IMG/VR virus record: IMGVR_UViG_3300042473_000506
Source of the DNA: a virus
Lineage: Duplodnaviria > Heunggongvirae > Uroviricota > Caudoviricetes
Direction: 5' to 3' (one strand)
Length of the DNA: 64,000 nucleotides
Below are positions 1-64,000 of this stretch, piece by piece (position 1 is the stretch's first letter; every line of letters begins with the position of its first letter). The notes under the pieces were generated by a model, which worked only from the letters and a program-made list of their open reading frames with translations, was not told where the DNA came from and ran no database searches. The position numbers were made by a program, and so were the translations under genes.

Positions 1-124
1 CCTTCCATTAGTTTCTTAAGAAACCAACGTGCTAACACTCCCGGACGTTTAACTTTCTTTTGAACGTCCGGTCTAAAATCTGATTCTTCTGCGTATTTTT
101 CTGACGCTGTTACTGCATATCCAT

Positions 125-589
125 TCATTGCTTATTCCTTTCTGCTTCTGCTACACGTTTACGCAGGCTTGAACTACTAAAAGAATGATCTCGTCCGTTG
201 TACACAATTTCAATTCCGCGCTTCATACAAATTTCTTTACCTGTAAACTCTTTGTCTGCATACTCTACACCTAATATTCTAACATCTACTGGCAGAATAA
301 GCAATAGGTCTTCAAGGTCTTTTTCTGTTTGATAGACAACAACTTCATCCACATTGCGATTTGTACTGACCTGTATTTGTCGTTCTACAATAGTTTGTAT
401 AGGTGGATTCTTTGTGTCTGGTCGATCAATAGTTGGATCAGTTTGCAGTGCAGCAATTAGATAATCACAATGATTCTTTGCTTCTGCCAACATGGCAACA
501 TGCCCTGCATGGAATAGATCAAAACTGCTGAATACAATTCCTACCTTTAATCCATCTTCTTTTAGTTGTTTTATTTTATTGAATATCAT
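125..589 (-). CDS. cytidylyltransferase (glycerol-3-phosphate cytidylyltransferase / RfaE-domain-II-like nucleotidyltransferase)
   Basis: HxGH signature 'FDLFHAGH' near N-terminus and conserved 'VDEVVVY' block typical of the TagD/HldE cytidylyltransferase fold; paralogue of 12408..12890. Confidence 0.6.
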   Translation of the reverse strand: MIFNKIKQLKEDGLKVGIVFSSFDLFHAGHVAMLAEAKNHCDYLIAALQTDPTIDRPDTKNPPIQTIVERQIQVSTNRNVDEVVVYQTEKDLEDLLLILPVDVRILGVEYADKEFTGKEICMKRGIEIVYNGRDHSFSSSSLRKRVAEAERNKQ

Positions 590-875
590 CTTTAAGATAA
601 CTTATAATTTTTTTCTGTTCTTGTTCATTGAGCCACTCTGCTTCAGTGCTTCCAAAGTTGGGACACATTTTCATCATGTCGTCTAAGAACCATTTTAACT
701 GATATAGATCCTGTTTAACACCCCAAGCAATGAATCCGTCGTTGCGAGCGTTAGAGCATTCTGAAACTGCTGCTCTAACCTGTTGGAATGTTTCTATAAT
801 ATTGTATGAATGTTTGTGGCCCATATAGATAGTATAGAGGTAAAAAAAGGGCCCGTCAAGACCCTTATTCCCCAA
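576..875 (-). CDS. hypothetical protein (true start probably the internal Met at ~824, after the terminator hairpin)
   Basis: ORF only; N-terminal 17 codons overlap a hairpin+T-run terminator at 840..866. Confidence 0.3.
   Translation of the reverse strand: MGNKGLDGPFFYLYTIYMGHKHSYNIIETFQQVRAAVSECSNARNDGFIAWGVKQDLYQLKWFLDDMMKMCPNFGSTEAEWLNEQEQKKIISYLKDDIQ
840..866 (-). terminator. rho-independent terminator after the GroES-like gene
   Basis: Stem aaggg(c)/(g)accctt with 7-nt loop, followed on the minus strand by a T-run (plus-strand aaaaaaa at 842-848). Confidence 0.45.
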
Positions 876-882
876 TATCTTG

Positions 883-1263
883 TTAGATTCCCGGGATATT
901 AAAGTTTACATTCGAACCTGCTCCGATAGTTTTTCGAATATCTACATCGTCTGGTCTTTCTTCTGCACTCATCAAAATAGCAGTATTATCTACTCGGCGT
1001 AGCTCAATAATGTTTCCATCTTCTTGTTCTACTTCAAAAGTTCGCGTCCATCTACCATGTTCGACACATATCCAGTCCCCTACAGATACTTCGTTCTGCT
1101 CTGGACCAATGGCCCATACCCGGCCCCATCTCGGCTTAACGCCTCGAGACTTTCCATTGTCTGATTGAATTACAATACCCGATGCAGTTTTTTGTACACC
1201 GAAATCCATATCAGAAACAATTACGTGATCTCTGATTGGGCGAATTTTGCCTTTAGTTACCAT
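883..1263 (-). CDS. GroES-like co-chaperonin (Cpn10)
   Basis: N-terminal 'KIRPIRDHVIV...KTASGIVI' matches the GroES 'IRPLHDRVIV...SAGGIVL' mobile-loop region; size ~126 aa. Confidence 0.6.
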   Translation of the reverse strand: MVTKGKIRPIRDHVIVSDMDFGVQKTASGIVIQSDNGKSRGVKPRWGRVWAIGPEQNEVSVGDWICVEHGRWTRTFEVEQEDGNIIELRRVDNTAILMSAEERPDDVDIRKTIGAGSNVNFNIPGI

Positions 1264-1533
1264 TTATTCTCCAGTAGTTTTTGTTTTATTAGATGCAACA
1301 ATACCTGATTGTGCTTGTTTAACTTTAGAAGATTCTGGAATTGCTTTAGGGTTGTTTTCATAATACTCAGCAATAACTTCTTCGCGTTTGCGAACAATTT
1401 TTCCACCTGGGCCTAATTCGTCCCCTCTTGCATTTACTCTTGCGTTGCCGATAGCAGGCATAAGTTCATTTTGCGTCATGAGCTTATCCATGTCTACTTC
1501 TTTACCCTGCATTGTTTTATACACTCTTCCCAT
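1264..1533 (-). CDS. hypothetical protein
   Basis: ORF in an operon-like minus-strand run. Confidence 0.3.
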   Translation of the reverse strand: MGRVYKTMQGKEVDMDKLMTQNELMPAIGNARVNARGDELGPGGKIVRKREEVIAEYYENNPKAIPESSKVKQAQSGIVASNKTKTTGE

Positions 1534-1543
1534 ATCTATCTCC

Positions 1544-2098
1544 TTATTTTAGGAATTCTTTTATATCTAGATCGTATTTAATGCTATCAATTCGGTGAAC
1601 TCCGATAAGATATAACACATAGCTTGCTACACTACTTCCACGACCGACTCCCCACACGATTTTATTCTCTCGCATAGTGTCTACTAAGTATTTAAGGTAG
1701 AACAACAAATCAAACATGCCATGTTGGATAAAAAGTAGTAGTTCTTGATCTACTCTTGCACGTTGTTGTTCTGTAGTGCATCGATCATACAACCAATCGA
1801 CTATAGGAAACTCACTGCATTCTTTGGGCATAAACCAAGTGCATTGATTTGCTTCATCAAAAAATGCCACATCTTCTTGGGGTTGCTGCCACTCTTGTAG
1901 TGGAACAAGGTTGTCTTTGTTAGTGTCGACAGCAGTATTGAACTGAACTACTGTGTTGCTATCGAGGTAGACGTTTTGTAAACTTTTGAGTTTGCCCGAA
2001 TACAAGTGTTCAAATAGTTCACTAGGATCTAGAAAGACGGCACCGTATTCATTGGTATTCATATTAACATTATACGCACCTACTGCATACAATGTCAA
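1544..2098 (-). CDS. hypothetical protein whose C-terminus resembles the DnaE/PolC palm region (possible gene fragment)
   Basis: C-terminal 'ELLLFIQHGMFDLLFYLKYLVD...VWGVGRGSSVASYVLYLIGVHRIDSIKYDLDIKEFL' parallels the DnaE block 'GFPGYFLIV.DFI.W...VGPGRGSGAGSLVAYAL.ITDLDPL..DLLFERFLN'; only 184 aa. Confidence 0.4.
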   Translation of the reverse strand: MTLYAVGAYNVNMNTNEYGAVFLDPSELFEHLYSGKLKSLQNVYLDSNTVVQFNTAVDTNKDNLVPLQEWQQPQEDVAFFDEANQCTWFMPKECSEFPIVDWLYDRCTTEQQRARVDQELLLFIQHGMFDLLFYLKYLVDTMRENKIVWGVGRGSSVASYVLYLIGVHRIDSIKYDLDIKEFLK

Positions 2099-2376
2099 TT
2101 ATCTACGTTAATAAAATCGTCTAAATTCTTATTTTGATTTGCCAACTTTTGATTGGCTTTGATGTGACGGGTAGACTGCTCGGCTTTGTATGCTTCGAGT
2201 ATTACTGAAATTTGGTTGCATACTGCGCCCTGTCCGAATCTAGCAGCCAAGAAGTACTTTTTCATTAACTCGGTAATCTTATTGTCGATATCTTCGTTTT
2301 TCAACGTAGACAAATCTGGTAATAACGGATTAAACATTATGATAACGTAACTGAGGTACCAGTAAATGCATACCAT
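2095..2376 (-). CDS. hypothetical protein
   Basis: ORF, 4-nt overlap with downstream gene. Confidence 0.3.
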   Translation of the reverse strand: MVCIYWYLSYVIIMFNPLLPDLSTLKNEDIDNKITELMKKYFLAARFGQGAVCNQISVILEAYKAEQSTRHIKANQKLANQNKNLDDFINVDN

Positions 2377-2732
2377 GTGCCGCTATGATAATATGCAGGT
2401 CTATTGTATGCTGCGTCTGCAACAAATACCAATGTTCCGTTTTCTACATTTCCGGTATCAGTTAACGCAGATAGCTCGCTTAGACTATAATTTTTTAATA
2501 CAATTGAACAATCTACTAAGGTTGCTTTTTTAATTTCATTTCCACCAAAATTATTTGAGCTAGATAGACTTACTAAGTTTACCTGAAGGTTGGAAATTTC
2601 TTCTCCTGTTGTAGACAGTGCTGATTGAATATTAGAAAAGTTAGTTCTAAAACCCTGAGAATCGTTATCAGATCCAGGAACTGGATAGTTGATGTTTATT
2701 AAATTGCTATAATCTGTAATAGTACTTGCCAC
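2337..2732 (-). CDS. small tail-fibre-associated protein, paralogue A
   Basis: Shares N-terminal 'M.STIT.YSNLI.IN.PV.G.DND.Q.FR.NFSNI' with 2745..3002; sits directly upstream of the collagen-like fibre genes. Confidence 0.4.
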   Translation of the reverse strand: MASTITDYSNLININYPVPGSDNDSQGFRTNFSNIQSALSTTGEEISNLQVNLVSLSSSNNFGGNEIKKATLVDCSIVLKNYSLSELSALTDTGNVENGTLVFVADAAYNRPAYYHSGTWYAFTGTSVTLS

Positions 2733-2744
2733 AATTAACTCCTG

Positions 2745-3002
2745 TTAAGATGAAGTGTAACTTTTTAATACAATGCTACAATTCACAATAGTTGCATTAG
2801 TGACGGTGTTATCGTTAAAGTTATTATTATCAGTTAAGAACACTCCGTTTGTTTTTAATGCATTAATTTCTCTATTAGCAATTTCTATGGAAGTTTTGAT
2901 ATTAGAAAAATTATCACGGAATTTTTGAAGGTCGTTGTCTGCACCCTGTACAGGGAAATTAATGTCAATTAAATTACTATAATTTGTGATAGTGCTAGTC
3001 AA
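2745..3002 (-). CDS. small tail-fibre-associated protein, paralogue B
   Basis: Tandem paralogue of 2337..2732; TATAAATA (plus 3024-3031, reverse complement) ~20 nt upstream of its start. Confidence 0.4.
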   Translation of the reverse strand: MTSTITNYSNLIDINFPVQGADNDLQKFRDNFSNIKTSIEIANREINALKTNGVFLTDNNNFNDNTVTNATIVNCSIVLKSYTSS

Positions 3003-3023
3003 GATTCAACTCCAGTGATGCTA

Positions 3024-3031
3024 TATTTATA
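3024..3031 (-). promoter_or_regulatory. T4-type late promoter TATAAATA
   Basis: Exact TATAAATA on minus strand ~20 nt upstream of the start codon at 3002. Confidence 0.45.
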
Positions 3032-3039
3032 GACAAAAC

Positions 3040-6006
3040 TCACTTGAGTTTATTTTTAAGTTCTTTAACTTCTTTAGATAATTCTTTAACAGCTTCAATT
3101 AAAAGTGGCACTAGTTTTTCATACTTGACAGCTAGATATCCGTTGGTTCTTGTAGCAACAATTTCTGGTAAAATTGCTTCAATTTCTTGAGCAATAACAC
3201 CTATGTCGTGTTTTCTTACAAAGAAATCATCTTCTCCACCACGACTTTCAATATATGAATCTGTCCAGTCAAAGCGTACACCCCTAATTTGTTCAAGCAT
3301 TTCGAGAGGGTTGCTTAATGATTGTACATTTTCTTTTAGTCTAGCATCAGATGAGTAGTAAGCAGTGATTTCGTTTTCTGCCCTGATTTCACCAACTGCC
3401 CCGCTGTACCAACCACTTCCTACTGACAGTGTAGTAACAGTAATTGTACTTTGATATGCTGGTGCCGCCGCACCTCGACTTACTGCAATTTGACCTATAG
3501 AGCCCGGACCGTAGAAAGCAGTTGTATCAGGAGCTGATTGATAAGGAACTTGACCAGCAGTACCACCTGCTAAGTTTGTAGAATTACCTACAGTAACTGT
3601 GCTAGGTGCTTGCCATGTAGCAGTGCTCGAACCCGCAGTTAACACATATCCGTTAACACCTATTGGAATAAATGCTGTTCTTCCAGGACCGCTTTGGATA
3701 GGAATGCTGCCAGCGGTACCACCTGCTAGGTTAGTTGCAGTTGTAGAATTACCTACAGTAACTGTGCTAGGTGCTTGCCATGTAGCAGTCGTTGCTCCGG
3801 CTGTTAATACATGTCCAGCTGTTCCTAGAGTAATAAATGCAGTACGTCCCGGTGCGCTTTGAATAGGCATTGCACCTTGTGAACCACCTGCTAGATGAGT
3901 AGCAGTGGTTGCATTGCCCGCTGTTAAATCAGTTACCTGACTCCATTGTGGTGCTGTACCTCCTGAATTAACAGTTAGTATATAACCTGCAGAGCCGATG
4001 CCTAAGAAAGTTGTAGTACCTGCACCAGTTTGGTATACAATAGAACCTGCTAATCCACCACCAACATTGTCAGTGATTGCAGATCTTCCTACATATAAAG
4101 ATGAAGTTGATATAAAGGACGGACCTGTTGCACTAGCACCGTTGCTTACTAAAACTTGTCCTGCTATACCCGGGCCTACAAAACTAGTAACACCTGATGT
4201 AGTTTGGAATGGTAACTGTCCAGTAGTACCGTTTTTCAAGTTTGTAGCAGTAGTTGCTTCGCCCGCTGCAACTCCTGCTAGTGTTTCCCAGCGAGGACCA
4301 CTAGCACCAGCGACCAGTACATAACCTAATGCGCCCAGTGATAAAAATACTGTACTGTTGGCAGCATTTTGATAAGGAAGTGATCCAGCACTACCACCTA
4401 CTAGGTCGTCTGCTAAAGTTGATCGTCCAACATATATACTACTTGTGTTAGTAAACACCGGACCAGTTGATGTGGTTCCTGCACTCACTAGCAGTTGTCC
4501 TGCTGTTCCTGGGCCAAAGAAACTAGTCAATCCAGGGCTAGTTTGGAATGGAACTTGTCCTGTAGTACCGTTCTTCAAGTTAGTTGCAGTGGTTGCTTCA
4601 CCTGTAGCAATACCACTTAGTGATGCCCATTGAGGTGCAGTTGCACCTGCGGTTAACACATAACCGTTAGTGCCTAGAGGTAAAAATACTGTGCTGTTAG
4701 CACCATCTTGATAGACTAAACCACCTGCACCACCACCGACGATGTCATCTGCTAGTACCGCTCTACCTACGTAGATGTTTGATGTGGAAACAAATTTAGG
4801 ACCAGTTGCACTTGCACCGTCACTGGTTAATATTTCACCCGCTGTACCTGGACCAAAGAAACTAGTGTTATGAGGTGCTGTCTGGAATGGAACTTGTCCC
4901 GTAGTACCGTTCCTTAAATTAGTAGACGAATTAGCACTTGATATAGATCCAGAAACAGTTGCGTATAATGTTCCGCCTACATACAAATCTCCACCAATAC
5001 CTGCACCACCTCCGACAATCAATGCACCGGTATTAGTTGATGTTGCATTTGTAGCATTGTTAGTTTGTATAATATCATCTGTGACTATTAACGTTGTTGT
5101 AACAGTTGTTAATTGAATTGTTAATTTTTGAGCAACAATTTCACCACCAACATACAAATCGCCACCGATACCGACACCCCCTACAACTCTTAGAGCACCG
5201 GTTTGCGTAGAAGTTGCAATAGTTGTGTTGGTTATAGTTGACGCAGGTGTAGTTAGTATACCGTTGTTTGTATTAAACACGAGGTTACCACTTGCACCTA
5301 ATGTTGCATAAGCACTAGCACCGGCAACCATTGTCAAGTATCTTAACGGAGTTGCTTCGCTGGTGCCCAAGCTGGTAACGTATGTTTTTTCACTTTCAGC
5401 AGATTTACCTACAGATATTGTAGTTGTTGAAACAAAACTTGCAGTATTTGTCTGAGCTTGTAGTAAACTTCCTGCTGCACCGGCTGATATAAATGTAGTA
5501 ACACTGGTTGCAGATTGAATAGGGATCTCGCCTGCTGCACCGTTGTTTATGTTATTTGTGTCTGTAGGGCCAGATGGACCAGATGGACCAGATGGCCCAG
5601 TAACACCTTGCGGTCCTTGCGGACCGGGAGGTCCTGAAGGTCCTTGAACGCCTTGCGGTCCTTGTGGACCTGTAGCACCCCTAGGTCCTTGAACGCCTTG
5701 CGGTCCTTGTGGACCTTGCGGACCAGTAACGCCCTGTGGTCCTTGAACTCCTTGTGGTCCCTGCGGGCCTTGAACGCCTTGTGGTCCTTGGGGTCCCTGA
5801 ACTCCCTGTGGTCCTTGTGGACCTGTAACACCTTGTGGTCCCTGTGGACCAGTGGCACCTATTTGATTTCCTAACCAAGTTCTAACTCTTGCTGGTTCGA
5901 GTTGTTGCTCAACACCGTCGTGCGCTACAATGAATACCGTTTGGTAATCAGTAGGATTCGTTAAGTTAGTCGATAAGACTTCAGAAAGAGATGCTCTAAT
6001 AGACAT
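3040..6006 (-). CDS. long tail fibre: N-terminal collagen-like triple-helix region, repeated Ser/Thr/Gly-rich ~100-aa modules, C-terminal peptidase-S74 intramolecular chaperone domain
   Basis: ~35 G-P-Q/G-V-Q triplets (aa 50-150); three ~100-aa modules '[39 protein letters not shown]' plus three shorter ~55-aa modules; C-terminus 'SDARLKENV...[16 protein letters not shown]' matches the S74 autoproteolysis motif (Ser in S-D-x-R-L-K). Confidence 0.8.
3330..4920. repeat. divergent ~300-bp tandem modules (x3) plus shorter modules encoding repeated fibre domains
   Basis: Protein-level repeats '[12 protein letters not shown](V/L)PFQT..SF(F/V)GPG.AGQ.L.S.G...TGP.F..TS.(I/L)YVGR' recur three times. 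Confidence 0.6.
5545..5875. repeat. collagen-type 9-bp (Gly-X-Y) tandem repeats inside the 988-aa fibre gene
   Basis: Imperfect repeats of ggtcc(t/a)tg(t/a)gg(a/t)cc giving GPQGPQGVQ; responsible for the spurious antisense ORFs. Confidence 0.8.
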
Positions 6007-6089
6007 GTGTAGTATCAGTACCCGATTTAATATGTTATTTATTATCTTTCAATAACAATAACATTGCGGTTGTTTGCTATTAAATCCTC

Positions 6090-7637
6090 TTAAACCCAGG
6101 ATTGAATGTTGGAACCTGTAGTTCCTACTCTAATCCATGTATCAGTTGCTACACAAACGTAAAGAAAATTTGTGTCATAAGATACAAGCCCAGAAAAACC
6201 TGACGAGTTAGGAAGTTTTGATCCTGTTCCAACTGCTACAGTGCCTGGTGGTCCCGACGGACCTGATGCTCCAGTGGGTCCAGTAGCTCCACTAGGACCT
6301 TGTGGTCCTGTAGCGCCAGATGGTCCACTAGGTCCTGTAGCGCCTACTCCTGATGGTCCACTAGGACCTGATGGTCCTGTTGGTCCAGTTGGTCCAACAA
6401 AGCCAATTCCGTTGGCGCCCGATGGGCCTGACGGTCCTGTCGGTCCTGTACTACCTGCGGGACCCTGCGGTCCTGTGGCACCTGCGCCCGATGGCCCAGT
6501 CGGACCTGATGGTCCTGCAACAGCACTTGCTGGACCCGGAGGTCCCGACGGTCCTGTTGCACCTTCTGGTCCTGTTGGACCCGACGGTCCTTGTGGCCCT
6601 GTAGCACCTGCACCTGTGGGTCCTACGTCACCTGGAATTCCTTGAGCACCTGACGGTCCTTGTGGGCCTTGTGGTCCCGTAGTACCACCGCCGGTGCCGC
6701 CTGATATTGTAACCCATTCGGTGTCATACTCAGTGTTTGATGCTTTGGCTAGAACTTGTCCAGTAAATCCACCTACTGCTATGCCTGTGCCTGTGCTTCC
6801 AGGTGCGCCTGATGGTCCTGATGGTCCTGATGGGCCTGGCAAACCGGGGCTTCCCGGACTACCTGCAGGGCCTTGTGGTCCAGTAGGCCCTGCACCAGCA
6901 GTTGTACTAGTGTTGACCCATTTAGTACCGTCGTACTTTAAAAACTCTCCGCTAATAGGACTTGTTAGTGTTACATCAGTTAACGAGCTTAATGCAGTTA
7001 CTCCCGGTGTTGCAGAACCTAAATTTACAACTCCGAATGTACCATACATGTCACTACTGTTTTCTGCGGCATAATATAGTGTAGATGGAGCGCCTAACGG
7101 TACAGCAAATGTAATTGTTCCCGTGGCTGTGCCATTATTAGTTACACCACTATTATATGTATTTTCAGTTCCTGTAGTAGCCGCAGTTTTAATCCATAAC
7201 GGATACCCAGCAGCATTAACACTGAAGTTATATGTAAATCCTCTTACAAGGTTTAATGTAGGATCATTGAATCCTTCGATAATATAGTCTAAACTACCGT
7301 TGTTAGTAATAGTATATGTAATTCCAAACCCGCCACCTTCTGGTCCAGTTGGACCAGCGTCACCTTGCGGCCCTTGAGGACCAGAAGGCCCAGTTGGACC
7401 AGGTACTGTACTAGCATCGCCCTGCGGACCTTGTGGTCCTGTTGCACCTTCTGGTCCTTGTGGTCCAGCGCCACCAGCTACTCCGCCATAGGCAAGAGTA
7501 GCCCAGGTCGAAGTGCCGCTGCCTATTTTAAATTGCCCTGTATCTGTTTCTAGGGCCATTTCTCCTTCGGCCAGGACAGGGTTTGCAGAACTCCATTCTG
7601 CAGCGGTACCTCTTCTAAGTTGAATTTGAACAGCCAT
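6090..7637 (-). CDS. collagen-like tail fibre protein with conserved phage fibre N-terminal domain
   Basis: N-terminus '[40 protein letters not shown]' (common phage tail-fibre/Mtd-like N-domain) followed by several G-P-X-G-P-X blocks. Confidence 0.75.
6235..6680. repeat. collagen-type triplet repeats inside the 515-aa fibre gene (further blocks at ~6790-6900 and ~7330-7480)
   Basis: ggtcctg(a/t)(t/c)ggtcc-type repeats encoding [10 protein letters not shown]. Confidence 0.8.
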
Positions 7638-7668
7638 GTTTGTATTCTTTCCGTATTATCAATATTTA

Positions 7669-8091
7669 TTACACACCACCTGCATTGATGGGTGTGATTC
7701 CACCATATATAGATGACGGTGTACCACCATCTAAATTTAAAATTCCTTCGCCACTTGCACCACTAGGACCCGATACTCCACTGGGACCTGTAGGTCCAGG
7801 TACTCCTATTGGTCCTTGAGGACCCGTGGGACCTACAATACTATCGCCCTGTGGTCCTTGCGGACCTGTGGGACCAAAAACTCCCTGTGGTCCTTCTGGC
7901 CCTTGTGGTCCTTGCGGCCCTACAGGACCAGTAGGTCCTACAATCTGTATAGCAGCTTCGTTAACTAGAGTAATTAACTGCTCTAATTCCATTTTCCTGG
8001 TTCTAGCAGGCTCGTAAGAGACATCAACAACTGGAACAATAAGTTGATCTGTTAATGTGCTTAAAAATGGTAAATTGGTGATTCTTGCCAT
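7669..8091 (-). CDS. short collagen-like (G-X-Y) protein
   Basis: '[31 protein letters not shown]...' triple-helix repeats in a 140-aa ORF. Confidence 0.6.
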
Positions 8092-8094
8092 AAA

Positions 8095-9177
8095 TTATTC
8101 TCGTTGTAAAGGTTGGTTATTTTCATCATCAAGGCGTACCCAACCTTCTGGACCAAATAGGTAACCATCTATATCCATCAGATCCCCAACAGCATTTCTG
8201 TTGAATATTAGATATTTAGCTCCACTATTGTCTAAACTATTTTCCACAATTATTCGGTCAACTTCAAAATCAACAGTGTTAAACTTAAAATTATTAGATT
8301 TAATTCTATTTAGAATAATTCTGCTTTTATTAGGCAATGTGTAACATAAAGGAACAACCCTCATGTACGTCTTTGTTCTGTAATCATTCGACTGCTGAGT
8401 TAACATAAATCTAGGCTGTAGTTGTTCATCTACGCTGATAGTCGACCAGTCTTGTAGTGTAATAGATTGTAGCTGTTTACGCATATTATCTATACTTGCA
8501 GGGTAATATAATTCATCGTTGTGGTCAGTGTGTACTACAGAAGAGACGCTAATATCGGAATTATTAACTAATTCGTCAACTACTTCCACATATATTAAAT
8601 CGTATACGTGTGTTCCTGCAGAATTTTTAGCAATAGCGGATTTTACACCGCCTAATCTTATCTTCTTTTTATAAAAATTCTCTTGTAATGCATATTGATA
8701 TTCGTAGAGATTTAGTTGTTCTATACCAAAATCCAACGTTAGTTTAATACTTCTCTGGACTCCAAAGTTTGAATCGTAATATCTATACATTAATAGCGGG
8801 TCAAATATAGTAGAGTCGTTGATAAAATTGTTAAATTGATTACGTTTAGTAACACTCAAAAAAGGTCTAATATAGATATCGGTATACTTGATATTGTTGG
8901 GTTGCGTTACATTTAGAGTGAATGTCTGTGTTGATTCTTCGGTATTTGCAAGGTCAACAGCATTGATTATAAAAGTAAAGGTTCCCGAGGAATTATAATT
9001 TGCTCTACCAACTATGGTACCATCATGTTTTAAAGTTAGCCCGCTGGGAAGTTGCCCAGCTTTAAGCTCGTATTTTAACTCTGAACCTGACGATGTCTGT
9101 GTAGACTGCACAGAAATTTCACTAACATATCCAGTTTGAAGTGTACCTAGACTGCTAGTTGTCAACCATTTTAACAT
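8095..9177 (-). CDS. hypothetical virion/tail protein
   Basis: 360-aa ORF co-oriented with the fibre genes; TATAAAT-like late motif ~25 nt upstream (plus 9202-9209). Confidence 0.35.
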   Translation of the reverse strand: MLKWLTTSSLGTLQTGYVSEISVQSTQTSSGSELKYELKAGQLPSGLTLKHDGTIVGRANYNSSGTFTFIINAVDLANTEESTQTFTLNVTQPNNIKYTDIYIRPFLSVTKRNQFNNFINDSTIFDPLLMYRYYDSNFGVQRSIKLTLDFGIEQLNLYEYQYALQENFYKKKIRLGGVKSAIAKNSAGTHVYDLIYVEVVDELVNNSDISVSSVVHTDHNDELYYPASIDNMRKQLQSITLQDWSTISVDEQLQPRFMLTQQSNDYRTKTYMRVVPLCYTLPNKSRIILNRIKSNNFKFNTVDFEVDRIIVENSLDNSGAKYLIFNRNAVGDLMDIDGYLFGPEGWVRLDDENNQPLQRE

Positions 9178-9294
9178 TAAGAAATACCCCTACGGTGAGA
9201 TTTATAGAGGTATTTACCTAAAAATACTCAAATAACAATAGCCTTAATTTTTAGAAAGTTAAATATATTATACTTTAATTAAAGGAAAAGTACC

Positions 9295-9663
9295 ATGGAA
9301 ATTATTGTCGCAGTCGCAGTATTTGGCTTTGGATTATGGTGGGTCTTTTTAAGAACTCCTGCTGATACAAAACCATCTGCACCTTATAAAATTGAAACTC
9401 CACCTGCACCAGAACCTGCTCCGGTTGTGGTAGAAACTGCACCTGCAGTTGTTACTGATACAGTAGTGGTAGTAGAAAATGCAGTCGTACCAGAAGCTGT
9501 AGTAGCAGAAGCTCCTGCTAAGAAGCCACGTACACCACGTGCTCCTAAAGTAGAAGCTCCTGTAGCAAAACCAGCCGCAAAAAAAGCAGCCCCTGTTAAG
9601 AAGGCTGCTGCTATTAAAGCTGCTCCTAAGAAACCAGCAACTCCGAGATCAAAGAAGGCTTAA
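9295..9663 (+). CDS. membrane-anchored Pro/Ala/Lys-rich low-complexity protein
   Basis: N-terminal hydrophobic helix 'IIVAVAVFGFGLWWVFL' then 'PAPEPAPVVVETAPAVV...AKKAAPVKKAAAIKAAPKKPATPRSKKA'; AAAGGA RBS upstream; one of the few plus-strand genes in the first 39 kb. Confidence 0.5.
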   Translation: MEIIVAVAVFGFGLWWVFLRTPADTKPSAPYKIETPPAPEPAPVVVETAPAVVTDTVVVVENAVVPEAVVAEAPAKKPRTPRAPKVEAPVAKPAAKKAAPVKKAAAIKAAPKKPATPRSKKA

Positions 9664-10677
9664 TTTTTTAGCTCGGTCGGCAAGGGCAACGCTCGCAAGG
9701 TTTTTGCCCTTTGCTTCTACCATAATATCATGGGTATCGAGGAAACTTAATGCCCATTCATTTACTGCGGTGTTCCACATAAAATTACTGTGGGCTCGCA
9801 GTTTCTGCTTTTTGTGTCCGGCTTCTAATAGCTGTGCATAATCGGGCAGTGTTTTCTCACAATGTCCAGGTAGCCATTCTTCACGGCTAACAGAATAGTG
9901 CATAACGGGTCGAACACCCCGCCAGCTGTCAATCACACGTAGAACTCTATCGTCGGTGGGTTGAATGTAGTCTCCTGTACGGACCCAGTGATGGTGTACG
10001 TCAAGCACGAGGGCGCAATGTTTTTGCAGCTCAAGGCTGCTTTCGATTCCCCAGGCGTTCTCGTCGTTTTCAATTGTGATGCAGTTTCTTGCTTCGGGGG
10101 TAAGTCTTCCGAGTACATCCTTAATGCCTTGTGGACCTCTTCGACCCGAGATGTGGACGTTGATTTTAAAGTCTTGAAACGATTTACCATATCCCATCCA
10201 GCGGGCCATATCCACATGATATTCAAACTCCTCTATCGACCTATTTACAATATCATCCGACTCACTTGCCAAGACAGTAAACTGACCAGGATGAAAGCTG
10301 AGCCTAACGCCGCCCTTGCGAGCCAGATCTCCCACGGCTCGAAATGCTCTTTCGCAATAGGCTCTAACATCGGATAGCCTGTAAAAGAACTGCCAATCGC
10401 GCTGAGTATACACAGGTAGTATATCGCTGCCGAGTCGTACCATTCTAAGATTTTCATCAAGTGCTCCTACACGTTCTACCAGTTTGCGAACAGCTTCAAT
10501 GTTACCTTTAGTAAGGTCCCAAAGTTTTTCTTCTGCTACATTCTGGCTCTGTCTATTTAACCACGCAACGGTGGTAGAGCCAGTATTGTACTTTTTAGCA
10601 TCGTCATTGGGCTTGATGCCATTAACTTGTGCAGGAGTGTCGATCCATTTGCAGGCAAATCCAATTTGTTTTTTCAT
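9649..10677 (-). CDS. uvdE: UV-damage endonuclease (UvdE/UvsE family)
   Basis: Blocks 'VRLSFHPGQFTVLAS', 'ITIENDENAWG', 'VLDVHHHW', 'DIMVEAKGKNLA' match the UvsE blocks 'LRTSFHPNQFTLFTS', 'MTLENDDKTYT', 'VFDFHHF', 'DFMIEAKQKDKA'. Confidence 0.8.
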   Translation of the reverse strand: MKKQIGFACKWIDTPAQVNGIKPNDDAKKYNTGSTTVAWLNRQSQNVAEEKLWDLTKGNIEAVRKLVERVGALDENLRMVRLGSDILPVYTQRDWQFFYRLSDVRAYCERAFRAVGDLARKGGVRLSFHPGQFTVLASESDDIVNRSIEEFEYHVDMARWMGYGKSFQDFKINVHISGRRGPQGIKDVLGRLTPEARNCITIENDENAWGIESSLELQKHCALVLDVHHHWVRTGDYIQPTDDRVLRVIDSWRGVRPVMHYSVSREEWLPGHCEKTLPDYAQLLEAGHKKQKLRAHSNFMWNTAVNEWALSFLDTHDIMVEAKGKNLASVALADRAKKLSLL

Positions 10678-11324
10678 GATATCAATCTTAAATGAGAGGG
10701 CGTTGTTATCCCAATTTCTGGAAAAAAGTTTTTTGTGTAAATGTCAAATGCAATTCCAACCCTTAAATTTCCCTGATAGGGCAATGTTTCGTGTGGCATA
10801 ATGCAAGAAAAGAAATGTATGTCTCCTGTTTTATTTGGAATTTTTAAAATGTCTTTACCGTAATACACAGTATCACTAGGTGCATCACCTTGTAAGAATA
10901 AGTTTCCACAGATTGTTTTAAACACATTCTTTTTAAACATGTCATTCTCAATAATCGGAGATGCATGGTGCATGTGTTTTTCTATTCTTTCTCCTTTTCG
11001 GAAAATATTAGCCCACATTTTAACATAGAATTCCTCCCCACCAATGATCTGTTTTGCAGATTCTAAAATCTTTTTAAGCAACGGATTTATTTGATTAGGA
11101 AGAAAATCAATTAAATTGTAATATTCGTGTCTAGTGGTAATAGAATTAACGGGTGCTTCTTTGTAATGTGACGGACCTAATCCAATAATTTTACTTTCTA
11201 GTTTAACAATACTATCAGTAAGTGCATTACAATAAGTTTGATCTAGTACATTGACCCCGAGGATATTGTTTTTGAAATTCTCAATGCGGTCTTCGTAGAC
11301 TATTTGGGTTTGTGCAACGACCAT
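10674..11324 (-). CDS. hypothetical protein
   Basis: 216-aa ORF; no secure motif. Confidence 0.35.
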   Translation of the reverse strand: MVVAQTQIVYEDRIENFKNNILGVNVLDQTYCNALTDSIVKLESKIIGLGPSHYKEAPVNSITTRHEYYNLIDFLPNQINPLLKKILESAKQIIGGEEFYVKMWANIFRKGERIEKHMHHASPIIENDMFKKNVFKTICGNLFLQGDAPSDTVYYGKDILKIPNKTGDIHFFSCIMPHETLPYQGNLRVGIAFDIYTKNFFPEIGITTPSHLRLIS

Positions 11325-11466
11325 GAACCATCCTTGTTGTCAATCCATTCGAGGGTGTCGCCTTCTACCCAACCTTGCATATTGAGTAGTTCTTGAGGCA
11401 ACGGCAAAATAAGATCCTTAGTATCGGGATCTTCTTCAAGTATTACTGTCCAAGAATGTTTAGTCA
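11303..11466 (-). CDS. small AbrB/MazE-like (SpoVT-AbrB fold) protein; ORF below the 60-aa track threshold
   Basis: Hand translation 'MTKHSWTVILEEDPDTKDLILPLPQELLNMQGWVEGDTLEWIDNKDGSWSLHKPK' shows the x-I-x-L-P-x-x-L...GDxLxI swapped-hairpin pattern; its 3' end overlaps the start of 10674..11324 in another frame. Confidence 0.3.
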
Positions 11467-11472
11467 TAGTAT

Positions 11473-11501
11473 ATTTTACACGATTGTACGGAAATAGTCA
11501 A
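11473..11501 (-). promoter_or_regulatory. candidate sigma70-type promoter TTGACT-N17-TAAAAT inside the 3' end of the UXS gene
   Basis: Minus strand 'aTTGACTatttccgtacaatcgtgTAAAATatac'; would transcribe the AbrB-like small ORF and the 216-aa gene. Confidence 0.35.
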
Positions 11502-12411
11502 TGGTTCTAACAAGTCCTTGTTCCAAATTGATTTTAGGTTCCCAATCGAGCATAGACTTTGCTACTGAAATATCCGGACGACGTTGCTTTGGATCGTCTT
11601 GAGGCAAAGGCATTTGAAGGATTTGGCTCTTGCTTCCGGTAAGTTCAATAACTTTATGTGCTAATTCCCACATGGTAAACTCTCCTGGATTGCCAGTATT
11701 GACAGGCCCGATAAAATTATCGTCGGTGTGGTTCATCATTGCCTGCATAGCATCCAAAAGATCATCAACATAGCAGAAACTACGAGTTTGCATACCATCA
11801 CCGTAGATAGTAATGTCTTTGCCTTGTAGTGCTTGAACGATGAAATTACTAACTACTCTGCCATCATTTTGAGCCATTCTTGGGCCATAAGTGTTGAAAA
11901 TACGAACAATTTTGGCCTTAACATCGTGAGTACGGTAGTAGTCCATAAACAGTGTTTCTGCGGCACGTTTACCCTCATCGTAGCAACTACGGATACCAAT
12001 TGGATTTACATTGCCCCAATATGATTCCGGTTGTGGATGTACAGTTGGGTCACCGTAGCATTCACTGGTACTTGCCTGTAGAATCTTAGCACCAGTACGT
12101 TTGGCCAAACCTAGCATATTGTAGGCACCTAGCACACTGGTTTTCATTGTTTGGATAGGATCCCATTGATAATAATATGGACTTGCAGGGCAAGCCAAAT
12201 TATAAATCTCATCAACTTCTACATATAATGGAAAGCAAACATCTTGTCGGATGACTTCAAAATTCTTGTTATCTAATAAATGAGCAATATTGTTTTTGCT
12301 ACCTGTAAAATAATTGTCCACACAAAGAACATGGTGTCCTTCGTTGACAAGCCGATCACATAAATGTGAACCTAAAAATCCTGCGCCGCCTGTTACTAAT
12401 ACTTTTTTCAT
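11476..12411 (-). CDS. UDP-glucuronate decarboxylase (UDP-xylose synthase), SDR family
   Basis: '[18 protein letters not shown]', '[61 protein letters not shown]...YDEGKRAAE' is near-identical in pattern to UXS1. Confidence 0.8.
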
Positions 12412-12890
12412 TTGTTTCCTTTAATTAAATTAGGTGAGTACTGTGGCAATACATTACTAACTTCTGTTTCTTTTTTATTTTCTAGTTTAACGGTTCTATC
12501 TCTAAGTTCGCTAGAACTATAAACATGTTCTCTTTTATGATAGTGTAATTCTATACCGTTGTCAATACACCATTGCTTGCCTGTAAAATCTCTATTTAGA
12601 TATTCGTCACTGAGAAACCGAATATGAATAGTCTGTGTCTTAAGTAATTGTAACAGATCGAATTCGGTTTCGTATATTAAAATTTCATCCACATATTTGC
12701 AGGCCTGTAATTGCACATATCTTTCATAGGCACTTTGAACAGGTTTATTTTTAACTCCAGGTCTATCTATTGAAGGATCAATTTGAAGTGCAACAACAAG
12801 ATAATCGCATAACTGTTTCTCCATTTTAAGCATGGTTACATGACCTGCATGTAACAGATCAAAACTACTACAGTTAAATCCTATCTTCAT
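12408..12890 (-). CDS. cytidylyltransferase, second paralogue
   Basis: 'FDLLHAGH' HxGH motif, 'VDEILIY' block; 4-nt overlap with UXS start (operon). Confidence 0.6.
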
Positions 12891-13176
12891 TCTGCGTCCT
12901 TTGGCGCTACAATTCCATATTGTTCATACATCCATTTAATAAATCTTTCAATTTCTTTACTTGGGTATGGATACGCTTTGTATGCTATGGTTACTCTTTC
13001 TAACCAATCTTTATCTGTCATGTTAGTTCCAGTGCCTTAATACACCTGCTACTATAAAGCAGTTTGTTATTATGTATGATAGCACAATAAATGTGCGAAA
13101 GCAAGCAATTAGATCTGATTCCGAATCTGTATTGCCTGCTTTTTCTCCAAGGGCCTTAGCCCATAGTCTCCAAATG

Positions 13177-13683
13177 TTACGCAAATAGGTCTTCATTCCA
13201 TTCACGATGTCCTTCACGGAACGCCATATTGGCCTGTGTTTCGCGTACTTCCACACGATAGCACCAAAGTCTTGCCGCTTCGCCCGGTCCCCACATCTCT
13301 GGAATGTAAACGCCGTTGACATATTTGTAGAGCATGTCACTTAATGCTTCACAACCGAGTGCTGGTAGAATGACAATCTTAGCCATGTTCTTTTCTTGTA
13401 GCATTTTGAATACTTCCATTTGAGGATCGTCTTGTGCAACAATTAAAGTATGATCGAATTGATCCTCTAATGTTTTCTTTAGTTCTTTTAAACCACCATA
13501 GTCAGCCGCCCAATTGCGGACATCTAGGTCGTTGGTGCCAAAGTAGAATTTCATGCTAAATGAATAGCCGTGAATTAGATTACAATGACTATCACTGCGC
13601 CATTGGCGGTATGCACAGGGAAATGCATCGTGATATTCTTTTGTGCTTGTGTACTTGTATAGTACGGGTTGTAGATTTGCCAT
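13177..13683 (-). CDS. queD: 6-carboxytetrahydropterin synthase / PTPS family (QueD-like)
   Basis: 'SHCNLIHGYSF' corresponds to the QueD/PTPS Cys-x-x-x-His-Gly-His zinc/catalytic motif; ~170 aa. Confidence 0.65.
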   Translation of the reverse strand: MANLQPVLYKYTSTKEYHDAFPCAYRQWRSDSHCNLIHGYSFSMKFYFGTNDLDVRNWAADYGGLKELKKTLEDQFDHTLIVAQDDPQMEVFKMLQEKNMAKIVILPALGCEALSDMLYKYVNGVYIPEMWGPGEAARLWCYRVEVRETQANMAFREGHREWNEDLFA

Positions 13684-13783
13684 CTCTAGTCTCCTTTGTA
13701 AGGTAGCAAGTTTGACGACATGCAGAGTTTATAAAGCGGGATGAATGTGCGTGAAAGTCCGCTGCCTACTATTTATTATAGGC

Positions 13784-14368
13784 TTATCGACGTGAAACAA
13801 TTTTGTCGCAAAGACCATAAGCCAGTGCTTCATCTGCGCTCATAAATGTATCTCGATCCATATCACGCTCAAAATCGGCATAGCTTTTACCGGCGGTATT
13901 GTGTTCAACATACAATTTGGTTAACATGGTTTTCATTTGTGTGATTTCTTTGTATTGAATTTCAATATCACTCTGCATACCACGAGCACCACCACTAGGC
14001 TGATGAATCATGTGACGAGCATGTGGCAACATAAAACGTTTACCTGGATGTCCTGCCTGTGCTAGGAAACTACCCATTGAACAAGCCTGACCCATAACAT
14101 AGGTACACACATTTGGTTTGACAAACTGCATAACGTCATAGATAGCCATGCCACTTGTAATTACACCGCCTGGACTATTAATGTAAAAGTGAATATCCTT
14201 TTCGCTGTCTGAACTTTCCAAATGTAGGATCTGTGCTACAATTAGATTACTACTGTGATCATCGACTGGTCCATTCAAGAACACAATACGCTCATTAAGC
14301 AAGCGGCTAAAAATATCAAAGGCTCTTTCGCCTTGTCCGGTCTTCTCGACCACCATTGGTACTAACAT
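13784..14368 (-). CDS. clpP: ATP-dependent Clp protease proteolytic subunit ClpP
   Basis: '[17 protein letters not shown]', catalytic 'GQACSMGSF' (Ser), 'MIHQPSGG' (His) blocks. Confidence 0.9.
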
Positions 14369-14793
14369 TATTTGTATGCCTTATCAAGTGTTGTATTAGT
14401 CAGGCCAGCAATGACCTGGAAATTGTCCCACGCTTTTTTCACTGCGGGATTGCGATCTAGTTCTTCACTAGGTAAAACTGTTTCGAGCCATATTTCTGAT
14501 CGACGAGCAGGATGTCTGCCAAACTTGCGAGGTTGGTGCAGTTTTCCATCTTCCCACAACATGATGCTGACACTACGGAACTTGTCCTCGTCGTCTTTAT
14601 TGTTAAAGTCATAGTGACTCCACTCGGCATGGCTTGCACCTCCGAGGCAGTAGCCTTCCCAGATACCTGACCATTGTAGGTCATCTCGCGGGTCAAAATC
14701 TGTACGAGTAATTACTACCAGTACATCTTCTATGTCTACACGTTCTTCAACAATATCAAGAACGCAACGACTGTAACTTAGACCGACTTTCAT
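14368..14793 (-). CDS. hypothetical protein
   Basis: ORF with ATGA-type overlap to clpP. Confidence 0.4.
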
Positions 14794-14999
14794 TCTTTAA
14801 CTCCGAAATATTGTTTCATGTACCACCCTACAGATACACTAGGATCGTATTGCTCGTATCCCTGTTCTTTCAATTCACCAATCTGAGCACATTTGCAAAT
14901 AATCAATTCGGCAAACTTTTCGGCGTGTTCGATGCCCATCCATTTACCGCTCGTATCAGTTCCAGCCTGTTTCATAAGTGTTTCAATTTGTTCTCTCAT
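14790..14999 (-). CDS. hypothetical protein
   Basis: ORF in overlapping operon run. Confidence 0.3.
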   Translation of the reverse strand: MREQIETLMKQAGTDTSGKWMGIEHAEKFAELIICKCAQIGELKEQGYEQYDPSVSVGWYMKQYFGVKE

Positions 15000-15421
15000 T
15001 CTTTAAATCTTTCTGCATAACGGGCATCTGATTCTGCCCTGTGTGTAGGACACAATGTTTTAATCCAACCTTTACCACCTGCTGTGCCAGGAGCACCGCA
15101 AGTTTCACAACTCTTGTCAGCCCATGCTTCTGCCATACGTACCATACCACTAATTTGATCGTCGCCACCTTGATAGTAGAACCGCAATCCGCCAAACTTT
15201 TCTTTGATCTGTTCTACTACTACCTGTTCAATAACAGGGCGAGTTTCGCGGTTCTTATTCCACCAGTCAGTGTGGCTTTGGATATTGGCACATAGGCTTT
15301 CGATAATAGGCCACCATCCTTCACCTACAGCAAACCCACCGTAGGATTGTGAGAACATCTTTGGATACTTCTCTTCCATGCTTTTGGCAAATGCTTCGTA
15401 CTTGTCTATATCACGATTCAT
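14996..15421 (-). CDS. hypothetical Cys-containing protein
   Basis: ORF; 'CETCGAPG...C' cluster. Confidence 0.35.
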   Translation of the reverse strand: MNRDIDKYEAFAKSMEEKYPKMFSQSYGGFAVGEGWWPIIESLCANIQSHTDWWNKNRETRPVIEQVVVEQIKEKFGGLRFYYQGGDDQISGMVRMAEAWADKSCETCGAPGTAGGKGWIKTLCPTHRAESDARYAERFKE

Positions 15422-15656
15422 TTTCTTTATCCTGTTCGTAGGCTTTTACCATTCGATATAACGGTTCCATGCGTTCAGAAAATACATCGGGGCAATTTTC
15501 AGCAGCTCGTTTCATATCCCACGCACTGGGATAATGTCTAAGACAATACCTAGCATTATCCTTAATGGCTTTAGGAACTCGAGGAGTATTAAGAATTTCT
15601 ACTAAAAACTCTTGAGTCCTTACTACTGCTCGATATCTTTCATCAGGTAATGTCAC
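15411..15656 (-). CDS. hypothetical protein
   Basis: ORF. Confidence 0.3.
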   Translation of the reverse strand: MTLPDERYRAVVRTQEFLVEILNTPRVPKAIKDNARYCLRHYPSAWDMKRAAENCPDVFSERMEPLYRMVKAYEQDKENES

Positions 15657-16206
15657 GACTGGCCTTCCATTGATCGGCCTTGTCCTTCATACCTTCTGGG
15701 TCACGCTTGTAGTCTTCAAGCACTGCTCGAAGAGCTTCTTCTATGAACTGGTTAAATGTCATATCACGTTCGTGTGCTAGCTTCATATATTTTAACAGCT
15801 CTTCGTCTGTAAAGTCTACAGGAACACTAACACGAGTATCATAATCCTCGCCTGCGGCAATGGCCAGAGCCTTTTGCATAAAGTCGTCATCGGCCTCGAG
15901 ATCTACATAGTTGACATCTTCCCAGGCCTCATCCGGCACCCTGCGATTAGCAGTTTCTTTTGCATGAGCCGAGGCATAGTCGGAATTGATCATACGGTAG
16001 GCTCGACCGTTACGGAAGTCGTGTGCCTCTACTTGATAAACTTCTTGAGTCTTAGTATCAAAGGTGATAGTAAAACTATGACCCTCTTGGTCACCATTCC
16101 AACTGTCGAGTTGATACACGTCATCTCCAAAACACCTCCACCCATAGGTGCTACCTTCGGTAATACGGTAATCGACAAGTTCCATCCATTCTTTAACTGT
16201 TAGCAT
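15643..16206 (-). CDS. hypothetical protein
   Basis: ORF. Confidence 0.4.
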   Translation of the reverse strand: MLTVKEWMELVDYRITEGSTYGWRCFGDDVYQLDSWNGDQEGHSFTITFDTKTQEVYQVEAHDFRNGRAYRMINSDYASAHAKETANRRVPDEAWEDVNYVDLEADDDFMQKALAIAAGEDYDTRVSVPVDFTDEELLKYMKLAHERDMTFNQFIEEALRAVLEDYKRDPEGMKDKADQWKASRDIT

Positions 16207-16804
16207 TTTGCGGTTCCTTAGTTAGTTCGCACATTAAAATAAAATGTTCGTAGGCTTTACGAACTGCTTCATTAGAGTATAGCATCTTTGCTTCTTCTTG
16301 TAAAGCCTTTACACCAGCTTCGGCAATTTCTCTGGCACTGGGGATTTCCACATAGTAGCGGTCGTCACCGAATGCCTTGGCCATTGCTTCCCAAGCCTTC
16401 TTCTGCTTTTCAGTAATGGGCCTATTGTGTGGGCGCATCTCGCTAGCCTGCACCACTGCCTTACTAATAGCATCTTCAGCCACTCGGCTGGCCGCAATCA
16501 GCCCTGCATAATCCGGGTTGATATTAAAGCGGCGACTAGTGCCCCCAGGATAACACATAACCAAATGAGTACCCTTCGTATAACTATCCATAAAATCGCT
16601 GTCGTACTCGGCGACAGGAACATATCTGCGGCCCTTTTTCTCATAGTATATCTTCTTGGTCATTTTGTAATCCGTTGCTGTGTCGGTCTGTAGTTTTTTC
16701 AACATCTTGGAATAGACGTTTTTCTTGTGCTGTAAGACTGTCTTTGTGGATATGTCGAGGATTCCCGCACATAGCACAACCTGGTCTGCCACAATCCATT
16801 GCAT
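16193..16804 (-). CDS. hypothetical protein
   Basis: ORF. Confidence 0.4.
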   Translation of the reverse strand: MQWIVADQVVLCAGILDISTKTVLQHKKNVYSKMLKKLQTDTATDYKMTKKIYYEKKGRRYVPVAEYDSDFMDSYTKGTHLVMCYPGGTSRRFNINPDYAGLIAASRVAEDAISKAVVQASEMRPHNRPITEKQKKAWEAMAKAFGDDRYYVEIPSAREIAEAGVKALQEEAKMLYSNEAVRKAYEHFILMCELTKEPQNANS

Positions 16805-16955
16805 GATGCTTGGCCAAACGATGTGGCTCTTTTAGCACTTTGTTTTCATCAGCAAATGAATTGTGTTGTTTGGCAATTTTAAGTTGCTTCTTTACTGCTG
16901 TTTCATCTTTAAAACGTCTGCGGCTATTCAAATACTTTGCTTGTTCATTGGCCAT
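16641..16955 (-). CDS. hypothetical zinc-finger-like protein
   Basis: 'CGRPGCAMCGNPRH' Cys cluster; overlaps previous ORF in another frame so one of the two may be shorter. Confidence 0.3.
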   Translation of the reverse strand: MANEQAKYLNSRRRFKDETAVKKQLKIAKQHNSFADENKVLKEPHRLAKHHAMDCGRPGCAMCGNPRHIHKDSLTAQEKRLFQDVEKTTDRHSNGLQNDQEDIL

Positions 16956-17161
16956 TATAACCTCTTATGTTGTTATTTTAGAAGATTGACGTTTTCGGCA
17001 CTCCTCTCTAACCTTAGGAGGAATATCGGGATGCCATTCTGCCATTCCGCAGTCATATACTCGTTGCTGAGGTAAACTGTTTCCAAAAACTATAAGTCCA
17101 AACATTGCTAGAGATAACCCTACAACGATCATAGACAATCCGATCATTTGTAGAGTTTGCT

Positions 17162-18382
17162 TCATTTGTATACCTTTAGGATAACAGTATCTTCACTGAA
17201 CCGGCCGTTGAGTTGAGTCTCTGTAGTTTTAACACTCTTAGCAAACCAAGTCTCAAAACGCTTCTGTGTATTCTGCTCTTTGAACTCTTTGATCTGCTCT
17301 GGCGGCTTACGCAGGGTCTTCTGAACACTCTTGTCAGTAAAGCCAGTTAGTGTGGTGCCTTTTACACCAAGTCCAACACTGCTGGTAGCAATGTAGTAAC
17401 CGATCTTACGAGTCTTTACATTGAACACTGCTACACCACTTGCACCAATAATAGTAGCAGGCGGAGCACTGGTAATGCCAAGTTTAGTGTCGCTCAACAT
17501 GAACTTGAGTTTAGCAACAATCTGTTCTGCAGGCTTGACCTTGGCAGCACGAGGCTTCTTCATAACCTTCTGTTCAGCCGCAATCTGCTCACATGCAGCC
17601 ATAATGCTTTCGTAGAACTCGATCAGCTTCTTGACATTCTTACGTGGCAGGTGCTTGTAACCCTCACGAAGTTGCTCATCTGCGTTACCGCTAGCCAACT
17701 CCATCAGTTCATCGTGACCTCGCTGGAAGTAACCTTTGATGATACGACTGTGAGCTGCCTTGGCACCCTTGCCTTTGAGCAAGTTCACAACCTTAATGTC
17801 TTTAGGGTTAAACGCTTCTGGGTCTACGATAAAGCTGTCAATGGCTGCATCAATTTCCTCACTCATACCACCTGCGGCTTCACGCAGACGATCTTGAATA
17901 GTAGGAACATATACATCAGCAGTCTTTACACTTTTAACAGAGTCGTCGCTCTCAACTTCGTCATCCGCACCTTGCTCGATTACTTTGGAAATTTCTTTGC
18001 CCAACCAAGTTGCAGTGTCACGCCCATTGTTAAACCCTGAATGAGTTGATGGCATACCTCGGAGCAAGCAAGCGGCTACTGCACCCATAGTAGTACCACA
18101 GCGGCTGTCTTTAGTATCTTTAAATGCTTTAATAGTAGACTTGTCGTAGCCGTTAGCACCCATCCAGTTAATAACTGAGGGCTTCAATTCTTTAGCAGAC
18201 TTCTCCAAACGATACCAAGCCATTGCACCATGGAAGTGACGCATGAATTGATTGTCGCTCCACGATTCTGCACCATCCCACTTTGGGCTATAGTCGCGCT
18301 TGGCATTCTCACGGATGCTTACGCTAGTGATCTTTTCTTTTTTAACTTTGGGTTTAATCTTAATGCCTGCGACTGTAGCCAT
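17162..18382 (-). CDS. hypothetical protein (406 aa)
   Basis: ORF with AAGGAG RBS and a sigma70 consensus promoter at 18414..18442. Confidence 0.45.
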   Translation of the reverse strand: MATVAGIKIKPKVKKEKITSVSIRENAKRDYSPKWDGAESWSDNQFMRHFHGAMAWYRLEKSAKELKPSVINWMGANGYDKSTIKAFKDTKDSRCGTTMGAVAACLLRGMPSTHSGFNNGRDTATWLGKEISKVIEQGADDEVESDDSVKSVKTADVYVPTIQDRLREAAGGMSEEIDAAIDSFIVDPEAFNPKDIKVVNLLKGKGAKAAHSRIIKGYFQRGHDELMELASGNADEQLREGYKHLPRKNVKKLIEFYESIMAACEQIAAEQKVMKKPRAAKVKPAEQIVAKLKFMLSDTKLGITSAPPATIIGASGVAVFNVKTRKIGYYIATSSVGLGVKGTTLTGFTDKSVQKTLRKPPEQIKEFKEQNTQKRFETWFAKSVKTTETQLNGRFSEDTVILKVYK

Positions 18383-18413
18383 TTTGTGCTCCTTGCTGTT
18401 TCAGTATAGTTAT

Positions 18414-18442
18414 ATTATACAGCCAGAACGGCTGTAAGTCAA
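18414..18442 (-). promoter_or_regulatory. sigma70-type early promoter TTGACT-N17-TATAAT
   Basis: Minus strand 'cTTGACTtacagccgttctggctgTATAATataac'; spacer contains an inverted repeat cagcc/ggctg. Confidence 0.55.
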
Positions 18443-18717
18443 GAGTCGGTAATACCAGTTTTGTCCAAATATTCCGAGTATTTCAACAGGAACATAGTAC
18501 GCTTTGGCTCGTTGTAAAAGTCCAAATAGATTGACTCTTTTAGATACTTATGTCCAAAATCTGGATCCATCTTCCATACCCTGTGGGTTCTGCTAGTAAA
18601 ACCTAAAACCGATTTCATCTTATTTCGAATTAGTAATACACTAGGCGGGTAATCCTGAGCTATTTGATTATAGATTTTAAGCCATTGTGCCTCGGACAAC
18701 ACTATAGATCTGCTCAT
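18439..18717 (-). CDS. hypothetical protein
   Basis: ORF. Confidence 0.3.
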   Translation of the reverse strand: MSRSIVLSEAQWLKIYNQIAQDYPPSVLLIRNKMKSVLGFTSRTHRVWKMDPDFGHKYLKESIYLDFYNEPKRTMFLLKYSEYLDKTGITDS

Positions 18718-19256
18718 TAGAACTCATTATTTTGATCCACGACTATCCAACCAAGTCGTTTTAGGTCTTCTTGAATTTCGGCAGTGACAACACTTTCCGG
18801 AACATACCCGTTTGGGAAGGCTATGTTTATTTTTGGATCATAATTGTTGTCGTTTCGAATGCCACTACAATACCAATCGATGTAGTCTCCTTCTTGTAGC
18901 ATATCTGCCACAATTCCACCAGCACGTCTCCAAGAAGCGCCCCAAGTTTGATTCTTGAGAATGGGCATAACGTCTAACTTTTGGAAGTCATTGTTGCAGA
19001 TTGCGGCGTAGAGATTTTGAGCATATACATCACTTGTCCGTACCTTTTCCAAAATCCATTCAGTACTACGGAGATCGTACTCCATGTTATCCTTTTGCCA
19101 TTCTGGATCAACCATATTTTCTTCATCCTGTTGTCGTGCAGATTTGTAAAGATTAAGGTAATCTTCACTCGGCACTTTACCTTCTTCTTCACAGCGTTTT
19201 ATATACCCTTCGGCTTGAAAAGTATGTCGTTCAGGACTGCTTGAAACTTTAGTCAT
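18717..19256 (-). CDS. hypothetical protein
   Basis: ORF. Confidence 0.4.
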   Translation of the reverse strand: MTKVSSSPERHTFQAEGYIKRCEEEGKVPSEDYLNLYKSARQQDEENMVDPEWQKDNMEYDLRSTEWILEKVRTSDVYAQNLYAAICNNDFQKLDVMPILKNQTWGASWRRAGGIVADMLQEGDYIDWYCSGIRNDNNYDPKINIAFPNGYVPESVVTAEIQEDLKRLGWIVVDQNNEF

Positions 19257-19507
19257 TGCAGATTTCGTTTGTCAGCTTCACCGAAGTCCTCGGCAAACAT
19301 GCGGAGTTCTTCATCGCTAAGTTCATCAATAGGGACTGCTTTGTCGAACAATTCTCCACTTTGGATCAGTTGTCCAATTTCAGCCATCAACTCATCGAGC
19401 TCTTCCTGGGAACCTTCAAAGCTGTCGAAACAGCCAGGTGCAAATACAACTTTGAGCTCTTTGCGCTCTTCTGGAGTCATATCTTGAGGAGTTTTCTTTT
19501 CAGTCAT
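19253..19507 (-). CDS. small acidic hypothetical protein
   Basis: ORF, Glu/Asp-rich. Confidence 0.3.
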   Translation of the reverse strand: MTEKKTPQDMTPEERKELKVVFAPGCFDSFEGSQEELDELMAEIGQLIQSGELFDKAVPIDELSDEELRMFAEDFGEADKRNLQ

Positions 19508-19638
19508 TATTTTCTTTCGGAGTTAAGGGTCGATTGTTACAATAAAAACATTCACGGTCGTTACAAATATCTTCTAACCATTCATTGCAGGTTTCGCAAT
19601 AGTGAGCATCATACTCTTTCGAGTACGATTTTATGCAA

Positions 19639-20511
19639 TCAAGTCCACAGGCCATGACGCACCTTGATAAGACGGATCATCATTTCTTCATCTTCGGCTT
19701 CGTATGCCTGCTCAATTTCGTGAGTCTTCATAAGAGCAGCATCGCCTAAGGCACGAGTTTCTGGATTAGCACTTTCTTTCATAAAGCTAAGTCCAGTCTC
19801 GCCGTGTTCTTTGCGCTTGAGTTCACAGTACTCACTCCACCCGCCGGCATCGTGTGCGTCAGGACGGTTTGGATAAACATCTTTCCACCAACGATATAGG
19901 TCAAGAACTTCCTGTGCCTTAACAGCCTGCGGAGTTGGCTTACCAATATTTGGATCACCTTCGGCCCAGCCACTATCTGTATCGTGGCGGAGACTTCGTT
20001 GCCAATCCAGATTGTCGAGTCCAGCTTGTGGACAACGCCAGGTTCTCCAACGGAACCAACCAGTTGCCCAGAATGGGGGATTATACTTAACACTGTCTGC
20101 CTTATCTGCCCAAGCAATTTGCCACCAAGCTAATTCGACTTCAACAAAGTCGACCAGCTCATTAAAAAGACAAGGAAGGAAACGATTACCAACATCACAC
20201 CACTGACCGGGTTTAATGTCTTTAGGGTGTGCAGTGAGACTATGAGTACGAGTAACCCACCGGTTATTAACATAATACTTGATATCATAAATCTTCCTAA
20301 CGGGCCAAGTGACAAAGTCTTGGAGGTGGCCGAGTGCTTCTTCCGCTAGCCAGTAACGGAAATTGTGTTTCATTTGAGCCGCAGTTGTCCAGTCGTCCCA
20401 TTGTTCAGCTGTACCGGCACTAAGTTTCTTAGTACCACGAAGCCAATCTGCAAAAGGACTGCAACTCCAATATTTCGAGTGTTGTGCCATTTTAGTCTTT
20501 CTTTTCGCCAA
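19639..20511 (-). CDS. hypothetical Trp-rich protein
   Basis: 290-aa ORF. Confidence 0.4.
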   Translation of the reverse strand: MAKRKTKMAQHSKYWSCSPFADWLRGTKKLSAGTAEQWDDWTTAAQMKHNFRYWLAEEALGHLQDFVTWPVRKIYDIKYYVNNRWVTRTHSLTAHPKDIKPGQWCDVGNRFLPCLFNELVDFVEVELAWWQIAWADKADSVKYNPPFWATGWFRWRTWRCPQAGLDNLDWQRSLRHDTDSGWAEGDPNIGKPTPQAVKAQEVLDLYRWWKDVYPNRPDAHDAGGWSEYCELKRKEHGETGLSFMKESANPETRALGDAALMKTHEIEQAYEAEDEEMMIRLIKVRHGLWT

Positions 20512-21178
20512 ACAGTTGTAGTAGGCTTAGGAACAAGTTAATAAAATTCAAATACAAGCTCAGTGCTCCGCGAATTTCGGCAACACCATCATTTTCCATT
20601 GATACCTCTTCACGAATACGCTGTGTGTCGTAGGCAGTTAATCCAAGGAACACTAGAATAGCAATGGCCGAAATGACCATTTGAAATACTGTGCTACCAA
20701 CAAAAATATTGATAACGCTGGCAATAATAATGGCAATCAATCCAATTAACAATAGTGATCCAAATCCACTAAGATCCTTTTTAGTAAAGTACCCGTATCC
20801 ACTCATAACACCAAATAGGATCGCACCTCCCATAAAGGCCGATACAATACTGCCCATGTTGTACACCACAAAAATTGTAGCAAAACTAAGCCCCATGAGT
20901 GCTGAAAATATATACAAAAATATCTGTGAGCCCGTTTTACTAAACTTTTCACTGGCTACACTAAATGCCAAAATCAGTAAAAGAGGTGCAAAAATTACTA
21001 TCCATTTCATAATACCAGTGAAGAAAAAGGCCATCAATGCTGCATTAGCACTGACCTGATAGCTAGTAAACATTGAAATCAATACCGCAATTGCCATGTG
21101 CCCATAGACCCGACCCATTGCAGAATTGATCTGCTCTGCGTTTCTATAGACACTATTTTCATAAGTTGTCGAATACAT
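20492..21178 (-). CDS. Bax-inhibitor-1 / YccA (TMBIM) family membrane protein
   Basis: ~7 predicted TM helices, N-terminal 'NAEQINSAMGRVYGHMAIAVLIS' like the YccA/BI-1 start, size 228 aa. Confidence 0.5.
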   Translation of the reverse strand: MYSTTYENSVYRNAEQINSAMGRVYGHMAIAVLISMFTSYQVSANAALMAFFFTGIMKWIVIFAPLLLILAFSVASEKFSKTGSQIFLYIFSALMGLSFATIFVVYNMGSIVSAFMGGAILFGVMSGYGYFTKKDLSGFGSLLLIGLIAIIIASVINIFVGSTVFQMVISAIAILVFLGLTAYDTQRIREEVSMENDGVAEIRGALSLYLNFINLFLSLLQLFGEKKD

Positions 21179-21192
21179 ATATATAATCTCCT

Positions 21193-21432
21193 TTAACCTC
21201 TAATGGTTATTTGTGTTTTATTTACAACGGGACCGTCGCTAACGAAGTCTAATCCAGCCATCTTGCCTTCATAAACTTTACCGTTCCATCTCATTGGCAT
21301 CTTGATGCTTTTATTTAATACAACAGTTAGCCGATCTTTATCTTTAAATTCATAGACGGTAGCATCCACTAACTTACTAGTATTTGCCTGCCGCACTTTA
21401 CATGTTTCACTATGCCTAATTATATCTGCCAT
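21193..21432 (-). CDS. hypothetical protein
   Basis: ORF. Confidence 0.3.
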   Translation of the reverse strand: MADIIRHSETCKVRQANTSKLVDATVYEFKDKDRLTVVLNKSIKMPMRWNGKVYEGKMAGLDFVSDGPVVNKTQITIRG

Positions 21433-21463
21433 ACGACTATTATATAGTAGATTGTACCAAAAG

Positions 21464-21835
21464 TCAATTGGTTTTGGTAATAAACGGAGTTAATTCTGGA
21501 GGCGTCCAGCCCAAAGGTTTAAGCACTTTTCCATCCTCGCGCTTACGCACCTTGCCTGTTTCTTTGTCAATTTTGGCAAAATTAGTTCTCATGACTTCTT
21601 TCCATGCACCCTCTGCATCTGCGCCCATGCTGTGTAATGCTCCTATTGTAACAACTAAAATATCGACTAGTGCATCGACGGTTTCGACTTTATCGTGTTG
21701 GCCTACAGCTTCGCCTAATTCTCTACACTCTTCTTCTATTAGCGTCATGTAAAGGTTAAATTGATCTTCGTTAAAGTTATCAACGGTCTGGTCGCAGGCT
21801 CGCATAAACTTTTCCATATCTCTAAAAACATTCAT
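21464..21835 (-). CDS. MazG-like nucleoside triphosphate pyrophosphohydrolase
   Basis: 'LIEEECRELGEAV...ETVDALVDILVVTIGAL' all-alpha EExxE/D pattern of the MazG/HisE family. Confidence 0.55.
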   Translation of the reverse strand: MNVFRDMEKFMRACDQTVDNFNEDQFNLYMTLIEEECRELGEAVGQHDKVETVDALVDILVVTIGALHSMGADAEGAWKEVMRTNFAKIDKETGKVRKREDGKVLKPLGWTPPELTPFITKTN

Positions 21836-21892
21836 ATTTGGTCCTTTTGTTTTTTATTTTTTCTATTTTGAGCAGCTAGTCTCATTTTTTCT

Positions 21893-22726
21893 TTAGTTTC
21901 GTCGGAATGTGTTTGTCATATATTCCTTGTTGTAAATTAAATTTTTAATACTTTGAGATCTACTCTTAGAACTCTTTTCCCCTAACACTGCTACTGCAAA
22001 CATAGTATCATTGTGCTTGACCAACATTACTAAGCATCTACCTGCTTTGCTGGTAAAGCCAGTTTTACTAATCAACACATTATAGTTTGTAATATCAGGA
22101 TTAGTGTTTCTTACCTGTAATGTTACAGTCTTGTTCCTGTTATTGTCAAACTCTACTTTCTCATTTTCAGCCGATGAAATCTGTGTGATTAGCGTGTATC
22201 TACGCAACCACCATACAAAATTTACTAGATCATTAGCTGTACTAACATTTCCGGCGCCTATACCACTAGCATCTTCAATACGAGTATTTTTTAGACCGAT
22301 GTCGCTTATATGTTCATTGACATAGTTTATAAAGGCAGCGTAGCCACCAGGATGAGCATGTGCTAAACTGTCAGCGGCCCGATTATCGCTGGCGATCAGC
22401 ATGGCCTTGATAAGTTCTATTCGGAGAACCTTGGTCTTATTTGGAAATCGTCCTGTTGTAGATCCTTTGACAACGATTGATTCGTTGAGATCAACTCCAC
22501 TGTCAATTACTGCCATTGCTGTAAATAGTTTAGTAACACTGGCAATTGGTACTACTTGATCTTCTCTAACCGCAGCCTCCATTACTGCATCGGTAAAATT
22601 ATATAGTGCGGCAGTTGTGGCACCTGCGTTTAGAGAGCAGAACAGAAGAAGGATAGTTAGGATTTTCATACATTTATTTAACTTGTCCCCAACGAAGATA
22701 AAACTCGGATAACTTCTTTGCTTCAA
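21893..22726 (-). CDS. secreted D-alanyl-D-alanine carboxypeptidase (peptidase S11 / class-A PBP fold)
   Basis: Signal peptide 'MKILTILLLFCSLNAGA'; SxxK 'SVTK', 'SDN' and 'KTG' motifs in order. Confidence 0.7.
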   Translation of the reverse strand: MKQRSYPSFIFVGDKLNKCMKILTILLLFCSLNAGATTAALYNFTDAVMEAAVREDQVVPIASVTKLFTAMAVIDSGVDLNESIVVKGSTTGRFPNKTKVLRIELIKAMLIASDNRAADSLAHAHPGGYAAFINYVNEHISDIGLKNTRIEDASGIGAGNVSTANDLVNFVWWLRRYTLITQISSAENEKVEFDNNRNKTVTLQVRNTNPDITNYNVLISKTGFTSKAGRCLVMLVKHNDTMFAVAVLGEKSSKSRSQSIKNLIYNKEYMTNTFRRN

Positions 22727-22967
22727 GTTCCGCCATAATAATATACCTATATCCCATCCACATTGAATCCATATGTCTATGCCATTCTGGTTTATCTACA
22801 GCGTGTTTGAATACAAACTGCCCTGCTTCACTACGTTCCCAATCAAACATAGGCCCAGCAGCATATATGTCAGGATCGTCGACATCGGCAAGATTAAACT
22901 TATGCACAACAACCTTGTGAATCTTTTTCACAACATCGCCTTCTACAGTATATCTTACTGAGCCCAT
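22674..22967 (-). CDS. hypothetical protein
   Basis: ORF. Confidence 0.3.
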   Translation of the reverse strand: MGSVRYTVEGDVVKKIHKVVVHKFNLADVDDPDIYAAGPMFDWERSEAGQFVFKHAVDKPEWHRHMDSMWMGYRYIIMAELEAKKLSEFYLRWGQVK

Positions 22968-23284
22968 GATAGATGAAATACAGTTATAAATTTTTCAGCA
23001 TCACTGCGATTTTTAAAATCCCACATGTCCCAAGACATTCGCTTACAGTTGGGCCAATCTTTTAATTTTTCTTCTGTCCATCTAACACAGTTGTCTAGAT
23101 TTATTGAATGAAGATGGTCGTTTACAAATTCCTCTGCCTCGGACGAACCCCAGTCTTCTACAAGTTGTAGCCGCCACCATCTTACACCGGTACCTGTTCC
23201 ATCACAATTAAGTTTAGGTTTAATCACAGAAAGTTTTTTGCTCCACTGAAATATCACCGCCTGCAAATCATCAAGTGCGCTCAT
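22955..23284 (-). CDS. hypothetical protein
   Basis: ORF. Confidence 0.3.
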   Translation of the reverse strand: MSALDDLQAVIFQWSKKLSVIKPKLNCDGTGTGVRWWRLQLVEDWGSSEAEEFVNDHLHSINLDNCVRWTEEKLKDWPNCKRMSWDMWDFKNRSDAEKFITVFHLSWAQ

Positions 23285-23736
23285 GCCTTCTTCTTTTTAA
23301 AGTACCGACGCTTTGGTTTATTGTCTTTTAGATTTAAAGGAGCGTGTTCCATCTCCATTTGACTCTTCTGTAGAGCCGCATGTATTTCTTCCGTGCTAGG
23401 CCCTTCTTCTTCCTCAGATGAGTCAAGACTGGGATGATCATCAAATGCAAAACCAACAGTACTGGCAAATTTAATAGTAGATTCAAAATTACCAAGGTTT
23501 CTTAAAGACCCCACCGGACCTTTTTCGTCTTGACTAATGTTATGCCACGTTCGAATCTCAAGAATAGGTTCAATGTGTGAAGGTACTTCGATAATATAGT
23601 GATCACCGACAGAGTACCCTGCTTCACTTAGGTCAATTACTTTAATAACCTTGCCCTGAACAGGCTTGGTATTGCTTCGGTTAATGCCATATATCCATAC
23701 TGTATCACCTACTGCATATTGTTTTTTAACTGTCAT
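23281..23736 (-). CDS. hypothetical protein
   Basis: ORF. Confidence 0.3.
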   Translation of the reverse strand: MTVKKQYAVGDTVWIYGINRSNTKPVQGKVIKVIDLSEAGYSVGDHYIIEVPSHIEPILEIRTWHNISQDEKGPVGSLRNLGNFESTIKFASTVGFAFDDHPSLDSSEEEEGPSTEEIHAALQKSQMEMEHAPLNLKDNKPKRRYFKKKKA

Positions 23737-23911
23737 GTTTTTCCTTAACGCTTACGTTACCTTTAGACTCTAACATGTCCTTAATGAACTTGATAGCTTT
23801 TCTATCGGTATCGTAAACGTATTCTGCGTCCTCGTCATCGGTCCGCAAAGTTACTACAACACCGTTTTTTACCTTACGGATCTCGATTGACTCAAACATA
23901 AATTCACCTTT

Positions 23912-24643
23912 TTATTTAGGAACACTTAAATTGTAATTGAAGTGAAAGATTCCAATATGAGCTGTTTCACGACTCAACTCTTGATCACACCAGATCTCGT
24001 AACCTGCTTTTTGTGCCTGTTGACAGAAGAAGATATCTTCACCGATTTCCAAATTAAGTTCTGGAATAAACTCTTGCAAGTAATGAGGCTGTGGGATTTT
24101 TTCATATACTTCACGCTTGCAAAGTACTAGACCGTGTGGTAGAACATCGATCAGTTCCATTGCTGGACTATTATCTGTAGTTTGGAATTCACGGAAGTTT
24201 CCGCTAGATCCAACCATACCTGTGAAGTTTGCATTAGGGAAACGACGACGACGATAGTTAGCACCCACAATGTCTTTGTTCCGCTTGAGTAAACGAATAG
24301 GAGCATCGATTGGGAATTTCATGTCACTGTCAACCCACCAGATATAATCAAAGTCACTCTTTAAGAAGATGTCAACTAGGTTACGACGAGCAATAGTAAT
24401 AACACTACCGATATTAAATGCACAATTAATCTTAATACCGTGTGCTACTAGATTAGCAGCCGACATAGCAAGATGTTGTGCAAACTCTGCATTGACCATT
24501 TCCATTGCTGGAACAGCAATCATAATTGATGGCGGTTTACCTCCTGGCTGCGTTGGCATCGCAGTGGTAGTTGGTGCTGTCGGAGCTGCCGGGCGAGCCA
24601 AGTTAGTCGGGCGGCTTGGAATGTTTAATTTACCTTTTTTCAT
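23912..24643 (-). CDS. putative GT-A fold glycosyltransferase
   Basis: 'IMIAVP' Rossmann start and 'WWVDSDMKF' DxD-like motif. Confidence 0.4.
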   Translation of the reverse strand: MKKGKLNIPSRPTNLARPAAPTAPTTTAMPTQPGGKPPSIMIAVPAMEMVNAEFAQHLAMSAANLVAHGIKINCAFNIGSVITIARRNLVDIFLKSDFDYIWWVDSDMKFPIDAPIRLLKRNKDIVGANYRRRRFPNANFTGMVGSSGNFREFQTTDNSPAMELIDVLPHGLVLCKREVYEKIPQPHYLQEFIPELNLEIGEDIFFCQQAQKAGYEIWCDQELSRETAHIGIFHFNYNLSVPK

Positions 24644-24655
24644 TTTTATCCTTAA

Positions 24656-25354
24656 TTATCTAGGTGCGAACTCTTGTTGTAATTTGATGTTATCAAAAAA
24701 TTCTTTCTTTGTAGCTGGATCATCTCTAAATGATCCTTTGAGCACAGTTGTTTGAGTTAATGAACTATGCGCCATGATGCCACGATTCTCACAGCACCCG
24801 TGTACTGCTTGAATGTAGACTGCTACGTTTTCTGAGGCAGTAGCTTTACTAATTTCTCGGGCAATGTCGTTGCAAAGTTCCTCCTGGAGAGTCCCGCGAC
24901 GAGCACACCACTGAGCAATACGAGTGTACTTGCTAAGACCAATAAGTTTTTCTGCGGCGATGATGCCAATGTAAGCGACACCGCTAACGGGCTGATGATG
25001 ATGACTGCACATAGAGCGCAACTCACTACGTACCACCAGCATACCTTCGTATCGGTCTTCTGAATCGTTTGGAAATGCTGTTGCGTCTGGTGCTGCTTCA
25101 TATCTTCCTGCCATTATTTCATTGTAGTACATCTTGGCCAGTCTACGTGCTGTGCCTTTGCTGTTGGGGTCGGTTTCACGATCGATCAACAGTGAATCTA
25201 ACACTTTTTCAAAGGCCTCTGTTGCTTCGTCAATAAGTTCAGGCATAACATTGTTGTCGACATAGTCGCTGATGTTGTCGCCTGCCCAGAAGCGTTTGTT
25301 ATCTTGTTTCATTCGATCGCGGATAACTTGCGATAGATTTTTACTTGTATCCAT
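24656..25354 (-). CDS. folE: GTP cyclohydrolase I (FolE)
   Basis: 'TARRLAKMY', 'SMCSHHHQPVSGVAYIGI', 'LSKYTRIAQWCARR', 'QAVHGCCENRG' match FolE catalytic blocks. Confidence 0.85.
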   Translation of the reverse strand: MDTSKNLSQVIRDRMKQDNKRFWAGDNISDYVDNNVMPELIDEATEAFEKVLDSLLIDRETDPNSKGTARRLAKMYYNEIMAGRYEAAPDATAFPNDSEDRYEGMLVVRSELRSMCSHHHQPVSGVAYIGIIAAEKLIGLSKYTRIAQWCARRGTLQEELCNDIAREISKATASENVAVYIQAVHGCCENRGIMAHSSLTQTTVLKGSFRDDPATKKEFFDNIKLQQEFAPR

Positions 25355-25392
25355 TTATTCTCCGAGTTATTGTCGTGGATGACTTGTATATT

Positions 25393-25421
25393 ATAATACA
25401 TTATTATTTAGGTTCAGTCAA
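25393..25421 (-). promoter_or_regulatory. candidate sigma70-type promoter TTGACT-N17-TATTAT upstream of folE
   Basis: Minus strand 'cTTGACTgaacctaaataataatgTATTATaatatac'; overlaps the 3' end of the UGDH-like gene. Confidence 0.35.
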
Positions 25422-26237
25422 GCGTAGTATTAGATTTTTCTTAACTGCGGAGTCCAAAACATTCATTTGCACACCTTGTTGTTCTGCGTATTTTAATAGA
25501 GCAGAAGTATCTTTTGGAAAGCACATACCGCCAAATCCGAACTCGCCGTCGGGTCCTGGCACCTTCATATGACTATTGCCAATACGACTATCCATTGTAA
25601 TCATACTGGCAATCTTATTATAATCTTGCCCTGTTTTAGTAGCAAGGGCATATAACTCATTCATAAACGTAACCTTAGTCGATAGGAATGAATTGATAGC
25701 ATATTTGCTCAGTGCGGCTTCTTGGATAGTGCAATGCTGTACCTGTTCTAATGCAGTTTGCCCAAGCCGAATAATGCGTTCTGCATCACGCTGATATGCA
25801 CCTACGCTACCGCCGATAATGGCAAACTTGCCATTTATATAATCTCTCTCAGCATTGGCAGCAGTTAGAAACTCCGGAGCATGAACTAGATTAGGGTACT
25901 GATCATTTAGAGTTTGGTACACACTAGGTGGTGCAGTACACTTACTGATAATAACGCCTTTGTAATCTTTAAGTTTTTCTAAGACGTACTCTAATATACT
26001 GGCATCGCATTTGCCATCGTCTCCCATTGGAGTAGGTACGCAGACAAACACGCCTTCGCAGTCGGCGAGATCTTTAAATGTGTGTGAACCTTTTGTTGTA
26101 TCTTTATCAACTAGTATAAGGTCAGTTGAGATTTCCATTGATCTAGCAATGGCACTGCCCACAAATCCTAGGCCCACAATGCCTATTTTTGGGTTATTTG
26201 AAAAAGGGAAATTCATAATATATGTATTTAATGTCAT
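25404..26237 (-). CDS. UDP-glucose/GDP-mannose dehydrogenase family protein, short form (UGDH-like)
   Basis: 'KIGIVGLGFVGSAIA' NAD-binding loop and catalytic-Cys motif 'GFGGMCFPKD'; only ~43 aa follow the catalytic Cys. Confidence 0.7.
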   Translation of the reverse strand: MTLNTYIMNFPFSNNPKIGIVGLGFVGSAIARSMEISTDLILVDKDTTKGSHTFKDLADCEGVFVCVPTPMGDDGKCDASILEYVLEKLKDYKGVIISKCTAPPSVYQTLNDQYPNLVHAPEFLTAANAERDYINGKFAIIGGSVGAYQRDAERIIRLGQTALEQVQHCTIQEAALSKYAINSFLSTKVTFMNELYALATKTGQDYNKIASMITMDSRIGNSHMKVPGPDGEFGFGGMCFPKDTSALLKYAEQQGVQMNVLDSAVKKNLILRLTEPK

Positions 26238-26461
26238 TCACTGAGCCCCATAAAAATAAGTTCACGCTCTGTAACATTGGCAACAGGTTTGAGCCAACCG
26301 TGACGAATACATTCATTGATAATCATCTTGTATTCTTTTGGACAACTTTGATTGATCTCAAATCCTGCTCGAGGTGCCTGCATCAATCCGTCGTAGATTA
26401 CGAATTTAGGATCGCTCTGTTTGAGAGTGCGTATTTGACTTTTGTATAGAGTGTATGTCAT
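26234..26461 (-). CDS. hypothetical protein
   Basis: ORF; TTGACA-N18-TATACT-like element at 26468..26497. Confidence 0.3.
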   Translation of the reverse strand: MTYTLYKSQIRTLKQSDPKFVIYDGLMQAPRAGFEINQSCPKEYKMIINECIRHGWLKPVANVTERELIFMGLSE

Positions 26462-26492
26462 ACTGCTAGTATAGCAGTATTAACATTGCATG

Positions 26493-27227
26493 TCAACGGT
26501 CTATCCAGTCTTTATTACGGTAAGGTTTACCAATGGCTGCTTGCGGTAGATATCGAACTACTTTCTTTTTTAATCGTTGAATAATGGGATGGTTGTGATC
26601 GTGTTGGAATGCTCTTAAATACATTCTCCAACTGTTGTGACGTCGTCTGATGCCTTTTTGGTTTTCACTTAGGTAGTCGACGATTTGGTCCACATCACCT
26701 TTAAATTTGTCTATTAATTCACAAGCGATATTGAATCCGTATGCATCTATTTCATCGGAACAGCCCAAATAACTCTGCTCCATTTGCACTTCTGTTTTGT
26801 TTGCAGTGCTGGCATAATCTGGAATAATTTTAAATTTACGCCTACGATACTGCCTCATGTGTATCAATTCGTGTAGTAGGGTGTCTGCTACTGTATAACA
26901 CATTCCCTTGTAGCGTTTTTTAGTTATGCATATATGCTCGTCAAACAACGAATAAACAAATATTATCTCTACAGCCTTCTTTTTATCTTGGTCCCACTCA
27001 CTATAATATGTTCCGCCCACCCAAACTTGATTGGATTCTACTTTAAAATTAGTACTTCGTTTAAACCTAACTGGCGCTAATTTTTTTAAATGATTGGTAA
27101 TTTTGCTGTGGAATTTTTCTATAGTAAGCTGTTGCCCGACTAATTCCGGATAAAGAGAGTACAGGAAACTGGCGATAGTTTCTCGATCTAGCATAGACCA
27201 ATTGAATCGTACTCTTGGTGTAGTCAT
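26493..27227 (-). CDS. hypothetical HExxH metallopeptidase-like protein
   Basis: 'LLHELIHMRQY' zinc-binding-like motif. Confidence 0.35.
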   Translation of the reverse strand: MTTPRVRFNWSMLDRETIASFLYSLYPELVGQQLTIEKFHSKITNHLKKLAPVRFKRSTNFKVESNQVWVGGTYYSEWDQDKKKAVEIIFVYSLFDEHICITKKRYKGMCYTVADTLLHELIHMRQYRRRKFKIIPDYASTANKTEVQMEQSYLGCSDEIDAYGFNIACELIDKFKGDVDQIVDYLSENQKGIRRRHNSWRMYLRAFQHDHNHPIIQRLKKKVVRYLPQAAIGKPYRNKDWIDR

Positions 27228-27247
27228 GTTTCCACCTTGTAATATAT

Positions 27248-27781
27248 TTAGTTATCACTTACACTTTCATTATGTGCTACTTTAATGACGCTAAGACCAC
27301 TCTTCTCTAAAAATTCTACGCCCGCCATGTCCCTATAACTATTGCGATAGTATACGCTAGATATGCCGCTTTGGTATATAAGTTTGGCACAATCCAAACA
27401 AGGAGCGTGAGTAATAAAAATATCAGCATCACGGCCGCTTTGGCTCGACTTGGCCAGCTTCGCAATCGCATTGGATTCAGCATGTAATACCTCTGGTTTA
27501 GTTTTTAATCCGTAACGAACATTTCGTTGAGCACCTTCGTGCCATCCTTCGTGCGGGTACTTAGCATCGAACTCCTCTGGGTCAAGCCAACCACCTGCAC
27601 CCGAATCCCAAACTTTATCTTCACAGTCATTATCCCAGCCCGCAGGCATTCCGTTGTAGCCGTAGCTAATAACTGAACCATCTTTAACAATAACCGCACC
27701 TACCTGAAGTCTAATGGCGTGGCTAAGTTCAGCAGCTCTTAAAGCCCAATCCATATACATGTCTATGTATTTTTCTTTCAT
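27248..27781 (-). CDS. deoxycytidylate (dCMP) deaminase
   Basis: 'HAESNAIAK...' and 'THAPCLDCAKLIYQSGISSVYY' = H-A-E...P-C-x-x-C zinc deaminase signature. Confidence 0.75.
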   Translation of the reverse strand: MKEKYIDMYMDWALRAAELSHAIRLQVGAVIVKDGSVISYGYNGMPAGWDNDCEDKVWDSGAGGWLDPEEFDAKYPHEGWHEGAQRNVRYGLKTKPEVLHAESNAIAKLAKSSQSGRDADIFITHAPCLDCAKLIYQSGISSVYYRNSYRDMAGVEFLEKSGLSVIKVAHNESVSDN

Positions 27782-28533
27782 TGATAATCTCTGCCGTCTC
27801 TAGAGTGGTACTTTTTATCGGGATCATAGTGGGCAAATTGATCATAATTTGGTTCGTTTGGTAACACTCTTTTACCTACGAACCACTCGCCTATGTGATT
27901 AATTAGTTTTCTTCCATAATAATTTCTAATATTCGCAGACACCATGCCGTACTGTTCGTGTAGTACTTTACCTACAAGCCCTTCATTTAAATTAAAATCG
28001 TAGAATTTTCTATAGTCCACCTTAACCCTATCTAATGAATATAAACTTGCCATGGGACTAAAAATCAAGCTATTTTTTGTATAACGAAAATTCTTATAGA
28101 TATGATCTGATCTGTCAGCAATCGGATCCGTTTCGTGACCGTACCATGCTTGTCTTGCTAACTGAACCTGTCCCAATTCTTGATCTTTTTGCAATAGCTC
28201 TATAAGGTCGGTGACTAGTACAGGTTCTAGTATTTCTACGTCATCTTCTTGGTGCCATATGTAGTCATAATCTCTTTCTTTCATTAGGTCCCAGAATTGA
28301 CTCCATGTTACACTCAACCCTAGATTTTCTGGATGCAAAATAATTTCATTATAGCCGTACAACTTAACCAGCTCTGTGATCATCAAATCGTTTCGAGTTT
28401 TAGGATAATCATCGATGAAAATTTTATGTACTTCGCATCCGTAATAATTTATATTACGCTGTGCTCTTAGTGTACGAGTCAAGTACTCTAGTCTGTTAGT
28501 TGAAAATATTACCTGACAAATTTTATAGGTCAT
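27778..28533 (-). CDS. putative glycosyltransferase (GT-A-like)
   Basis: 'KIFIDDYP', 'HQEDDVE' DxD-like features. Confidence 0.4.
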   Translation of the reverse strand: MTYKICQVIFSTNRLEYLTRTLRAQRNINYYGCEVHKIFIDDYPKTRNDLMITELVKLYGYNEIILHPENLGLSVTWSQFWDLMKERDYDYIWHQEDDVEILEPVLVTDLIELLQKDQELGQVQLARQAWYGHETDPIADRSDHIYKNFRYTKNSLIFSPMASLYSLDRVKVDYRKFYDFNLNEGLVGKVLHEQYGMVSANIRNYYGRKLINHIGEWFVGKRVLPNEPNYDQFAHYDPDKKYHSRDGRDYQ

Positions 28534-29081
28534 TAGATTCTCTCAGTATTAAAGAAGAAAGTTTGGAAAAGTCTGCCAGTTTCGTTGCTGTTACCAAAAT
28601 AATCTAAACTTGCGTGATATAGATCACCTCGATAAATTATTAGCCTGTTGTATTTGTTTCCTACTCTATCAAATTGATCCCATTTAGTATAATCATAACC
28701 TTCGTGGTCTTTGTTAGATCTTCTAAATTCTCCAGTTTCTTTGTGACGATAAAATGCAGTTCCACCTGTATGTGGAGCATCTGGAGTTAGGTAACAAACA
28801 CCTGCCCACATATTATGATGGTCGGCATGTATCCATGTTCTGTCTTGAGCTGTGGCTAATTGAAAGGCTCCGGTGTAACCTTGATCTTCAAACCAGTGAG
28901 TAACCGGCCCTGCAAATGCCATCCAGTATTCGATACAGGATTTAACATCGTCCGGTAGATAAGGTTTAGTTCTTGATCCGGGATAATTTCCTTTTACCGA
29001 GAAGTCTTGAGACAATGCATAATTTCTAACAATGTCTGGGTTCTCATAAAAGTTATCGATAACTAATAATTCTAAATTCAT
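28533..29081 (-). CDS. 2OG-Fe(II) oxygenase (prolyl-hydroxylase-like)
   Basis: 'WIHADHH' (HxD) ... 'RLIIYRGDLYHAS' (distal His, Arg). Confidence 0.55.
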   Translation of the reverse strand: MNLELLVIDNFYENPDIVRNYALSQDFSVKGNYPGSRTKPYLPDDVKSCIEYWMAFAGPVTHWFEDQGYTGAFQLATAQDRTWIHADHHNMWAGVCYLTPDAPHTGGTAFYRHKETGEFRRSNKDHEGYDYTKWDQFDRVGNKYNRLIIYRGDLYHASLDYFGNSNETGRLFQTFFFNTERI

Positions 29082-29843
29082 TTAATACCTCATGTATGTT
29101 CCACTAACTCCTTCCCAGCCATATATTTTCCAGTCAGTTTCTACTATGTCTTTTTCGTAAGGTCTAGTAAAGAAATATAACAAGGTTTCAAGATCATATG
29201 CTATACCATTGGGGTTATTCGTAAATTCTGCAATCACTCTATAGATGTCTAGCATTTTTTCATGATACTCAGAAGTCCATCCATAAAGCACTGAGCAATA
29301 TTGTCTAAGCGTGTTATCTTGCTGGGTACTTCGTCTATCTACCATTTCATAGGGCCAAGTATCCTGCCACTCAAATTTTAACGGATGTTTAAAAAACAAT
29401 TTCCCTGTATTTTCATTTGTACAATGAGTTAGGTTAAACGACCGATCAAAGAAATATCTTCCACTTAATTTAAAAAAGAAGTCATATTCTTTGAGCAAAT
29501 CTTTATATCTATTAAAGAATGCAAGTTGTAATATTGTTTCACAGTGACTCTTGTGAGAGTGTGTTCTAATAATATCAAATAAGTCGGGAAATTCTTCTGC
29601 TACATTAATAAAAACAAGATTTGGTTGGTAGGCAAGTACTGCTTTGTAGTGTGCAGAATTTTTAGATGAGTCAACTAAAAATATAGTTGTTTCGTCGTCT
29701 ATTATTCTATCTAAAGATGATAGAGTAAAAATAGTTTGTCTTAATCGTTCTTCATTACTGAAGATAGATCTTACATTACTGTAGGTAAGTGGATAGGTAT
29801 TATCAACATCAATGACGCTAGTAACCAGTATTGCTTTCTTCAT
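29082..29843 (-). CDS. hypothetical protein (possible nucleotide-sugar transferase)
   Basis: ORF in the GT cluster. Confidence 0.3.
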   Translation of the reverse strand: MKKAILVTSVIDVDNTYPLTYSNVRSIFSNEERLRQTIFTLSSLDRIIDDETTIFLVDSSKNSAHYKAVLAYQPNLVFINVAEEFPDLFDIIRTHSHKSHCETILQLAFFNRYKDLLKEYDFFFKLSGRYFFDRSFNLTHCTNENTGKLFFKHPLKFEWQDTWPYEMVDRRSTQQDNTLRQYCSVLYGWTSEYHEKMLDIYRVIAEFTNNPNGIAYDLETLLYFFTRPYEKDIVETDWKIYGWEGVSGTYMRY

Positions 29844-30862
29844 GATCTATAAAAGTTGCCTGTTAATAATTTTTTAAAATATTCATCGAGTTGTTTATGT
29901 ACAACTTCTTCAGAGTAGTGTTTCATTGCCCAGTCTCGGCAAACTTTGGGGTCTATCTTGTCAATGTTATTCAATGCGTCGACAAATTCTTTAAACTCTC
30001 TACAACGGAATCCAGTTACACCTTGTACAACTGTTTCTGTAAAGCCCCCCCAGTCTGTGGTAATAGCTGGGGTGCCGGAGAAGTAGCCTTCAGCAACCAT
30101 ATTGCCAAAAGGTTCAACGTAGTAAGTCGGTCCTATGATCGCCTTTGCATCTCGCATTAATACTTTACGCTGTTCTGCATTTGCCACACCAAACACTTCT
30201 ACATGACTAGGAATTTCAGAATAACCCATGTCTGCTAGATCTCCGGGACCTGCTACAATCAATTTATGTCCTGTTTCTTTTGTAGCTTGTATAGCAATAT
30301 TAAGACCTTTGTTTTCAATAACTCTACCAAAGTAAAGAATATAATCTTTCTTTGCCTTAGAGAATTCAAACTCGTCTGGTGAAAATGCATTTGGTATAAC
30401 AGCGTCATACCAGCTAGGAGCCATTAACATCTTTCTCTCACCGTAGAACATGTGCATTTGGGCATAGCTGACAAATACTCTATAAGGTGCGAACACTGCC
30501 TTAGTGTCGTAGCCTATGCTAGGTTCGATGATAATAAGATCGTTATTGGCTTCGGCGGCAACTTGATTTTCCCAACCATGAAAGCAAACTATAATATCTC
30601 CGGGAGATTTTCGGGATTTAATTTCACCGGCTGCTCTTATATTGTATTTGTCTATACAAGAATTTCTGTGTGGGTATATCTCATCTAAACAAATTACAGT
30701 TTCACAATCTACTTTACAGCCCACTATACCGTAATGGATACAGTCCCATCCTAGAGGCATCATGTTGTTGATAAATTTTATTACCGCTATAGAAAAGGGA
30801 TCGGTCCTGTTATTAATATGAACAGGACCGGTTGGATTGCTTAATATATGAATTGTAGGCAT
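29840..30862 (-). CDS. GT-B glycosyltransferase family 1 (GT4-like)
   Basis: 'EPFGNMVAEGYFSGTPAITTDWGGFTETV' EX7E-type motif and 'GRVIENKGLNIAIQA' block. Confidence 0.75.
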   Translation of the reverse strand: MPTIHILSNPTGPVHINNRTDPFSIAVIKFINNMMPLGWDCIHYGIVGCKVDCETVICLDEIYPHRNSCIDKYNIRAAGEIKSRKSPGDIIVCFHGWENQVAAEANNDLIIIEPSIGYDTKAVFAPYRVFVSYAQMHMFYGERKMLMAPSWYDAVIPNAFSPDEFEFSKAKKDYILYFGRVIENKGLNIAIQATKETGHKLIVAGPGDLADMGYSEIPSHVEVFGVANAEQRKVLMRDAKAIIGPTYYVEPFGNMVAEGYFSGTPAITTDWGGFTETVVQGVTGFRCREFKEFVDALNNIDKIDPKVCRDWAMKHYSEEVVHKQLDEYFKKLLTGNFYRS

Positions 30863-31036
30863 AGAGTTAATTAGATGCTTTTGATTTTTGTAGCCGCAAT
30901 TTATTAAGTTGATCTTCTAACATTTTAATATAATGTACAGAAAATCTTCTTCTTAGTTCTACGGGAAAATCTTTTGATGCAAGTCTGTACTTTTGAATCT
31001 CTTCTTCTTTGAGAAAAATAAGTTTATCGATATCAT

Positions 31037-31219
31037 TCATTGTGTACTATTTAATCGATCAATCTCATCGGCTGCTTCTTCTAACAAATCTGCAATACGG
31101 TCTGGCGTGCCTTCCTGTACTGATTTACGGTCTTTGATCTGTCTGCGAATCTCTGCTCGCTTGCGTAGGCGGAATATAAGACTCTGTTCACTTACTGGTA
31201 AATGACTTTCGTCTTTCAT
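31037..31219 (-). CDS. hypothetical protein
   Basis: ORF. Confidence 0.3.
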   Translation of the reverse strand: MKDESHLPVSEQSLIFRLRKRAEIRRQIKDRKSVQEGTPDRIADLLEEAADEIDRLNSTQ

Positions 31220-31440
31220 TTTATATCAAGCCCCTGTGTTTCTGGACTATAGTCCAATGTGCCGCCGTCTTTGTCATTAGGGTAGAAGTAAGCATCCTCA
31301 TCTACTATTGTAACTTCTAAATCACCATGACGCAGGTCATAGTCCGTGAATCCACCTTTGTCGTGATATACACGGAATACATATCCGTTCAGTGTGTCCA
31401 GAATAAATCCTCGTGTGCCCACAGCGTTTTTGATTTTCAT
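31216..31440 (-). CDS. hypothetical protein
   Basis: ORF. Confidence 0.3.
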   Translation of the reverse strand: MKIKNAVGTRGFILDTLNGYVFRVYHDKGGFTDYDLRHGDLEVTIVDEDAYFYPNDKDGGTLDYSPETQGLDIK

Positions 31441-31563
31441 TTTTCTACCACCTTATATCCTGAGTAGGGATAGTGTTCTTGCAACCATTCCAACATGCCT
31501 GGTTCATTGGGCAGTCGGATTGAATCGTATTTGTTTGTGATATACATTATGCTTTCTCTGAAA

Positions 31564-31594
31564 AAGGGCCGTGACAGCCCTTGTTCTTCTTTTT
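31564..31594. terminator. bidirectional rho-independent terminator
   Basis: Hairpin aagggc-cgtgaca-gccctt flanked by A-run on one side and T-rich run on the other; immediately 3' of the SPFH gene. Confidence 0.5.
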
Positions 31595-31600
31595 GTCTAA

Positions 31601-32398
31601 TTACTTAGGCATCATCAATGCATTGAAGTTGCTTGGAACAACAATGGTCTGTACTTGTCCATTCTTGATACCTTCTGAGATATTCAACATGGCTTGTGCC
31701 TGCATGAATGCAATACTAGCACCTGAGTTATTTGCAAGTGCTGCCATACGACGGCTTTCAGCTTCGGCAGTCTTAACTTCAACTTCCTTCTGCTTGAGTT
31801 CGTTCTTACTACGAACCAATGCGTTAGCCGACTCAACAACAGTATCACTTGGCAGTACATTACGAATCATAACCTGACTGATCATAATGGAACCGTCCAA
31901 CTTTTCTTCAGAAAGGTTGCGAACAATTTCTTCCTTAATGTAGTTTTCCATGTCAGTGCGGTTGTCTGCCATATCCAATGCTTCGTACTTTCGTGCGGCT
32001 TTGTAGATAGCATTACGAGCATTCTGAACCACATAGTTGTACATCACATAAGTGTCACCTTTGAATTCAGCGTGGAACGATTTGTTCTTGGTTGAATAAA
32101 GTTCGGCAACATTCTGTGAATTGATGTTGTAAACAACTACAGCATCGAAGTCTTTCATGGTTGAGTTGTCCTTGGCCACCGGAGTCATATTCTCCAAGAC
32201 CACGTTAACATCCTTGACCGGGAATGTAAGCACATCACCGATGAATGTCTGATTGAACGAACCAGGCAACAACTCACCTGGTTGTACCTGTTTATCAAAA
32301 CCAACTCGCACACCGACCTCACCAGTCTCAATACGAGTACAAGCACTAGTTAGAGCAACTGCGGTCAAAACCAAACCAACTTTAATAAAACGCATCAT
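31601..32398 (-). CDS. SPFH/band-7 (prohibitin/HflC-like) lipoprotein
   Basis: Lipobox 'LTSAC' after a signal peptide; 'ETGEVGVRVGFDK' SPFH start; coiled-coil C-terminus. Confidence 0.55.
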   Translation of the reverse strand: MMRFIKVGLVLTAVALTSACTRIETGEVGVRVGFDKQVQPGELLPGSFNQTFIGDVLTFPVKDVNVVLENMTPVAKDNSTMKDFDAVVVYNINSQNVAELYSTKNKSFHAEFKGDTYVMYNYVVQNARNAIYKAARKYEALDMADNRTDMENYIKEEIVRNLSEEKLDGSIMISQVMIRNVLPSDTVVESANALVRSKNELKQKEVEVKTAEAESRRMAALANNSGASIAFMQAQAMLNISEGIKNGQVQTIVVPSNFNALMMPK

Positions 32399-32493
32399 TT
32401 AGATAACTCCAGTGGAAAAAAGATAAAAACAAACAACAAAACCCAAAGCAAAATACAAGGGCCTTAGCCAACGATCATTGATCATACAATACC

Positions 32494-32670
32494 TTAAAAA
32501 AGAATTACAAGCACTGTCATCAACATTACTGCTGCCAGTGATACAAGTATACTATAGCCTATGCTTTTTGTCAAGGCCAATTGTTCCTTGCCTTCCATAT
32601 TTCTCATAGCACGAATGCCAAAATGTATCAGAACAGCAAGGATAGCAAATGCAAACCAAAGTTTAATCAT
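32494..32670 (-). CDS. small two-TM membrane protein (58 aa; below ORF-track threshold)
   Basis: Hand translation 'MIKLWFAFAILAVLIHFGIRAMRNMEGKEQLALTKSIGYSILVSLAAVMLMTVLVILF'; AAAGGA ~7 nt upstream; lies between rIIB and the SPFH gene. Confidence 0.3.
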   Translation of the reverse strand: MIKLWFAFAILAVLIHFGIRAMRNMEGKEQLALTKSIGYSILVSLAAVMLMTVLVILF

Positions 32671-32675
32671 TTTGA

Positions 32676-33755
32676 TTATCCTTTAGTTGGGAAAGGCCAA
32701 TCACTGCCTTGTGCCCTAAACACAGTTCCAGGAGGTGGTGTCACCTTACCATCAGTATTGCGAGTCCAACCAGTTGGTTGCACATAACGATACCGTGCTG
32801 GATCACCGTTTTCGCGATCTTCCACACCGGCCTCGTATCCAACGTCATATGCATTGTGTTCTCTGGAACCATAGTTGTATGAATTGCTATAGTCTGCACC
32901 AGAGAAGCCGTCACTATAACCACGCTTATGGATACTTGAACCGACTCGGACTTCTGGCGCAGGCTTAGCCGCACGTACAGTTTCAGTACTGTTGGCATTG
33001 CTCTGTACAGGCTTGTCAAAAGCATCCCTTGCTTCACCGCCCATTTCACCAATAACTTCATATCGGCAAGCACGACCCTTGGCACCATTGTAGTCACTTG
33101 GGATTGAAACAACATCAGCTGGATCAATCTTAACAATTACCACACGGCTGTCATTACCACCAAAGTGGTCCAAGTAACTCAAACCGCAGAAGTGGAGACC
33201 AGTACTGCAAGTTTGATCCTTGTTGTCGTCAACAGCGTTGCGTTCCATTTCGACAACAGTACCCGGGCTATTGTCCATAGTACCACTGTGAATGTCTTTG
33301 AAGTCTCGGCGTACTTTCTTGTAGGCAAGGAAGTAACCATCGGGAGTGATGGGCAAACTGTTCTTTTCCAAGAAGCCATAGAGTTCATCTACTGAACGCT
33401 TTGAAGGGTTCTTCATCAAGTTGTGCATGAACAGAACCATTGGCTCAATAGTAAAGCCATCCTGCAACATGGTAATCATACGGCTTGCCAATACACCTGC
33501 AAAAGGTTGTCCTTTCCAGAACAGTTGTTCGCCTTTGACAGAGATGTTGCCAGCACCGTAGTTCAGCACAACCTTGACTGGGTCAATAATGTTTTTAACA
33601 GTGTCCCAGTCTTGTGCTTTAATAGCATCAACTACCTTTTGGTAAGTGACGTGGGTCTTAGAAATCGTATGTGGTTTGCCGTCAATAACGACAGTAACAT
33701 TCGAACCTTGAAGAATAAACGGATAACTCATTTTAAATACCTTTCTTTGCATCAA
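32676..33755 (-). CDS. rIIB: rIIB-like protein
   Basis: 'PITPDGYFLAYKKV...MDNSPGTVVEMERNAVDDNKDQTCSTGLHF...VVSIPSDYNGAKGRACRYEVI' matches remembered T4 rIIB blocks; adjacent to rIIA. Confidence 0.65.
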   Translation of the reverse strand: MMQRKVFKMSYPFILQGSNVTVVIDGKPHTISKTHVTYQKVVDAIKAQDWDTVKNIIDPVKVVLNYGAGNISVKGEQLFWKGQPFAGVLASRMITMLQDGFTIEPMVLFMHNLMKNPSKRSVDELYGFLEKNSLPITPDGYFLAYKKVRRDFKDIHSGTMDNSPGTVVEMERNAVDDNKDQTCSTGLHFCGLSYLDHFGGNDSRVVIVKIDPADVVSIPSDYNGAKGRACRYEVIGEMGGEARDAFDKPVQSNANSTETVRAAKPAPEVRVGSSIHKRGYSDGFSGADYSNSYNYGSREHNAYDVGYEAGVEDRENGDPARYRYVQPTGWTRNTDGKVTPPPGTVFRAQGSDWPFPTKG

Positions 33756-35910
33756 TTAAATTTACATACTCGGCAATATCGCTTGCCTCTACGCGGTAAG
33801 TACTCAAACTAGTCAACAACGGATAACGGCTGTTAACTGTGTTGAGTTCTGTTTGATACTTGGTCACAAGTGCTTCTGGGCTAAGGTTAGCTGTAGGAGC
33901 AAACTTGCGGAACAGTCTATCAATATTGTAGCGGTTTCCTGTGAACTTGTCAACCTTTACAAACACTGAAACCAGTTTAGCGTAAGGACTGTTGGCATCA
34001 ATTTCAGCCAAAATATCTTTATTGTGGATGCCGTTGATAACATCGGCCCCCTCTAATGCACTCTTAACCAAACTCATCAACAGTTTGGAATTGTCCTTAG
34101 CAGCCAACTGATCAACAATGTGTTCTTCAAAGTTCTTCCAGTTTGGCTTCTTCTTGATATCTTCAATGTCGCTCTTACGTACACCGTAGATCTCACCGTT
34201 GAACAAATTGTGCAAGCTCTTGACATCTTCATGCATGTCCTTACCGCTAGTATAGCCTTTGGCACTTAGCATTGTGAAGCCGCTCAATGGTACATAGTAG
34301 TAGGTTTCTGTAGTGACAAACTTGCTAGTATCGCCTGCGGCACGCCAGACCATATCTTGCTCATCACGACGATAGCCACCGCCACCACGACGTTCCAACT
34401 TGAGAATTGAAACGTTCTTACCCATGTTCTCACGTTCACGTTGCTTCAAGGTACTTGCGACAAAGCGACGAGCAAGCGGAGGTTCTTGGATAGCGGCAAA
34501 GAAAGACTTGGTATCCATGTCCTTAGTCTTGTCTGCCTTTTCCAAAATCCAGATAGCACGGCTGTAAACATCGCAACCAGTTTCACGATAGTGATAACGA
34601 GCACGTTCGCCGGCACCGGTCTTTAAATCATTGATGATGAAGTGACTGGCGTCATCAACCTGCACATGCCATTCTTGCCAAGTGATGTAATGTCCGGCAG
34701 CATTTTTTGCATGTCCGGGAGCGTACTCTGTAGTGCTCTTACCAGTGGTCACAGCCTTGTTATGACGAGTCTGATGCAACTGTCGAATCTGGATGTTATA
34801 GTTAGCAGCCAGGTCCTCTACTTTAAACTCAAACCGCTTCAAACGGTTGTACTGTTTGTCGTCATAAGTAGGCAAAGCAGTGTCTTGAGCATACTTGCTC
34901 ACAGCCGCGGTCCACAGTCGATGCTCTTTCTTCTTGAACAAGAACACAGCACGATCCCACAGGTTCTCAATAGCATCTGCTTCCTTGGCAATGACCACAG
35001 TCAACGCCGCATTGACTGCTTCCAATTTACGTTTGATAGCCGCAACAGTTGATGGGATGTAACTGAGGCCTTCGCGGCTGGCTTGGAAGTCCAGTTCGCC
35101 AATACCAAAGTGCATTTCCAAACCGCAGATCAACAACTGCTTCAACTCAGGCGGAATAGATCCGTCAGCGTTAGGCACCTCGATAGGATAAGCAATATTG
35201 CCCATAATGGCTGCACTGTTACTGCGATCCTTGAAACTATGCACACCGGGAACAATGTCGCGGCTTTCGTACTCAGCATCAACAAACTGGAAATCGGAAC
35301 TGCCAGAAACAACCGGACGGAGAGCAAAGTGTTTGTAGACAACTCGAGCTTCTTGTCGGAACTTGTCAAAGTCGTAACGATCGTTGACGGAAAACTTAAC
35401 TTCAACACCAGCAGGCTCGTCTGTAGCTTCCTGCATCATCAAGGCAATGCTGGGCACGCCTTCCCCGTTGATAAAAGCTGAGTAGATACCCTTAACGCCG
35501 TTTTGGATAGCAGTCACAGTGAAGTTGTCAGTGTAGCTGAACGGACTCTTTGAACCCAACCCCAGCGCACCAATAAACTCGTTGGAGTTTGTTTTAGTAC
35601 TTTCAAAGTAAGTGGTGTAGATTTGGGTAACTTGCTGATGACTCAAGCCAGTGCCGTAGTCACGGATGGCAAAGTGCGGCTCCAATGTGTTGGGCAAATG
35701 CACATCAAACGGAGTGTCTTTCTTACCTGCGGCTGCATGGCTGTCCACAGCATTGCAACTCAATTCGCGGATGATAGCACGGATCTTGTTAGCATACAAG
35801 CCCGAACTCAAAATGCTGAACGCTTTGGCAGAATTGCGAATACGGAACTCGCCAATTTCTGCTACGTTAGAAACAATAGCTTCGTTAACTGGAGCATTGT
35901 TGAGAATCAT
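33733..35910 (-). CDS. rIIA: rIIA-like protein with N-terminal GHKL ATPase fold
   Basis: 'SAKAFSILSSGLYANKIRAIIRELSCNAVDSH' (Bergerat N-box ExxxNAxD) and 'IRDYGTGL' (G1 box); 725 aa like T4 rIIA; overlaps rIIB start. Confidence 0.7.
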   Translation of the reverse strand: MILNNAPVNEAIVSNVAEIGEFRIRNSAKAFSILSSGLYANKIRAIIRELSCNAVDSHAAAGKKDTPFDVHLPNTLEPHFAIRDYGTGLSHQQVTQIYTTYFESTKTNSNEFIGALGLGSKSPFSYTDNFTVTAIQNGVKGIYSAFINGEGVPSIALMMQEATDEPAGVEVKFSVNDRYDFDKFRQEARVVYKHFALRPVVSGSSDFQFVDAEYESRDIVPGVHSFKDRSNSAAIMGNIAYPIEVPNADGSIPPELKQLLICGLEMHFGIGELDFQASREGLSYIPSTVAAIKRKLEAVNAALTVVIAKEADAIENLWDRAVFLFKKKEHRLWTAAVSKYAQDTALPTYDDKQYNRLKRFEFKVEDLAANYNIQIRQLHQTRHNKAVTTGKSTTEYAPGHAKNAAGHYITWQEWHVQVDDASHFIINDLKTGAGERARYHYRETGCDVYSRAIWILEKADKTKDMDTKSFFAAIQEPPLARRFVASTLKQRERENMGKNVSILKLERRGGGGYRRDEQDMVWRAAGDTSKFVTTETYYYVPLSGFTMLSAKGYTSGKDMHEDVKSLHNLFNGEIYGVRKSDIEDIKKKPNWKNFEEHIVDQLAAKDNSKLLMSLVKSALEGADVINGIHNKDILAEIDANSPYAKLVSVFVKVDKFTGNRYNIDRLFRKFAPTANLSPEALVTKYQTELNTVNSRYPLLTSLSTYRVEASDIAEYVNLIDAKKGI

Positions 35911-35948
35911 GTAAAACCTTTCAGTAGTGTGTTTGTCTGTATGTATAT

Positions 35949-35977
35949 ATTATACAAGAAAAAACCAACCCTGTCAA
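35949..35977 (-). promoter_or_regulatory. sigma70 consensus early promoter TTGACA-N17-TATAAT upstream of rIIA
   Basis: Minus strand 'cTTGACAgggttggttttttcttgTATAATatatac'; -35 lies in an inverted repeat ccaac/gttgg. Confidence 0.6.
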
Positions 35978-35994
35978 GAGTTGGTTTGTCCAAA

Positions 35995-36198
35995 TTATCT
36001 ACCCACTGCAATCAATCGAATTCGTAATGCGTTCAAACTTGACTGGATGGTCATAAGTTCTGCCAACGCCTTAGTGTAGTGACCGTTAGGATGTTTATCA
36101 TGTCCCAGTTTACGATCTACGCCTAGAGCCATTTTTACACTGGCAATGGCTGTGTCAACTGCTTCAATTCTTGCTTCGAGTTTTTCTAAATCTGTCAT
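35995..36198 (-). CDS. hypothetical protein
   Basis: ORF. Confidence 0.3.
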   Translation of the reverse strand: MTDLEKLEARIEAVDTAIASVKMALGVDRKLGHDKHPNGHYTKALAELMTIQSSLNALRIRLIAVGR

Positions 36199-36404
36199 TT
36201 TCTTTTTCCAATCTTGTCTACAACATCGGCCTTGCTCTGTAGCAGTTGGGCACGGAAGCGACGATAAACTCGCAGTGAAGCGACACTCATAGGATCTTCC
36301 TTGCCCTCCAACTCTGCTATCTTAGCATCCAGTTCGGCTTCGTGGGCACGATGACGTTCGACATCTGCCTTGAGCCCTTTCGCATCACCCCAGAAGAATT
36401 TCAT
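36195..36404 (-). CDS. hypothetical protein
   Basis: ORF. Confidence 0.3.
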   Translation of the reverse strand: MKFFWGDAKGLKADVERHRAHEAELDAKIAELEGKEDPMSVASLRVYRRFRAQLLQSKADVVDKIGKRK

Positions 36405-36405
36405 A

Positions 36406-36699
36406 TCATCCCCACTTTAAAATAAAGAACACAGCGTCCTTTTCGTTTTTAAATCTATACTCAAAGGGTCCAGTACTCCAGCGAGGATTATTATATCCTT
36501 CGTTTCTGTGTCCGAAATACTTTGAGCACCATGCCATCATCTCATCCTTTTCTTCCCACCAATCACCGCCTGAATAATACACAGTGTATTTCTGGGGAGC
36601 AAGTTCTTCTCGAACCCGCAGTTCTAAACTACGGGGCCGTTTAGTAAACCAGTTCATAGGAGTATGCGGATAAAAACTATTAACGTCTAAATCAATCAT
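36406..36699 (-). CDS. hypothetical protein
   Basis: ORF. Confidence 0.3.
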   Translation of the reverse strand: MIDLDVNSFYPHTPMNWFTKRPRSLELRVREELAPQKYTVYYSGGDWWEEKDEMMAWCSKYFGHRNEGYNNPRWSTGPFEYRFKNEKDAVFFILKWG

Positions 36700-37232
36700 A
36701 CACCTACGAACCGGCTGGCTTCGGCGTGCAACCCTGCGTCACCCTTGGTCATCACAGCCAACAACAATCTCTTTTCCTCCAAGTAGGTCTTGGCGAAAGC
36801 AGGATCGTGAGCCATGATGCTACGGCTGTTGCTGATCAAATCTGCCAACTTGATGGTCTGTGCTTCGGCGGGCGCTCTTGCAGTATGCTCACGGTCTATT
36901 GCCTTGCGGTGGGCACGATTGCCATCATGCGGTTGGCTAACATCAGTCAACCATCCAACCAAGGTAGCAACATCGATACCAAAGGCCATGTGGATGTCAG
37001 TGTATGTGCAACCAGTGTCTTCCACAACATCATGCAACCAAGCAGCCGCAACCATATCAGGAGTGCTACCCGGAACGCCTGCTACGATCTTGGCAACTTC
37101 AGCCGGGTGGACAATGTAGGGTTCGTTAGTGTACTTACGCCTCTGTCCAACTGCGGCGTGAGCAGCCATGGCATAGACTTGCGCCTTACGGACTACATCA
37201 AATCCGCTGAGATCCATTGTAAAATCTTCCAT
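36696..37232 (-). CDS. HD-domain (p)ppGpp hydrolase (SpoT/Mesh1-like)
   Basis: 'NEPYIVHPAEVAKIV...MVAAAWLHDVVEDT' parallels SpoT 'GEPYITHPVAVACIL...LMAALLHDVIEDT'. Confidence 0.7.
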   Translation of the reverse strand: MEDFTMDLSGFDVVRKAQVYAMAAHAAVGQRRKYTNEPYIVHPAEVAKIVAGVPGSTPDMVAAAWLHDVVEDTGCTYTDIHMAFGIDVATLVGWLTDVSQPHDGNRAHRKAIDREHTARAPAEAQTIKLADLISNSRSIMAHDPAFAKTYLEEKRLLLAVMTKGDAGLHAEASRFVGV

Positions 37233-37258
37233 GCTGCTCTCCTTGTTAATAAGTATAT

Positions 37259-37287
37259 ATTATAGCATGGATTTACCATGCTGTCAA
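37259..37287 (-). promoter_or_regulatory. sigma70 consensus early promoter TTGACA-N17-TATAAT upstream of the HD hydrolase gene
   Basis: Minus strand 'gTTGACAgcatggtaaatccatgcTATAATatatac'; spacer is a perfect hairpin gcatgg/ccatgc. Confidence 0.6.
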
Positions 37288-37514
37288 CCGGAAGTTTTAA
37301 CCACTTCCAGGATGGTAATTTCTACTACTAAATGCTTACGCAGTAGCATGAACTTTTTGAACTTGGCTTCTATGTCCGCCTGAATGTACTCGTCATGGTA
37401 AGGCATAGTAGCAACGTCCTCATAGGGTTCATCGTTTTCGTTTAACGCTATGAAACTGAGCTTCACTGTGCCCTGTTCGGGCTCTTTGAACATTTTAACA
37501 AATTTGTTGAACAT
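37284..37514 (-). CDS. hypothetical protein
   Basis: ORF. Confidence 0.3.
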   Translation of the reverse strand: MFNKFVKMFKEPEQGTVKLSFIALNENDEPYEDVATMPYHDEYIQADIEAKFKKFMLLRKHLVVEITILEVVKTSG

Positions 37515-37522
37515 GCAAATAT

Positions 37523-38068
37523 TTAGTGATGCCCTTTAATTTCGTTATCTTTAATCATACGAACTGCCCGATCCATGGAGATTACAATTTCCCCAGTTGA
37601 GTCCATACCCACATCCATGCAACGATATTTTTCCATGCCTGTAGTGCCACCGTGCAAGTGACCGTGAAAGTGCAGAGAACCACGATGCATCTGATCCCAT
37701 TCATAGATAGGATAGTGAAACATCACGCACTTGTGGCCATCATAGGTGATATCCAAATACTTATGTACTTCAACAAATGCATCGCGGAATGTTACATCCA
37801 TTAGGGTCTTGCGGTCATGGTTGCCTTCTACAAGGATCTTATCTCCGTTCAACCGATTCATCATTCGTCCAGCATCACTTCCTGACATAAACGCTACATC
37901 GCCTAAGATGTAGACTAAATCACCCGGCTCTACTTTGTCGTTCCATTCTTCCGCCATTGCGTTATTCATATAAGCAACATCGTCACGAAATCGTGCCCGT
38001 GTTTGCGGACAGAACTTCATAATGTTCTTGTGCCCGAAATGGAGATCCGAAGTAATCCAAGTTTTCAT
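37523..38068 (-). CDS. calcineurin-like metallophosphoesterase (Ser/Thr phosphatase-like)
   Basis: 'SDLHFGH', 'ILGDVAF', 'GNHD', 'HGH' metallophosphatase motifs in order. Confidence 0.7.
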   Translation of the reverse strand: MKTWITSDLHFGHKNIMKFCPQTRARFRDDVAYMNNAMAEEWNDKVEPGDLVYILGDVAFMSGSDAGRMMNRLNGDKILVEGNHDRKTLMDVTFRDAFVEVHKYLDITYDGHKCVMFHYPIYEWDQMHRGSLHFHGHLHGGTTGMEKYRCMDVGMDSTGEIVISMDRAVRMIKDNEIKGHH

Positions 38069-38103
38069 ATTATTTCCTATTATACAGCCAGTGACCTATA
38101 CCG

Positions 38104-38568
38104 TCAACTGGCATACCAAATTTCTTTAAACCCTTCTTCCTCAGTGGGCTCTTCCCAACTGGCAATCATGCTGGCAATAACATGATCCGGAATCTCTTTG
38201 CCAGGGCGGCTCATCAATCGGCGCATAAGTTCTTTGTGTTCAGGTGTCTTAAACACTATTGCAATATGCTCATAGTCAGGTAACATGTTAAACTTGCGAG
38301 TACGACTTGCAAGAGTAGTACTAGTTTGATCCCAGATAATATCTCGATTCATTTCACGAGCCGCAACAACTTCCTTGGCCATAAGGTCTACAGCAGTGGG
38401 CATAAAGTCTACAAACACTTCGCTGTAGGTGCGTCCTACTTCCTTTGCGTAGATTTCAACCCACTTGTCTGTGCTAATACAAGAGCAGGTCAACGCCCAG
38501 TCTTGTTCAGCCACCCAAGTACTTTTACCTGAACCAGGCACTCCAATCAATTGATAACATTTTGCCAT
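38104..38568 (-). CDS. P-loop NTPase / small nucleotide or polynucleotide kinase
   Basis: Walker A 'GVPGSGKST' at residues 9-17; 154 aa. Confidence 0.5.
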   Translation of the reverse strand: MAKCYQLIGVPGSGKSTWVAEQDWALTCSCISTDKWVEIYAKEVGRTYSEVFVDFMPTAVDLMAKEVVAAREMNRDIIWDQTSTTLASRTRKFNMLPDYEHIAIVFKTPEHKELMRRLMSRPGKEIPDHVIASMIASWEEPTEEEGFKEIWYAS

Positions 38569-39036
38569 TTAATCTACACTCCTAAAAGTTCGCCAATCGT
38601 CTATGTTTGGCTTTTCATCTTCATCATATGTCCAACCCAAAGCCTTCATCATGCGATGCTTGACCAATAGGTTGGGGCTACGGAATCTACCTGTGTCTTC
38701 AAAGCCCATCATAACACCAACTTCGCAAACTGCACCACTGCGGCAAATACCCGCATAGCAGTGAACAACTACATTCATACGGTTGTCCTTTGCGTGTTGC
38801 AACAGTCGAACAAGCTCGTTAGCCTGCTCTTGACTACATTTCATTGCTTCTTCCAACACTTCGTCCTTGGCCTCTACGTCCAAAAACTCAAAGTTGTGTT
38901 GCTCTTTAAACTTGTGAGCAGGCACAGGGCGCCAGCTGGCCGGATCAACAATGCTGATCAGCATACTGTTCTCACCTGCCTCATGATGAAACCTTGTGGG
39001 TATATCAGCGGCCGCTACGTTTTCAATCCATGGCAT
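38569..39036 (-). CDS. dual-specificity / tyrosine-phosphatase-like protein
   Basis: 'VVVHCYAGICRSGA' = HCx5R(S/T) phosphatase P-loop. Confidence 0.65.
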   Translation of the reverse strand: MPWIENVAAADIPTRFHHEAGENSMLISIVDPASWRPVPAHKFKEQHNFEFLDVEAKDEVLEEAMKCSQEQANELVRLLQHAKDNRMNVVVHCYAGICRSGAVCEVGVMMGFEDTGRFRSPNLLVKHRMMKALGWTYDEDEKPNIDDWRTFRSVD

Positions 39037-39059
39037 TTTATTCTCCTGCGCATTATATA

Positions 39060-39088
39060 ATTATAGCATCACTTTACCATTTTGTCAA
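39060..39088 (-). promoter_or_regulatory. sigma70 consensus early promoter TTGACA-N17-TATAAT upstream of the phosphatase gene
   Basis: Minus strand 'cTTGACAaaatggtaaagtgatgcTATAATtatataat'; aligns over ~38 bp with the 37259..37287 promoter; AGGAG RBS downstream. Confidence 0.6.
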
Positions 39089-39103
39089 GCCAGTAAATAA
39101 TGT

Positions 39104-39317
39104 TATGTCCACCCAAAAAACTCGCCTAGAAAAAAAAGCTGACGATATATTTGAGTTGCTGGATCATTATGTTTATCCCACAACGGGCGAAACACTGGCA
39201 GCTCAAAAGGGTTTGATGGTAGGCTGGTTAGCTAGACTGGCAACTACTGACTGGACAGTTGCAGAAGAATTAGAAAGACGATTACATCTTGCTCGGAAAC
39301 AAAAAGGTAAAATTTGA
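39104..39317 (+). CDS. possible small protein (70 aa; C-terminal part of ORF 38994..39317)
   Basis: Start at Met 'MSTQKTRLEKK...'; the upstream part of the listed ORF overlaps the minus-strand promoter. Confidence 0.25.
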
Positions 39318-39353
39318 ATTTTATACCCTCTAATTTTAGAAATAAATATAATT

Positions 39354-39905
39354 ATGAGATGTTTCTATAAATTAAAAATTAATAATCTAGAATCTATACA
39401 GGCACACGCATTATCTAAAATATCTGAAGAAGATCTTAATTTGATGCCAACTAGATTATTTTATCCAGAATATAATTTTTTAGATGATCAAGATCTCTTA
39501 TGTGCGTTAAATCAATACGGGTTGACAAATTATATACATAATGTTGCTCTTTTTGTTCTCAATTCAGGAGGCATAAGCCCTATTCATGTCGACGGGGATA
39601 ATGACTATAATTGGAGTTTAAATATACCTTTAAAAAATTGCAGATATACTCGAACTAATTTTTATCAATCTAATGAGGTTCCTGTTAAGAAAAAAAGTCC
39701 AAACAGTGATATAGAATACAGTATCTTTGATCCAAACTCTTGCACACTACTAGATTCTCTTCGATTATCTGATCCATTTTTAATGAATGTGTCAGTTCCT
39801 CACAGCATATCTAATCTTACTTTTACAACAAGAGTTTCTATATGTATAAGAATAAAATCTACATTTGACATAGAAGCCGCTCTGTCAGAATGGGATTTAA
39901 AATAA
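39354..39905 (+). CDS. small 2OG/Fe(II)-oxygenase-like (DSBH) protein, island paralogue 1
   Basis: 'SPIHVDGDNDYNWSLNIPLKNC' (HxD, NxPL) ... 'VSVPHSISN' ... 'RVSICIR' (distal His + Arg). Confidence 0.5.
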   Translation: MRCFYKLKINNLESIQAHALSKISEEDLNLMPTRLFYPEYNFLDDQDLLCALNQYGLTNYIHNVALFVLNSGGISPIHVDGDNDYNWSLNIPLKNCRYTRTNFYQSNEVPVKKKSPNSDIEYSIFDPNSCTLLDSLRLSDPFLMNVSVPHSISNLTFTTRVSICIRIKSTFDIEAALSEWDLK

Positions 39906-39912
39906 CGAATTT

Positions 39913-40452
39913 CTACATAATAAATTTTTCAAATCTACTTAATGCATCCTGCCATTTGAAATATTTCGAATTGTGTAATGATACTTTTATACTAACACAC
40001 CATCGAGGTGACGTTATATTTGATACGTTATGAGGAACACCGCTTTGAAATAAACACGCCCCTTGTAAGTTTACGGATTCGATTAACTGCATTTTATCAA
40101 TTTCGTAGTCTCTTTTCCAAGCTACACCATTGTGTTTCGGTAGTCCTGGATACTTATTAATTGATCTGTACCAGTTAACTAGACTATCATTTGCATTTAT
40201 ATAAAAATTTAAATTTGTTTGATCGTAAACGTTATAGTTGTCTATATGAATCGGGGAAGACGTGCTTTCCCCACTATAATAAATTATTAGGCCGTTTAGT
40301 CGAAAATCATCAATTTTCTTTAACAGTTCTAGCATATCTGGACTTAATATTTCTGTTATATGAGCAGTACCTAATTTCCATTGTTTTTCGCATACAAAAG
40401 ATTCGCTAAGAAACGGTACAGGAAATGACAGTTTTTTAAAATAATCGCTCAT
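39913..40452 (-). CDS. 2OG/Fe(II)-oxygenase-like protein, paralogue 2
   Basis: 'SPIHIDNYN...' ... 'SGVPHNVSN' ... 'RWCVSIK'. Confidence 0.5.
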   Translation of the reverse strand: MSDYFKKLSFPVPFLSESFVCEKQWKLGTAHITEILSPDMLELLKKIDDFRLNGLIIYYSGESTSSPIHIDNYNVYDQTNLNFYINANDSLVNWYRSINKYPGLPKHNGVAWKRDYEIDKMQLIESVNLQGACLFQSGVPHNVSNITSPRWCVSIKVSLHNSKYFKWQDALSRFEKFIM

Positions 40453-40515
40453 TCAAATATTTACCACCTAATTATTAATCGAGCTTTCTAGGAGTAATAA
40501 GAGCAGATAAATATT

Positions 40516-41082
40516 TTGATGAAATATTATAAAAAAATAGAAATTGAAAACTTAGAGGTAATACAGAAAAAAGTTTTACAATTTATTAAATTTAAACACC
40601 CCACTATATATTTTAGAAAAGTTGAGTCATCTTGGAACCATCTCGATGTTCCGAGTTTGTTGGCGGCATGCCCAGAACTTTCTGAGTCTTTCGGCAAATT
40701 GAATTTATCCTGCATTTTTGCGTCAATTCATATAATGTATGATAATACACATTCTGCTATACATACTGATATTACGCCCTGGAAAGCTAGAATTAACATT
40801 CCTATTTTAAATTGCAACGGAACATTTACTAAATTTTATACAGGTGAAAAGGTAGTAGAAGAAATTAGGACCATGGCAAATAATAAAACGTTTAAGGTAG
40901 ATGCAATTATAAATCCACTTGAATGTATTGAAGTAGACGCATACGAATTAACACAGCCGTTAATTCTTAAAACTTATATACCACATAGGGTTTTTATGAA
41001 TGAAACTTCGAGACCTAGAATAGCATTGTCAATTGGCTGCGATCCTGATCCATTCTATCAATATTTTTCGTCAGACGAATAA
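40516..41082 (+). CDS. 2OG/Fe(II)-oxygenase-like protein, paralogue 3
   Basis: 'SAIHTDITPWKARINIPILNC' ... 'TYIPHRVFMN' ... 'RIALSIG'. Confidence 0.5.
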   Translation: MMKYYKKIEIENLEVIQKKVLQFIKFKHPTIYFRKVESSWNHLDVPSLLAACPELSESFGKLNLSCIFASIHIMYDNTHSAIHTDITPWKARINIPILNCNGTFTKFYTGEKVVEEIRTMANNKTFKVDAIINPLECIEVDAYELTQPLILKTYIPHRVFMNETSRPRIALSIGCDPDPFYQYFSSDE

Positions 41083-41649
41083 ATCTGTAGTATCCACTAC
41101 ATCTTCAATATTTCTAAATTTAATAGGATGTAGTCCCCATCGCACGGTAAACATTATCCTTATATCATCATTAAAATTTTTAACACCATGCATGACATCA
41201 CCTTTAACAAAACAAGGCTTTGTTATCTCAAGGTCTTCGATAATTTCTAATTTAGAATTGTCTATAGGAGTTAGACCATGCAGGTAACTGCTTTGTACGG
41301 CACCCATGACTAGATTTTCTTTTGGACAATGATACCATAACATTTTTGTATTATGACAATTTAATACAGGAATATTTAATCCAAACGGTACTGTAATGAA
41401 TGAACTATCAACATGAGGAGCTAGCTCAGCATGCCCCGGTGTAAAATAAAACCTAAGTAATCGAATTTGACTTTTACTCCTCGACTTTAGCCACCTCATT
41501 AATTTTGGACAATGTTCAGTCATATGCTCTTCACTGAACGTACATGCATGTAGGCCTTTAGATGCATAATCATAATTAATAGATTTAATTAATTCGTGTT
41601 GAATCTCTTCAAAGTTGGGGATATGGATGTATCTATAAAGTTCTTGCAT
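41071..41649 (-). CDS. 2OG/Fe(II)-oxygenase-like protein, paralogue 4
   Basis: 'LAPHVDSSFITVPFGLNIPVLNC' ... 'GDVMHGVKN' ... 'RIMFTVR'; 3' ends of paralogues 3 and 4 overlap convergently by 12 nt. Confidence 0.5.
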   Translation of the reverse strand: MQELYRYIHIPNFEEIQHELIKSINYDYASKGLHACTFSEEHMTEHCPKLMRWLKSRSKSQIRLLRFYFTPGHAELAPHVDSSFITVPFGLNIPVLNCHNTKMLWYHCPKENLVMGAVQSSYLHGLTPIDNSKLEIIEDLEITKPCFVKGDVMHGVKNFNDDIRIMFTVRWGLHPIKFRNIEDVVDTTDLFV

Positions 41650-41694
41650 ACTTCCAAATATTTAGTAATAAATACTTTACAAACTTTAAAAATT

Positions 41695-42315
41695 ATGCTA
41701 CCTTCTATAACATTAAACCCTGATGATTATTATTATGCACTTAATCAGCCCTGTACAATCTTACCTCAACTATTAGAATATGTTCAAAGTGTAGAAGACT
41801 GGGAGGGATTAGATTGGCATACATTTTATTTAGATGTACCAAATAGGACTGCTTGTAATTTCGAATCAGATCCTGTAATTAAATTTTTTCTAGATCAGGG
41901 ATGGAGGTTAAACTTCACATGTATGCCCCCTAAGGGGCATTATCGATGGCATATCGATAATCAAGGAAATAGACAAACCGCAATAAATTTAGCACTAAAT
42001 GGTTTTGAAACAACTAAAGTTATGTGGCGACCAAATAGACCGTACGTGCGAAAAATGAATACAGAAATTATGGATATTCCCTACACACCTGGTACGTATT
42101 TTGTATTTAATACACAAGAGGAACATTGTGTAACTAATTTCAGTAATGAAAATAGATATCTATTAAGCATTACACCAGATAAAAGATTTGCTGTTCCTGA
42201 GTATTTTGACGGAATTTATAAAAATGTAAGTCCTAGTCGATACGCTGAAATTCTAAAAGGTTACAAGCTAGCATTTAAAGAGGTCGTTAGCGAAGTTAAA
42301 GCACAAGGTTGGTAG
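41695..42315 (+). CDS. 2OG/Fe(II)-oxygenase-like protein, paralogue 5 (start moved to internal Met)
   Basis: 'YRWHIDNQGNRQTAINLALNG' ... 'QEEHCVTN' ... 'RYLLSIT'; the listed ORF start (41596) overlaps paralogue 4 on the other strand. Confidence 0.45.
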   Translation: MLPSITLNPDDYYYALNQPCTILPQLLEYVQSVEDWEGLDWHTFYLDVPNRTACNFESDPVIKFFLDQGWRLNFTCMPPKGHYRWHIDNQGNRQTAINLALNGFETTKVMWRPNRPYVRKMNTEIMDIPYTPGTYFVFNTQEEHCVTNFSNENRYLLSITPDKRFAVPEYFDGIYKNVSPSRYAEILKGYKLAFKEVVSEVKAQGW

Positions 42316-42327
42316 TAGATTTTAAAT

Positions 42328-42936
42328 TCAGTCTTTCCATCTAATAGTATTCCAATCAAACATAAAATTTAAGTTAAGTTGTTCGTACGCTATCCATTGT
42401 TTAGTGTACTGAATATTAAGAGGAAAATCAATTACATTAAAATTATTATAAAATAGATGATGTAATTGTCTAGGTGATCGAGTTTCACCTAATCTTTTTC
42501 TTTTAAATGTTTCTATCAAATTTTTATTATAGTCATTAAATGTGATAGCAATAGCTTTACAATTATTGTCTATTGCCCATTGTTTGTGCATTGGTAAAAA
42601 AAGTTCTCTAGGTAATCCTAAATGTCGGTAATCTTTTGTAACCCATGTTCTACATCCGCCTATGGCAACTTCATTGGAGAATTCACTTCTATAAACTCCC
42701 GAACAGGCTACAATAGTTTCATTTTTTATCGCTAAGTGAAACGCTCCACTGGTTTCAAAATATCGATGCCTGTTGTATATTTGATGTATTAGTGTGTTAG
42801 ATTTAGTATGCCAATCTTCTACCCACATATTGCTGTGTGCTAGCTGAGTAATTTCTTCTGATGCCTCTTGACAAAATTTAAAAAATAAACTTTTATCCTC
42901 TAACTCGTCATACCGAATAAGTGTTAGATCAGACAT
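42328..42936 (-). CDS. hypothetical protein (possible acyltransferase fold)
   Basis: ORF between paralogues; no secure motif. Confidence 0.3.
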   Translation of the reverse strand: MSDLTLIRYDELEDKSLFFKFCQEASEEITQLAHSNMWVEDWHTKSNTLIHQIYNRHRYFETSGAFHLAIKNETIVACSGVYRSEFSNEVAIGGCRTWVTKDYRHLGLPRELFLPMHKQWAIDNNCKAIAITFNDYNKNLIETFKRKRLGETRSPRQLHHLFYNNFNVIDFPLNIQYTKQWIAYEQLNLNFMFDWNTIRWKD

Positions 42937-43477
42937 TGCTAACTAAATCTTCAAAATTTGGATTACCGTGAAATCTCATAGTAAATACCCACCGATCTTC
43001 GAGTTGATTTGATTGTGCTGAATGCGGACAATCTACTCTTAATAGATGAGGGCTGTCAATTTCTAATTTAAAATCTTCTGTATATGGTTCTTGCCACATA
43101 ATTTCATGATAAACGTTGTTGGATAACATTACAAGAGATGTGCTGTATTTTCCTTTATACCAAATTTGGTAACTGTTTTTACAACCTTTCAACGGAATGT
43201 TTATTGCAGATTTTATAATACCTTCTTCATTACCGTCTATATGAATACCTTGAAAACTATTCTTTGGTCTAATATAACTTAGACAATAGCGAACAGGAGG
43301 TATATTATACCTAGCTAGGTCTGCATCAATTATATGCTTTAATTGATTGTTGAGCTCGTGTCTTATTTGTATTTGTCTATCTACAGGAATTGAAGTATCT
43401 ATCTTTTTCTCTATATCTAAAATTGCAAATTCTTTTATAAGATGTTCGCATGTTAAATGAATTTTTTTACAGTACAC
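42929..43477 (-). CDS. 2OG/Fe(II)-oxygenase-like protein, paralogue 6
   Basis: 'QGIHIDGNEEGIIKSAINIPLKGC' ... 'VDCPHSAQSN' ... 'RWVFTMR'. Confidence 0.5.
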   Translation of the reverse strand: MYCKKIHLTCEHLIKEFAILDIEKKIDTSIPVDRQIQIRHELNNQLKHIIDADLARYNIPPVRYCLSYIRPKNSFQGIHIDGNEEGIIKSAINIPLKGCKNSYQIWYKGKYSTSLVMLSNNVYHEIMWQEPYTEDFKLEIDSPHLLRVDCPHSAQSNQLEDRWVFTMRFHGNPNFEDLVSNV

Positions 43478-43542
43478 GATGTTTATCGTAAAATTTTGGA
43501 ATATCTTTTATTTAACTCTCTGCAATTTTGTAATATAAATAT

Positions 43543-44169
43543 ATGAAACATATTATGATAGTAGCCACACCACTTAACCTTCCTACTGTAGTCCCTGACG
43601 ATTGGTCTGTATTTTGGAATATTTGGAACAATTATGGAAAACCTATAGTTAAAACGCAACAAAACCATAAGGGATCTTATTCAAAAATTGGAGATACAGA
43701 TGTCTGGAAAGGTTTAGATATCTATAAAAATAATTTATTTCGATCTGCATGGACTGCACCTTACTATGATATTCGAGAAGAACTTCCCTTAATGTATCAA
43801 ATGATTACAAAAATTCCTCTATTCTCTCTTGTCACTGGTGTTAGGGTTGTAGAAAGCCTAGGAAATATTCCGCCACACACTGATGATAATATAGATCGAT
43901 GGAACGTTAGAGCAATGTTGCATTATACTGATTCGAACCCTCAATGGTTTTTTACTAAACCGAATGATACAAAAACTGCTGTGTTGTTAACATTGCCAGA
44001 GTCCACTAATTGGTTTGCATATAACGATAAGTACACATGGCATGGGTCGAAGTATAACCCGGATCACCCTAAATTATTAATTCAAATGTTTGGAGTAGGA
44101 TTTAAGAACAGTCAGTTCCTACAAAAAAGTGCAGAAATGTACAAAGAATATACAATATCATATGACTAA
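43543..44169 (+). CDS. 2OG/Fe(II)-oxygenase-like protein, paralogue 7 (divergent)
   Basis: 'IPPHTDDNIDRWNVRAMLHY' ... 'KYTWHGSKYN'. Confidence 0.4.
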   Translation: MKHIMIVATPLNLPTVVPDDWSVFWNIWNNYGKPIVKTQQNHKGSYSKIGDTDVWKGLDIYKNNLFRSAWTAPYYDIREELPLMYQMITKIPLFSLVTGVRVVESLGNIPPHTDDNIDRWNVRAMLHYTDSNPQWFFTKPNDTKTAVLLTLPESTNWFAYNDKYTWHGSKYNPDHPKLLIQMFGVGFKNSQFLQKSAEMYKEYTISYD

Positions 44170-44950
44170 TTTATTTCAAGCTAGTTCAACTACTGTTAGG
44201 TATTCTCATATTGTAGCAAGGTTAGCAATTATTATAGGTGCATTCTTTGTAACATTTAATTTACCCTTATTACTTGTGTCTGCTATTGCATATCATGTTT
44301 TACTATCTATCGGTATAAGCATAATGATGCATAGATACTTCAGCCATAAAAGTTTTGAATTTAAAAATAATATTGTCAGAAAAGTTTTTATTATAATTTC
44401 ATTGCTTTCGTTGCGAGGAAGTCCAATAGCTTGGGCATACATCCATCGAGCACATCACGAACACGTAGATACCGAAGATGATCCGCATACTCCTGTTGGT
44501 AGAAAATTTAACTTTTTTGGATTACTTGACAACAAAAATAAAGCTGATGATATTCAGATATTTAAAATTAGATCTATGATGACCAAGGAGCACCTATTTA
44601 TTAATCAATACTATTGGTTGATCTTAGCATGTTTGTTAGTACCTTTTGCATTTATTAATTTTACATTATTTTATTATACATGGCTAGTTCCTGTAGTTCT
44701 TGTACAATTTTCTATTAATTTACAAAACTATTTAGGACATATGTCAGGTATAGGTGCGTATAGGACTTACACTAATCCATCTAGCGGCAATAGTCAAAAT
44801 AGTTTGTTATTGTGGCCTTTATATTTAGGTGAAGCGTGGCATAACAACCACCATGCACATGCTCGACATTATCACTACGGAACTGAAATAAGTGGAAAGT
44901 GGTGGGAGATCGATCCCGGTGCAATGCTCATTAAGTTACTGAAAAAATGA
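44162..44950 (+). CDS. integral-membrane di-iron fatty-acid desaturase / hydroxylase-like enzyme
   Basis: Three histidine boxes 'HRYFSH', 'HRAHHEH', 'WHNNHHAH' separated by hydrophobic spans. Confidence 0.6.
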   Translation: MTNLFQASSTTVRYSHIVARLAIIIGAFFVTFNLPLLLVSAIAYHVLLSIGISIMMHRYFSHKSFEFKNNIVRKVFIIISLLSLRGSPIAWAYIHRAHHEHVDTEDDPHTPVGRKFNFFGLLDNKNKADDIQIFKIRSMMTKEHLFINQYYWLILACLLVPFAFINFTLFYYTWLVPVVLVQFSINLQNYLGHMSGIGAYRTYTNPSSGNSQNSLLLWPLYLGEAWHNNHHAHARHYHYGTEISGKWWEIDPGAMLIKLLKK

Positions 44951-45507
44951 TACGATTTTTAACAATGGATGACTTGCCGGATTGCATGAAAATTGCACCA
45001 TTAAAAAATAGAACCGGTGGCACTGTTCCATTAACACTCGAAGGATTTTTAGGTGCCTTTGAAAAATATTTCCAGGATGATGAATTTTGCCGTGTGATTG
45101 GATACTTTGAAAATAATGAACTTGTTAGTTTTGTATGTATCAGAATGTTCGAAACTACGATGAGAGGAAAATTTTGGGTTATTTCGGGATTATATACTAA
45201 GAATTTTAAAAGTTATTTTAGCTTTAACCATTCAGGAATAGGCGAATTAATTAAATTTGCATTCGATTATGCTGAATCACGAGGTTGGTATGAATATTAT
45301 TATTGCACTGCCGAACGTGTAATAAATGTATATGAAAGACAATGGAAACGATCACACTCTCATAGATACGAACATATATTGTTAGACGTTGTTCCACCTA
45401 ATACAAAACCATTTTATGAATTGCACTGGAGACTAATGGGGCAAGAAGTTAAACCTGTCCCAATGATTGTTAAAAAGCGAGCGTTAAAACAAGAATTTAG
45501 AAAATAA
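44947..45507 (+). CDS. hypothetical protein (GNAT-like acyltransferase fold possible)
   Basis: 186-aa ORF; beta-alpha pattern only. Confidence 0.3.
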   Translation: MIRFLTMDDLPDCMKIAPLKNRTGGTVPLTLEGFLGAFEKYFQDDEFCRVIGYFENNELVSFVCIRMFETTMRGKFWVISGLYTKNFKSYFSFNHSGIGELIKFAFDYAESRGWYEYYYCTAERVINVYERQWKRSHSHRYEHILLDVVPPNTKPFYELHWRLMGQEVKPVPMIVKKRALKQEFRK

Positions 45508-45553
45508 AAATCAGTTATTTTATCCTATAAATATAATGCTCATAGGAAACTAA

Positions 45554-46330
45554 ATGAACACAGCATTTTTATCTAGCAGCACTAGGGGTGCTCAACTATT
45601 CTTGATATTAAATTTAATAGGTACTTTCGGTGCTGTCTGGTTGTACGGATTAAATTTTAATTCTTTTATGATGGTACTAGTGGGATACTTTTTATATGGT
45701 TGTTTAGGTATCGTCGTAACTTATCACAGAAATCTTTCTCACAATAGTTATAGAACACATCCGATCATTGTAAAGATATTTTCATTATTAGGATGCTTTG
45801 CAGGGACCGGCAGTCCACTTGCATGGGTGGCCATTCATATCAATCATCACTTAAAGAGTGACAAGCCTACTGATCCGCATAGTCCGTTATACAAAGGGGT
45901 AAAGATCTTTATGATGGATTATATAAATGAAGTTGATAAAGATACAAAATGGAGAATGAGGGCATTAGTCACTGACAGATTCCAGCAATTCCTACATAGA
46001 TATTATTTTGCAATCATTGCAACCTATAGCCTTGTACTATTTTTAATAGGAGGATTTTGGTTGATGGTATTTTTTCATTGGGCGCCTGCTGCAATGACCG
46101 CCCTTATGAGTAATGTTGTTAATTATGTGGGACACAAACCAAGTTGGTGGGGTGGATATAGAACACACAATCTAAATGATCAAAGTACAAATAATTGGCT
46201 ATGGGCTATTCCTAGTTGGGGGGAAGCGTGGCACAACAATCATCATAGATATCCTAGGAATTTTAGTTTTGGAAACAAGTGGTGGGAGATTGATATTTCG
46301 GCACTTGTAATTAGATTGATTAAAATTTAA
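45554..46330 (+). CDS. integral-membrane di-iron desaturase / hydroxylase-like enzyme, second paralogue
   Basis: Histidine boxes 'HRNLSH', 'HINHHLKSD', 'WHNNHHRYP'; same C-terminal 'KWWEID' as 44162..44950. Confidence 0.6.
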   Translation: MNTAFLSSSTRGAQLFLILNLIGTFGAVWLYGLNFNSFMMVLVGYFLYGCLGIVVTYHRNLSHNSYRTHPIIVKIFSLLGCFAGTGSPLAWVAIHINHHLKSDKPTDPHSPLYKGVKIFMMDYINEVDKDTKWRMRALVTDRFQQFLHRYYFAIIATYSLVLFLIGGFWLMVFFHWAPAAMTALMSNVVNYVGHKPSWWGGYRTHNLNDQSTNNWLWAIPSWGEAWHNNHHRYPRNFSFGNKWWEIDISALVIRLIKI

Positions 46331-47202
46331 TGAAATTTAATAGCAAACATCCAATTGTGGCTATGCCCATGAATGGAGTATCCAATGTTGACTTAGCTAT
46401 TGCTGTAACTCAAGCGGGTGCTGTACCTAGTTTGTCAATCTTTAATTATTATGAAGGTGGAAAAGTAAATCTAAAGCATGTAGATGCCAGTTTAAAAAGG
46501 TTTACAGATGCAACCAGTTCTACAGAAATAATTTTAAGTATGCACTGGGAACATTTTATATGGACTCCTGTTATAGATGTTCTATTAGAAAATAATATAA
46601 AATTAGTTGAACTTTTTATTAGACCATCAGATCATCATTTGTGGCCTGAATTATCTAAACAGATCGACAATATGAAGGTACACGGTATAGCTGTAATGTT
46701 TAAAACTTCTAATCGGCTACCTATGTCCTATTTTGATTCGATAGTATTGAAAGGTCCTCAGGCTGCTGGGAGATCATTCGGTAGTCTAGTATCATTAGAA
46801 GATCGATATGATGCTATGAAAGAACAAGTAGGATCAAGAATCATTCCAAGCGGTGGTATTGGCAGTCCTGAACAGGTAAAATATTTTATGGACAGAGAAG
46901 CATTAGCTGTGGGTATTGGCACACTACTTGCAGCATCTGAAGAAAGTTGTGTGTCAAGCGATACTAAACAAAAAATTATAGAGTCCACATCAAAAGATAT
47001 CAAATTAATAGGTCCGTTAAATTGCAGAGGGCTGTTATTTTCTAGACTAGAAAATGACGACGATAACAATTCCAAATCTCTATATGAGGGTATCAAGGGA
47101 ACTAATTCCGGATGCATCTATGTAGGCAACGGAATAGACTATATAAACAAAATAATGCCAGTAAAAGATATAATAGAGTGGTTAGTTAAAGATGTTAATT
47201 AA
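46330..47202 (+). CDS. FMN-dependent nitronate monooxygenase / FabK-like TIM-barrel oxidoreductase
   Basis: 'PIVAMPMNGVSNVDLAIAVTQAGAVPSLSIF' and 'IIPSGGIGSPEQVKYFMDREALAVGIGTLL' parallel the NMO/FabK FMN-binding blocks. Confidence 0.55.
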   Translation: MKFNSKHPIVAMPMNGVSNVDLAIAVTQAGAVPSLSIFNYYEGGKVNLKHVDASLKRFTDATSSTEIILSMHWEHFIWTPVIDVLLENNIKLVELFIRPSDHHLWPELSKQIDNMKVHGIAVMFKTSNRLPMSYFDSIVLKGPQAAGRSFGSLVSLEDRYDAMKEQVGSRIIPSGGIGSPEQVKYFMDREALAVGIGTLLAASEESCVSSDTKQKIIESTSKDIKLIGPLNCRGLLFSRLENDDDNNSKSLYEGIKGTNSGCIYVGNGIDYINKIMPVKDIIEWLVKDVN

Positions 47203-48358
47203 TAAGTTACTGGGCTATTATACATGTGACGGTTTAGAATTTGAATCAAAAATTCAAGCATGTTTTCATTCTCTTAAAGTCAACAAGCCAGTTGACTGGG
47301 TCTTTAATGATTTAGAATTTAGCATACACGACTGGACTAAAGAACCAGAAGAAACATTAGACCAATTATATGATAAACGAGTGAGAGATCTGCGAGCAAA
47401 ATACGATTATCTTATTTTAAGTTACAGCGGCGGCGCTGATAGCCATCAAATTTTAATGAGTTTTATTAGACAAGGTATACACTTAGATGAGCTGCTAATC
47501 AACACAATGGAAAAAGGTTGGAAACCTTATACTAGTTTAGATCCTAGAAATGTTTCTAGTTTGAATTCAGGGGCCGAGCATTACCTACAAACTATTCCAA
47601 GACTAAAAGAAGTAGAGCAGTTTATTCCAAAAACAAAGATTACAATCTGTGATCTAACTGATCAAGTTAACGATTCATTATTGTCAGTAGGTGATGCAAG
47701 CTGGGTATTGCAAAAAAGAGAAGCATTGAATCCTATAGGAATTACTCGATTTAACTATGTATACTTTGATGAAGTTCGTAGACTGTTTGATAAAGAGAAG
47801 AAGATAGGTATTATACTTGGAGTAGAAAAACCTAAAAGCATTATCCATGAAGGTCAATTTTGGATGAGATTCAATGATCGATCAGCTAACATGGTTACAA
47901 TTGTCGATCACATAAAAGATTACGACAACAGTGTTATTGAATATTTTTACTGGAGCCCTGAGTGTGTGCCATTATTAATCAAACAAGGACATGTGATAAA
48001 AAGATGGCTAGAATTAAATCCTAATTATCAGCAATACTGGAACACTAAAACTTCTAGTTATGCTTCTGTAAGATTTTGGCATGAGAGATTATTAAGAAAA
48101 GTTATGTATCCGACAACTTGGAATAATTCTTGGTTTCAAGTGCATAAAGCAACAAAAGATTGGTATAGCGAATTTGACAATTGGTTCATCGAAGGAAGCG
48201 TTAAAACAAAAGCCAATGTCATATGGCATGAGGGCATTGATTATGTTAGGAATTCTTTAACTCCATTTTTGAGATACGATTTAGAAACAAATCAACCAGA
48301 CGGATTACAATCCTTTGTTAAACAATATTTAATTGGTAGAGTTGAAACACGGTCTTAA
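47192..48358 (+). CDS. PP-loop ATP pyrophosphatase (adenine-nucleotide alpha-hydrolase superfamily)
   Basis: 'LILSYSGGADSHQILMSF' SGGxDS motif. Confidence 0.55.
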   Translation: MLINKLLGYYTCDGLEFESKIQACFHSLKVNKPVDWVFNDLEFSIHDWTKEPEETLDQLYDKRVRDLRAKYDYLILSYSGGADSHQILMSFIRQGIHLDELLINTMEKGWKPYTSLDPRNVSSLNSGAEHYLQTIPRLKEVEQFIPKTKITICDLTDQVNDSLLSVGDASWVLQKREALNPIGITRFNYVYFDEVRRLFDKEKKIGIILGVEKPKSIIHEGQFWMRFNDRSANMVTIVDHIKDYDNSVIEYFYWSPECVPLLIKQGHVIKRWLELNPNYQQYWNTKTSSYASVRFWHERLLRKVMYPTTWNNSWFQVHKATKDWYSEFDNWFIEGSVKTKANVIWHEGIDYVRNSLTPFLRYDLETNQPDGLQSFVKQYLIGRVETRS

Positions 48359-49263
48359 TCTTTTGTTTTGATCTTATTTTCTAAAATAAATTTTCTAATA
48401 TTGTCATTATAATTCAACGATTCTTTAATCTTAGATTTATCAGTATCTGATTTGAAAAATAATCCTATATCAGTAAGCCCTTGCTTATATTCTGCTGATT
48501 GAAATATTGTTTTTAGATCAGCTGTAATTTTACCTTTAGTATATTCATCCATAGTCTTAGGAACAATTACTGAAAGATAGCTTTGGAATGGGAACACTTC
48601 TTTATAAAAACTTTCCCATGTTGATGTTTTTAATCCAACAGCATGACTAGTTAATAATAATTTTAAATTTTCGTGATTGGTGTAGGCTTTAACTGTCGGG
48701 TAGTTGCCAAACATACAATCAACATGCCCGCCAACTAAATCTAATACAGACTTATTTCCCCCTTGAGCATAGGGAACGACGATATGATTGTTTTTAGTTT
48801 TTGATAGTAATACTTCAGTGGCGATATGTTCGGAAGACCCATAACCTCCAACAGCAAAGGACAATGATTTTTTAGTATTGATAAAGTCTTGATAGGATGT
48901 TATTCCTGTTTTAGCATTACAGAGTAATGCAGAGGGCATAATTCCTATAGTGGCCAGCACTTCTAAATCAATTTTGTGATCGTAATTTAAGTCGTTAAAA
49001 TTGATAGGGTTGGTAACAAAAACTTGAACTACAGTAGCCAGTAGCATAGTTTTTTCATTCATTAAATGACCCATAGCAATTTTGCCAGATGCTCCTGGCC
49101 GATTGACTACTACATATTTTTTATCTAAGTTTTTAGCGATATACCGTGTTGTGATATCGCTCACACCACCGGGAGCGTGCATAACTGTAAACTCTAATGA
49201 TTGAGCTACTGCAACTTTTGAAAAAAATAAAATTAATAAAAGAAAAAATTTGTTGATTAGCAT
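48355..49263 (-). CDS. secreted TctC/Bug-family-like solute-binding protein
   Basis: Signal peptide 'MLINKFFLLLILFFSKVAVAQS'; 'HAPGGVSDITTRYIA...VVNRPGASGKIAMGHL' resembles the TctC 'PAGGGTD...V.N.PGAGG' signature. Confidence 0.45.
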   Translation of the reverse strand: MLINKFFLLLILFFSKVAVAQSLEFTVMHAPGGVSDITTRYIAKNLDKKYVVVNRPGASGKIAMGHLMNEKTMLLATVVQVFVTNPINFNDLNYDHKIDLEVLATIGIMPSALLCNAKTGITSYQDFINTKKSLSFAVGGYGSSEHIATEVLLSKTKNNHIVVPYAQGGNKSVLDLVGGHVDCMFGNYPTVKAYTNHENLKLLLTSHAVGLKTSTWESFYKEVFPFQSYLSVIVPKTMDEYTKGKITADLKTIFQSAEYKQGLTDIGLFFKSDTDKSKIKESLNYNDNIRKFILENKIKTKD

Positions 49264-49281
49264 GATATATAAATATTCTTT

Positions 49282-49848
49282 ATGTACTTCTCATACTTAT
49301 CTCTTCCAAGATTACCTAAAGAATTTTTTGCTCAATGTTTGGAAAATGTAAAATACATTGGTGTAGATCCTAGACTAGAAAATGTTAATAGTTATCGAGG
49401 GCCAATGAATCGAGCTACGTATCTGCCCGAAGAATGTAATACATGGATTATTAGAAATATTGTATTTCCGTTATATGGAAGTATTCCTTCAACTCTAAAA
49501 TTAAATTTATTAAATGTAACTACATACCAAAAGTTAAAACCTCAAGAAGAGACATGGGGTACACACCCTAAACATATCGACAAAGGCAGAAACTGGGCAT
49601 TAAATTATTATTTTACCACTGGTGGAAGTAATACTACCGTTAGGTGGTACGAAGATAATGTTGTGGCAGCAGAAACACCACCTATAGAAATTAATAGATG
49701 GTGTTTATTAAAAGTTAATCAACTACACGATGTTAGAGGAATTGAAGAAGGTCAAATTCGATATTTTTTAACATTGAATATTTCTTCTGAAAATATAGAT
49801 AATTTTAAATCAGTAATTGATCAAAATACAGTGATTGAAAAAAAATGA
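49282..49848 (+). CDS. 2OG/Fe(II)-oxygenase-like protein, paralogue 8 (divergent)
   Basis: 'HPKHIDKGRNWALNYYF' ... 'NQLHDVRG' ... 'RYFLTLN'. Confidence 0.4.
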   Translation: MYFSYLSLPRLPKEFFAQCLENVKYIGVDPRLENVNSYRGPMNRATYLPEECNTWIIRNIVFPLYGSIPSTLKLNLLNVTTYQKLKPQEETWGTHPKHIDKGRNWALNYYFTTGGSNTTVRWYEDNVVAAETPPIEINRWCLLKVNQLHDVRGIEEGQIRYFLTLNISSENIDNFKSVIDQNTVIEKK

Positions 49849-51377
49849 CAGTAGATTGTTTGTTACTATATGGTAATCATTTATTACCTATGTCTAAATA
49901 TGCGGGAACATTTCGAATTGCTAGCGAGTTAAGAAATGCAGGCTATACTGTTCAGTGTATTGATATGACAGCGTATGAAGACAACCGTGAAGAACTCATC
50001 GATACAATAAAGATGTTTATAGGTAATAATACATTATGGGTGGGAATTAGTACAACCTTTTTGCGTCATGTATTTGGATATCCCTATTTTCGTACGATAG
50101 ATTCATTTAATGTAAAATCTACAACTATCCCAAATATTGATAAAGAAATTTTAAATTTTATTAAAACCGTTAAGGATATTAATCCAAACGTAAAATTTAT
50201 TGCCGGTGGCTCGAAAAGATTTATGATCGAGAAATACGGTTTTAAAGTTTTTACAAAAAATAATGATACTGAAATTATTGAGTTTACAGATTATTGTGCA
50301 AAAAAATCTAAAAAAATACCAGTAAGTTTTTTAGAATCACTGATTGAAGGTTCAGAATTTCAACAGTTTACAACAAGCCAAAATATCTTTACTAAGAACG
50401 ATATTGTCGAATCGTCAGATACCCTTCCTATTGAAGTTAGTAGAGGTTGTATTTTTAAATGTAAATTTTGTTCATTTCCACTTAATGGTAAAAAGAAAGG
50501 CGAATGGGTTAAACGTTCTAATGTATTGTATGAAGAGTTTATAAAGAATTATGAGTTGCATGGAGTAACAGAATACAGTTTTTCCGATGACACATACAAT
50601 GATAGTGAAGAAAAAGTTAAAAGATTGTATGACGAAGTGTATAGTAGGCTACCATTTAAATTAAACTTTACTACATATTTGAGACTTGATTTAATGATAA
50701 AATTTCCCGACACAGTGAAATACTTACAAGAGTCAGGTTTAAAATCAGCAGTCTTTGGTATAGAAACAATAAATCATAATTCAGGTAAGGCTATTGGCAA
50801 AGGTTTAAATCCCATTGAACAATTTCAGTTTATTGAAGAAATTAAAAAAAATGAATTTAAAGAGATACTAACTCGTTCTGGATTTATATTAGGGTTGCCA
50901 AAAGACAGACACGACGAGATTAATATCCTAGAAGAATTCTTATTTTCAGAAAAGAATAAATTAGATGACTTTAGTGTAGAACCTTTGATTATATTTCCTC
51001 CAAAATTTGATCAAACAAAATTTAAAGATTTTTCTGAATTTGATATAGAATATGAAAAATATGGATATAAGATTTATGAAAACATCGAAACATCTTCTAT
51101 TACTGAAATTAGATGGACCAACGATTATATCGGAATGACTTTTGATCAAGTAGCTAAAGCTGCAAAAAAAATAAATGTAAGAAAATATTTCGATGGTAGA
51201 TTCAAGTGCGGTGGATTTGGTTACAATTGGCATAGGTCTCTCGGAATTCCAGCAGATGATCTAGTGGCACTGAGTCGGAATGAAATATATACAAAGTATA
51301 ACGTCAAACAACTGCTAAAAACAAAAAAAGATAATTATCGATCATTAATACTTAATGTAATGAAAAATAATGAATAA
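49845..51377 (+). CDS. B12-binding-domain radical SAM enzyme (class-B rSAM-like)
   Basis: N-terminal Rossmann-like B12-binding region then 'SRGCIFKCKFCSF' CxxxCxxC cluster; 'TYLRLDL', 'ESGL..A.FGIE'; paralogue of 62063..63565. Confidence 0.65.
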   Translation: MTVDCLLLYGNHLLPMSKYAGTFRIASELRNAGYTVQCIDMTAYEDNREELIDTIKMFIGNNTLWVGISTTFLRHVFGYPYFRTIDSFNVKSTTIPNIDKEILNFIKTVKDINPNVKFIAGGSKRFMIEKYGFKVFTKNNDTEIIEFTDYCAKKSKKIPVSFLESLIEGSEFQQFTTSQNIFTKNDIVESSDTLPIEVSRGCIFKCKFCSFPLNGKKKGEWVKRSNVLYEEFIKNYELHGVTEYSFSDDTYNDSEEKVKRLYDEVYSRLPFKLNFTTYLRLDLMIKFPDTVKYLQESGLKSAVFGIETINHNSGKAIGKGLNPIEQFQFIEEIKKNEFKEILTRSGFILGLPKDRHDEINILEEFLFSEKNKLDDFSVEPLIIFPPKFDQTKFKDFSEFDIEYEKYGYKIYENIETSSITEIRWTNDYIGMTFDQVAKAAKKINVRKYFDGRFKCGGFGYNWHRSLGIPADDLVALSRNEIYTKYNVKQLLKTKKDNYRSLILNVMKNNE

Positions 51378-51426
51378 TTATCTAGGTAGAGTTAAATTAA
51401 CATTTTTACAAAATTAGAACTAACAA

Positions 51427-52347
51427 ATGGAAAGACATAATCAATGGATGAGCTACAGTTTTGATGCTATAGAATATGGCAAAAAAACTGATTCAAATTC
51501 TATTTTTAAAATTCATTTTAATAAAAAAATAGATAAAAATCTCCCTTCTTATAGAGATGCATTATTTAATAATGCCCGTATTATGCGAGACTCGTATAAT
51601 GAACCATTTGATGTAATGTTGTCAGGCGGAGTTGATAGCGAAATGGTTGTGCGAACATTTCATGCTGTGGGAATTAAACACAATACATTTATTTTTAGAT
51701 TAGAAAATGATTATAACATTCGAGATGTTAATTATGCCATAGCTGTTTGTAAAGAACTAAACATTAATTATAAAATAATAGATTTTAATTTACAAAAATT
51801 CTTCGAAAATGATGCACTTGATTTATTTCAAAAGACACTAATTCCAAGATCAGGAAGAATAGTGAGACTTGCGTGGTTTAACTATCTTGATAATATTCCA
51901 GTTTTTTGTGACGGTGAACCCTACTGGCGCAGGGATGCAAATAAAGATTTTAGTAAAAAATCTACGTGGAGATTAATTTTAAACGAAGACGGATACTCGT
52001 GTTCTACCTATGCTAAATCAATTGGTAGAGTAGCGATTGGGGATTGGTATGAATATACCCCCGAATTGTTATTGTCATACAACGAATTGCCGTTAGTTAA
52101 AAAATTACTCAACGACGAAATCTCAGGGAAGATTAGTTCCTGGAGTAGCAGGTCTGCTATTCACAGAGATATCTGGCCTACTGTACAGGATAAAATAAAA
52201 TTAGCAGGATACGAAGGTGCAGACGGCAATCCTGTATTGAGTCGTCCGGATTTTATGAATCACTTTCAGGTAACGTATATGAATCAAGTGTCCAATACTC
52301 ATTACGAATATACTGAAGAAGAACTAAGAAATTTAATCCTTAATTAG
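51427..52347 (+). CDS. asparagine-synthetase-like PP-loop amidotransferase domain protein
   Basis: 'FDVMLSGGVDSEMVVRTF' followed by 'FCDGEPYW' (compare AsnB 'SGEGSDEVFGGY'); paralogue of 55967..56896. Confidence 0.5.
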   Translation: MERHNQWMSYSFDAIEYGKKTDSNSIFKIHFNKKIDKNLPSYRDALFNNARIMRDSYNEPFDVMLSGGVDSEMVVRTFHAVGIKHNTFIFRLENDYNIRDVNYAIAVCKELNINYKIIDFNLQKFFENDALDLFQKTLIPRSGRIVRLAWFNYLDNIPVFCDGEPYWRRDANKDFSKKSTWRLILNEDGYSCSTYAKSIGRVAIGDWYEYTPELLLSYNELPLVKKLLNDEISGKISSWSSRSAIHRDIWPTVQDKIKLAGYEGADGNPVLSRPDFMNHFQVTYMNQVSNTHYEYTEEELRNLILN

Positions 52348-53172
52348 ATTTTCTCGGACCCAACGTCCCCAATGTATACAATGATACTCGTATTTTGATA
52401 GTGATTCGGTAACAGGAAAGAATTTTGTTTTTATCTTTTCGATCGCAGCAACATCTTCCCTAAACACAGTTTCTAATGTTTCAAATTCGATACGATCATT
52501 ATGTGGAACATCAGGGGCATAATAGAATTGTGTAATCCATTCGAATTTCCATTCTATATTTTTATCTGCAGGAACAATAGTGTTTACTGACAGGCATCCT
52601 TTCTTATGCTCGACAAAGGTGTAGGGGTATATATAGAGTGACCACCAACCTGGAGAATGTTCTTGGAATATCCATCCATCTCCTTGATCCATAACAACAT
52701 TATCTAAATCAATTTGTTCAGAGAGTCTCGGATGAATTCCATCCTTTTGTACATGTAAATAATCTGCTTCAGCATCCATGAGCCATAACCAGCTTCCCTC
52801 GCTTTTACCTTGAAGAGAATGACTATATTCTAGCGTTGTTTCTTTTTCCAGATCATCGACCCATTGATGGTCTGGTTCGATAAAATCTTTAAATACTAAC
52901 CCTGATCGACCAACAGTTGCAGTCCCACAATTTAATTTTTTAGAATTATTAATTGGTGTGCCATTTGCATCCCATTGAAATCCGTGGAACTTACATGTAA
53001 TGCTGTTGATATGTGTTCCTGGATCAGCTAGTGGATACATTCTGTGGGGACAAAATCTGTGAAATAAATTTACTATATTACCTTGTTTATTTAGAATATA
53101 TTCAGAAACTGCAAAGTTCTTGTCCTGCAATGCACTGAGATGAGCAAAAATTTTAGGAGATTTAATAAACAT
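52333..53172 (-). CDS. Rieske [2Fe-2S] non-heme-iron oxygenase
   Basis: 'CPHRMYPLADPGTHINSITCKFHGFQW' = CxH-x16-CxxH Rieske motif. Confidence 0.6.
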   Translation of the reverse strand: MFIKSPKIFAHLSALQDKNFAVSEYILNKQGNIVNLFHRFCPHRMYPLADPGTHINSITCKFHGFQWDANGTPINNSKKLNCGTATVGRSGLVFKDFIEPDHQWVDDLEKETTLEYSHSLQGKSEGSWLWLMDAEADYLHVQKDGIHPRLSEQIDLDNVVMDQGDGWIFQEHSPGWWSLYIYPYTFVEHKKGCLSVNTIVPADKNIEWKFEWITQFYYAPDVPHNDRIEFETLETVFREDVAAIEKIKTKFFPVTESLSKYEYHCIHWGRWVRENLIKD

Positions 53173-53204
53173 TGTAAGAGTAATGTGCGTATATAAATAG
53201 TTGT

Positions 53205-53792
53205 ATGTATGCTATTTACTTAAACGACATAGAAAGATTTATTGCGATTGAAAAAGATCTTTGGATTGCACATGCATCGGCAAAATTGCTATCTTCAAAA
53301 TTATCTATCTCTATATGTGATATCGGAAATGCATTGTCTGTAACTAACTATAACTGTTTTCAATGGACATTGTCAAGTGTAGACTTGCCCGCCTCTACAC
53401 AATATCCAAAATTAGTTGTACCAAAAGATTCTAAATTAGAATTTGTCGGTGATCCTATTAATACAGATATGGAAATGTTAAAATTGCATCAGCAATTTTG
53501 TTTGTTAGTATTAAAGGTTGTTTTTGCGGCAAAAATGACCGACATTGAATTAAATTCAGGAGATCGAAAATATTTTCAATCTTTACTTAAAAACGACACT
53601 TTACTATCTGCGTCGGACGAGTCCGGAATTCCTGGAGGGTTTTTACATACAATAGAAAGAATTCTTTATTTGAGTTCAAATGTAACGCACGTTATGTCTC
53701 ATATTGAATTAATGTTTAATAATTCAGAGAGTATATTTCCTAGAAATCTTGCACAATATAAATTACTATTTTACAAATACTTAAATGCATAA
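53205..53792 (+). CDS. hypothetical protein
   Basis: ORF. Confidence 0.3.
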   Translation: MYAIYLNDIERFIAIEKDLWIAHASAKLLSSKLSISICDIGNALSVTNYNCFQWTLSSVDLPASTQYPKLVVPKDSKLEFVGDPINTDMEMLKLHQQFCLLVLKVVFAAKMTDIELNSGDRKYFQSLLKNDTLLSASDESGIPGGFLHTIERILYLSSNVTHVMSHIELMFNNSESIFPRNLAQYKLLFYKYLNA

Positions 53793-55077
53793 ATTTTATT
53801 ACAAAACCTTTGATCCAAACCTTAGAAGTTTTTCTAAATTGCTCAGTAACAATGTAACTGATTTACCACCAGGCGGCAGATTCTATTTTAATCTTGCAAG
53901 ATCAATGCGTATGAGCGGTGAGAATTACCTATTTAGAGATGGGGAGTGGAGTGATCCTTTTAAAACTGTGGTCCACCCTACCTTTGCTATGCCATCATAT
54001 ACGTCAAATTTTAATTTAAATTTTTCAGAAGTATCGGACTTAAGGTCTCTCGATATTAAAAAAATCATCAACGATACTGATCGGTCGATAGTAATTCAAT
54101 GGTCTGGAGGAATTGACAGTACTGTAGCACTTGTATCTTTATTAAAAAATCTGTCACATTCTGAATTGTCAAATGTAATTATTGCAATGAGTAGCGACAG
54201 CCTTTTAGAAAATCCTAATTTTTATAATAAGTTTATTAAAGATAAATTCAAAATTATTGATTCTGAAAATATGTTGTTTAACGATTATAAAGAAAAATAC
54301 AATGCATATTGCATCATGGGAGACACAGGCGATTGTCTATTTGGTTCAGAATTAGGAAATAAATTATACCCTAAGATGAAATTTATACAAGATAACACTG
54401 GTCATCTTTATAACAAAATTAGTTCACCTGATGTACATTATTCAATCTATAGGGATATCATTGTACAGTATTTTAATGATAATCTTCAAACTTCAATACT
54501 TTCTTTAAAACAACAAGGTGTAGTTAACAGTAGTATTAGCGAATTTATTTCAGGGGACGAAACGTTTGGAGAACTATTCTACGAAAAAATTGTTAAGAAT
54601 ATAGAAACATGCAGTGTTCCTATATACAGTCTACATGACTTTTTCTGGTGGACAATCTTTAGTGGAAGATATATATTCTGTGCCCTAAGAGGACCTAGTG
54701 TGTTTAGCATCGGCGCCAATAAAGAGGCATTAATTAATGATTGTCTTATTCAATGGTTTAATACCGACGAATATCAACTATGGTCTATGAATAATAATAA
54801 CAATGGGGAAAAGTTATCTGGGCCTATACAAGGCCTTGGAAAAACTGCTGCAAAAAAATACATTTACGATTTTGATAAAAACGAATGGTATTTTACGCAT
54901 AAGATGAAAGTCGTGTCGTCACCAAATATTCTTAGAAGAAACTGGCGTAAACATTTTGCAGATTTTGATCCTATGCTAGGTGTTGATACAAATTACAATT
55001 TGATTAAAATAGGACCAGCGACAGTTAACAATTATGTCATTAATAGACTAATGAACTACAAAATAGATTGGTGTTAA
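53785..55077 (+). CDS. PP-loop ATP pyrophosphatase
   Basis: 'VIQWSGGIDSTVALVSLL' SGGxDS motif. Confidence 0.5.
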   Translation: MHKFYYKTFDPNLRSFSKLLSNNVTDLPPGGRFYFNLARSMRMSGENYLFRDGEWSDPFKTVVHPTFAMPSYTSNFNLNFSEVSDLRSLDIKKIINDTDRSIVIQWSGGIDSTVALVSLLKNLSHSELSNVIIAMSSDSLLENPNFYNKFIKDKFKIIDSENMLFNDYKEKYNAYCIMGDTGDCLFGSELGNKLYPKMKFIQDNTGHLYNKISSPDVHYSIYRDIIVQYFNDNLQTSILSLKQQGVVNSSISEFISGDETFGELFYEKIVKNIETCSVPIYSLHDFFWWTIFSGRYIFCALRGPSVFSIGANKEALINDCLIQWFNTDEYQLWSMNNNNNGEKLSGPIQGLGKTAAKKYIYDFDKNEWYFTHKMKVVSSPNILRRNWRKHFADFDPMLGVDTNYNLIKIGPATVNNYVINRLMNYKIDWC

Positions 55078-55970
55078 TTTTGAGTTATTTCTTTCTTATA
55101 TCGTTCTCTGAAAGACTTTAATAAAGAAATACTTGAATGGTAATGCAATTTTGAATCTTGATTATAAAAGACAGGACTTATAAAGTCTCCTAATCCAAAC
55201 AACTTATTCTTGCCTAAATTCATTGTAGCTTGATGAAATATAGCGGATATATTTTCTTTAGTTTCTTTGGGCATTTCTTTTGATGCCATAGTGAAATGAA
55301 AGATATATGGAGCTGTAATTTTTTGCTCAGTTAACGTTTTAATATTTGGGAGATCTGGGTGTCGTTCTGTGCAACTCATTCCGATTATTTGTAAGTTAGG
55401 ATTCTTTGCCTTGTACTGATTAAATGCAGATACACGCTCAACAATAAAGTTAATACTATTATTGTCAGAAGCCATGTGGAGCAGTGCATCTGCATTGCTT
55501 CGATACACAATATAGCGAACAGGTATATTATATTTTTTTCCTAGTTCTAGACCTAGTAGATGAGTAGCACCACCTATAGCAGGGCCGCCTATGGTAAGTT
55601 CTTTAGGAAGCTCATTTTCTTTAAAGTTAGTAATAATTGCCCAGCAGGCACTTCCGTGACTAAACACTGGTTCTAATTTATTTAGGTCAATTAGTCCTCT
55701 ACTTTCAGCTTCGACTACACTATTGGTAATAGTCACAACACGATTTTTTGGTTGTTCTAATGCCTCTCGAACACCTATACTTTCAAAGCCACCAGCTTTA
55801 AATTCTGTAACAAATTTATATTTGTTTTGTATTTTATTTGCTTCATCTAACACAGCGAATATTTGAGGAGTCATACTTTGCGTAGGTCCTTGAGCATTTA
55901 TTACTACAATAGTTTCTTGTGCCTGTGCTAGATTTAAAAATAACAATAAACTTACAATTATAAACTTCAT
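55074..55970 (-). CDS. secreted periplasmic-binding-like protein
   Basis: Signal peptide 'MKFIIVSLLLFLNLAQAQE'; size and layout like 48355..49263. Confidence 0.4.
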   Translation of the reverse strand: MKFIIVSLLLFLNLAQAQETIVVINAQGPTQSMTPQIFAVLDEANKIQNKYKFVTEFKAGGFESIGVREALEQPKNRVVTITNSVVEAESRGLIDLNKLEPVFSHGSACWAIITNFKENELPKELTIGGPAIGGATHLLGLELGKKYNIPVRYIVYRSNADALLHMASDNNSINFIVERVSAFNQYKAKNPNLQIIGMSCTERHPDLPNIKTLTEQKITAPYIFHFTMASKEMPKETKENISAIFHQATMNLGKNKLFGLGDFISPVFYNQDSKLHYHSSISLLKSFRERYKKEITQN

Positions 55971-56896
55971 GGGATTCCTTTAAATTTTTTGTTTACTTCT
56001 TCAAGTGAATACGTAAAACTAAGATTGGTTAAGTCTGACATTTGATTTTCCATATAAAAATCTTTAAAAAATTTAGGAAGACTTTCTAAAGGTGTTCCAG
56101 TCGGACCTTCGTAACCAATTAATTTTGATTTATTTTTTATGTCTGGCCATATCTGTTGATGTAAAGATATTCTACTAGAGAGGGTGCTTTTTTTGCCTAC
56201 ATTTTTATCATCTAGCAAATCTTTTATAAGATCATTTTGATGGTAACTCATTGTAATGTAGGGAGTGTATAGGTACCATTCTCCTATAATCTCTCTATTA
56301 TGATGGTGTGATGTTAACGACATAAAAAGCTGGCGCTCAGTAAGATACAGAGACCAATTAGATTTTTTTGTATAATCACTGAGCAAGTCTCGTTTCCAAT
56401 AAGGAGATCCTTCACCAAAAACAGGTATGTTATCTAAATAATCTAACCATTTAATTTTTGATAAGGACGGACTATGCGGCACTAACGTTTTTTCAAATAT
56501 GTCTTTAGCATCGTGTTCATAAAATTTAGATAAGTTAAAATCAATAATTTTATAAGGTATATTTAATGTTTCACATATCTGTATTGAAGAATTAATATCT
56601 CGAATATTTAAATTATCTTCGTACCTAAAAATAAATGTATTATGTGTTATACCTAAATCTTTAAAAGTGCGAACTATCACTTCGCTATCTATGCCACCGG
56701 ATAATAAAACATCAAACGGCTCTGAAAAAGAATCTCGCATAATACTTGCATTTTGTATCAATGCATCATGATACGACATTGGCATAATGTCGTTAGAGAT
56801 ATTAAAATGAATGTCCAGGAAAGATCTTCTAGAAGATTTAGGAGAATTTAAAATTCCGTCAAAAGAATACGTCATCCAATCTCTAAATCTTCTCAT
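55967..56896 (-). CDS. asparagine-synthetase-like PP-loop amidotransferase domain protein (paralogue)
   Basis: 'FDVLLSGGIDSEVIVRTF', 'FGEGSPYW'; ~50% identical over long stretches to 51427..52347. Confidence 0.5.
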   Translation of the reverse strand: MRRFRDWMTYSFDGILNSPKSSRRSFLDIHFNISNDIMPMSYHDALIQNASIMRDSFSEPFDVLLSGGIDSEVIVRTFKDLGITHNTFIFRYEDNLNIRDINSSIQICETLNIPYKIIDFNLSKFYEHDAKDIFEKTLVPHSPSLSKIKWLDYLDNIPVFGEGSPYWKRDLLSDYTKKSNWSLYLTERQLFMSLTSHHHNREIIGEWYLYTPYITMSYHQNDLIKDLLDDKNVGKKSTLSSRISLHQQIWPDIKNKSKLIGYEGPTGTPLESLPKFFKDFYMENQMSDLTNLSFTYSLEEVNKKFKGIP

Positions 56897-56902
56897 AGAA
56901 AA

Positions 56903-57235
56903 TTAAAGTTCTTCTTTTTCTACCGGGTCAGAATAAATGCCTACAGAAGTGTTATATGCATCGAGAGCGGCAGTTCTTTCAATCGTTACACTACGACTTG
57001 CATAGTCCTCGTAGAGTTCTTTACTTTCCCATATGAATTCTACTTCTAATGTCAGCTCGTCCGGTTCGGATAACGTTCTGATTTTTCTCCCATGAAACTC
57101 TCCGAACATCATTTCTAACATTCGGGTATTTAAATCTTCATCTAAGTTTAGATTAAAATACCATTCTATCGTTTCATTCGGTCTATGAAATCTGCTTAAA
57201 ACTCTATATGCCATGCTAATTCTCCAGTGATACAA
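56903..57235 (-). CDS. hypothetical protein
   Basis: ORF. Confidence 0.3.
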   Translation of the reverse strand: MYHWRISMAYRVLSRFHRPNETIEWYFNLNLDEDLNTRMLEMMFGEFHGRKIRTLSEPDELTLEVEFIWESKELYEDYASRSVTIERTAALDAYNTSVGIYSDPVEKEEL

Positions 57236-57297
57236 TTATTTATTGTTTTAGATAAGAGATCTTATATTTTGATGTGCTAGCAATATACTTTTAGAAT

Positions 57298-58080
57298 TTA
57301 CCATATTATAGCATAGTCTTTAAATTTGGTAGCCGACATAACTATCATATCTCTAGTTCTCTGTCGAACTATAGTTTGATAATTTTTTTTAACTGTTATA
57401 AATGCTGCAATTCTAATACCTGAAACATTTATTGATGGTGCATGTACTGCTCTAAAATTGTTTAGATAATATGCCATGTGCGGATCGGTCATCTTACAAT
57501 TAAAAATTTCTTCTTGCAATCTTCTATCCCCGCCGGTTAACGGTACAGTAATACCTTCCTGTCTGTAGTAGGGCAGTTTTGTTTTTCGTAATAATAATGG
57601 ATTATCATTGTAGTGTTCACACTCGAGGTAGAATCTAAAACCGGTTGGATCAACATCATTGTGCCAAAATGAAACACCTTTGACGGATTTTCTTACTGGC
57701 AAGAATATTGCACCACTAAGTTCATGTCGGCGTATTTTAAAAGCTTCATAGCAATATACTGCTAGTTCGGGAAATTCTTTATCAAAATTATTTTGCCAGA
57801 CGCCGTCCCAAGCACCCCAAACTAAATCCCAAGGGTATTCTTCTCCAATAATATCTTCAGCATTATCTGATTTAGACTTACAGGATTGCGGGTAGGCACT
57901 TTGCGCCCAAGATAAAAATTTTGTAATGTCTACATCCGGTCTCTTTGGGATGTCTAAGGGAGTATAACAAATATCAATAGGTTCCATACTTATTTTTTTT
58001 AATCTTGTTTGCTTATAACGGATATGCACAATATTTAAAAGAGCATTCATTGCTAAGTTATTTATTTTTAAAAATAACAA
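57298..58080 (-). CDS. hypothetical protein (possible further HxD...H oxygenase; real start may be Met at 57987)
   Basis: 'FWHNDVD' ... 'RAVHAPS' pattern. Confidence 0.3.
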   Translation of the reverse strand: MLFLKINNLAMNALLNIVHIRYKQTRLKKISMEPIDICYTPLDIPKRPDVDITKFLSWAQSAYPQSCKSKSDNAEDIIGEEYPWDLVWGAWDGVWQNNFDKEFPELAVYCYEAFKIRRHELSGAIFLPVRKSVKGVSFWHNDVDPTGFRFYLECEHYNDNPLLLRKTKLPYYRQEGITVPLTGGDRRLQEEIFNCKMTDPHMAYYLNNFRAVHAPSINVSGIRIAAFITVKKNYQTIVRQRTRDMIVMSATKFKDYAIIW

Positions 58081-58116
58081 TATGTCCGCATTGAATGGCT
58101 ATACAATTAGATTGCC

Positions 58117-58374
58117 CTAAGCAGAGGAGCTCATCCTCAAAAGATACATCGTAACTTCGGCACCCTCAACTTTAACTAGATCGCTAGGATATTTGTTAGA
58201 ACCAGTATACCATCTACTGGCACTCCTTCCTGCTTCCATAACTTTAACCATCTTGGGATTTAGTTTTTTAACAGTTCCTAGATCTAGGCTGTTTTGGCAA
58301 GGGTAGCAAACAGCATCACCTACTGCTAGCACTCGTCCTAGTTTATCTCTATGTTCAGGAATTGCTTTTGCCAT
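58117..58374 (-). CDS. hypothetical protein
   Basis: ORF. Confidence 0.35.
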   Translation of the reverse strand: MAKAIPEHRDKLGRVLAVGDAVCYPCQNSLDLGTVKKLNPKMVKVMEAGRSASRWYTGSNKYPSDLVKVEGAEVTMYLLRMSSSA

Positions 58375-58375
58375 G

Positions 58376-58630
58376 TTAGACTCTTTCTCTTTTCATACCG
58401 CCAATTCGACTGGCCTTGTTCCAGTCATAGGCAACACCATCCGGACACATTCCGTCCTTGATGCTATCCACTCCGAAGATACCTACAATTTCAAAATCTG
58501 GTCCTGTGATAGTTACAAACTCATTCATTGACTTGGCAACGTTCATAGCCTCAGCTAGTGTAAGCACCTTGAATATTTCTTCTTTACCTTTTACTTTAAA
58601 CATACATCTATTGTACTTTCTTTTCGACAT
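58376..58630 (-). CDS. hypothetical protein
   Basis: ORF. Confidence 0.35.
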   Translation of the reverse strand: MSKRKYNRCMFKVKGKEEIFKVLTLAEAMNVAKSMNEFVTITGPDFEIVGIFGVDSIKDGMCPDGVAYDWNKASRIGGMKRERV

Positions 58631-58674
58631 TTAGTCAAGAGAACGCCCCACACAAAGTGTGAGGCGTTTATTAT

Positions 58675-58749
<75 letters not shown>

Positions 58750-58890
58750 TTATCTTGTGAATTTTCTTACTAGTTTTAGCCAGTAGTATTTAACTCCGCG
58801 GAATGATGGAGGCCAATCCATTCCGAAACTAGGAGTTATTTCTTTTGGGACATTACCGTATGCTTTGTCAAGCGTTTCTTTTACTTTCAT
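58750..58890 (-). CDS. small ORF (46 aa) with strong RBS; not in ORF track
   Basis: Hand translation 'MKVKETLDKAYGNVPKEITPSFGMDWPPSFRGVKYYWLKLVRKFTR'; AAGGAG 5 nt upstream of ATG. Confidence 0.3.
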   Translation of the reverse strand: MKVKETLDKAYGNVPKEITPSFGMDWPPSFRGVKYYWLKLVRKFTR

Positions 58891-58954
58891 GTCTACTCCT
58901 TTAGTTAACAGGTTCTCATTTTATGTGCTACCACTACACCAACACCGCTGACCA

Positions 58955-59115
58955 AGCAGTGCCCAGGATTCGAACCTGGCCCGTCTTTTTTACAGAAAGT
59001 TTAATAAGATTGCTGAAAAGAACCTAAATGGTCAAACCATTTGTTATATTGTAGATTTTATCAGTTTATTGTTCTACAACCTCACGACGCCATGGCAGCT
59101 ATACTGCCGCACTGC
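58955..59115 (-). tRNA. long (~160 nt) tRNA-like element: canonical acceptor/T-arm with an insert; possible Tyr(GTA)-type anticodon hairpin
   Basis: T-arm CCAGG-TTCGAAT-CCTGG and perfectly paired 7-bp acceptor GCAGTGC/GCACTGC lie 150 nt apart; 'ACTTT-CTGTAAA-AAAGA' hairpin precedes the T-arm. Confidence 0.25.
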
Positions 59116-59282
59116 TCGATACCACCTCCCCTTTCAGGGCGTCCGGAATAACAAAATAAAACAGGATACCTTTTTCGATGGCTTGGAAGCCATTGCTCTA
59201 CCATTGAGCGATCTACGCAAAAGCGTGGAGTTGGAATCGAACCAACATGTCATTTAAGACGTTGCTGCATGTATCCTAAAAT

Positions 59283-59356
59283 TGGATGCGGGCCCAGGAT
59301 TTGAACCTGGGATGCTCCGAGCTTATGAGACTGGAGTGGTGGCCGCCCTGCCCGCT
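59283..59356 (-). tRNA. aberrant tRNA-like gene with CAT anticodon loop (CTCATAA)
   Basis: Good T-arm (CCAGG-TTCAAAT-CCTGG), 6/7 acceptor with unpaired 1-72, CAT in a loop closed by a mismatched stem, degenerate D-arm. Confidence 0.3.
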
Positions 59357-59423
59357 ATATTCTTTGCCACACTACTTATCCTATTATACACCGTGTGCCA
59401 TGGTGAATTCTTTCTTGTATTTA

Positions 59424-59501
59424 TGGTCGGAATAGTAGGATTCGAACCTACGACCCTCGCGTCCCAAACGCGATGCGCTAACCAGACTGCGCTACATTCC
59501 G
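59424..59501 (-). tRNA. tRNA-Pro (anticodon TGG)
   Basis: Clean cloverleaf: acceptor CGGAATG/TATTCCG, D GCGC/GCGC, anticodon TCGCG-TTTGGGA-CGCGA, T GTAGG-TTCGAAT-CCTAC, CCA encoded. Confidence 0.7.
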
Positions 59502-59508
59502 ATTTAAA

Positions 59509-59584
59509 TGGTACCTGGTGTCAGACTCGAACTGACATCGTTCTCCGTGTAAAGGAGATGCATAACCTCTCTGCGCAACCAGGC
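59509..59584 (-). tRNA. tRNA-Val (anticodon TAC)
   Basis: Acceptor GCCTGGT/ACCAGGT, anticodon TCTCC-TTTACAC-GGAGA, T GTCAG-TTCGAGT-CTGAC, CCA encoded. Confidence 0.65.
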
Positions 59585-59591
59585 AAAAATA

Positions 59592-59665
59592 TGGAGCGGG
59601 GTAAGAGAATCGAACTCTCAGCATGAGCTTGGAAGGCTCAGGTATTACCACTATACGAACCCCGC
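59592..59665 (-). tRNA. tRNA-Gly (anticodon TCC)
   Basis: Acceptor GCGGGGT/ACCCCGC, D GTAT/ATAC, anticodon TGAGC-CTTCCAA-GCTCA, T GAGAG-TTCGATT-CTCTT, CCA encoded. Confidence 0.7.
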
Positions 59666-59669
59666 ATAC

Positions 59670-60177
59670 TTTATTAAAACATACTCCCAACAAGTGTCTT
59701 ATGCTTGTTGTACCGTGTGCTAGGCACATTTCCTTTGCAAGGCTCCCCCGGGTTTGGGCTACGTAGACAAAGAATATATTTTAATAAAGTTACCTTATTG
59801 AAACACACTGTTGCGGCCGCAGGATACCGAGTGATGTAGTGAGTCGGAATCAAACCTTCCCAATCTACACAGTGCTCTCCACAATGCGTTTCAATAAAGT
59901 GTCTAGCTACTCACACCACATGAGCCCTAAACTGGTCTGTTGCTACGTCCATAACATTTTCTTCTTCTGGAAAGGCTGTTAATCCTCACCCTAGGCAGTT
60001 TCCAGTATCCCTTAAATAGGGACTGTGAGGTCAGGTCCTAGTGTACCCTCTGGTCTATCGTTACAGAGACGCTATTTCGTTACGTAGAAATAGTAAGACG
60101 GGTTTTCAACAGGTTAATACTAGTTTAATGACCTAGCAGTCGCCATATTTTTGATAGCTGTAATTAACCTAAAAACT
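59670..60177. ncRNA. ORF-free ~500-nt spacer in the tRNA array with multiple local stems; candidate small stable RNA(s)
   Basis: No ORF >=60 aa on either strand; hairpins such as cctcac...gtgagg and tccc-ttaaata-ggga, recurring TACGTAG palindromes. Confidence 0.25.
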
Positions 60178-60252
60178 TGGTGCCCCGTGTCTGAATCGAA
60201 CAGACGATCTCCGCTTTACAAGAGCGGCGCATTGCCACTGTGCTAACAGGGC
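60178..60252 (-). tRNA. tRNA-Thr (anticodon TGT)
   Basis: Acceptor GCCCTGT/ACGGGGC (one G.T), anticodon CCGCT-CTTGTAA-AGCGG, T GTCTG-TTCGATT-CAGAC, CCA encoded. Confidence 0.65.
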
Positions 60253-60261
60253 GCAATATAT

Positions 60262-60528
60262 TTAACCGCCCTGAGTGGAATCACTTACATTCTTTGACTG
60301 TTCATCTGCTAGATATGATGCTAGCTTTGATTGAAAGTCAGCTTCTGTTAGACCATGCCAACCGACACACTTACCAGTCGGACTACGACCACAACCGCAT
60401 TTTCCAATCTCATCTGCATTTTCTTGTACTCTTACTTGCATATCTTTCTTTCCAAAAATAGCGTCATAGTTGTTAGCAAATGTATTCTGGCTAACGCTAA
60501 ACGGACGAGCTCTTGAACCTTTTGACAT
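60262..60528 (-). CDS. small Cys-rich (probable zinc-binding) protein
   Basis: 'GKCGCGRSPTGKCVGWHG' cluster; 1-nt junction with the rpoZ-like gene. Confidence 0.4.
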   Translation of the reverse strand: MSKGSRARPFSVSQNTFANNYDAIFGKKDMQVRVQENADEIGKCGCGRSPTGKCVGWHGLTEADFQSKLASYLADEQSKNVSDSTQGG

Positions 60529-60758
60529 TACCGAACCTTTTTAAGATACTCTCTACCAATTTTACCTGCTTCAATTTCTTGCAAGGCAGTAATAGTGGCA
60601 CTGTTGGTTCCGCTAACTTGTTTAGCATGTCCACGTCGCAGTTCGCGAACTCGAGCACTGGCAATCAGAACTAGATCAAATCTATTGCCCACGGCTTCGA
60701 CACATTTGTCTGTGTCGATGTTCTGTGGAGAAAAGGGAACTTTAATAACTTTAATCAT
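60528..60758 (-). CDS. rpoZ: RNA polymerase omega subunit (RpoZ) homologue
   Basis: '[24 protein letters not shown]' and '[14 protein letters not shown]' parallel E. coli RpoZ '[24 protein letters not shown]' and 'TTVIALREIEEGLI'. Confidence 0.7.
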   Translation of the reverse strand: [76 protein letters not shown]

Positions 60759-60785
60759 CTATTACTTTCGTTGGTTTAAAAAATT

Positions 60786-60861
60786 TGGCTCCCCGGGCAA
60801 GGATCGAACTTGCGACCAACAGATTAACAGTCTGCTGCTACTACCGCTGAGCTACCAGGGA
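60786..60861 (-). tRNA. tRNA-Asn (anticodon GTT)
   Basis: Acceptor TCCCTGG/CCGGGGA, anticodon GCAGA-CTGTTAA-TCTGT, T GCAAG-TTCGATC-CTTGC, CCA encoded. Confidence 0.6.
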
Positions 60862-60868
60862 ATATACT

Positions 60869-61042
60869 TTACTTTGCGTCTCGCTCTTTAGAGGATCGCG
60901 GAACAATGTTCGCAGCCACTTGAGCATCTATCATTGCATTTTTGAATCCATGACGGTCTTGATCGTTCTTAAAACTCATCAATGCTATCATAGTCTTTGC
61001 TCTTTTACTCAACCTAAAAGTTGAACCTGTTCTTGCTCTCAT
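60869..61042 (-). CDS. possible small basic ORF (57 aa) between tRNAs; not in ORF track
   Basis: Hand translation 'MRARTGSTFRLSKRAKTMIALMSFKNDQDRHGFKNAMIDAQVAANIVPRSSKERDAK'; weak AAGGA upstream. Confidence 0.2.
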   Translation of the reverse strand: MRARTGSTFRLSKRAKTMIALMSFKNDQDRHGFKNAMIDAQVAANIVPRSSKERDAK

Positions 61043-61063
61043 TTTATTCCTTAAAAAATTTTA

Positions 61064-61138
61064 TGGTGGACCGAGGGAGGATCGAACTCCCACCCGAGGC
61101 TTGCAAAGCCACTGTGCTCCCATTATCACTATCAGCCC
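61064..61138 (-). tRNA. tRNA-Ala (anticodon TGC), one mismatch in anticodon stem
   Basis: Acceptor GGGCTGA/TCGGTCC (two G.T), anticodon GTGGC-TTTGCAA-GCCTC (T.T), T GGGAG-TTCGATC-CTCCC, CCA encoded. Confidence 0.5.
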
Positions 61139-61222
61139 ATATTAAAACACATTTAAACAGTCCTTCAACGCTAGTCGCTATCTCCCCTACTAGAGGGCGG
61201 ATCTGTATGTGTTTTAATATGG
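61137..61222. repeat. perfect 16-bp inverted repeat forming a long hairpin that fills the spacer between two tRNA genes
   Basis: 'ccatattaaaacacat' (61137-61152) and 'atgtgttttaatatgg' (61207-61222) are exact reverse complements, 54-nt loop; arms overlap the ends of both flanking tRNAs. Confidence 0.6.
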
Positions 61223-61303
61223 TGCCCCAGGTCGGACTCGAACCGACACGCCTCTCGGCACTGGCTTCTAAGACCAGCGTGGCTACCATTACACCACCGG
61301 GGC
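61220..61303 (-). tRNA. tRNA-Leu (anticodon TAG), type II
   Basis: Acceptor GCCCCGG/CTGGGGC, anticodon CTGGT-CTTAGAA-GCCAG, 13-nt variable arm TGCCGAGAGGCGT, T GTCGG-TTCGAGT-CCGAC, CCA encoded. Confidence 0.6.
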
Positions 61304-61357
61304 AAATTTTTATTATACAGGATATTTATAATCCTGTCAACCTCTATTTTAATAACT

Positions 61358-61434
61358 TGGTGCGCCCACTAGGACTTGAACCTAGGACCAAAGGATTATG
61401 AGTCCTCTGCTCTGACCAACTGAGCTATAGGCGC
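61358..61434 (-). tRNA. tRNA-Met or tRNA-Ile2 (anticodon CAT)
   Basis: Acceptor GCGCCTA/TGGGCGC, D GCTC-AGTTGGTCA-GAGC, anticodon GAGGA-CTCATAA-TCCTT, T CTAGG-TTCAAGT-CCTAG, CCA encoded. Confidence 0.65.
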
Positions 61435-61443
61435 ATCAATCAT

Positions 61444-61535
61444 TGGTACCAGCGGAGGGGATCGAACCCTCTCAAGAACGCTAATCTGGCGCTAAAAGGT
61501 CTATAAGGCCTCTCTGACTACCAAGTCTCGCTGGC
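61444..61535 (-). tRNA. type-II (long) tRNA-like gene, isotype unresolved
   Basis: Acceptor GCCAGCG/CGCTGGT and T-arm GAGGG-TTCGATC-CCCTC are clean; 92 nt; no regular anticodon arm found by hand (candidate loops CTTATAG or CAGATTA). Confidence 0.35.
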
Positions 61536-61544
61536 ATGTATGTT

Positions 61545-61634
61545 TGGCGGTGCGACTGAGACTCGAACTCAGAACCCGGATTACGCCGAGCGACGGATTA
61601 GCAATCCGCTCTAATACCATTATAGGACCGCACC
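61545..61634 (-). tRNA. tRNA-Ser (anticodon GCT), type II
   Basis: Acceptor GGTGCGG/TCGCACC, anticodon GCGGA-TTGCTAA-TCCGT, long variable arm, T CTGAG-TTCGAGT-CTCAG, CCA encoded. Confidence 0.6.
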
Positions 61635-61762
61635 AAATTTCCATTAGTTGAATCCTCTACACTATATGCCTATCCTCAACACGCTTTACTCGAGTTGACG
61701 GTTTATTGAATAGGTTACATAACGTATGATCAAACCTCTGTGCTTGCAAAGGATTCAATTAA

Positions 61763-61846
61763 TGGTGCGAGAGACGGGACTCGAACCCGTATGCCTTTCG
61801 GCGGCAGATTTTAAGTCTGCTGAGTATACCATTTCTCCACTCTCGC
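61763..61846 (-). tRNA. tRNA-Leu (anticodon TAA), type II
   Basis: Acceptor GCGAGAG/CTCTCGC, D GAG-AAATGGTATA-CTC, anticodon GCAGA-CTTAAAA-TCTGC, variable CGCCGAAAGGCAT, T ACGGG-TTCGAGT-CCCGT, CCA encoded. Confidence 0.7.
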
Positions 61847-61952
61847 AAAATACTAACTTTACATTTTTAAAGAACAGTGCTGTTATTAGCAGCGTATGTA
61901 TAAATTATACTGTCTTTCTCAGTGTGTGTCAACAGGTATTTAAAAATATTTT

Positions 61953-62026
61953 TGGTGCTCAAGCAAAGAATCGAACTTTGATTGCTGTCGTACCAAGACA
62001 GTGTACTACCATTGTACTACAAGAGC
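61953..62026 (-). tRNA. tRNA-Thr-like (anticodon GGT) with two T.T mismatches in the acceptor stem (possible pseudogene)
   Basis: D GTAC/GTAC, anticodon CTGTC-TTGGTAC-GACAG, T CAAAG-TTCGATT-CTTTG are perfect, but acceptor GCTCTTG vs CTTGAGC has two T.T. Confidence 0.4.
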
Positions 62027-62062
62027 ATTTTTGTGTTATCACTAGGAATCAAATCTAAATGT

Positions 62063-63565
62063 TTATTTTAGAGACATGAGATCATTATAATACGTTTGTA
62101 CAAACAAGTGAACTCTATTTTGCCATTCATTGTCTAAGTTGTATTCGCCCCATCGCAGTCTATCTATTTCTTCAACAGTGTATCCAAATTGTAGGACTTC
62201 AACTGCGTTCCAGCCGCCTCTTTTAACATGCGGGGCCGCGCTTTCAGTTAGCAAATTTGTCCATTTTACTACATCTAAAAATGTAAGACCTGATGAATGC
62301 TTCCACCAAGTTTGTCTCCAGAGACGCTTACCAATAGCGTAAGACTCGGGCAATACCTGTATTATTTCAAATCCATATTTTTCTGCATTACGTTCAAACT
62401 CACTAGTGAATACCGAAGTATCAGGTTTATTAAGTAATAAGGGAATTATTTTCCAGGATGTTATTTTATTATCGACACACCAGTTATGAGTTTCTTTTAA
62501 ATCATCTAATGTTTCTGGAGGAATGCCTGCGATAAAACTAAGATGTTCTTTTACTTTTCCCTGCCATCTGTCCTGTAACAAATGAGGCAAATAGTCTTTG
62601 GCTTTTTTTCCGCTAAATGCCTTTCCTACCAAAGCAGATGCATCTTTATTAAAACTTTCTATTCCAAAAAAAGCTCCATAAAGACCGCTTTCCAATAACA
62701 TATCTTCAGTATGACGATGAGCCTCAATTAAATCTAATCTTAAATAAGTTGCATATTTAATTTTAAAAGGTAAGGATGATACCATTTTGGCAAATTCTTC
62801 CAATCTTTCGGTGTCTGCATTAAATGTATCGTCTAAAATATAATAATTCGTTGTTCCAAATCTTTCGTAATTGTCAAGTAACTCATCTCTTATATTTTCC
62901 ATCGGTTTAAGGAAATCTTTTTTATTTTTTCCAATTAACGGATATTGACAGAATTTACACTTAAAAATGCATCCCCTGGTTGTTTCTAACGGCAATGCTT
63001 CATTTGGCTGTATAGCATCACTGTCATGCCACCTAAAATTACACTGCTCAATTGAAAATCCTTCATTACTTTGATACGAAGATTCTTTTACAATTTTGTA
63101 ACCGTCTGCACCTATTTCGACAAATGGCTGTGGACCTTTTTTAAAAATCCAATTGCAAAATTGTAACATTGTATTTTCAGCATGACCTGTAAAATAATAA
63201 TCAAGTGTTTTTTTTAATTTTCCTTTAATTATACCAACAGATGGGCCACCGGCTATTATTTTTAAATTTGGATGTTTTGTTTTAAGTTGTTTAATTGCTG
63301 AACTGAATATAGAAAAGAATACATCGTTAGCTTCTAATAAAATTCCTCCAAGGCCTATAACTTTGGTTTCATCTGTTACAAATTTTTCAAACAGTGCATT
63401 TACTTTATCCAATGTAAAAATTGGTTCAGAATAATTTATAACCTGTACTGTATAACCAAAGAGTCTTAAATACCAAGCTAATTGGTGACCCCCAATTGAT
63501 CTAGGAGCGGCGCCCCGATAATCGCTAATTGTTTGTATAATAATAACATTCATAATAGTAAACAA
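62063..63565 (-). CDS. B12-binding-domain radical SAM enzyme, second paralogue, embedded in the tRNA array
   Basis: 'TRGCIFKCKFCQYPL', 'DDTFN', 'TYLRLDL', 'ESGLYGAFFGIE' co-linear with 49845..51377; AT-rich like the island. Confidence 0.65.
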   Translation of the reverse strand: MFTIMNVIIIQTISDYRGAAPRSIGGHQLAWYLRLFGYTVQVINYSEPIFTLDKVNALFEKFVTDETKVIGLGGILLEANDVFFSIFSSAIKQLKTKHPNLKIIAGGPSVGIIKGKLKKTLDYYFTGHAENTMLQFCNWIFKKGPQPFVEIGADGYKIVKESSYQSNEGFSIEQCNFRWHDSDAIQPNEALPLETTRGCIFKCKFCQYPLIGKNKKDFLKPMENIRDELLDNYERFGTTNYYILDDTFNADTERLEEFAKMVSSLPFKIKYATYLRLDLIEAHRHTEDMLLESGLYGAFFGIESFNKDASALVGKAFSGKKAKDYLPHLLQDRWQGKVKEHLSFIAGIPPETLDDLKETHNWCVDNKITSWKIIPLLLNKPDTSVFTSEFERNAEKYGFEIIQVLPESYAIGKRLWRQTWWKHSSGLTFLDVVKWTNLLTESAAPHVKRGGWNAVEVLQFGYTVEEIDRLRWGEYNLDNEWQNRVHLFVQTYYNDLMSLK

Positions 63566-63593
63566 ATATTTATCATTAACTGTATATAAAACT

Positions 63594-63670
63594 TGGTCCC
63601 GCCAGTAGGAATCGAACCTACATTTAAGTCTTAGGAGGACCCCGTACTATCCATTGTACTATAGCGAGAT
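63594..63670 (-). tRNA. tRNA-Arg-like (anticodon CCT) with non-complementary acceptor stem (probable pseudogene or recombined gene)
   Basis: D GTAC/GTAC, anticodon GGGTC-CTCCTAA-GACTT, T GTAGG-TTCGATT-CCTAC are good; 5' end ATCTCGC cannot pair with 3' TGGCGGG. Confidence 0.3.
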
Positions 63671-63671
63671 A

Positions 63672-63746
63672 TGGCCGGTCTTGAGAGGATCGAACTCCCA
63701 CCCTCGGTTTCGAAGACCGAGATGATATCCATTTCACCAAAGACCG
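63672..63746 (-). tRNA. tRNA-Arg (anticodon TCG)
   Basis: Acceptor CGGTCTT/AAGACCG perfect, D GTGA/TCAT, anticodon TCGGT-CTTCGAA-ACCGA, T GGGAG-TTCGATC-CTCTC (one mismatch). Confidence 0.6.
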
Positions 63747-63751
63747 ATATG

Positions 63752-63826
63752 TGGTACCGCCTACAGGAATCGAACCCATATTCGCAGGGTAGAAGCCTGC
63801 CGTATTATCCATTATACGAAAGCGGT
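63752..63826 (-). tRNA. tRNA-Arg (anticodon TCT)
   Basis: Acceptor ACCGCTT/AGGCGGT, D GTAT/ATAC, anticodon GCAGG-CTTCTAC-CCTGC, T ATGGG-TTCGATT-CCTGT (two G.T). Confidence 0.55.
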
Positions 63827-63827
63827 G

Positions 63828-63917
63828 TGGCAGTGAGTGAGAGATTCGAACTCTCGTGCCCCTTACGGAACCATCACCTTTCCAAGATGCGCCAATAGGC
63901 CTCTCTGGCAACTCACT
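63828..63917 (-). tRNA. tRNA-Ser (anticodon GGA), type II
   Basis: Acceptor AGTGAGT/ACTCACT perfect, T GAGAG-TTCGAAT-CTCTC perfect, loop TTGGAAA on a 4-bp stem, long variable arm. Confidence 0.5.
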
Positions 63918-63923
63918 ATTGTT

Positions 63924-64000
63924 TGGTACCCCTGACCGGATTCGAACCGGTACTTGACAATGTTTAAGACTGTTGCCTGCTACCAATTGGGCTACAGGGG
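63924..64000 (-). tRNA. tRNA gene truncated by the window edge (anticodon-loop candidate CTTAAAC)
   Basis: CCA, acceptor CAGGGGT, T ACCGG-TTCGAAT-CCGGT present; the 5' acceptor strand runs off the end of the window. Confidence 0.35.

What the first reader, a model, noticed from the sequence alone, without database searches (positions are those of the whole stretch)
47192..56896. Four PP-loop (SGGxDS) ATP-pyrophosphatases, two of them asparagine-synthetase-like, within 10 kb
47192..48358 (SGGADS), 51427..52347 (SGGVDS + FCDGEPYW), 53785..55077 (SGGIDS) and 55967..56896 (SGGIDS + FGEGSPYW) all carry the adenine-nucleotide alpha-hydrolase P-loop. The 51427/55967 pair also has the AsnB C-domain second motif (cf. 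SGEGSDE), i.e. carboxylate-adenylating amide or beta-lactam synthetase chemistry without a glutaminase domain. Four such enzymes next to oxygenases and rSAMs point to repeated ATP-dependent C-N or C-S bond formation. Comparable combinations occur in 7-deazapurine and thionucleoside pathways, AsnB-like beta-lactam/lasso-type cyclases and some tRNA modifications.
Basis: partly seen in the sequence, partly recalled or inferred. Interest (0 to 1): 0.65.

Follow-up and report, generated by a model that had tools for sequence, protein, structure and literature searches.

The report
Phage-only asparagine-synthetase-like ATP enzymes
A variable island of an uncultured T4-like phage carries four ATP-using enzymes that resemble the synthetase half of asparagine synthetase, belong to large protein families found almost only in environmental phages, and sit beside fatty-acid desaturases and carboxylate-binding proteins, but their substrates are unknown.

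Summary
The six-frame translation of the window contains SGGxDS four times, once in each named ORF, against 0.015 expected. One correction: 55967-56896 lies on the minus strand.

The ORFs represent three families: A (51427-52347 and 55967-56896, 50% identical), B (47192-48358) and C (53785-55077). The motif is kept in about 95% of 120 homologs per family.

None of the families keeps a cysteine cluster, which argues against C-S chemistry. No QueC, QueE, lasso or beta-lactam context was found.

The families are absent from Pfam and from 50,697 deposited phage genomes. Family A is nearly absent from 185,579 prokaryotic species genomes but abundant in viral metagenome contigs.

Each family keeps its own partners:
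- A: a desaturase, an unknown 186-aa protein and GNAT, plus a carrier protein in distant relatives.
- B: a FabK-like protein and a secreted TctC-like binding protein.
- C: an unknown 195-aa protein and a TctC- or DctP-like protein.

Most likely all four adenylate a carboxylate and form an amide. Substrates are unknown.

The parts
47192..48358 (+). Family B PP-loop protein (388 aa; SGGADS at 47426-47443)
   Evidence: ORF and motif. G81 and D83 are invariant and S79, G80 and S84 at least 90% conserved in 81 diverse homologs. hhalign to family C gives probability 93.7%, E 1.9e-7, over 42 columns round the loop. There is no Pfam or PDB sequence hit. A profile finds 1643 clusters at 50% identity. 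The fold was not modelled.
51427..52347 (+). Family A (A1), stand-alone AsnB-type synthetase domain (306 aa; SGGVDS at 51622-51639; second motif FCDGEPYW)
53785..55077 (+). Family C, AsnB-type synthetase-like protein (430 aa; SGGIDS at 54103-54120; second motif GDTGDCLFG)
55967..56896 (-). Family A paralog (A2, 309 aa; SGGIDS at 56684-56701; second motif FGEGSPYW)
   Evidence: It is 50% identical to A1 over 301 residues, E 2e-109. Its Pfam QueC hit reaches 24 bits over the N-terminal 63 residues only. It overlaps the downstream TctC-like gene by 4 nt.
46330..47202 (+). NMO/FabK-like FMN enzyme, overlaps the start of B by 11 nt
   Evidence: Pfam NMO E 3.7e-14. NCBIfam FabK E 4.4e-10, far below the family cut-off. 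An NMO-like gene is the immediate upstream gene of 12 of 109 related B genes.
48355..49263 (-). TctC-like solute-binding protein 1 with signal peptide, convergent with B
   Evidence: Pfam TctC 83.5 bits. A TctC-like gene is first or second downstream of B in 45 of 109 cases. The phage TctC-like proteins with a clean start codon, and both in the window, begin with a signal peptide; a few start further upstream of the hydrophobic stretch.
49282..49848 (+). Cupin-like ~180-aa ORF, similar in size and position to the cupin-like paralogs at 39354-43477 but with no detected homolog
   Evidence: ORF. Its own phmmer search of the locus ORFs found nothing, and only a marginal Pfam hit was seen.
49845..51377 (+). 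B12-binding-type radical SAM enzyme upstream of A1
   Evidence: Pfam Radical_SAM E 2e-11. The closest NCBIfam families are lipid-biosynthesis B12/rSAM, PhpK and HpnJ, all far below cut-off. The CxxxCxxC motif is present. The rSAM-A-Rieske order recurs in L004, L005 and L007.
52333..53172 (-). Rieske [2Fe-2S] protein, convergent with A1 and overlapping it by 15 nt
   Evidence: Pfam Rieske E 9e-8. It is the immediate neighbour of A in the clade closest to the window.
53205..53792 (+). Unknown 195-aa partner (u195), overlaps the start of C by 8 nt
   Evidence: It has no Pfam hit. A u195-like gene lies directly upstream of C in 36 of 99 cases, and a more distant related cluster does so in 30 more.
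55074..55970 (-). TctC-like solute-binding protein 2 with signal peptide, downstream of A2 and convergent with C
   Evidence: Pfam TctC E 6.3e-5 at 23.1 bits, below the gathering score of 27. The signal peptide is visible. TctC- or DctP-like genes follow C in related loci.
44129..46330 (+). Desaturase - u186 - desaturase cassette (44129-44950, 44947-45507, 45554-46330), the conserved companion of family A
   Evidence: Pfam FA_desaturase E 1e-12 and 3.6e-16. NCBIfam DesA-family match is below cut-off. A u186-like gene directly follows A in 57 of 102 cases and a desaturase is second downstream in 40 of 102. In L006 the second desaturase abuts A1.
42328..42936 (-). GNAT-type acyltransferase, a recurrent member of the family A cassette
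   Evidence: Pfam Acetyltransf_1 E 1.8e-4. hhalign to the GNAT cluster found next to A gives probability 98.6%. A GNAT is second upstream of A in 26 of 102 cases.
56903..57235 (-). Unknown 110-aa ORF upstream of A2 (u110 family)
   Evidence: ORF with no Pfam hit. The family recurs 73 times in the related loci.

Best explanation
The four ORFs encode stand-alone synthetase-type enzymes of the AsnB branch of the PP-loop ATP-pyrophosphatase superfamily. They fall into three families that are essentially restricted to phages: A in two copies, B and C.

Proposed mechanism, by analogy with AsnB, beta-lactam synthetase and TsnB9:
1. The SGGxDS loop binds ATP.
2. A substrate carboxylate attacks the alpha-phosphate, giving an acyl-AMP and PPi.
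3. A nitrogen nucleophile displaces AMP and forms an amide.
Because there is no glutaminase domain, the nitrogen must come from free ammonia, from an amine co-substrate or from a partner protein.

The four genes are not one pathway. They belong to separate modules that shuffle within a hyperplastic, low-GC island of a T4-like phage:
- Family A travels with Delta9-type fatty-acid desaturases, an unknown 186-aa protein and a GNAT. In distant relatives a phosphopantetheine carrier protein sits directly upstream. This suggests an acyl or lipid-type carboxylate.
- Family B travels with a FabK/NMO-like flavoenzyme and a secreted TctC-like binding protein, and is sometimes paired with or fused to an A-like protein.
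- Family C travels with an unknown 195-aa protein and a TctC-like or signal-peptide-less DctP-like binding protein. This suggests small organic acids recognised by those binding proteins.

Shown: the motifs, the folds of A and C, the absence of a glutaminase domain, the taxonomic restriction and the gene-order statistics.
Inferred: adenylation, amide formation and the substrate classes.
For: Motif:
- Four SGGxDS sites against 0.015 expected.
- Conserved in about 95% of homologs.

Fold:
- C: pLDDT 94.3; TsnB9 13.6, BLS 13.2, AsnB 12.9, CarA 11.2.

Second acidic motif conserved after the fourth strand:
- A: [DE]162-G-E164-P-Y-W.
- C: D180-x-G-D183-x-[IL]-F-G.
- B: G210-x-[DE]212-K-P.

Chemistry: no conserved cysteine cluster in any family.

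Modules:
- Gene-order statistics over 235 IMG/VR loci.
- PP-binding carrier protein at 28.9 bits (gathering score 20.8) directly upstream of A in 28 loci, and DctP at 129.7 bits after C.
- Signal peptides on the TctC-like proteins and none on the DctP-like ones.
- Natural fusion of an A-like and a B protein, P0517.
- The NMO-B-TctC-cupin-rSAM block is a 5.06-kb insertion relative to a phage whose A protein is 91% identical.

Distribution:
- 224 (A), 280 (B) and 458 (C) confirmed IMG/VR stretches.
- 1643 B-family clusters at 50% identity.
- Two contigs of one MAG among 185,579 species genomes for A.
- None in 50,697 GenBank phage records.
Against: - No enzymology and no ligand is known.
- The fold of B was not modelled, and its similarity to A and C is limited to 42-80 residues round the PP-loop.
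- The equivalence of the second motif to AsnB E348/D351 was judged by eye from sequence and predicted secondary structure, not by superposition.
- The carrier protein is absent from this window.
- The lipid theme rests on sub-threshold family matches and on gene neighbourhood.
- TctC-like proteins are periplasmic while the ATP-dependent enzymes must be cytoplasmic, so their link, if functional, is indirect.
- u186 could not be assigned a fold.
- PP-loop enzymes of similar fold also catalyse non-amide chemistry.
Confidence: 0.5

Rival explanations
1. The enzymes modify nucleic acid bases. They would serve the phage's tRNAs or DNA through 7-deazaguanine, lysidine/agmatidine-like or thiolation chemistry, activating a base carbonyl or carboxylate with ATP as QueC, TilS, TtcA or MnmA do.
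For: - An array of 18 tRNA genes starts 1.8 kb from A2.
- tRNA genes lie within 8-10 kb in 30/79 A loci, 34/78 B loci and 18/78 C loci.
- The window encodes GTP cyclohydrolase I (24656-25354) and a PTPS/QueD-like protein (13177-13683), the first two steps toward 7-deazaguanine.
- Weak Pfam and PHROG hits to QueC and tRNA_Me_trans cover the N-terminal 65 residues.
Against: - There is no conserved cysteine cluster for Zn, Fe-S or persulfide chemistry.
- There is no QueE-type radical SAM and no further SGGxDS ORF in the window.
- The conserved immediate partners are desaturases, a carrier protein, GNATs and solute-binding proteins, not RNA- or DNA-binding or transglycosylase genes.
- More than half of the related loci have no tRNA nearby. 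Proximity may simply reflect where variable islands sit in T4-like genomes.
Confidence: 0.1
2. They are intramolecular cyclases or peptide-tailoring enzymes of a phage-encoded natural-product or RiPP-like pathway. Like beta-lactam synthetase, carbapenam synthetase or lasso cyclases, they would close a ring or cap a peptide, working with the radical SAM, Rieske and cupin oxygenases.
For: - Beta-lactam synthetase and CarA match nearly as well as AsnB.
- The island contains two B12-type radical SAM enzymes, a Rieske protein and many cupin/2OG-type paralogs.
- NCBIfam also gives weak RiPP-type radical SAM matches.
- A carrier protein accompanies distant A members.
Against: - No precursor peptide, leader peptidase or transglutaminase-like partner turned up among the conserved neighbours.
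- Known lasso cyclases and beta-lactam synthetases retain an N-terminal Ntn-like domain that A, B and C lack (this point is from general knowledge).
- The modules shuffle independently instead of forming one fixed cluster.
Confidence: 0.1
3. Family A is a diverged NH3-dependent NAD or NMN synthetase that supports NAD salvage during infection.
For: - The best sequence-level PDB matches of the A profile are NadE proteins: 3p52 at E 7.1e-6 and 3fiu (NMN synthetase) at E 1.5e-3.
- Pfam NAD_synthase matches at E 2.5e-3.
Against: - The match covers only about 86 N-terminal residues, and the Pfam score of 17.4 is below the gathering score of 21.
- No NAD-salvage partner is a conserved neighbour.
Confidence: 0.04
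4. Some of the copies, especially B or one member of an A-like/B pair, are non-catalytic ATP-binding or scaffold subunits of heteromeric complexes and are not independent enzymes.
For: - An A-like family with a degenerate loop (TSGLDSQ) lies directly upstream of B in 35 loci.
- An A-like/B fusion protein exists.
- B has no detectable similarity to known enzymes outside the loop region.
Against: - In B itself the loop residues G81 and D83 are invariant and S79, G80 and S84 are at least 90% conserved across 81 sequences averaging about 25% column identity. About 20 further polar residues are equally conserved. This pattern is typical of an active site.
Confidence: 0.08

Closest known systems
Asparagine synthetase B (AsnB/ASNS), C-terminal synthetase domain
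   Same: It is the best or near-best structural match for A and C. It shares the SGGxDS PP-loop and an acidic G-[DE]-G / D-x-G-D-x-x-F-G second motif after a beta-strand. The expected chemistry is carboxylate adenylation followed by attack of a nitrogen nucleophile.
   Different: A, B and C have no N-terminal Ntn glutaminase domain: A is 306 aa in total and starts MERHNQ. Sequence identity is 10-14%. Pfam Asn_synthase is not reached at its gathering score. The proteins are phage-restricted, and their partner genes are unrelated to amino-acid synthesis.
Beta-lactam synthetase and carbapenam synthetase (BLS, CarA)
   Different: BLS and CarA keep a vestigial N-terminal domain and sit in fixed antibiotic gene clusters (general knowledge). 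No such cluster context was found here.
TsnB9 hydroxyamidotransferase (PDB 7ylz)
   Different: TsnB9 is 576 aa with an N-terminal domain. Identity is 10%. It belongs to a Streptomyces polyketide pathway (general knowledge).
NH3-dependent NAD synthetase (NadE)
   Same: It is the best sequence-level PDB match for family A around the PP-loop. It is a glutaminase-less PP-loop amidating enzyme of similar size.
Cyanophage lipid desaturase auxiliary genes (Roitman et al., PMC5776448)
   Same: They are Delta9-type desaturase genes carried by T4-like aquatic phages. This is the gene type that most consistently accompanies family A.
   Different: That paper does not mention PP-loop, asparagine-synthetase-like, Rieske or radical SAM neighbours. 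The present phage is not closely related to any deposited phage.

Membership tests
PP-loop ATP pyrophosphatase (adenine nucleotide alpha-hydrolase) superfamily | SGGxDS/T loop after the first beta-strand of a Rossmann-like fold | tested here: met
   The motif is present in all four ORFs and conserved in about 95% of homologs. In the A and C models it follows strand 1 (E61-64 and E101-105).
PP-loop ATP pyrophosphatase (adenine nucleotide alpha-hydrolase) superfamily | Alpha/beta nucleotide-binding fold shared with NadE, GuaA, QueC, TilS and PAPS reductase | tested here: met
Asparagine synthetase B family (class II glutamine amidotransferase, Pfam Asn_synthase) | N-terminal Ntn-type glutaminase domain with catalytic Cys after the initiator Met | tested here: not met
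Asparagine synthetase B family (class II glutamine amidotransferase, Pfam Asn_synthase) | Synthetase-domain fold including the helical C-terminal subdomain | tested here: met
Asparagine synthetase B family (class II glutamine amidotransferase, Pfam Asn_synthase) | Second motif SGEGSDE(V)FGG with the catalytic Glu and the Mg-binding Asp | tested here: inconclusive
   A has [CG]-[DE]-G-E-P-Y-W, C has A-D-x-G-D-x-I-F-G-T and B has G-x-[DE]-K-P, all highly conserved. Equivalence was judged from sequence order and predicted strands, not from a structural superposition.
Asparagine synthetase B family (class II glutamine amidotransferase, Pfam Asn_synthase) | Sequence match to Pfam PF00733 at the gathering score | tested here: not met
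   A1 scores 17.8 bits and A2 12.7 bits against a gathering score of 21. B and C have no hit. 17 of 64 C homologs match only weakly, best E 6e-4.
QueC (7-cyano-7-deazaguanine synthase) | About 220-aa PP-loop protein with a C-terminal four-Cys zinc site, co-occurring with QueD, QueE and FolE | tested here: not met
Sulfur-inserting PP-loop enzymes (TtcA/TtuA/NcsA, MnmA, ThiI, LarE, DndC) | Conserved cysteines for a [4Fe-4S] cluster or a persulfide | tested here: not met
   The only column with at least 90% Cys is C108 of family A. The wide B alignment has none at 50% or more. C has two columns at 58-72%.
NH3-dependent NAD synthetase (Pfam NAD_synthase) | Full-length match to the family model | tested here: not met
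Lasso peptide cyclase / beta-lactam synthetase clusters | Adjacent precursor peptide and leader peptidase (lasso), or dedicated beta-lactam pathway genes | tested here: not met
   The largest clusters of conserved unknown neighbours are carrier protein, DctP, DUF2061, GNATs, FA_hydroxylase, Asp_Arg_Hydrox and ATP-grasp. Very short ORFs under 70 aa were not searched systematically.

The most novel reading that the evidence does not exclude
Phages of uncultured aquatic bacteria carry their own toolkit of glutaminase-less AsnB-type adenylating enzymes, built into interchangeable modules with a specificity partner.

Family A would work on a phosphopantetheine carrier protein. It would either amidate a carrier-tethered acyl group or, which would be unprecedented for this fold, load the carrier through an acyl-AMP. 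Together with desaturases and GNATs it would then produce a phage-specified lipid or lipo-amino acid.

Families B and C, sometimes as heteromers with an A-like subunit, would amidate organic acids. A phage-encoded secreted TctC-like protein or cytoplasmic DctP-like protein would select those acids, so that the phage redirects host uptake and metabolism of carboxylates.
Probability: 0.2. Interest if true: 0.75.

Novelty: new variant of a known kind. Interest (0 to 1): 0.6.

Why it matters
These families are large: family B alone has 1643 clusters at 50% identity. They are confined to viruses, have no Pfam or PHROG family, and occur in no cultured or deposited phage. A well-understood catalytic scaffold has therefore diversified widely in environmental phages for a purpose nobody has examined.

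Their fixed pairing with desaturases, a carrier protein and carboxylate-binding proteins gives concrete, testable substrate hypotheses. It also points to phage manipulation of host lipids or of organic-acid uptake, a class of auxiliary metabolism that is barely documented.

For enzymology, stand-alone AsnB-type synthetases with new nucleophiles or acceptors are a possible source of new amide-forming catalysts.

Tried and rejected
- Megablast and tblastn of the island and of A, B and C against 50,697 GenBank phage records found no match. The closest rIIA is only 28% identical.
- The Foldseek afdb50 library was not available. The BFVD search returned only uncharacterised proteins of uncultured Caudovirales and a few entries annotated 'asparagine synthase'.
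- The diverse B alignment A5 could not seed a locus search, so A2 was used instead.
- Profile searches of PDB sequences with B found nothing meaningful. Pfam scans of 54 B homologs gave no PP-loop family.
- u186 could not be linked to GNATs by hhalign. Its PDB profile search gave only marginal GNAT hits.
- The carrier-protein, DctP, DUF2061 and FA_hydroxylase profiles from related loci find nothing in this window.
- Cluster look-up gave no source names beyond 'hypothetical protein'.
- Five literature searches and two papers gave nothing on these families.
- The promoter and terminator scan of the island was not above shuffles.
- I considered treating the four genes as one pathway and rejected it. 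The B block is an insertion relative to a close relative, and each family has different conserved neighbours.

Full report
**1. What the window is**

The window comes from a tailed phage of the T4-like type. It carries rIIA (33733-35910) and rIIB (32676-33755). It also carries collagen-repeat tail fibres with a Peptidase_S74 chaperone and an Mtd_N domain (3040-7637). No deposited phage is similar at the DNA level, and the nearest rIIA is only 28% identical.

The finding lies in a low-GC island at about 40-58 kb, with GC about 0.32 against about 0.42 in the flanks. The island sits between the rII side of the genome and an array of 18 tRNA genes (58676-64000).

**2. The observation**

All four ORFs exist as described. 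The exception is strand: 55967-56896 is on the minus strand.

SGGxDS occurs exactly four times in the six-frame translation of the whole window, once in each ORF. Shuffled sequence gave a mean of 0.015.

The ORFs fall into three families:
- Family A: A1 (51427-52347) and A2 (55967-56896), 50% identical.
- Family B: 47192-48358.
- Family C: 53785-55077.

Each family has hundreds of database relatives, all unnamed and metagenomic. The motif is kept in 115/120, 114/120 and 115/120 of them.

**3. What the proteins are**

Sequence-based evidence is thin:
- Pfam sees only the first ~65 residues of A1 and A2, as weak QueC, tRNA_Me_trans, NAD_synthase or Asn_synthase hits. It sees nothing in B or C.
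- PHROGs gives only marginal hits.
- Profile-profile comparison relates the families only round the loop. A-C has probability 82% over 35 columns, B-C 94% over 42 columns and A-B 60% over 74 columns.
- Iterated HMMs connect the families over about 80 residues.

Structure prediction settled two of the three families:
- C (pLDDT 94.3) matches TsnB9 (13.6, 258 residues), beta-lactam synthetase (13.2), AsnB (12.9) and CarA (11.2).

Neither protein has room for a glutaminase domain.

All three families keep a second acidic motif after a beta-strand:
- A: [CG]-[DE]162-G-E164-P-Y-W.
- C: A-D180-x-G-D183-x-[IL]-F-G. This lines up well with the AsnB motif SGEGSDEVFGG as I recall it.
- B: G210-x-[DE]212-K-P.

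No family has a conserved cysteine cluster. That argues against Fe-S, zinc or persulfide chemistry.

B remains a PP-loop protein by motif and local profile similarity only.

**4. Distribution**

- Family A: 224 confirmed stretches in IMG/VR. Only two short contigs of one archaeal MAG among 185,579 species genomes.
- Family B: 280 stretches in IMG/VR and 1643 clusters at 50% identity in 1.84 billion representatives.
- Family C: 458 or more stretches.
- None of the three is present in 50,697 GenBank phage records.
- BFVD returns structurally similar proteins only from uncultured Caudovirales.

**5. Context and modularity**

I fetched 235 related viral loci and labelled their ORFs with profiles of the window's genes. 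I then clustered the unlabelled neighbours. Each family has its own partners.

*Family A*
- A u186-like gene follows directly in 57 of 102 cases, and a fatty-acid desaturase follows that in 40 of 102.
- In the clade nearest the window the order is desaturase-u186-desaturase-(radical SAM)-A, with a Rieske gene as the next gene downstream, usually convergent.
- In the distant clade the order is GNAT, carrier protein, A, u186, desaturase. The carrier protein is 74 aa and matches Pfam PP-binding at 28.9 bits against a gathering score of 20.8, with a GLDSLD site. It lies directly upstream of A in 28 loci.
- This window has no carrier protein gene.

*Family B*
- A TctC-like gene is first or second downstream in 45 of 109 cases.
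- An NMO/FabK-like gene is the immediate upstream gene in 12.
- A fifth, A-like PP-loop family with a TSGLDSQ loop is the immediate upstream gene in 35.
- One database protein, P0517, is a fusion of an A-like and a B protein.

*Family C*
- A u195-like gene precedes it in at least 36 of 99 cases.
- A DctP-like protein (Pfam 129.7 bits) or a TctC-like protein follows it.

*Binding proteins*

The phage TctC-like proteins, including the two in the window, carry signal peptides. A few sequences start further upstream of the hydrophobic stretch. The DctP-like proteins start directly at the mature domain.

*Gene overlaps in the window*

These follow from the ORF coordinates:

| Pair | Overlap | Orientation |
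|---|---|---|
| NMO and B | 11 nt | same strand |
| u195 and C | 8 nt | same strand |
| cupin-like ORF and radical SAM | 4 nt | same strand |
| A2 and TctC-2 | 4 nt | same strand |
| A1 and Rieske | 15 nt | convergent |

*Evidence for shuffling*

One related phage has an A protein 91% identical to A1 (locus L006). In it, the second desaturase (window 45683-46334) abuts A1 plus Rieske (window 51395-53172). The NMO-B-TctC-cupin-radical SAM block at 46335-51394 is therefore a 5.06-kb insertion in the window. Beyond the Rieske gene the two phages differ entirely: L006 carries an array of seven desaturase paralogs.

The four enzymes are therefore not one pathway. They are members of separately shuffling modules.

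**6. Mechanism**

The best-supported reading is that all four bind ATP at the PP-loop, adenylate a carboxylate and pass the acyl group to a nitrogen nucleophile. Because they lack a glutaminase domain, the nitrogen would come from ammonia, an amine substrate or a partner protein.

The partners suggest the substrate class.

For A, the suggestion is an acyl or lipid-type acid. Its companions are:
- desaturases;
- a GNAT;
- a carrier protein in distant relatives;
- FA_hydroxylase and Asp_Arg_Hydrox relatives in related loci;
- a FabK-like protein and lipid-type B12 radical SAM matches, all below family cut-offs.

For B and C, the suggestion is small organic acids, because TctC and DctP proteins are carboxylate binders by general knowledge.

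The adenylation and amide steps and the substrates are inferences. Nothing here measures activity.

**7. Rivals**

*Nucleic-acid modification*
- For: the adjacent tRNA array; tRNA genes near 23-44% of related loci; FolE and a PTPS/QueD-like gene elsewhere in the window.
- Against: the fold ranking; the lack of cysteines; the absence of QueE or a canonical QueC; and the conserved partners.

*Cyclase or RiPP role*
- For: the similarity to beta-lactam and carbapenam synthetases, and the oxidative enzymes nearby.
- Against: no precursor peptide or peptidase was among the conserved neighbours. ORFs under 70 aa were not examined.

*NAD synthetase*
- It is the best sequence-level match but covers only the nucleotide-binding part.

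*Non-catalytic subunits*
- Some copies may be non-catalytic, given the A-like/B pairing and fusion. B's conservation pattern nevertheless looks catalytic.

**8. Novelty**

The scaffold is known. What appears undescribed is:
- three or four large phage-restricted families of glutaminase-less AsnB-type enzymes;
- their fixed pairings with desaturase, carrier protein and GNAT cassettes;
- their pairings with secreted or cytoplasmic solute-binding proteins.

Five literature searches found nothing on them. The cyanophage desaturase paper does not mention such neighbours.

Noticed in passing
window 58676-64000 (minus strand): An array of 18 tRNA genes runs off the window end. It includes two tRNA-Met(CAT), two Leu(TAA) and three Arg. 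A second B12-type radical SAM ORF (62063-63565) is embedded within it. Related islands often lie next to tRNA arrays: at least 5 tRNAs in 20/79 A loci and 23/78 B loci.
   Followed up: partly
window 24656-25354 and 13177-13683: GTP cyclohydrolase I (Pfam 137 bits) and a PTPS/QueD-like protein (55 bits) lie far from the island. This is a partial pterin or 7-deazaguanine precursor pathway. No QueE or QueC is present in the window.
   Followed up: partly
window 39354-43477: A run of six or more paralogous ~180-aa ORFs on alternating strands carries HxD...H cupin-type motifs. Only 41596-42315 gets weak Pfam 2OG-FeII_Oxy_3 and Asp_Arg_Hydrox hits. Related families recur about 200 times in the fetched loci. 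A similar-sized ORF at 49282-49848 found no homolog in those loci.
   Followed up: partly
window 46335-51394 versus L006: The window has a 5.06-kb insertion (NMO-like, B, TctC-like, cupin-like ORF, radical SAM) relative to a phage whose flanking genes are 82-87% identical at the DNA level. Downstream of the Rieske gene that phage instead carries seven tandem desaturase paralogs.
   Followed up: yes
related loci, e.g. L188 8297-9238 and L168 10145-11083: DctP-family solute-binding proteins in phages lack a signal peptide: all 20 distinct N-termini start at the mature domain. The phage TctC-like proteins generally have one. A cytoplasmic DctP-like protein next to an ATP-dependent enzyme is unexplained.
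   Followed up: partly
protein P0517 (688 aa): This is a natural fusion of an A-like PP-loop protein (residues 16-246, SGGADS) with a family B protein (294-667, SGGADS). It matches the frequent gene order of an A-like gene followed by B.
   Followed up: partly
L085, L086 (MAG Nitrososphaerales archaeon CRAIB_MAG96): These are the only family A hits in 185,579 species genomes. They are two short contigs (6 and 13 kb) of one archaeal MAG and carry the same GNAT, FA_hydroxylase, A, TctC and B neighbours. They are probably phage contigs binned by mistake.
   Followed up: no
window 9649-32398: Other auxiliary-type genes include:
- UvdE (9649-10677)
- GDP-mannose-dehydratase/epimerase-like (11476-12411)
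- cytidylyltransferase-like (12408-12890)
- ClpP (13784-14368)
- Bax1-I/YccA-like membrane protein (20492-21178)
- MazG/PRA-PH-like (21464-21835)
- UDP-glucose dehydrogenase-like (25404-26237)
- dCMP deaminase (27248-27781)
- GT2 and GT1 glycosyltransferases (27778-28533, 29840-30862)
- SPFH/Band 7 (31601-32398)
   Followed up: no
window 36696-39036: An HD-domain protein, an AAA_33 kinase-like protein and a dual-specificity phosphatase-like protein (HCxxGxxRS motif) sit between rIIA and the island. A similar DSPc gene occurs in the related locus L001.
   Followed up: no

Follow-up and report, generated by a model that had tools for sequence, protein, structure and literature searches.

Two class-B-type radical SAM genes of a phage, one of them embedded in a tRNA array, are probably ancient paralogues

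Introduction

The closest described counterparts of the two radical SAM (rSAM) proteins analysed here include the cobalamin enzymes TsrM, CysS, TokK, OxsB and QCMT, as well as AprD4, MiaB and RimO; in MiaB and RimO the N-terminal domain holds an auxiliary Fe-S cluster and not cobalamin. The features of both phage proteins fit the definition of class I cobalamin rSAM enzymes (PMC12931638). According to the same review, AprD4 binds no cobalamin, and cobalamin-independent proteins occur within B12-rSAM similarity networks (PMC12931638). In phages, "radical SAM gene cassettes" have been described from hypervariable regions of aquatic T4-like pelagimyophages and cyanomyophages (PMC7029224), and lipid desaturases from cyanophages (PMC5776448).

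Here we analyse a 64,000-nucleotide stretch of viral DNA (the window; IMG/VR record IMGVR_UViG_3300042473_000506) that encodes two such proteins, 10.7 kb apart (Table 1). Its phage identity is supported by strong scores for rIIA, rIIB, baseplate wedge and tail fibres, and its rIIA is at most 28% identical to that of any cultured relative, so that none is close. Beyond 39 kb the GC content falls to ~0.32, marking the onset of an AT-rich island. Taken as a whole, we consider it probable that the two copies are ancient paralogues that belong to separate deep clades of a large, essentially phage-restricted class-B-type rSAM family, in which copy 1 would act in a conserved accessory operon tailoring a metabolite during infection, and copy 2 would be a solitary island-type cassette lodged in a tRNA array.

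Table 1. Features of the AT-rich island and the tRNA array, with the signals that identify them.
Feature	Coordinates	Strand	Evidence or remark
Small AspH-like oxygenase paralogues, at least 7 (~180-240 aa), and GNAT	39354..44169	.	Island start; ORFs; HxD...H...R alignment
GNAT	42328-42936		Within the AspH-like cluster
DesA/acyl-lipid-type membrane fatty-acid desaturase-like genes, two	44129-44950 and 45554-46330	+	His boxes visible in translations
186-aa ORF	44947-45507	+	Between the two desaturases
NMO/FabK-like FMN oxidoreductase	46330..47202	+	PF03060 53 bits; weak FabK, E 4e-10
PP-loop-motif (SGGADS) protein, 388 aa	47192..48358	+	Recurrent module member
TctC/Bug-family periplasmic solute-binding protein	48355..49263	-	Signal-peptide-like N-terminus; PF03401 83.5 bits
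Small AspH-like Fe(II)/2OG oxygenase-like protein, 188 aa	49282..49848	+	HxD...H...R signature
Copy 1, class-B-type rSAM, B12-like Rossmann and CxxxCxxC, 510 aa	49845..51377	+	ORF, Pfam, AF2, Foldseek
PP-loop ATP pyrophosphatase-like protein, 306 aa	51427..52347	+	Conserved partner downstream of copy-1-type rSAMs
Rieske [2Fe-2S] protein	52333..53172	-	PF00355 32.4 bits
PP-loop-like protein, 430 aa	53785..55077	+	Weak DndC/PAPS-reductase-like N-terminus
Second TctC/Bug copy	55074-55970		Weaker-scoring
Second copy of the 307-aa PP-loop family, 309 aa	55967..56896	-	49% identical to 51427-52347
tRNA array, 18 tRNAs	58676..64000	-	ARAGORN; contains copy 2; continues past window end
tRNA-Thr(ggt)	61953..62026	-	ARAGORN; 36 nt downstream of copy 2 stop
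Copy 2, class-B-type rSAM, 500 aa from TTG	62063..63565	-	ORF, Pfam, AF2, Foldseek; alone within tRNA array
tRNA-Arg(cct)	63594..63668	-	ARAGORN; 28 nt upstream of copy 2 TTG, 40 nt from ATG

Results

The two copies are distant members of one phage family

Copies 1 and 2 are homologous (29% identity over 441 aa, BLASTP E 2e-48), and the motifs RGCIFKCKFC, DDTYN/DDTFN, TYLRLDL, ESGL and FGIE align in both, in agreement with the initial annotation, which had called the two reading frames paralogues on the strength of such motifs. No third rSAM paralogue was found in the window by tblastn. Since a database protein that is 100% identical to copy 2 (P0001) has 496 aa, translation of copy 2 probably begins at the ATG at 63553, giving a product of that length.

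The expectation that the two genes would be each other's closest homologues was not borne out. Copy 1 has 703 homologues with up to 79% identity, the relatives of copy 2 reach 74%, and for each copy hundreds of sequences are closer than the other copy. In a non-redundant set of 139 members each copy comes far down the other's list of neighbours (ranks 106 and 126), their nearest clades differ, and they occupy opposite halves of the family tree. The genes have no similarity at the nucleotide level, and the anticipated recombination scar failed to appear: the flanks of the two copies share only 9-11 nt words expected by chance.

The family comprises 1,064 clusters (50% identity, E<=1e-30), almost solely from uncultured aquatic phages. 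The claim that such enzymes are unusual in phage genomes holds for cultured phages, with no member in 50,697 deposited phage genomes and none in PHROGs, but not for IMG/VR viral contigs, where relatives were found in 446 and 374 stretches. Genomes of ~185,000 species contributed only 17 family loci.

Both proteins have a predicted B12-type fold

AlphaFold (AF2) models of copy 1 (pLDDT 89.7) and copy 2 (pLDDT 90.9) predict an N-terminal five-strand cobalamin-type Rossmann domain, with five helices in copy 2, followed by a TIM barrel bearing the CxxxCxxC motif for the [4Fe-4S] cluster and SAM, and by a C-terminal alpha/beta-helical domain. In Foldseek, TsrM (E 1.9e-13) and CysS led for copy 1, and CysS (E 6.6e-14) and TsrM for copy 2; the top matches of both models, which also include OxsB and TokK, fall at E 1e-12 to 1e-14. 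In these models, a B12-type fold is present in both proteins, consistent with the class-B-type N-terminal Rossmann region first proposed from the sequence. When the family profile was compared with PDB sequences, TokK, aligned on the Rossmann "aGG" strand, and CysS scored best. Hardly any variation occurs in either subfamily in this strand or in a G-x-S/G strand, two features that typify cobalamin Rossmann domains.

The profile searches suggested at the outset recovered one of the two expected domains. Radical_SAM passed its cut-off of 29.5 bits in copy 1 (44.8 bits) and copy 2 (40.8 bits), whereas Pfam B12-binding (PF02310) missed its cut-off of 32.1 bits in both (15.2 and 17 bits). Precomputed PF02310 matches exist for about half of the copy 2 relatives; for copy 1 relatives there were none among the 120 matches listed. 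The top NCBIfam matches all belong to B12-rSAM families (PhpK, ladderane-lipid B12 rSAM, HpnJ and BzaD), the PhpK-family model reaching 90 bits with copy 2 (E 1e-25, cut-off 600). As all named-family matches of both copies lie far under the curated cut-offs, neither reaction nor substrate can be transferred from them. AprD4, MiaB and RimO match the models almost as well as the cobalamin enzymes do (Foldseek E 1e-10 to 1e-11), and because AprD4 and MiaB do not use cobalamin, its binding by the phage proteins is treated here as putative. We infer cobalamin use, and hence the supply of B12 by the host that the initial annotation had implied; cobalamin salvage or biosynthesis genes and cobalamin riboswitches were found neither in the window nor among recurrent neighbours.

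Copy 1 belongs to a conserved module

The copy 1 module is fully syntenic in sister contigs of 78% identity (L163-L165), which also keep the AspH-like gene upstream of copy 1 in the same order. The stop of this ORF (ending at 49848) overlaps the copy 1 start codon (49845), and the two are probably translationally coupled. Its product has no Pfam match itself, and its HxD...H...R signature is common to the small island paralogues and a PF05118-positive relative. More widely, the order fatty-acid desaturase, rSAM, PP-loop gene recurs in the window and in four further loci (L084, L086, L097 and L099), and desaturases are the commonest rSAM neighbour family (64 of 162 loci). The pair in the window scores 68 and 91 bits against the DesA family, under its cut-off of 400; PF00487 is assigned to the desaturases of the sister contigs.

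Several PP-loop-like proteins accompany copy 1. The SGGxDS region of the 306-aa protein has weak matches, restricted to the N-terminus, to QueC, MnmA, NadE and Asn synthase; its family is known only from metagenomes and is annotated as hypothetical. The N-terminus of its 309-aa counterpart matches QueC at 24 bits. The 430-aa protein (cluster 17, in 21 loci) matches NCBIfam PRK06850 and DndC (E 1e-4 to 8e-4). The 388-aa protein gave no profile match but belongs to a cluster (cluster 5) with 45 copies in 36 loci.

Genes of the copy 2 type occur inside the same module in two other contigs (L167 and L001). In L167, such an rSAM gene lies beside an NMO/FabK-like gene and adjoins a gene 51% identical to that of the 388-aa protein; the Rieske gene is kept there and in L163-L165. 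The homologue from Enhygromyxa is located after a gene for an AMP-binding acyl-adenylating enzyme. Enzymes that need O2 (desaturases, 2OG oxygenases, Rieske) stand in this module beside an rSAM protein that is sensitive to it, and the module may have been pieced together from unrelated accessory genes that form no single pathway.

Copy 2 is embedded in a tRNA array

The tRNA calls confirmed that copy 2 is flanked by tRNA-Thr(ggt) and tRNA-Arg(cct), and Rfam placed 16 of the 18 array tRNAs above the gathering score. As noted initially, copy 2 is as AT-rich as the island: its GC is 0.333 and its GC3 0.234, against a GC of 0.324 for the island and 0.443 for the array flanking it, and a GC3 of 0.211 for copy 1 and ~0.45 for core genes. 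The gap between tRNA-Arg(cct) and copy 2 has no promoter-like site, and no terminator-like site separates copy 2 from tRNA-Thr(ggt). Given its co-orientation with the tRNAs and its distance of 28-40 nt from them, copy 2 is probably transcribed on the tRNA precursor, from which tRNA processing would free it.

Such embedding recurs. A 74% relative of copy 2 (L166) is likewise flanked by co-oriented tRNAs on both sides, and 28 of the 139 non-redundant copies have a tRNA within 1 kb, 13 of them on both sides. The tRNAs nearest to rSAM copies are co-oriented with them by 36:5, often with upstream gaps of 12-25 nt. In array-bearing loci the rSAM gene is embedded in 19 of 49 cases and the PP-loop and TctC partners in 0 of 32 (Fisher p 2e-5), a comparison that is indicative only, the loci having been chosen for containing an rSAM gene and being partly redundant. 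Nine of the 15 members of the copy 2 clade have no tRNA within 10 kb, and a 64% relative (L162) adjoins ClpP, with no tRNA. The supposed interplay of island and array was upheld in that copy 2 has island-type composition and island-type genes and tRNAs are truly interleaved. Displacement of copy 2 was not, since the 74% relative and members of other clades are embedded too, which points to repeated placement rather than a one-off event.

Discussion

If both proteins work as their predicted fold suggests, the [4Fe-4S] cluster would cleave SAM reductively to a 5'-deoxyadenosyl radical, and this radical would remove a hydrogen from a carbon that is not activated. The Rossmann domain would hold base-off cobalamin, which would then most likely deliver a methyl group (C-methylation) or, less likely, assist a rearrangement. 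For copy 1, the putative operon would unite two desaturases, a FabK/NMO-like reductase, PP-loop adenylating enzymes, the AspH-like oxygenase, a Rieske protein and TctC binding proteins. Our best guess for its substrate is a fatty-acyl or lipid-like compound, or another carboxylate; this assignment, like methyl transfer itself, we infer.

The chemistry could differ if the proteins were cobalamin-independent, their Rossmann-like N-terminus, like that of AprD4 or ArsL homologues, having a structural role or binding substrate, and their reaction being a non-methylating radical one such as dehydration, rearrangement or 3-amino-3-carboxypropyl transfer. We regard this as unlikely, though it carries some weight: the top structural matches include AprD4 (E 1e-11, TMt <=0.63), PF02310 stays under its cut-off in both copies, no cobalamin-related genes lie nearby, and the review's caution about similarity networks applies. 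Yet the best profile and fold matches are true cobalamin enzymes (TokK, CysS and TsrM), the two cobalamin-typical strands are nearly invariant in both subfamilies, many copy 2 relatives pass the PF02310 cut-off, and the ArsL model's match to copy 1 (35 bits) covers the rSAM core only, far from its cut-off of 450. Peptide or protein substrates are harder to reconcile with the data. RiPP-like C-methyltransferases acting with AspH-like hydroxylases on a phage or host protein, with SPASM rSAMs and ATP-grasp enzymes as further partners in other phages, would account for the SPASM rSAM, Asp/Asn beta-hydroxylase, TauD and ATP-grasp genes in the neighbourhoods of related phages and for weak matches to ApyD (40 bits) and rSAM_ocin_1 (24 bits). 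We think this improbable, as neither copy adjoins a conserved small precursor-like ORF, the RiPP models are outscored by PhpK and lipid models, and copy 1 is conserved alongside membrane desaturases and PP-loop enzymes rather than proteins of peptide maturation.

The position of copy 2 raises two further alternatives. Array-embedded members could be cobalamin-type rSAM enzymes that modify tRNA and are encoded where their substrates arise, which would suit the tight, co-oriented embedding across several clades, its restriction to the rSAM gene among the usual module partners, and the resemblance to the tRNA methylthiotransferase MiaB (E 2e-11). We think this improbable as well: RNA-binding domains such as TRAM are missing from the proteins, as is an N-terminal Cys triad; array-adjacent copies are not more basic (median pI 6.42 vs 6.44, p 0.65); the identity of the neighbouring tRNA is inconsistent; close copy 2 relatives lie away from tRNAs, in the metabolic module or at other sites; and the 2026 review (PMC12931638) mentions no B12-rSAM acting on tRNA. 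Arrays also contain unrelated ORFs, among them those for an HNH endonuclease, small oxygenases and an Rpb6-like protein, and may therefore do no more than tolerate insertions. That one gene arose by recent duplication of the other within this genome, and that insertion of the tRNA array, or expansion of the island around it, then displaced a copy from the island, is highly improbable and already largely refuted. The low GC and GC3 of copy 2, which the flanking tRNAs do not share, the copy-2-type genes that other phages carry within such a module and the small island-type oxygenase genes mixed among tRNAs in a sister phage do identify copy 2 as an island-type gene within the array. But the copies are far less similar to each other than to their relatives at 74-79%, rank low in each other's neighbour lists and have no nucleotide similarity, with only chance words common to their flanks; array embedding is found in the 74% relative and several clades, and the copy 1 island is fully syntenic in sister phages that have no copy-2-type gene there. 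Ancient paralogy within one family remains our preferred explanation.

Compared with TsrM, CysS, TokK, OxsB and QCMT, both copies have the same domain order and fold and, as in class I base-off cobalamin enzymes, no DxHxxG motif (PMC12931638). They differ in being phage-encoded, shorter (~500 aa vs 530-730 aa) and only 12-17% identical (TM 0.5-0.63), with putative cobalamin binding. The best-scoring curated models, those for PhpK P-methyltransferases (TIGR04479), for the ladderane-cluster type "lipid biosynthesis B12-binding/radical SAM protein" (TIGR04072) and for HpnJ, align over the Rossmann and rSAM domains, but at 53-90 bits against cut-offs of 360-600 the copies are not members of these families, and their neighbourhood is free of genes for phosphonates, ladderanes or hopanoids. 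AprD4, a radical SAM diol dehydratase, and ArsL homologues resemble the copies in fold (E 1e-11) and in the sub-threshold PF02310 match; unlike AprD4, the window families retain the cobalamin-typical GG strand, and their profile picks up TokK and CysS instead of AprD4. MiaB and RimO share a flavodoxin/Rossmann-like N-terminal domain and the rSAM barrel (E 2e-11 to 1e-8), and that MiaB acts on tRNA is intriguing given the location of copy 2; the copies, however, are without the three-cysteine auxiliary-cluster motif and TRAM, and the NCBIfam RimO/MiaB-like matches are marginal. Among phages, PMC7029224 and PMC5776448 mention such genes only in passing and say nothing of the B12-type family or how large it is, of the conserved operon, or of rSAM genes embedded in tRNA arrays. 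The setting itself is shared with those phages, large aquatic myophages whose variable islands carry rSAM cassettes together with genes for stearoyl-CoA-type desaturases, Asp/Asn beta-hydroxylases and substrate transport.

Two distantly related radical SAM genes in one phage

The window belongs to a large myovirus-like phage, in which rIIA, rIIB, baseplate wedge and long tail fibre genes were detected. It has no close cultured relative, its rIIA being at most 28% identical to anything deposited. The two ORFs for radical SAM (rSAM) enzymes, hereafter copy 1 (510 aa) and copy 2 (500 aa from a TTG start), were recovered exactly where the initial annotation had placed them, and they share the motifs it had listed: RGCIFKCKFC, DDT(Y/F)N, TYLRLDL, ESGL and FGIE co-align in both, within a BLASTP match of 29% identity over 441 residues (E 2e-48). 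No third paralogue was found within the 64-kb window. A database protein 100% identical to copy 2 (P0001) is 496 aa long, which indicates that the ATG at 63553, rather than the TTG, is the real start.

Table. Coordinates of features in the window and in related contigs
Feature	Location	Coordinates	Strand	Remarks
AT-rich island	window	39.3-58 kb		GC 0.324
Copy 1 (rSAM)	window	49845..51377	+	GC3 0.211
Copy 2 (rSAM)	window	62063..63565	-	GC 0.333, GC3 0.234
tRNA-Thr(ggt)	window	61953-62026	-	flanks copy 2
tRNA-Arg(cct)	window	63594-63668	-	flanks copy 2
Sigma-70 consensus matches	window	61904-61932, 61312-61340	-	TTGACA-17-TATAAT, 12/12
Rpb6/omega-domain ORF	window	60528-60758	-	76 aa; PF01192, 51 bits
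TctC/Bug-family periplasmic solute-binding proteins	window	48355-49263, 55074-55970	-	signal-peptide-like N-termini
AspH-like paralogues	window	39354-44169, 49282-49848		~180-240 aa
AspH-like paralogues	L166 (viral contig)	64-630, 2642-3196		~180-240 aa
Tail-fibre gene	window	3040-6006	-	GC 0.446, GC3 0.218
ClpP protease	window	13784-14368
Bax1-I family membrane protein	window	20492-21178
D-Ala-D-Ala carboxypeptidase	window	21893-22726
GTP cyclohydrolase I	window	24656-25354
dCMP deaminase	window	27248-27781
SPFH/Band 7 protein	window	31601-32398
HD_4 (RelA/SpoT-type HD) protein	window	36696-37232
rSAM homologue	Enhygromyxa salina L169/L170 (cellular)	~6347-9467		37% identity, full length

The two genes had been read as clear paralogues, one of them displaced into the tRNA array. 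This interpretation did not survive comparison with their relatives. Copy 1 has 703 homologue matches, the next best at 79% identity, and copy 2 has 394, the next best at 74%, against 29% between the two. In a non-redundant set of 139 family members drawn from 161 viral loci, the copies sit in different deep clades, the nearest neighbours of each clade being other clades, and when members are ranked by distance each stands far down the other's list (106th and 126th). At the nucleotide level the genes show no similarity, and the proposed search for a recombination scar returned only chance words of 9-11 nt common to the flanks. The two are thus not each other's nearest homologues, an outcome that the initial annotation had itself named as refuting, and on these observations we reject a recent duplicate pair with one displaced member; because each gene has closer relatives elsewhere, we regard copy 1 and copy 2, on sequence grounds, as ancient paralogues. 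Against the natural assumption, two similar genes in one phage need not be recent duplicates, a lesson for annotation.

Copy 2 is AT-rich like the island that houses copy 1, as had been noted, and unlike the tRNA array that flanks it (GC 0.443) or the phage core genes (GC3 ~0.45). One tail-fibre gene, which matches collagen-like and tail-fibre PHROGs, combines a GC of 0.446 with a GC3 well below that of other core genes, likely owing to repeat-driven codon composition. Further accessory genes are densely set in the window and are listed in the table.

Predicted fold and enzyme class

By sequence, both proteins are members of the radical SAM superfamily. Pfam Radical_SAM (PF04055) scores 44.8 bits for copy 1 and 40.8 bits for copy 2 (cut-off 29.5), and the cysteines of the CxxxCxxC cluster motif present in both (RGCIFKCKFC) are invariant across both family alignments. 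The B12-binding profile (PF02310), named alongside Radical_SAM in the initial annotation as a check, stayed below its cut-off of 32.1 (15.2 and 17 bits, respectively); precomputed PF02310 matches exist for about half of the copy 2 relatives and for none of the copy 1 relatives among the matches listed. The best-scoring curated models are all B12-type rSAM enzymes: the PhpK family, the ladderane-type lipid B12 rSAM, HpnJ and BzaD. Membership of any named curated family was rejected for both proteins, as all scores lie far under the cut-offs (for PhpK, TIGR04479, 90 bits for copy 2 and 52.8 for copy 1, versus 600).

AlphaFold (AF2) models built on the family alignments reached pLDDT scores of 90.9 (copy 2) and 89.7 (copy 1). 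In both, a predicted N-terminal Rossmann domain of five strand-helix units (residues 7-142 in copy 2; residues 5-151, with extra helices, in copy 1) precedes the rSAM barrel and a C-terminal alpha/beta-helical domain. Foldseek placed CysS, TsrM, OxsB and TokK first among PDB entries for both models (E 1e-12 to 1e-14, TM 0.5-0.63), followed by AprD4 and MiaB/RimO, which were about two orders of magnitude weaker. Single-sequence searches of PDB sequences with the two copies gave no informative relative; only the copy 2 family profile reached TokK (E 1.3e-3) and CysS (E 3.6e-3), its "aGG" Rossmann strand aligning to the cobalamin domain of TokK. Class I B12-dependent rSAM enzymes carry an N-terminal five-strand/five-helix Rossmann domain before the rSAM barrel (PMC12931638, a 2026 review), and both AF2 models display this architecture. 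The models therefore support a class-B fold in both copies, as the initial annotation had anticipated; its other refuting condition, N-terminal domains without a B12-binding fold, did not apply. Such a fold is in itself insufficient for cobalamin use, since AprD4 and ArsL homologues have Rossmann-like domains that do not bind cobalamin (PMC12931638); cobalamin binding by copy 1 and copy 2 is what we infer from the predicted structures.

The MiaB/RimO methylthiotransferases differ from the window proteins in having an N-terminal three-cysteine auxiliary cluster and a C-terminal TRAM domain. No N-terminal cysteine is conserved in the copy 2 family alignment and just C5 in that of copy 1, no TRAM domain was matched in either protein, and the RimO model scored 21 bits against a cut-off of 357, so that a MiaB/RimO identity was rejected.

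The gene island around copy 1

The island of copy 1 is fully syntenic in three viral contigs (L163-L165) whose rSAM is 78% identical. It opens with small oxygenase-like genes, two DesA-type membrane desaturases and an NMO/FabK-like reductase, continues with a 388-aa PP-loop-motif protein, a TctC binding protein, a 188-aa ORF whose stop overlaps the start of copy 1, and copy 1 itself, and closes with a 306-aa PP-loop ATPase, a Rieske protein, a 430-aa PP-loop-like protein, a second TctC-like protein and a second PP-loop protein (309 aa). Across the rSAM family, desaturases are the commonest neighbours (64/162 loci), along with two PP-loop families (48 and 36 loci), and the copy 1 clade repeatedly shows desaturase > rSAM > PP-loop as a trio in this orientation (the window, L084, L086, L097 and L099).

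The small island paralogues (~185 aa), including the ORF coupled to copy 1, have a common HxD...H...R signature and align with a relative positive for PF05118 (Asp/Asn beta-hydroxylase); on this basis, small Fe(II)/2OG oxygenases are their probable identity. None has a Pfam match of its own. At least eight such AspH-like paralogues are present, an expansion unusually large for one phage, and in a sister phage they are also interleaved with tRNAs. The PP-loop partner of copy 1 resembles NadE over its N-terminus only and belongs to a metagenome-only family. No known subfamily could be assigned to the PP-loop partners, in which only the generic N-terminal ATP-pyrophosphatase region matches, NadE being best; from its sequence, the partner of copy 1 can be named only as a generic ATP pyrophosphatase. 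The two TctC/Bug-family proteins, joined by a third in sister contigs, suggest that the phage redirects a host tripartite tricarboxylate transporter, and hint at a betaproteobacterial-type host.

Copy 2 and its relatives in tRNA arrays

Copy 2 lies within an 18-tRNA minus-strand array. Upstream, tRNA-Arg(cct) is separated from it by 28 nt if the TTG is the start or by 40 nt if the ATG is; downstream, tRNA-Thr(ggt) follows after 36 nt. As all three genes are co-oriented, the gaps are small and neither contains a promoter-like or terminator-like site, copy 2 is probably transcribed together with the tRNAs. Its 74% identical relative in L166 is likewise embedded and co-oriented, between different tRNAs (Gly and Val upstream, Cys and Leu downstream) and with small oxygenase-like island genes interleaved nearby. 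More distant members lie next to or inside large arrays in L007, L009, L016, L020, L025, L049, L059, L066, L140 and others.

In the set of 139 non-redundant copies, a tRNA lies within 1 kb of 28, and 13 are flanked by tRNAs on both sides; co-oriented nearest tRNAs outnumber the others 36:5, and upstream gaps commonly measure 12-25 nt. When the comparison was limited to 36 loci with at least five tRNAs, array embedding was seen for 19/49 rSAM genes, 3/22 desaturases and 0/32 PP-loop and TctC genes (Fisher p 2e-5 for rSAM genes against the last group, indicative only, as the loci were chosen via the rSAM and are partly redundant). A tRNA within 1 kb was found for 6/15 members of the copy 2 clade and 0/15 of the copy 1 clade. 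Array embedding is not universal: a 64% relative of copy 2 (L162) stands beside ClpP without a tRNA, and a 52% relative (L167) and the database match P0008 (L001) reside inside a desaturase/PP-loop/GNAT/Rieske/NMO module resembling that of copy 1. Given relatives at all these places, copy 2 is an island-type cassette that can reside in such a module, in a tRNA array or elsewhere. The mixing of island genes and tRNAs described initially is real, whereas the idea that copy 2 had split off from copy 1 was not upheld. That an enzyme gene of ~1.5 kb is repeatedly lodged between tRNAs of its own orientation suggests that accessory genes are expressed by way of tRNA processing.

Other elements were observed in this region and its counterparts. 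Downstream of copy 2, still within the array, the tRNA strand carries two perfect sigma-70 consensus promoter matches. Promoter-like sites in the region overall are not above shuffles in number, but a pair of perfect ones in 6 kb is conspicuous. The array also holds a short ORF with an RNA polymerase Rpb6/omega domain, whose family (cluster c39) is represented in 11 related viral loci, is array-embedded in 6/10 and adjoins tRNAs in L163 and L164. A DUF3050/haem-oxygenase-like di-iron protein (PF11251, 273 bits), absent from the window, directly adjoins copy-2-clade rSAM genes in seven loci (L005, L007, L009, L010, L011, L015 and L017).

A large phage accessory family

Relatives are encoded by 446 and 374 pattern-matched stretches of IMG/VR, on contigs of up to 450 kb that often bear two or three family copies each. 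When 1.84 billion representatives were searched exhaustively with a profile, 1,064 family clusters emerged at E<=1e-30, a family of ~1,000 clusters at 50% identity. Cellular genomes (one for each of ~185,000 species) contributed only 17 loci, mostly short MAG contigs. UniProt/BFVD members appear only as an unnamed "COG1032 Fe-S oxidoreductase [uncultured Caudovirales phage]" (TM 0.89). In 50,697 deposited phage genomes, near-identical and protein-level searches with the region and both proteins returned tRNA matches only, and no PHROG family matched either protein. The statement that such enzymes are unusual in phages accordingly holds for cultured phages and fails for IMG/VR. Being recurrent in viral contigs, variable in placement, atypical in composition (GC3 0.21-0.23 for the two genes here) and rare in cells, this is a phage accessory gene family.

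Among cultured cellular organisms, a homologue was found only in Enhygromyxa salina (two isolates). Its gene, on a large chromosomal contig, comes immediately after those for an AMP-binding acyl-adenylating enzyme and a DSBA-domain protein. Beyond this adjacent enzyme, the context of the cellular homologues (Enhygromyxa and a Burkholderiales MAG) was uninformative. Several viral loci (L036, L038, L061, L063, L069, L077 and L116) contain two or three adjacent B12-type rSAM paralogues. Islands in some of these and in other related loci harbour further rSAM families (427-aa SPASM-type, 360-aa, 344-aa and HMPTM zinc-ribbon types), as well as TauD, a QueC-like protein and a class I methyltransferase.

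Discussion

By analogy with known class B rSAM enzymes, the [4Fe-4S] cluster of these proteins would cleave SAM to a 5'-deoxyadenosyl radical. This would remove hydrogen from an unactivated carbon, and the substrate radical so formed would be methylated by methyl-cobalamin carried on the Rossmann domain. Ring contraction or another rearrangement, as in OxsB and HpnJ, is less likely. No genes for cobalamin biosynthesis, salvage or transport were found in the window or among recurrent neighbours, so that B12, if used by the predicted enzymes, would have to come from the host. Rfam searches near the genes returned tRNAs only, with no cobalamin riboswitch or other ncRNA. Should cobalamin be bound, the large uncultured aquatic phages carrying this family would depend on host B12, and infection would also depend on Fe-S/SAM radical chemistry in an uncharacterised pathway.

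Tentatively, our best guess is that copy 1 acts on a fatty-acyl compound, something lipid-like or another carboxylate, because of the conserved membrane desaturases, the FabK-like reductase and adenylating enzymes, the top match to the "lipid biosynthesis B12 rSAM" model and the acyl-adenylating enzyme encoded next to the Enhygromyxa homologue. Alternatively, the island may be a patchwork of accessory genes that are unrelated and serve no single pathway; it combines O2-dependent enzymes with an O2-sensitive rSAM. The conserved operon of desaturase, small oxygenase, rSAM and PP-loop enzyme is a concrete candidate for phage-directed tailoring, possibly of lipids. That copy 2 acts on tRNA is an appealing idea but is not supported. 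We think it very improbable that array-embedded members, copy 2 included, are cobalamin-type rSAM enzymes that modify the phage's own tRNAs or their precursors and are expressed from one transcript with them, which, if true, would make them the first B12-type rSAM on tRNA and a new layer of phage translation control. Copy 2 has no RNA-binding domain; array-adjacent copies do not differ in charge or pI, as nucleic-acid binding might entail; the identity of the neighbouring tRNAs is not consistent; close relatives of copy 2 also occur outside arrays; and arrays house HNH endonuclease, Rpb6-like and small oxygenase genes as well.

We found no characterisation of phage B12-type rSAM enzymes in the literature. 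The 2026 review of B12-dependent rSAM enzymes mentions neither phages nor tRNA (PMC12931638), and earlier work on the hypervariable regions of aquatic myophages notes "radical SAM gene cassettes", desaturases and Asp beta-hydroxylases only in passing (PMC7029224; PMC5776448). Family size, phage restriction and genomic habits make these proteins a worthwhile target for biochemistry, though the kind of enzyme is familiar. In predicted architecture both copies are ordinary class I B12-type rSAM enzymes; what is new is that they represent a large, phage-restricted family without any characterised member, that this family belongs to a conserved operon also encoding desaturases, small oxygenases and PP-loop enzymes, that genomes often carry several of its copies, and that its members are recurrently embedded, co-oriented, in tRNA arrays.

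Follow-up and report, generated by a model that had tools for sequence, protein, structure and literature searches.

A homologue of the RNA polymerase omega subunit encoded in the tRNA array of a jumbo phage, and its possible action on the host enzyme

Of the subunits of bacterial RNA polymerase (RNAP), omega is the least understood, dispensable in the laboratory yet universal, and the locus described here raises the question of what a bacteriophage would do with an omega of its own. The window analysed, a stretch of 64,000 nucleotides from a genome of about 370 kb (IMG/VR record IMGVR_UViG_3300042473_000506), is phage DNA, as it encodes tail fibres, rIIA/rIIB, and a prohead protease; a MazG-like protein is encoded there as well. 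In a preliminary description, made from the sequence, the product of a 76-aa open reading frame (ORF) with an ATG start (60528..60758, minus strand) had been recognised as an RpoZ homologue aligning block for block with the bacterial protein.

This assignment was confirmed. The protein scored 51.2 bits (E 1.3e-13; cut-off 26) with Pfam model PF01192 (RNA_pol_Rpb6) and 36.9 bits (cut-off 23.6) with TIGR00690 (rpoZ); its score with the narrower NCBIfam model NF001579 was 20, below the cut-off of 58, and the PHROGs search returned no family. With phmmer against PDB sequences, residues 16-72 aligned with residues 6-64 of E. coli omega (E ~1e-7), and the blocks named previously were apparent. The AF2 model (pLDDT 82) showed the omega helices, at residues 16-23, 26-41, 54-63, and 70-74, and superposed on E. 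coli omega with a TM score of 0.71-0.73 and an rmsd of 1.4-1.6 Å over 62 residues, while the best 50 matches listed by Foldseek against the PDB were omega chains in 50 cases out of 50. The residues equivalent to E. coli G14, N15, R16, F17, D18, L19, L21, A23, R26, and R28, and likewise A50, L51, E53, I54, E55, and G57, were invariant or nearly so both in 58 viral and in 62 cellular omega sequences. Neither of the two outcomes that had been named beforehand as refuting the assignment, a profile match to an unrelated family and a lack of predicted omega helices, was thus obtained, and the ORF product is a true homologue of omega, its structural core being intact. It shares fold, helix order, and conserved blocks (ALxEIExG and others) with E. 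coli omega at 39-42% identity, but is shorter than bacterial omega (76 versus 90-91 aa) and lacks its acidic C-terminal tail. Two conserved signatures, E39 and G68-R69-x-Y71-L72, were specific to the phage proteins.

An omega gene had also been considered rare in phages. This stood for GenBank, where tblastn of omega against 50,697 phage records gave only 8 matches and no genuine phage record carrying omega among those examined. Two of the matches were Salmonella genome records, one 'Acinetobacter phage' record proved on inspection to be bacterial chromosome (gmk-rpoZ-spoT), and the remaining ones look like enterobacterial rpoZ DNA, as judged without inspection; nor was a DNA relative of the window found among GenBank phages. 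The claim did not stand for one group of jumbo phages, in which the gene is common: omega relatives occur on at least 452 viral contigs of IMG/VR, the longest of 524 kb, the family comprises 473 protein clusters, and the exact protein of the window occurs in 72 contigs of up to 376 kb. Our full-text literature searches (phage omega, MAR motif, Site 1, phage alarmone hydrolases) found no paper on a phage-encoded omega; a 'moraphage' paper and a paper on rpoZ as a marker turned out to be irrelevant.

One explanation would be that the gene is a passenger, recently captured from a host and devoid of function in the phage. Its location would suit this, as the tRNA array is an insertion hot spot prone to recombination, and a radical-SAM gene (62063..63565) as well as an 18.9-kb island are missing from the closest relatives. 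Against it, each of the 58 distinct viral omegas had a core more similar to that of some viral omega with a different N-terminal subtype (median identity 70%) than to that of any cellular omega sampled (median 51%). The nearest cellular omega with an adjacent spoT, found by tblastn and a peptide-pattern genome scan, was 48% identical, 'nearest' being biased towards gammaproteobacteria, which the scan patterns (GNRFDL[VI]L[IV] and EIE.G.[IV]GR[ED]) favour. The top 'cellular' match, a contig of a Haliscomenobacter metagenome-assembled genome (L009, 51% identity), was not accepted as such, since it carries the VGREYL signature of the phage type and its neighbours are the same phosphatase/phosphoesterase genes as in phage omega loci. 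The viral omegas thus form a phage-specific group of their own, present in hundreds of jumbo-phage contigs. Between the window and its relative L089, the omega genes showed no nonsynonymous difference while 20% of the synonymous sites differed, and dN/dS across the subgroup of the window was 0.05-0.15, values that show a functional gene under strong purifying selection. Omega was moreover syntenic with the gene that follows it in phages down to about 60% identity. We regard the passenger explanation as effectively refuted.

The surroundings of the gene also set it apart from bacterial rpoZ, which lies in a gmk-rpoZ-spoT operon. In about 65 of the 77 cellular rpoZ loci that we fetched, the gene was closely followed by a full-length ORF of the SpoT type, and no more than 3 of the 77 contained a tRNA gene. 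The operon context is absent from the window, where tRNA genes flank omega, and the viral loci inspected had phage-like contexts, most viral copies lying within tRNA arrays. In the window, as had been reported, omega is inside such an array, which comprises 18 tRNA genes, all on the minus strand. It lies between tRNA-Asn(GTT) (60786..60861, minus), whose 3' end precedes the start codon of omega by 27 nt, and tRNA-Thr(TGT) (60178..60252, minus), which starts 9 nt past the stop codon of the gene following omega. This latter gene (60262..60528, minus), immediately downstream of omega, encodes a Cys-rich protein of 88 aa, hereafter called the partner.

A perfect sigma70-consensus promoter, TTGACA-17-TATAAT (61312..61340, minus), heads the run containing omega, in the order tRNA-Leu, tRNA-Ala, a 57-aa ORF (60869..61042, minus), tRNA-Asn, omega, partner, and tRNA-Thr; the 57-aa ORF had no match in Pfam, NCBIfam, or PHROGs. 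A second perfect promoter is found in the tRNA array (61904..61932, minus). The window contains 6 perfect TTGACA-N16-18-TATAAT sites, all on the minus (coding) strand, for 0.14 expected by chance. In 971 kb of viral omega loci we counted 170 perfect sites on the omega strand and none on the opposite one, and there were none in 461 kb of cellular rpoZ loci; in four viral loci (L008, L120, L123, and L128) 18-32 nt separate the end of the perfect promoter from the ATG of omega. Omega therefore sits in what is predicted to be a tRNA/mRNA unit driven by a sigma70 promoter and, with a perfect consensus upstream, the region should be transcribed by host RNAP. Hundreds of giant phages thus appear to keep an omega of their own under strong purifying selection, behind the strongest possible host promoters. 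The promoter type, the proteobacterial type of omega, and the presence of TctC genes are indirect hints as to the host.

Which polymerase would this omega serve? The core through which bacterial omega binds beta' is, to judge from the alignment, conserved in the phage protein, and we consider it probable that the latter assembles on host beta'. On balance we lean towards an early take-over factor acting on host RNAP. Host sigma70-RNAP would transcribe omega from the start of infection through the consensus promoter, phage omega would bind beta' of the host core, either replacing host omega or joining it, and the polymerase that serves the phage would thereby be re-fitted. The existing core enzyme already has host omega bound, which speaks against replacement. 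Phage omega would in this resemble T4 Alt/ModA, AsiA/MotA, and RpbA, Xanthomonas phage P7, and Thermus phage gp39, as an early product that unmodified host sigma70-RNAP makes and that then alters this very enzyme. None of these known factors is, however, related to an RNAP subunit; they attach to the enzyme surface or modify it, whereas phage omega is the homologue of a core subunit. Its entry into host RNAP would define a new class of take-over, by substitution of a core subunit rather than by modification or by an unrelated binder. Targeted full-text literature searches revealed no described precedent for a phage-supplied homologue of an RNAP core subunit re-tooling the host enzyme.

Alternatively, omega could be a subunit of a multisubunit RNAP of the phage itself, with beta/beta'-like genes elsewhere in the genome of about 370 kb, of which the sequence examined represents 64 kb. 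Like phage omega, the RNAPs of phiKZ and AR9 are jumbo-phage gene products related to cellular RNAP subunits. Subunits of the phiKZ type show extreme divergence, unlike phage omega, the core of which resembles proteobacterial omegas at 42-58% identity. Giant eukaryotic viruses do have Rpb6 homologues in their RNAPs, and the Rpb6/omega proteins of Nucleocytoviricota belong to the same superfamily as phage omega, with weak matches in BFVD; yet viral Rpb6 is part of a complete viral RNAP, whereas phage omega is of bacterial type and no other RNAP subunit is present in the sequence available. Certain jumbo phages do possess a multisubunit RNAP, but the known enzymes, of the phiKZ/AR9 type, consist of split beta/beta' homologues and are devoid of alpha and omega (PMC7598289). 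Neither the 64-kb window nor the 971 kb of related loci contained a large beta'-like ORF with the DxDGD motif, and the window phage further differs from phiKZ and AR9 by its host-type promoters, perfect copies of which are dense in the region. Altogether we hold it to be very unlikely that omega belongs to a phage RNAP.

It is also conceivable that phage omega acts on host RNAP as a mere supply or chaperone, folding and stabilising beta' and aiding core assembly with no regulatory change, so as to keep enough stable host RNAP through the long infection by a jumbo phage after host expression has collapsed. Chaperoning beta' is the established role of omega (PMC7598289), the structural core is conserved, and many members of the family have a canonical N-terminus (see below). 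The window carries in addition proteostasis genes, for Cpn10 and a ClpP-family protease (Pfam Clp_protease, also matched as a head-maturation protease in PHROGs). On the other hand, E. coli omega is dispensable and not known to be limiting (PMC7676912), and supply would leave without explanation the phage-specific E39 and G68-R69-x-Y71-L72, the diversification in phages of an N-terminus that is nearly invariant in cells, and the translational coupling to a conserved partner. We find it rather unlikely that supply is the whole function. Still another proposal would be that free phage omega stays off RNAP and titrates a host factor that normally binds omega or the omega/beta' surface, for instance a regulator or a sensor in defence. 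That proteins dock on omega is known from GafA, the activator of a phage-derived element, the Rhodobacter gene transfer agent (PMC9638019), and the phage-specific N- and C-terminal signatures could suit a new partner. There is, however, no candidate target, and the residues that are invariant in cellular omegas are also strictly kept here, for which beta' binding is the simpler explanation; such a decoy appears highly improbable.

If phage omega re-fits host RNAP, what would it change? Its N-terminus differs from that of the cellular proteins. In the latter, as sampled, the MARVTV segment was conserved at 85-100% per position (M, A, R, T, and the second V at ≥97%). In the window omega the M-A-R-(V/I)-T motif is absent and P-Q-N-I-D is found at the aligned positions. 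More precisely, codons 11-19 (PQNIDTDKC; 60702..60728, minus) stand where M1-A9 of E. coli omega would be, and are preceded by a 10-residue extension. The PQNIDTDKC motif is kept within the subgroup of the window, although the segment has a low pLDDT in the model of isolated omega; among phage omegas at large, the equivalent of MARVTV is variable. M1-A9 of E. coli omega includes the A2-R3-V4 contacts of ppGpp Site 1, where residues 2-5 of omega meet the phosphates of ppGpp and the contacts are made by the main chain of A2, R3, and V4 (PMC7676912, PMC10191844), and the MAR motif is the accepted marker for a ppGpp-binding omega (PMC6416229). It is therefore possible, though we would not bet on it, that in the subtype of the window the extension and the loss of MAR abolish or remodel Site 1, so that, together with the ppGpp hydrolase of the phage, elongation of phage transcripts would escape slowing by the alarmone of the host. 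This reading rests on MAR contacts of the E. coli type, which may not be those of the host. A canonical MAR(I/L)TS N-terminus was present in 16 of the 58 distinct phage omegas of the same family, so that losing Site 1 cannot be what this family serves in general. Furthermore, the stringent response at initiation in E. coli requires neither Site 1 nor omega itself (PMC10191844), and the gain from removing Site 1 may accordingly be small. The diversification by phages of a segment that cells hold invariant for ppGpp binding nonetheless amounts to a natural experiment on the purpose of omega and, if phage omega does enter host RNAP, would give a direct handle on the function of Site 1 in the control of elongation and pausing.

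The SpoT-like hydrolase mentioned in the preliminary description was confirmed. It is a small alarmone hydrolase of the Mesh1/SpoT-hydrolase type (178 aa; 36696..37232, minus), which scored 57.5 bits with PF13328 (HD_4; cut-off 27.2), has the HDVVED motif from residue 67, and has as its best PDB relatives Mesh1 (6e-14) and the hydrolase domains of Rel/SpoT. A perfect sigma70-consensus promoter (37259..37287, minus) lies directly upstream of its gene. The hydrolase gene is 1-5 kb from omega in L090, L125, L127, L131, and L134, the distance being 5.2 kb in L090, which lacks the 18.9-kb island. The hydrolase is possibly linked to omega functionally; it may instead serve to counter toxic alarmone synthetases that attack tRNA, a role unconnected to omega. 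That phage omega could swap into host RNAP and change its responsiveness to ppGpp had been proposed in the preliminary description; the replaced MAR segment, the predicted sigma70-driven unit, and the linkage of such a hydrolase to omega in several relatives lend the proposal indirect support.

Bacterial omega is not coupled to a small protein with a metal-binding motif, whereas phage omega, as far as the motif can tell, is. The 1-nt junction previously described between the two genes corresponds to an overlap (TAATG, in cggTAATGtca) in which the stop codon of omega ends with the A that opens the start codon of the partner. The preliminary description had missed that this Cys-rich neighbour consists of two modules and is a conserved companion of omega. 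The partner family numbers 1109 homologues, all unnamed save for one stray automatic label, and relatives with an omega as little as 61% identical still have the gene directly after it. Its N-module (aa 1-29, MSKGSRARPFSVSQ..F.NNYDAIFGKK; 60442..60528, minus), in which K3, G4, S5, R8, P9, S11, Q14, F17, F25, and K27 are invariant, is a separate small gene beside omega in L097, L098, L115, L132, and others, and its C-module (aa 30-88; 60262..60441, minus) is a separate gene in L115, L097, L098, L132, L147, and L164. The protein of the window is thus a fusion, the two modules of which exist as distinct, omega-adjacent genes in other phages. The C-module co-occurs with omegas of the DTDKC type (18/5 versus 4/29, Fisher p 8e-7, uncorrected for phylogeny).

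The C-module contains the motif CGCGRSPTGxCxGWH (codons 44-58, 60355..60399), which was invariant in 24 of 24 aligned homologues. We consider it CDGSH-like, with three Cys and one His as putative metal ligands, an assignment based on the motif. It shares with PF09360 (CDGSH, the mitoNEET family) the ligand pattern C-x-C-x2-S-...-C-x-G-x-H; compared with the CDGSH motif C-x-C-x2-(S/T)-x3-P-x-C-D-G-(S/A/T)-H, the order of the ligands is the same, but the loop is one residue shorter and (V/I)-G-W is found in place of D-G-S. In P0209, the motif of the C-module is fused to a canonical CDGSH module (CRCGLSKNKPFCDGAH). PF09360 itself gave no match in the partner or in any of the 24 homologues, even at E<=10, and hhalign of the C-module against CDGSH gave a probability of 15%, with approximate CISD1 and CISD2 sequences. 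The partner had no match in Pfam or PHROGs, the 24 homologues yielded nothing recurrent from Pfam, a profile search of PDB sequences returned nothing for the partner, and its AF2 model (pLDDT 51) was unusable.

We tentatively suggest that this translationally coupled protein might dock on phage omega and use it as an adaptor on RNAP, though the odds are against it. The pair could then act like GafA and omega, in which a small dedicated regulator recruits or activates RNAP through omega, with the difference that GafA uses the omega of the host itself, while here the phage encodes omega and its partner bears no relation to GafA (no match in Pfam or PHROGs). Taking everything together, omega and its partner might even form a plug-in regulatory module for host RNAP, a joint reading that we deem quite unlikely. 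Phage omega would sit on beta' as the host subunit does; its acidic '...NIDTDKC' segment would fill or close the basic pocket of Site 1, making elongation blind to the alarmone; the CDGSH-like partner, as a metal or iron-sulfur protein with a Cys3-His site, would dock on the phage-specific surface of omega, possibly near the conserved Cys19; and the polymerase would gain a switch controlled by the phage, perhaps sensitive to redox or iron. Were this joint reading true, a virus would for the first time be seen to exchange a core subunit of the bacterial transcription machinery, and the long-enigmatic omega would gain a selectable function. Be this as it may, the pairing of omega with a two-module partner is a concrete and easily testable protein-protein hypothesis.

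The phage copies also bear on the use of rpoZ as a marker. The gene sometimes serves as a bacterial marker in metagenomes (PMC10134851), and phage omega genes would contaminate such rpoZ counts.

The preliminary description had placed a 76-aa RpoZ homologue inside a tRNA array, and we found the ORF, which starts with ATG, at exactly that position (60528..60758, minus strand). It is flanked by tRNA-Asn (60786..60861, -) and, beyond the gene directly downstream of it, by tRNA-Thr (60178..60252, -); the array comprises 18 minus-strand tRNA genes and occupies the final 5.4 kb of the window. The protein matched Pfam PF01192 (RNA_pol_Rpb6; 51.2 bits, cut-off 26) and TIGR00690 (rpoZ; 36.9 bits, cut-off 23.6). 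A phmmer search of PDB sequences aligned residues 16-72 to residues 6-64 of E. coli omega (E ~1e-7), and the conserved RpoZ blocks quoted originally were visible in this alignment. An AlphaFold2 model built with 22 homologues as input (mean pLDDT 82) showed helices at residues 16-23, 26-41, 54-63, and 70-74. The best 50 Foldseek matches of the model in the PDB were all omega chains, with a TM-score of 0.71-0.73 and an rmsd of 1.4-1.6 Å over about 62 residues for E. coli omega (39% identity). Since the profiles do not place the protein in an unrelated family and the omega helices are predicted, the product of 60528..60758 is a true homologue of omega.

The window is a phage, as it encodes tail-fibre and baseplate proteins, rIIA/rIIB, a prohead protease, UvdE, and glycosyltransferases. 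No close DNA relative was found among 50,697 GenBank phage records, and its rIIA shares only 28% identity with that of PA5oct-like jumbo phages. The omega protein has 473 relatives in the protein database (the top ~57 at 72-96% identity), and at least 452 IMG/VR viral contigs, many of them 200-524 kb long, carry a relative; identity among the 80 relatives fetched from IMG/VR was 53-100%. Identical copies of the protein were present on 72 contigs, the longest of 376 kb, and the contexts inspected (on contigs of 308, 361, 271, and 234 kb, among others) were phage-like. In BFVD, two auto-named proteins of uncultured phages share the omega fold. Over the core (residues 20-76), 58 of 58 distinct viral omegas were nearer to a viral omega of another N-terminal subtype than to any of the cellular omegas sampled (median identities 70% vs 51%). 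The nearest cellular omegas with spoT adjacent reached at most 48% identity (tblastn, in a pattern-limited scan of cellular genomes). In the window's subgroup, dN/dS was 0.05-0.15, and the comparison with L089, one of the closest relatives, revealed no amino-acid change while 20% of synonymous sites differed; the idea of a functionless passenger is effectively refuted. The omega gene thus belongs to a phage family and is not a stray from a host.

A few apparent exceptions were set aside. A hit at 51% identity on a 23-kb Haliscomenobacter MAG contig (NZ_JBBAKG010000090.1, L009) was rejected as the nearest cellular omega because it is itself phage-like: it has the VGREYL signature of phage-type omegas, lies beside the phosphatase/phosphoesterase pair typical of these phages, and has no gmk or spoT nearby. 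This contig is probably a phage fragment mis-binned into a bacterial MAG. GenBank phage records yielded only 8 tblastn matches, two of them in Salmonella genome records. CAKLQH020000003.1 ('Acinetobacter phage MD-2021a', 240 kb) was discarded as a phage because bacterial chromosome surrounds the match (pil genes, ispH, gmk-rpoZ-spoT, bfr); this record and CAKLQF020000004.1, which bears the same name and gave an equivalent match, are likely mislabelled. The remaining matches look like enterobacterial rpoZ DNA.

Positions equivalent to E. coli G14-L21, A23, R26, R28, and A50-G57 were conserved in both the viral and the cellular sets. The phage proteins have conserved residues of their own, E39 (Q in cells) and a C-terminal G68-R69-x-Y71-L72, and, unlike gammaproteobacterial omegas, the phage omega is devoid of an acidic C-terminal tail. 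In the 62 cellular omegas sampled, the N-terminal M-A-R-V-T-V was 85-100% conserved per position (at least 97% at five of the six); in phage omegas, the N-terminus is the most variable part. Among 58 distinct phage sequences, the subtypes were '...DTDKC...' (24, including the window), 'MAR(I/L)TS' (16), '...R(V/A)RYTS' (8), and 'MSNSRNTS' (5), plus others. The window protein has a 10-residue N-terminal extension, and P-Q-N-I-D-T-D-K-C takes the place of E. coli M-A-R-V-T-V-Q-D-A. This replacement matters because, at the ppGpp-binding Site 1 of RNAP, the phosphates are held by omega residues 2-5 via main-chain atoms of A2, R3, and V4, and the omega-delta(2-5) deletion is a component of the classical Site 1 knock-out (PMC7676912, PMC10191844). 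The MAR motif serves as a marker for ppGpp-binding omega (PMC6416229), and in E. coli Site 1 governs not initiation but elongation, pausing, and backtracking (PMC10191844). For the window's subtype, one would predict that Site 1 is lost or remodelled. Many family members keep MAR, so the general role of the family must exceed a 'ppGpp-blind' reading, and the varied N-termini may be due to differences in host or in strategy.

Six perfect sigma70-consensus promoters (TTGACA-N16-18-TATAAT) were found in the window, all on the coding (minus) strand, while 0.14 were expected by chance and six were reached in 0 of 100 shuffles. Two are in the tRNA array (61312..61340 and 61904..61932), one is at 2069..2098, and the others (35949..35977, 37259..37287, and 39060..39088) are upstream of rIIA, of an alarmone hydrolase, and of a phosphatase gene. 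The promoter reading from 61340 to 61312 heads the series tRNA-Leu, tRNA-Ala, a 57-aa ORF, tRNA-Asn, omega, its downstream partner, and tRNA-Thr; it ends 9 nt ahead of the mature 5' end of tRNA-Leu, which would therefore be almost leaderless. Related viral loci (971 kb; L001-L008 and L089-L168) contained 170 such promoters, every one on the omega strand, and 461 kb of cellular rpoZ loci contained none. The distance from the promoter end to the omega start codon is 18-32 nt in four phages. Because of this density of perfect promoter sequences, the omega region should be transcribed by host sigma70-RNAP, as is typical for early phage genes. No beta'-like (DxDGD) ORF was found in the window or the fetched loci, which, together with the promoters, favours host RNAP as the destination of omega. 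It is very unlikely that the protein serves an unseen phage RNAP as a subunit, and jumbo-phage multisubunit RNAPs are without alpha and omega (PMC7598289). The best supported proposal, which we consider somewhat probable, is that phage omega would be made early and take the place of omega on host RNAP. A plain supply or chaperone role seems rather doubtful, and a decoy function is hardly to be expected.

The gene directly downstream (60262..60528, -) encodes an 88-aa Cys-rich partner. Its 1-nt junction with omega was confirmed, as the final base of the omega stop codon also opens the partner ORF (cggTAATGtca). The 1109 homologues are all unnamed, save for one stray automatic label. The partner fuses an N-module (MSKGSRPRPFSVSQ..F.NNYDAIFGK) to a C-module whose motif CGCGRSPTGxCxGWHGL.E is invariant. 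Other phages encode the two modules as separate genes, which immediately follow omega (L097, L098, L115, L132) or shortly precede it (L147, L164, L165). The C-module mainly accompanies DTDKC-type omegas (18/5 vs 4/29; Fisher p 8e-7, kinship ignored). From the translational coupling, the conserved adjacency, and the gene fusion, we infer that omega and its partner act together. GafA makes such use of omega in the gene transfer agent of Rhodobacter (PMC9638019), and the partner may likewise employ phage omega as an adaptor on which to dock. Its C-x-C-x7-C-x3-H arrangement matches the ligand pattern of CDGSH [2Fe-2S] domains except that the loop is one residue shorter, and one homologue (P0209) carries an additional canonical CDGSH module. 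The Pfam CDGSH model detected 0 of 24 family members, hhalign of the C-module against CDGSH gave a probability of 15%, and the AF2 model of the partner was unusable. We regard the resemblance of the C-module to CDGSH as a lead, not a finding. The MSKGSRPRPFSVSQ...(Y/W)DAIFG(K/R) module (60442..60528, -) also occurs in many viral loci as multiple independent genes of ~60 aa near omega and the tRNA arrays. Some of these proteins bear a proline-rich 'YVPPPLP' or an acidic tail and many end in QGG; they are a large uncharacterised phage family.

The SpoT-like hydrolase mentioned for this genome turned out to be a Mesh1-type small alarmone hydrolase (36696..37232) with its own perfect sigma70 promoter upstream; a MazG-like protein is encoded at 21464..21835. 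L089 and L090, the closest relatives, lack an 18.9-kb block (39253..58116), and there the hydrolase is 5.2 kb from omega; in phages with another omega subtype (L125, L127, L131, L134) the distance is 1-4 kb. This proximity echoes the adjacency of spoT in most cellular rpoZ loci. The link of the hydrolase to omega is circumstantial, and phage Mesh1-type hydrolases may instead counter toxic alarmone synthetases targeting tRNA. In several phages (also L001, L003, L009), a conserved trio, found here at 37523..39036 (-) and made up of dual-specificity phosphatase-like, AAA_33 (polynucleotide-kinase-like), and metallophosphoesterase proteins, neighbours the tRNA arrays and the alarmone hydrolase; it may be an RNA/tRNA end-repair set.

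The omega protein family is already known and databases auto-annotate these phage genes; no paper on a phage-encoded omega was found in a full-text literature search. The phage-specific clade, its sigma70-driven placement in tRNA arrays, the diversification of the ppGpp-contact segment, and the coupling to a conserved two-module partner appear to be undescribed.

The 18.9-kb block has a low GC content (~32% vs 40-45% in the flanks), and L089 and L090 align at 88-96% on either side of it. It carries genes on both strands (two TctC-family solute receptors, two fatty-acid desaturases, Rieske, nitronate-monooxygenase-like, radical-SAM, and QueC-like); situated between the hydrolase cluster and the tRNA array, it resembles a metabolic island specific to the strain. 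QueD (13177..13683, -), together with GTP cyclohydrolase I and QueC-like genes, suggests a 7-deazaguanine (preQ0-type) pathway, perhaps used for DNA modification. The window also encodes a Bax-inhibitor-1 family membrane protein, a Band-7 protein, and Cpn10.

Within the tRNA array, a 512-nt spacer (59666..60177, -) was free of ORFs, tRNAs, and Rfam families. Compared with shuffles it folds better (z = -2.6); it holds a T-arm-like GGTTTGATTCC element and may represent a tRNA that has degenerated or else an unknown RNA; the overlapping segment 59554..59882 is not conserved in L090. Another stretch of 530 nt without ORF or tRNA gave a full-length but sub-threshold match to the Y-RNA-like YrlA (59160..59277, -; 29.3 bits, gathering 69, E 7e-4), overlapping a tRNA-like match that was itself weak (23.2 bits). 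Inserted in the array is the gene of a 500-aa radical-SAM protein (62063..63565, -), in which a B12-binding domain gave a weak match. The segment 62028..63646 is absent from L090, which indicates that the array is an insertion hot spot, and in L008 a similar radical-SAM gene follows omega.
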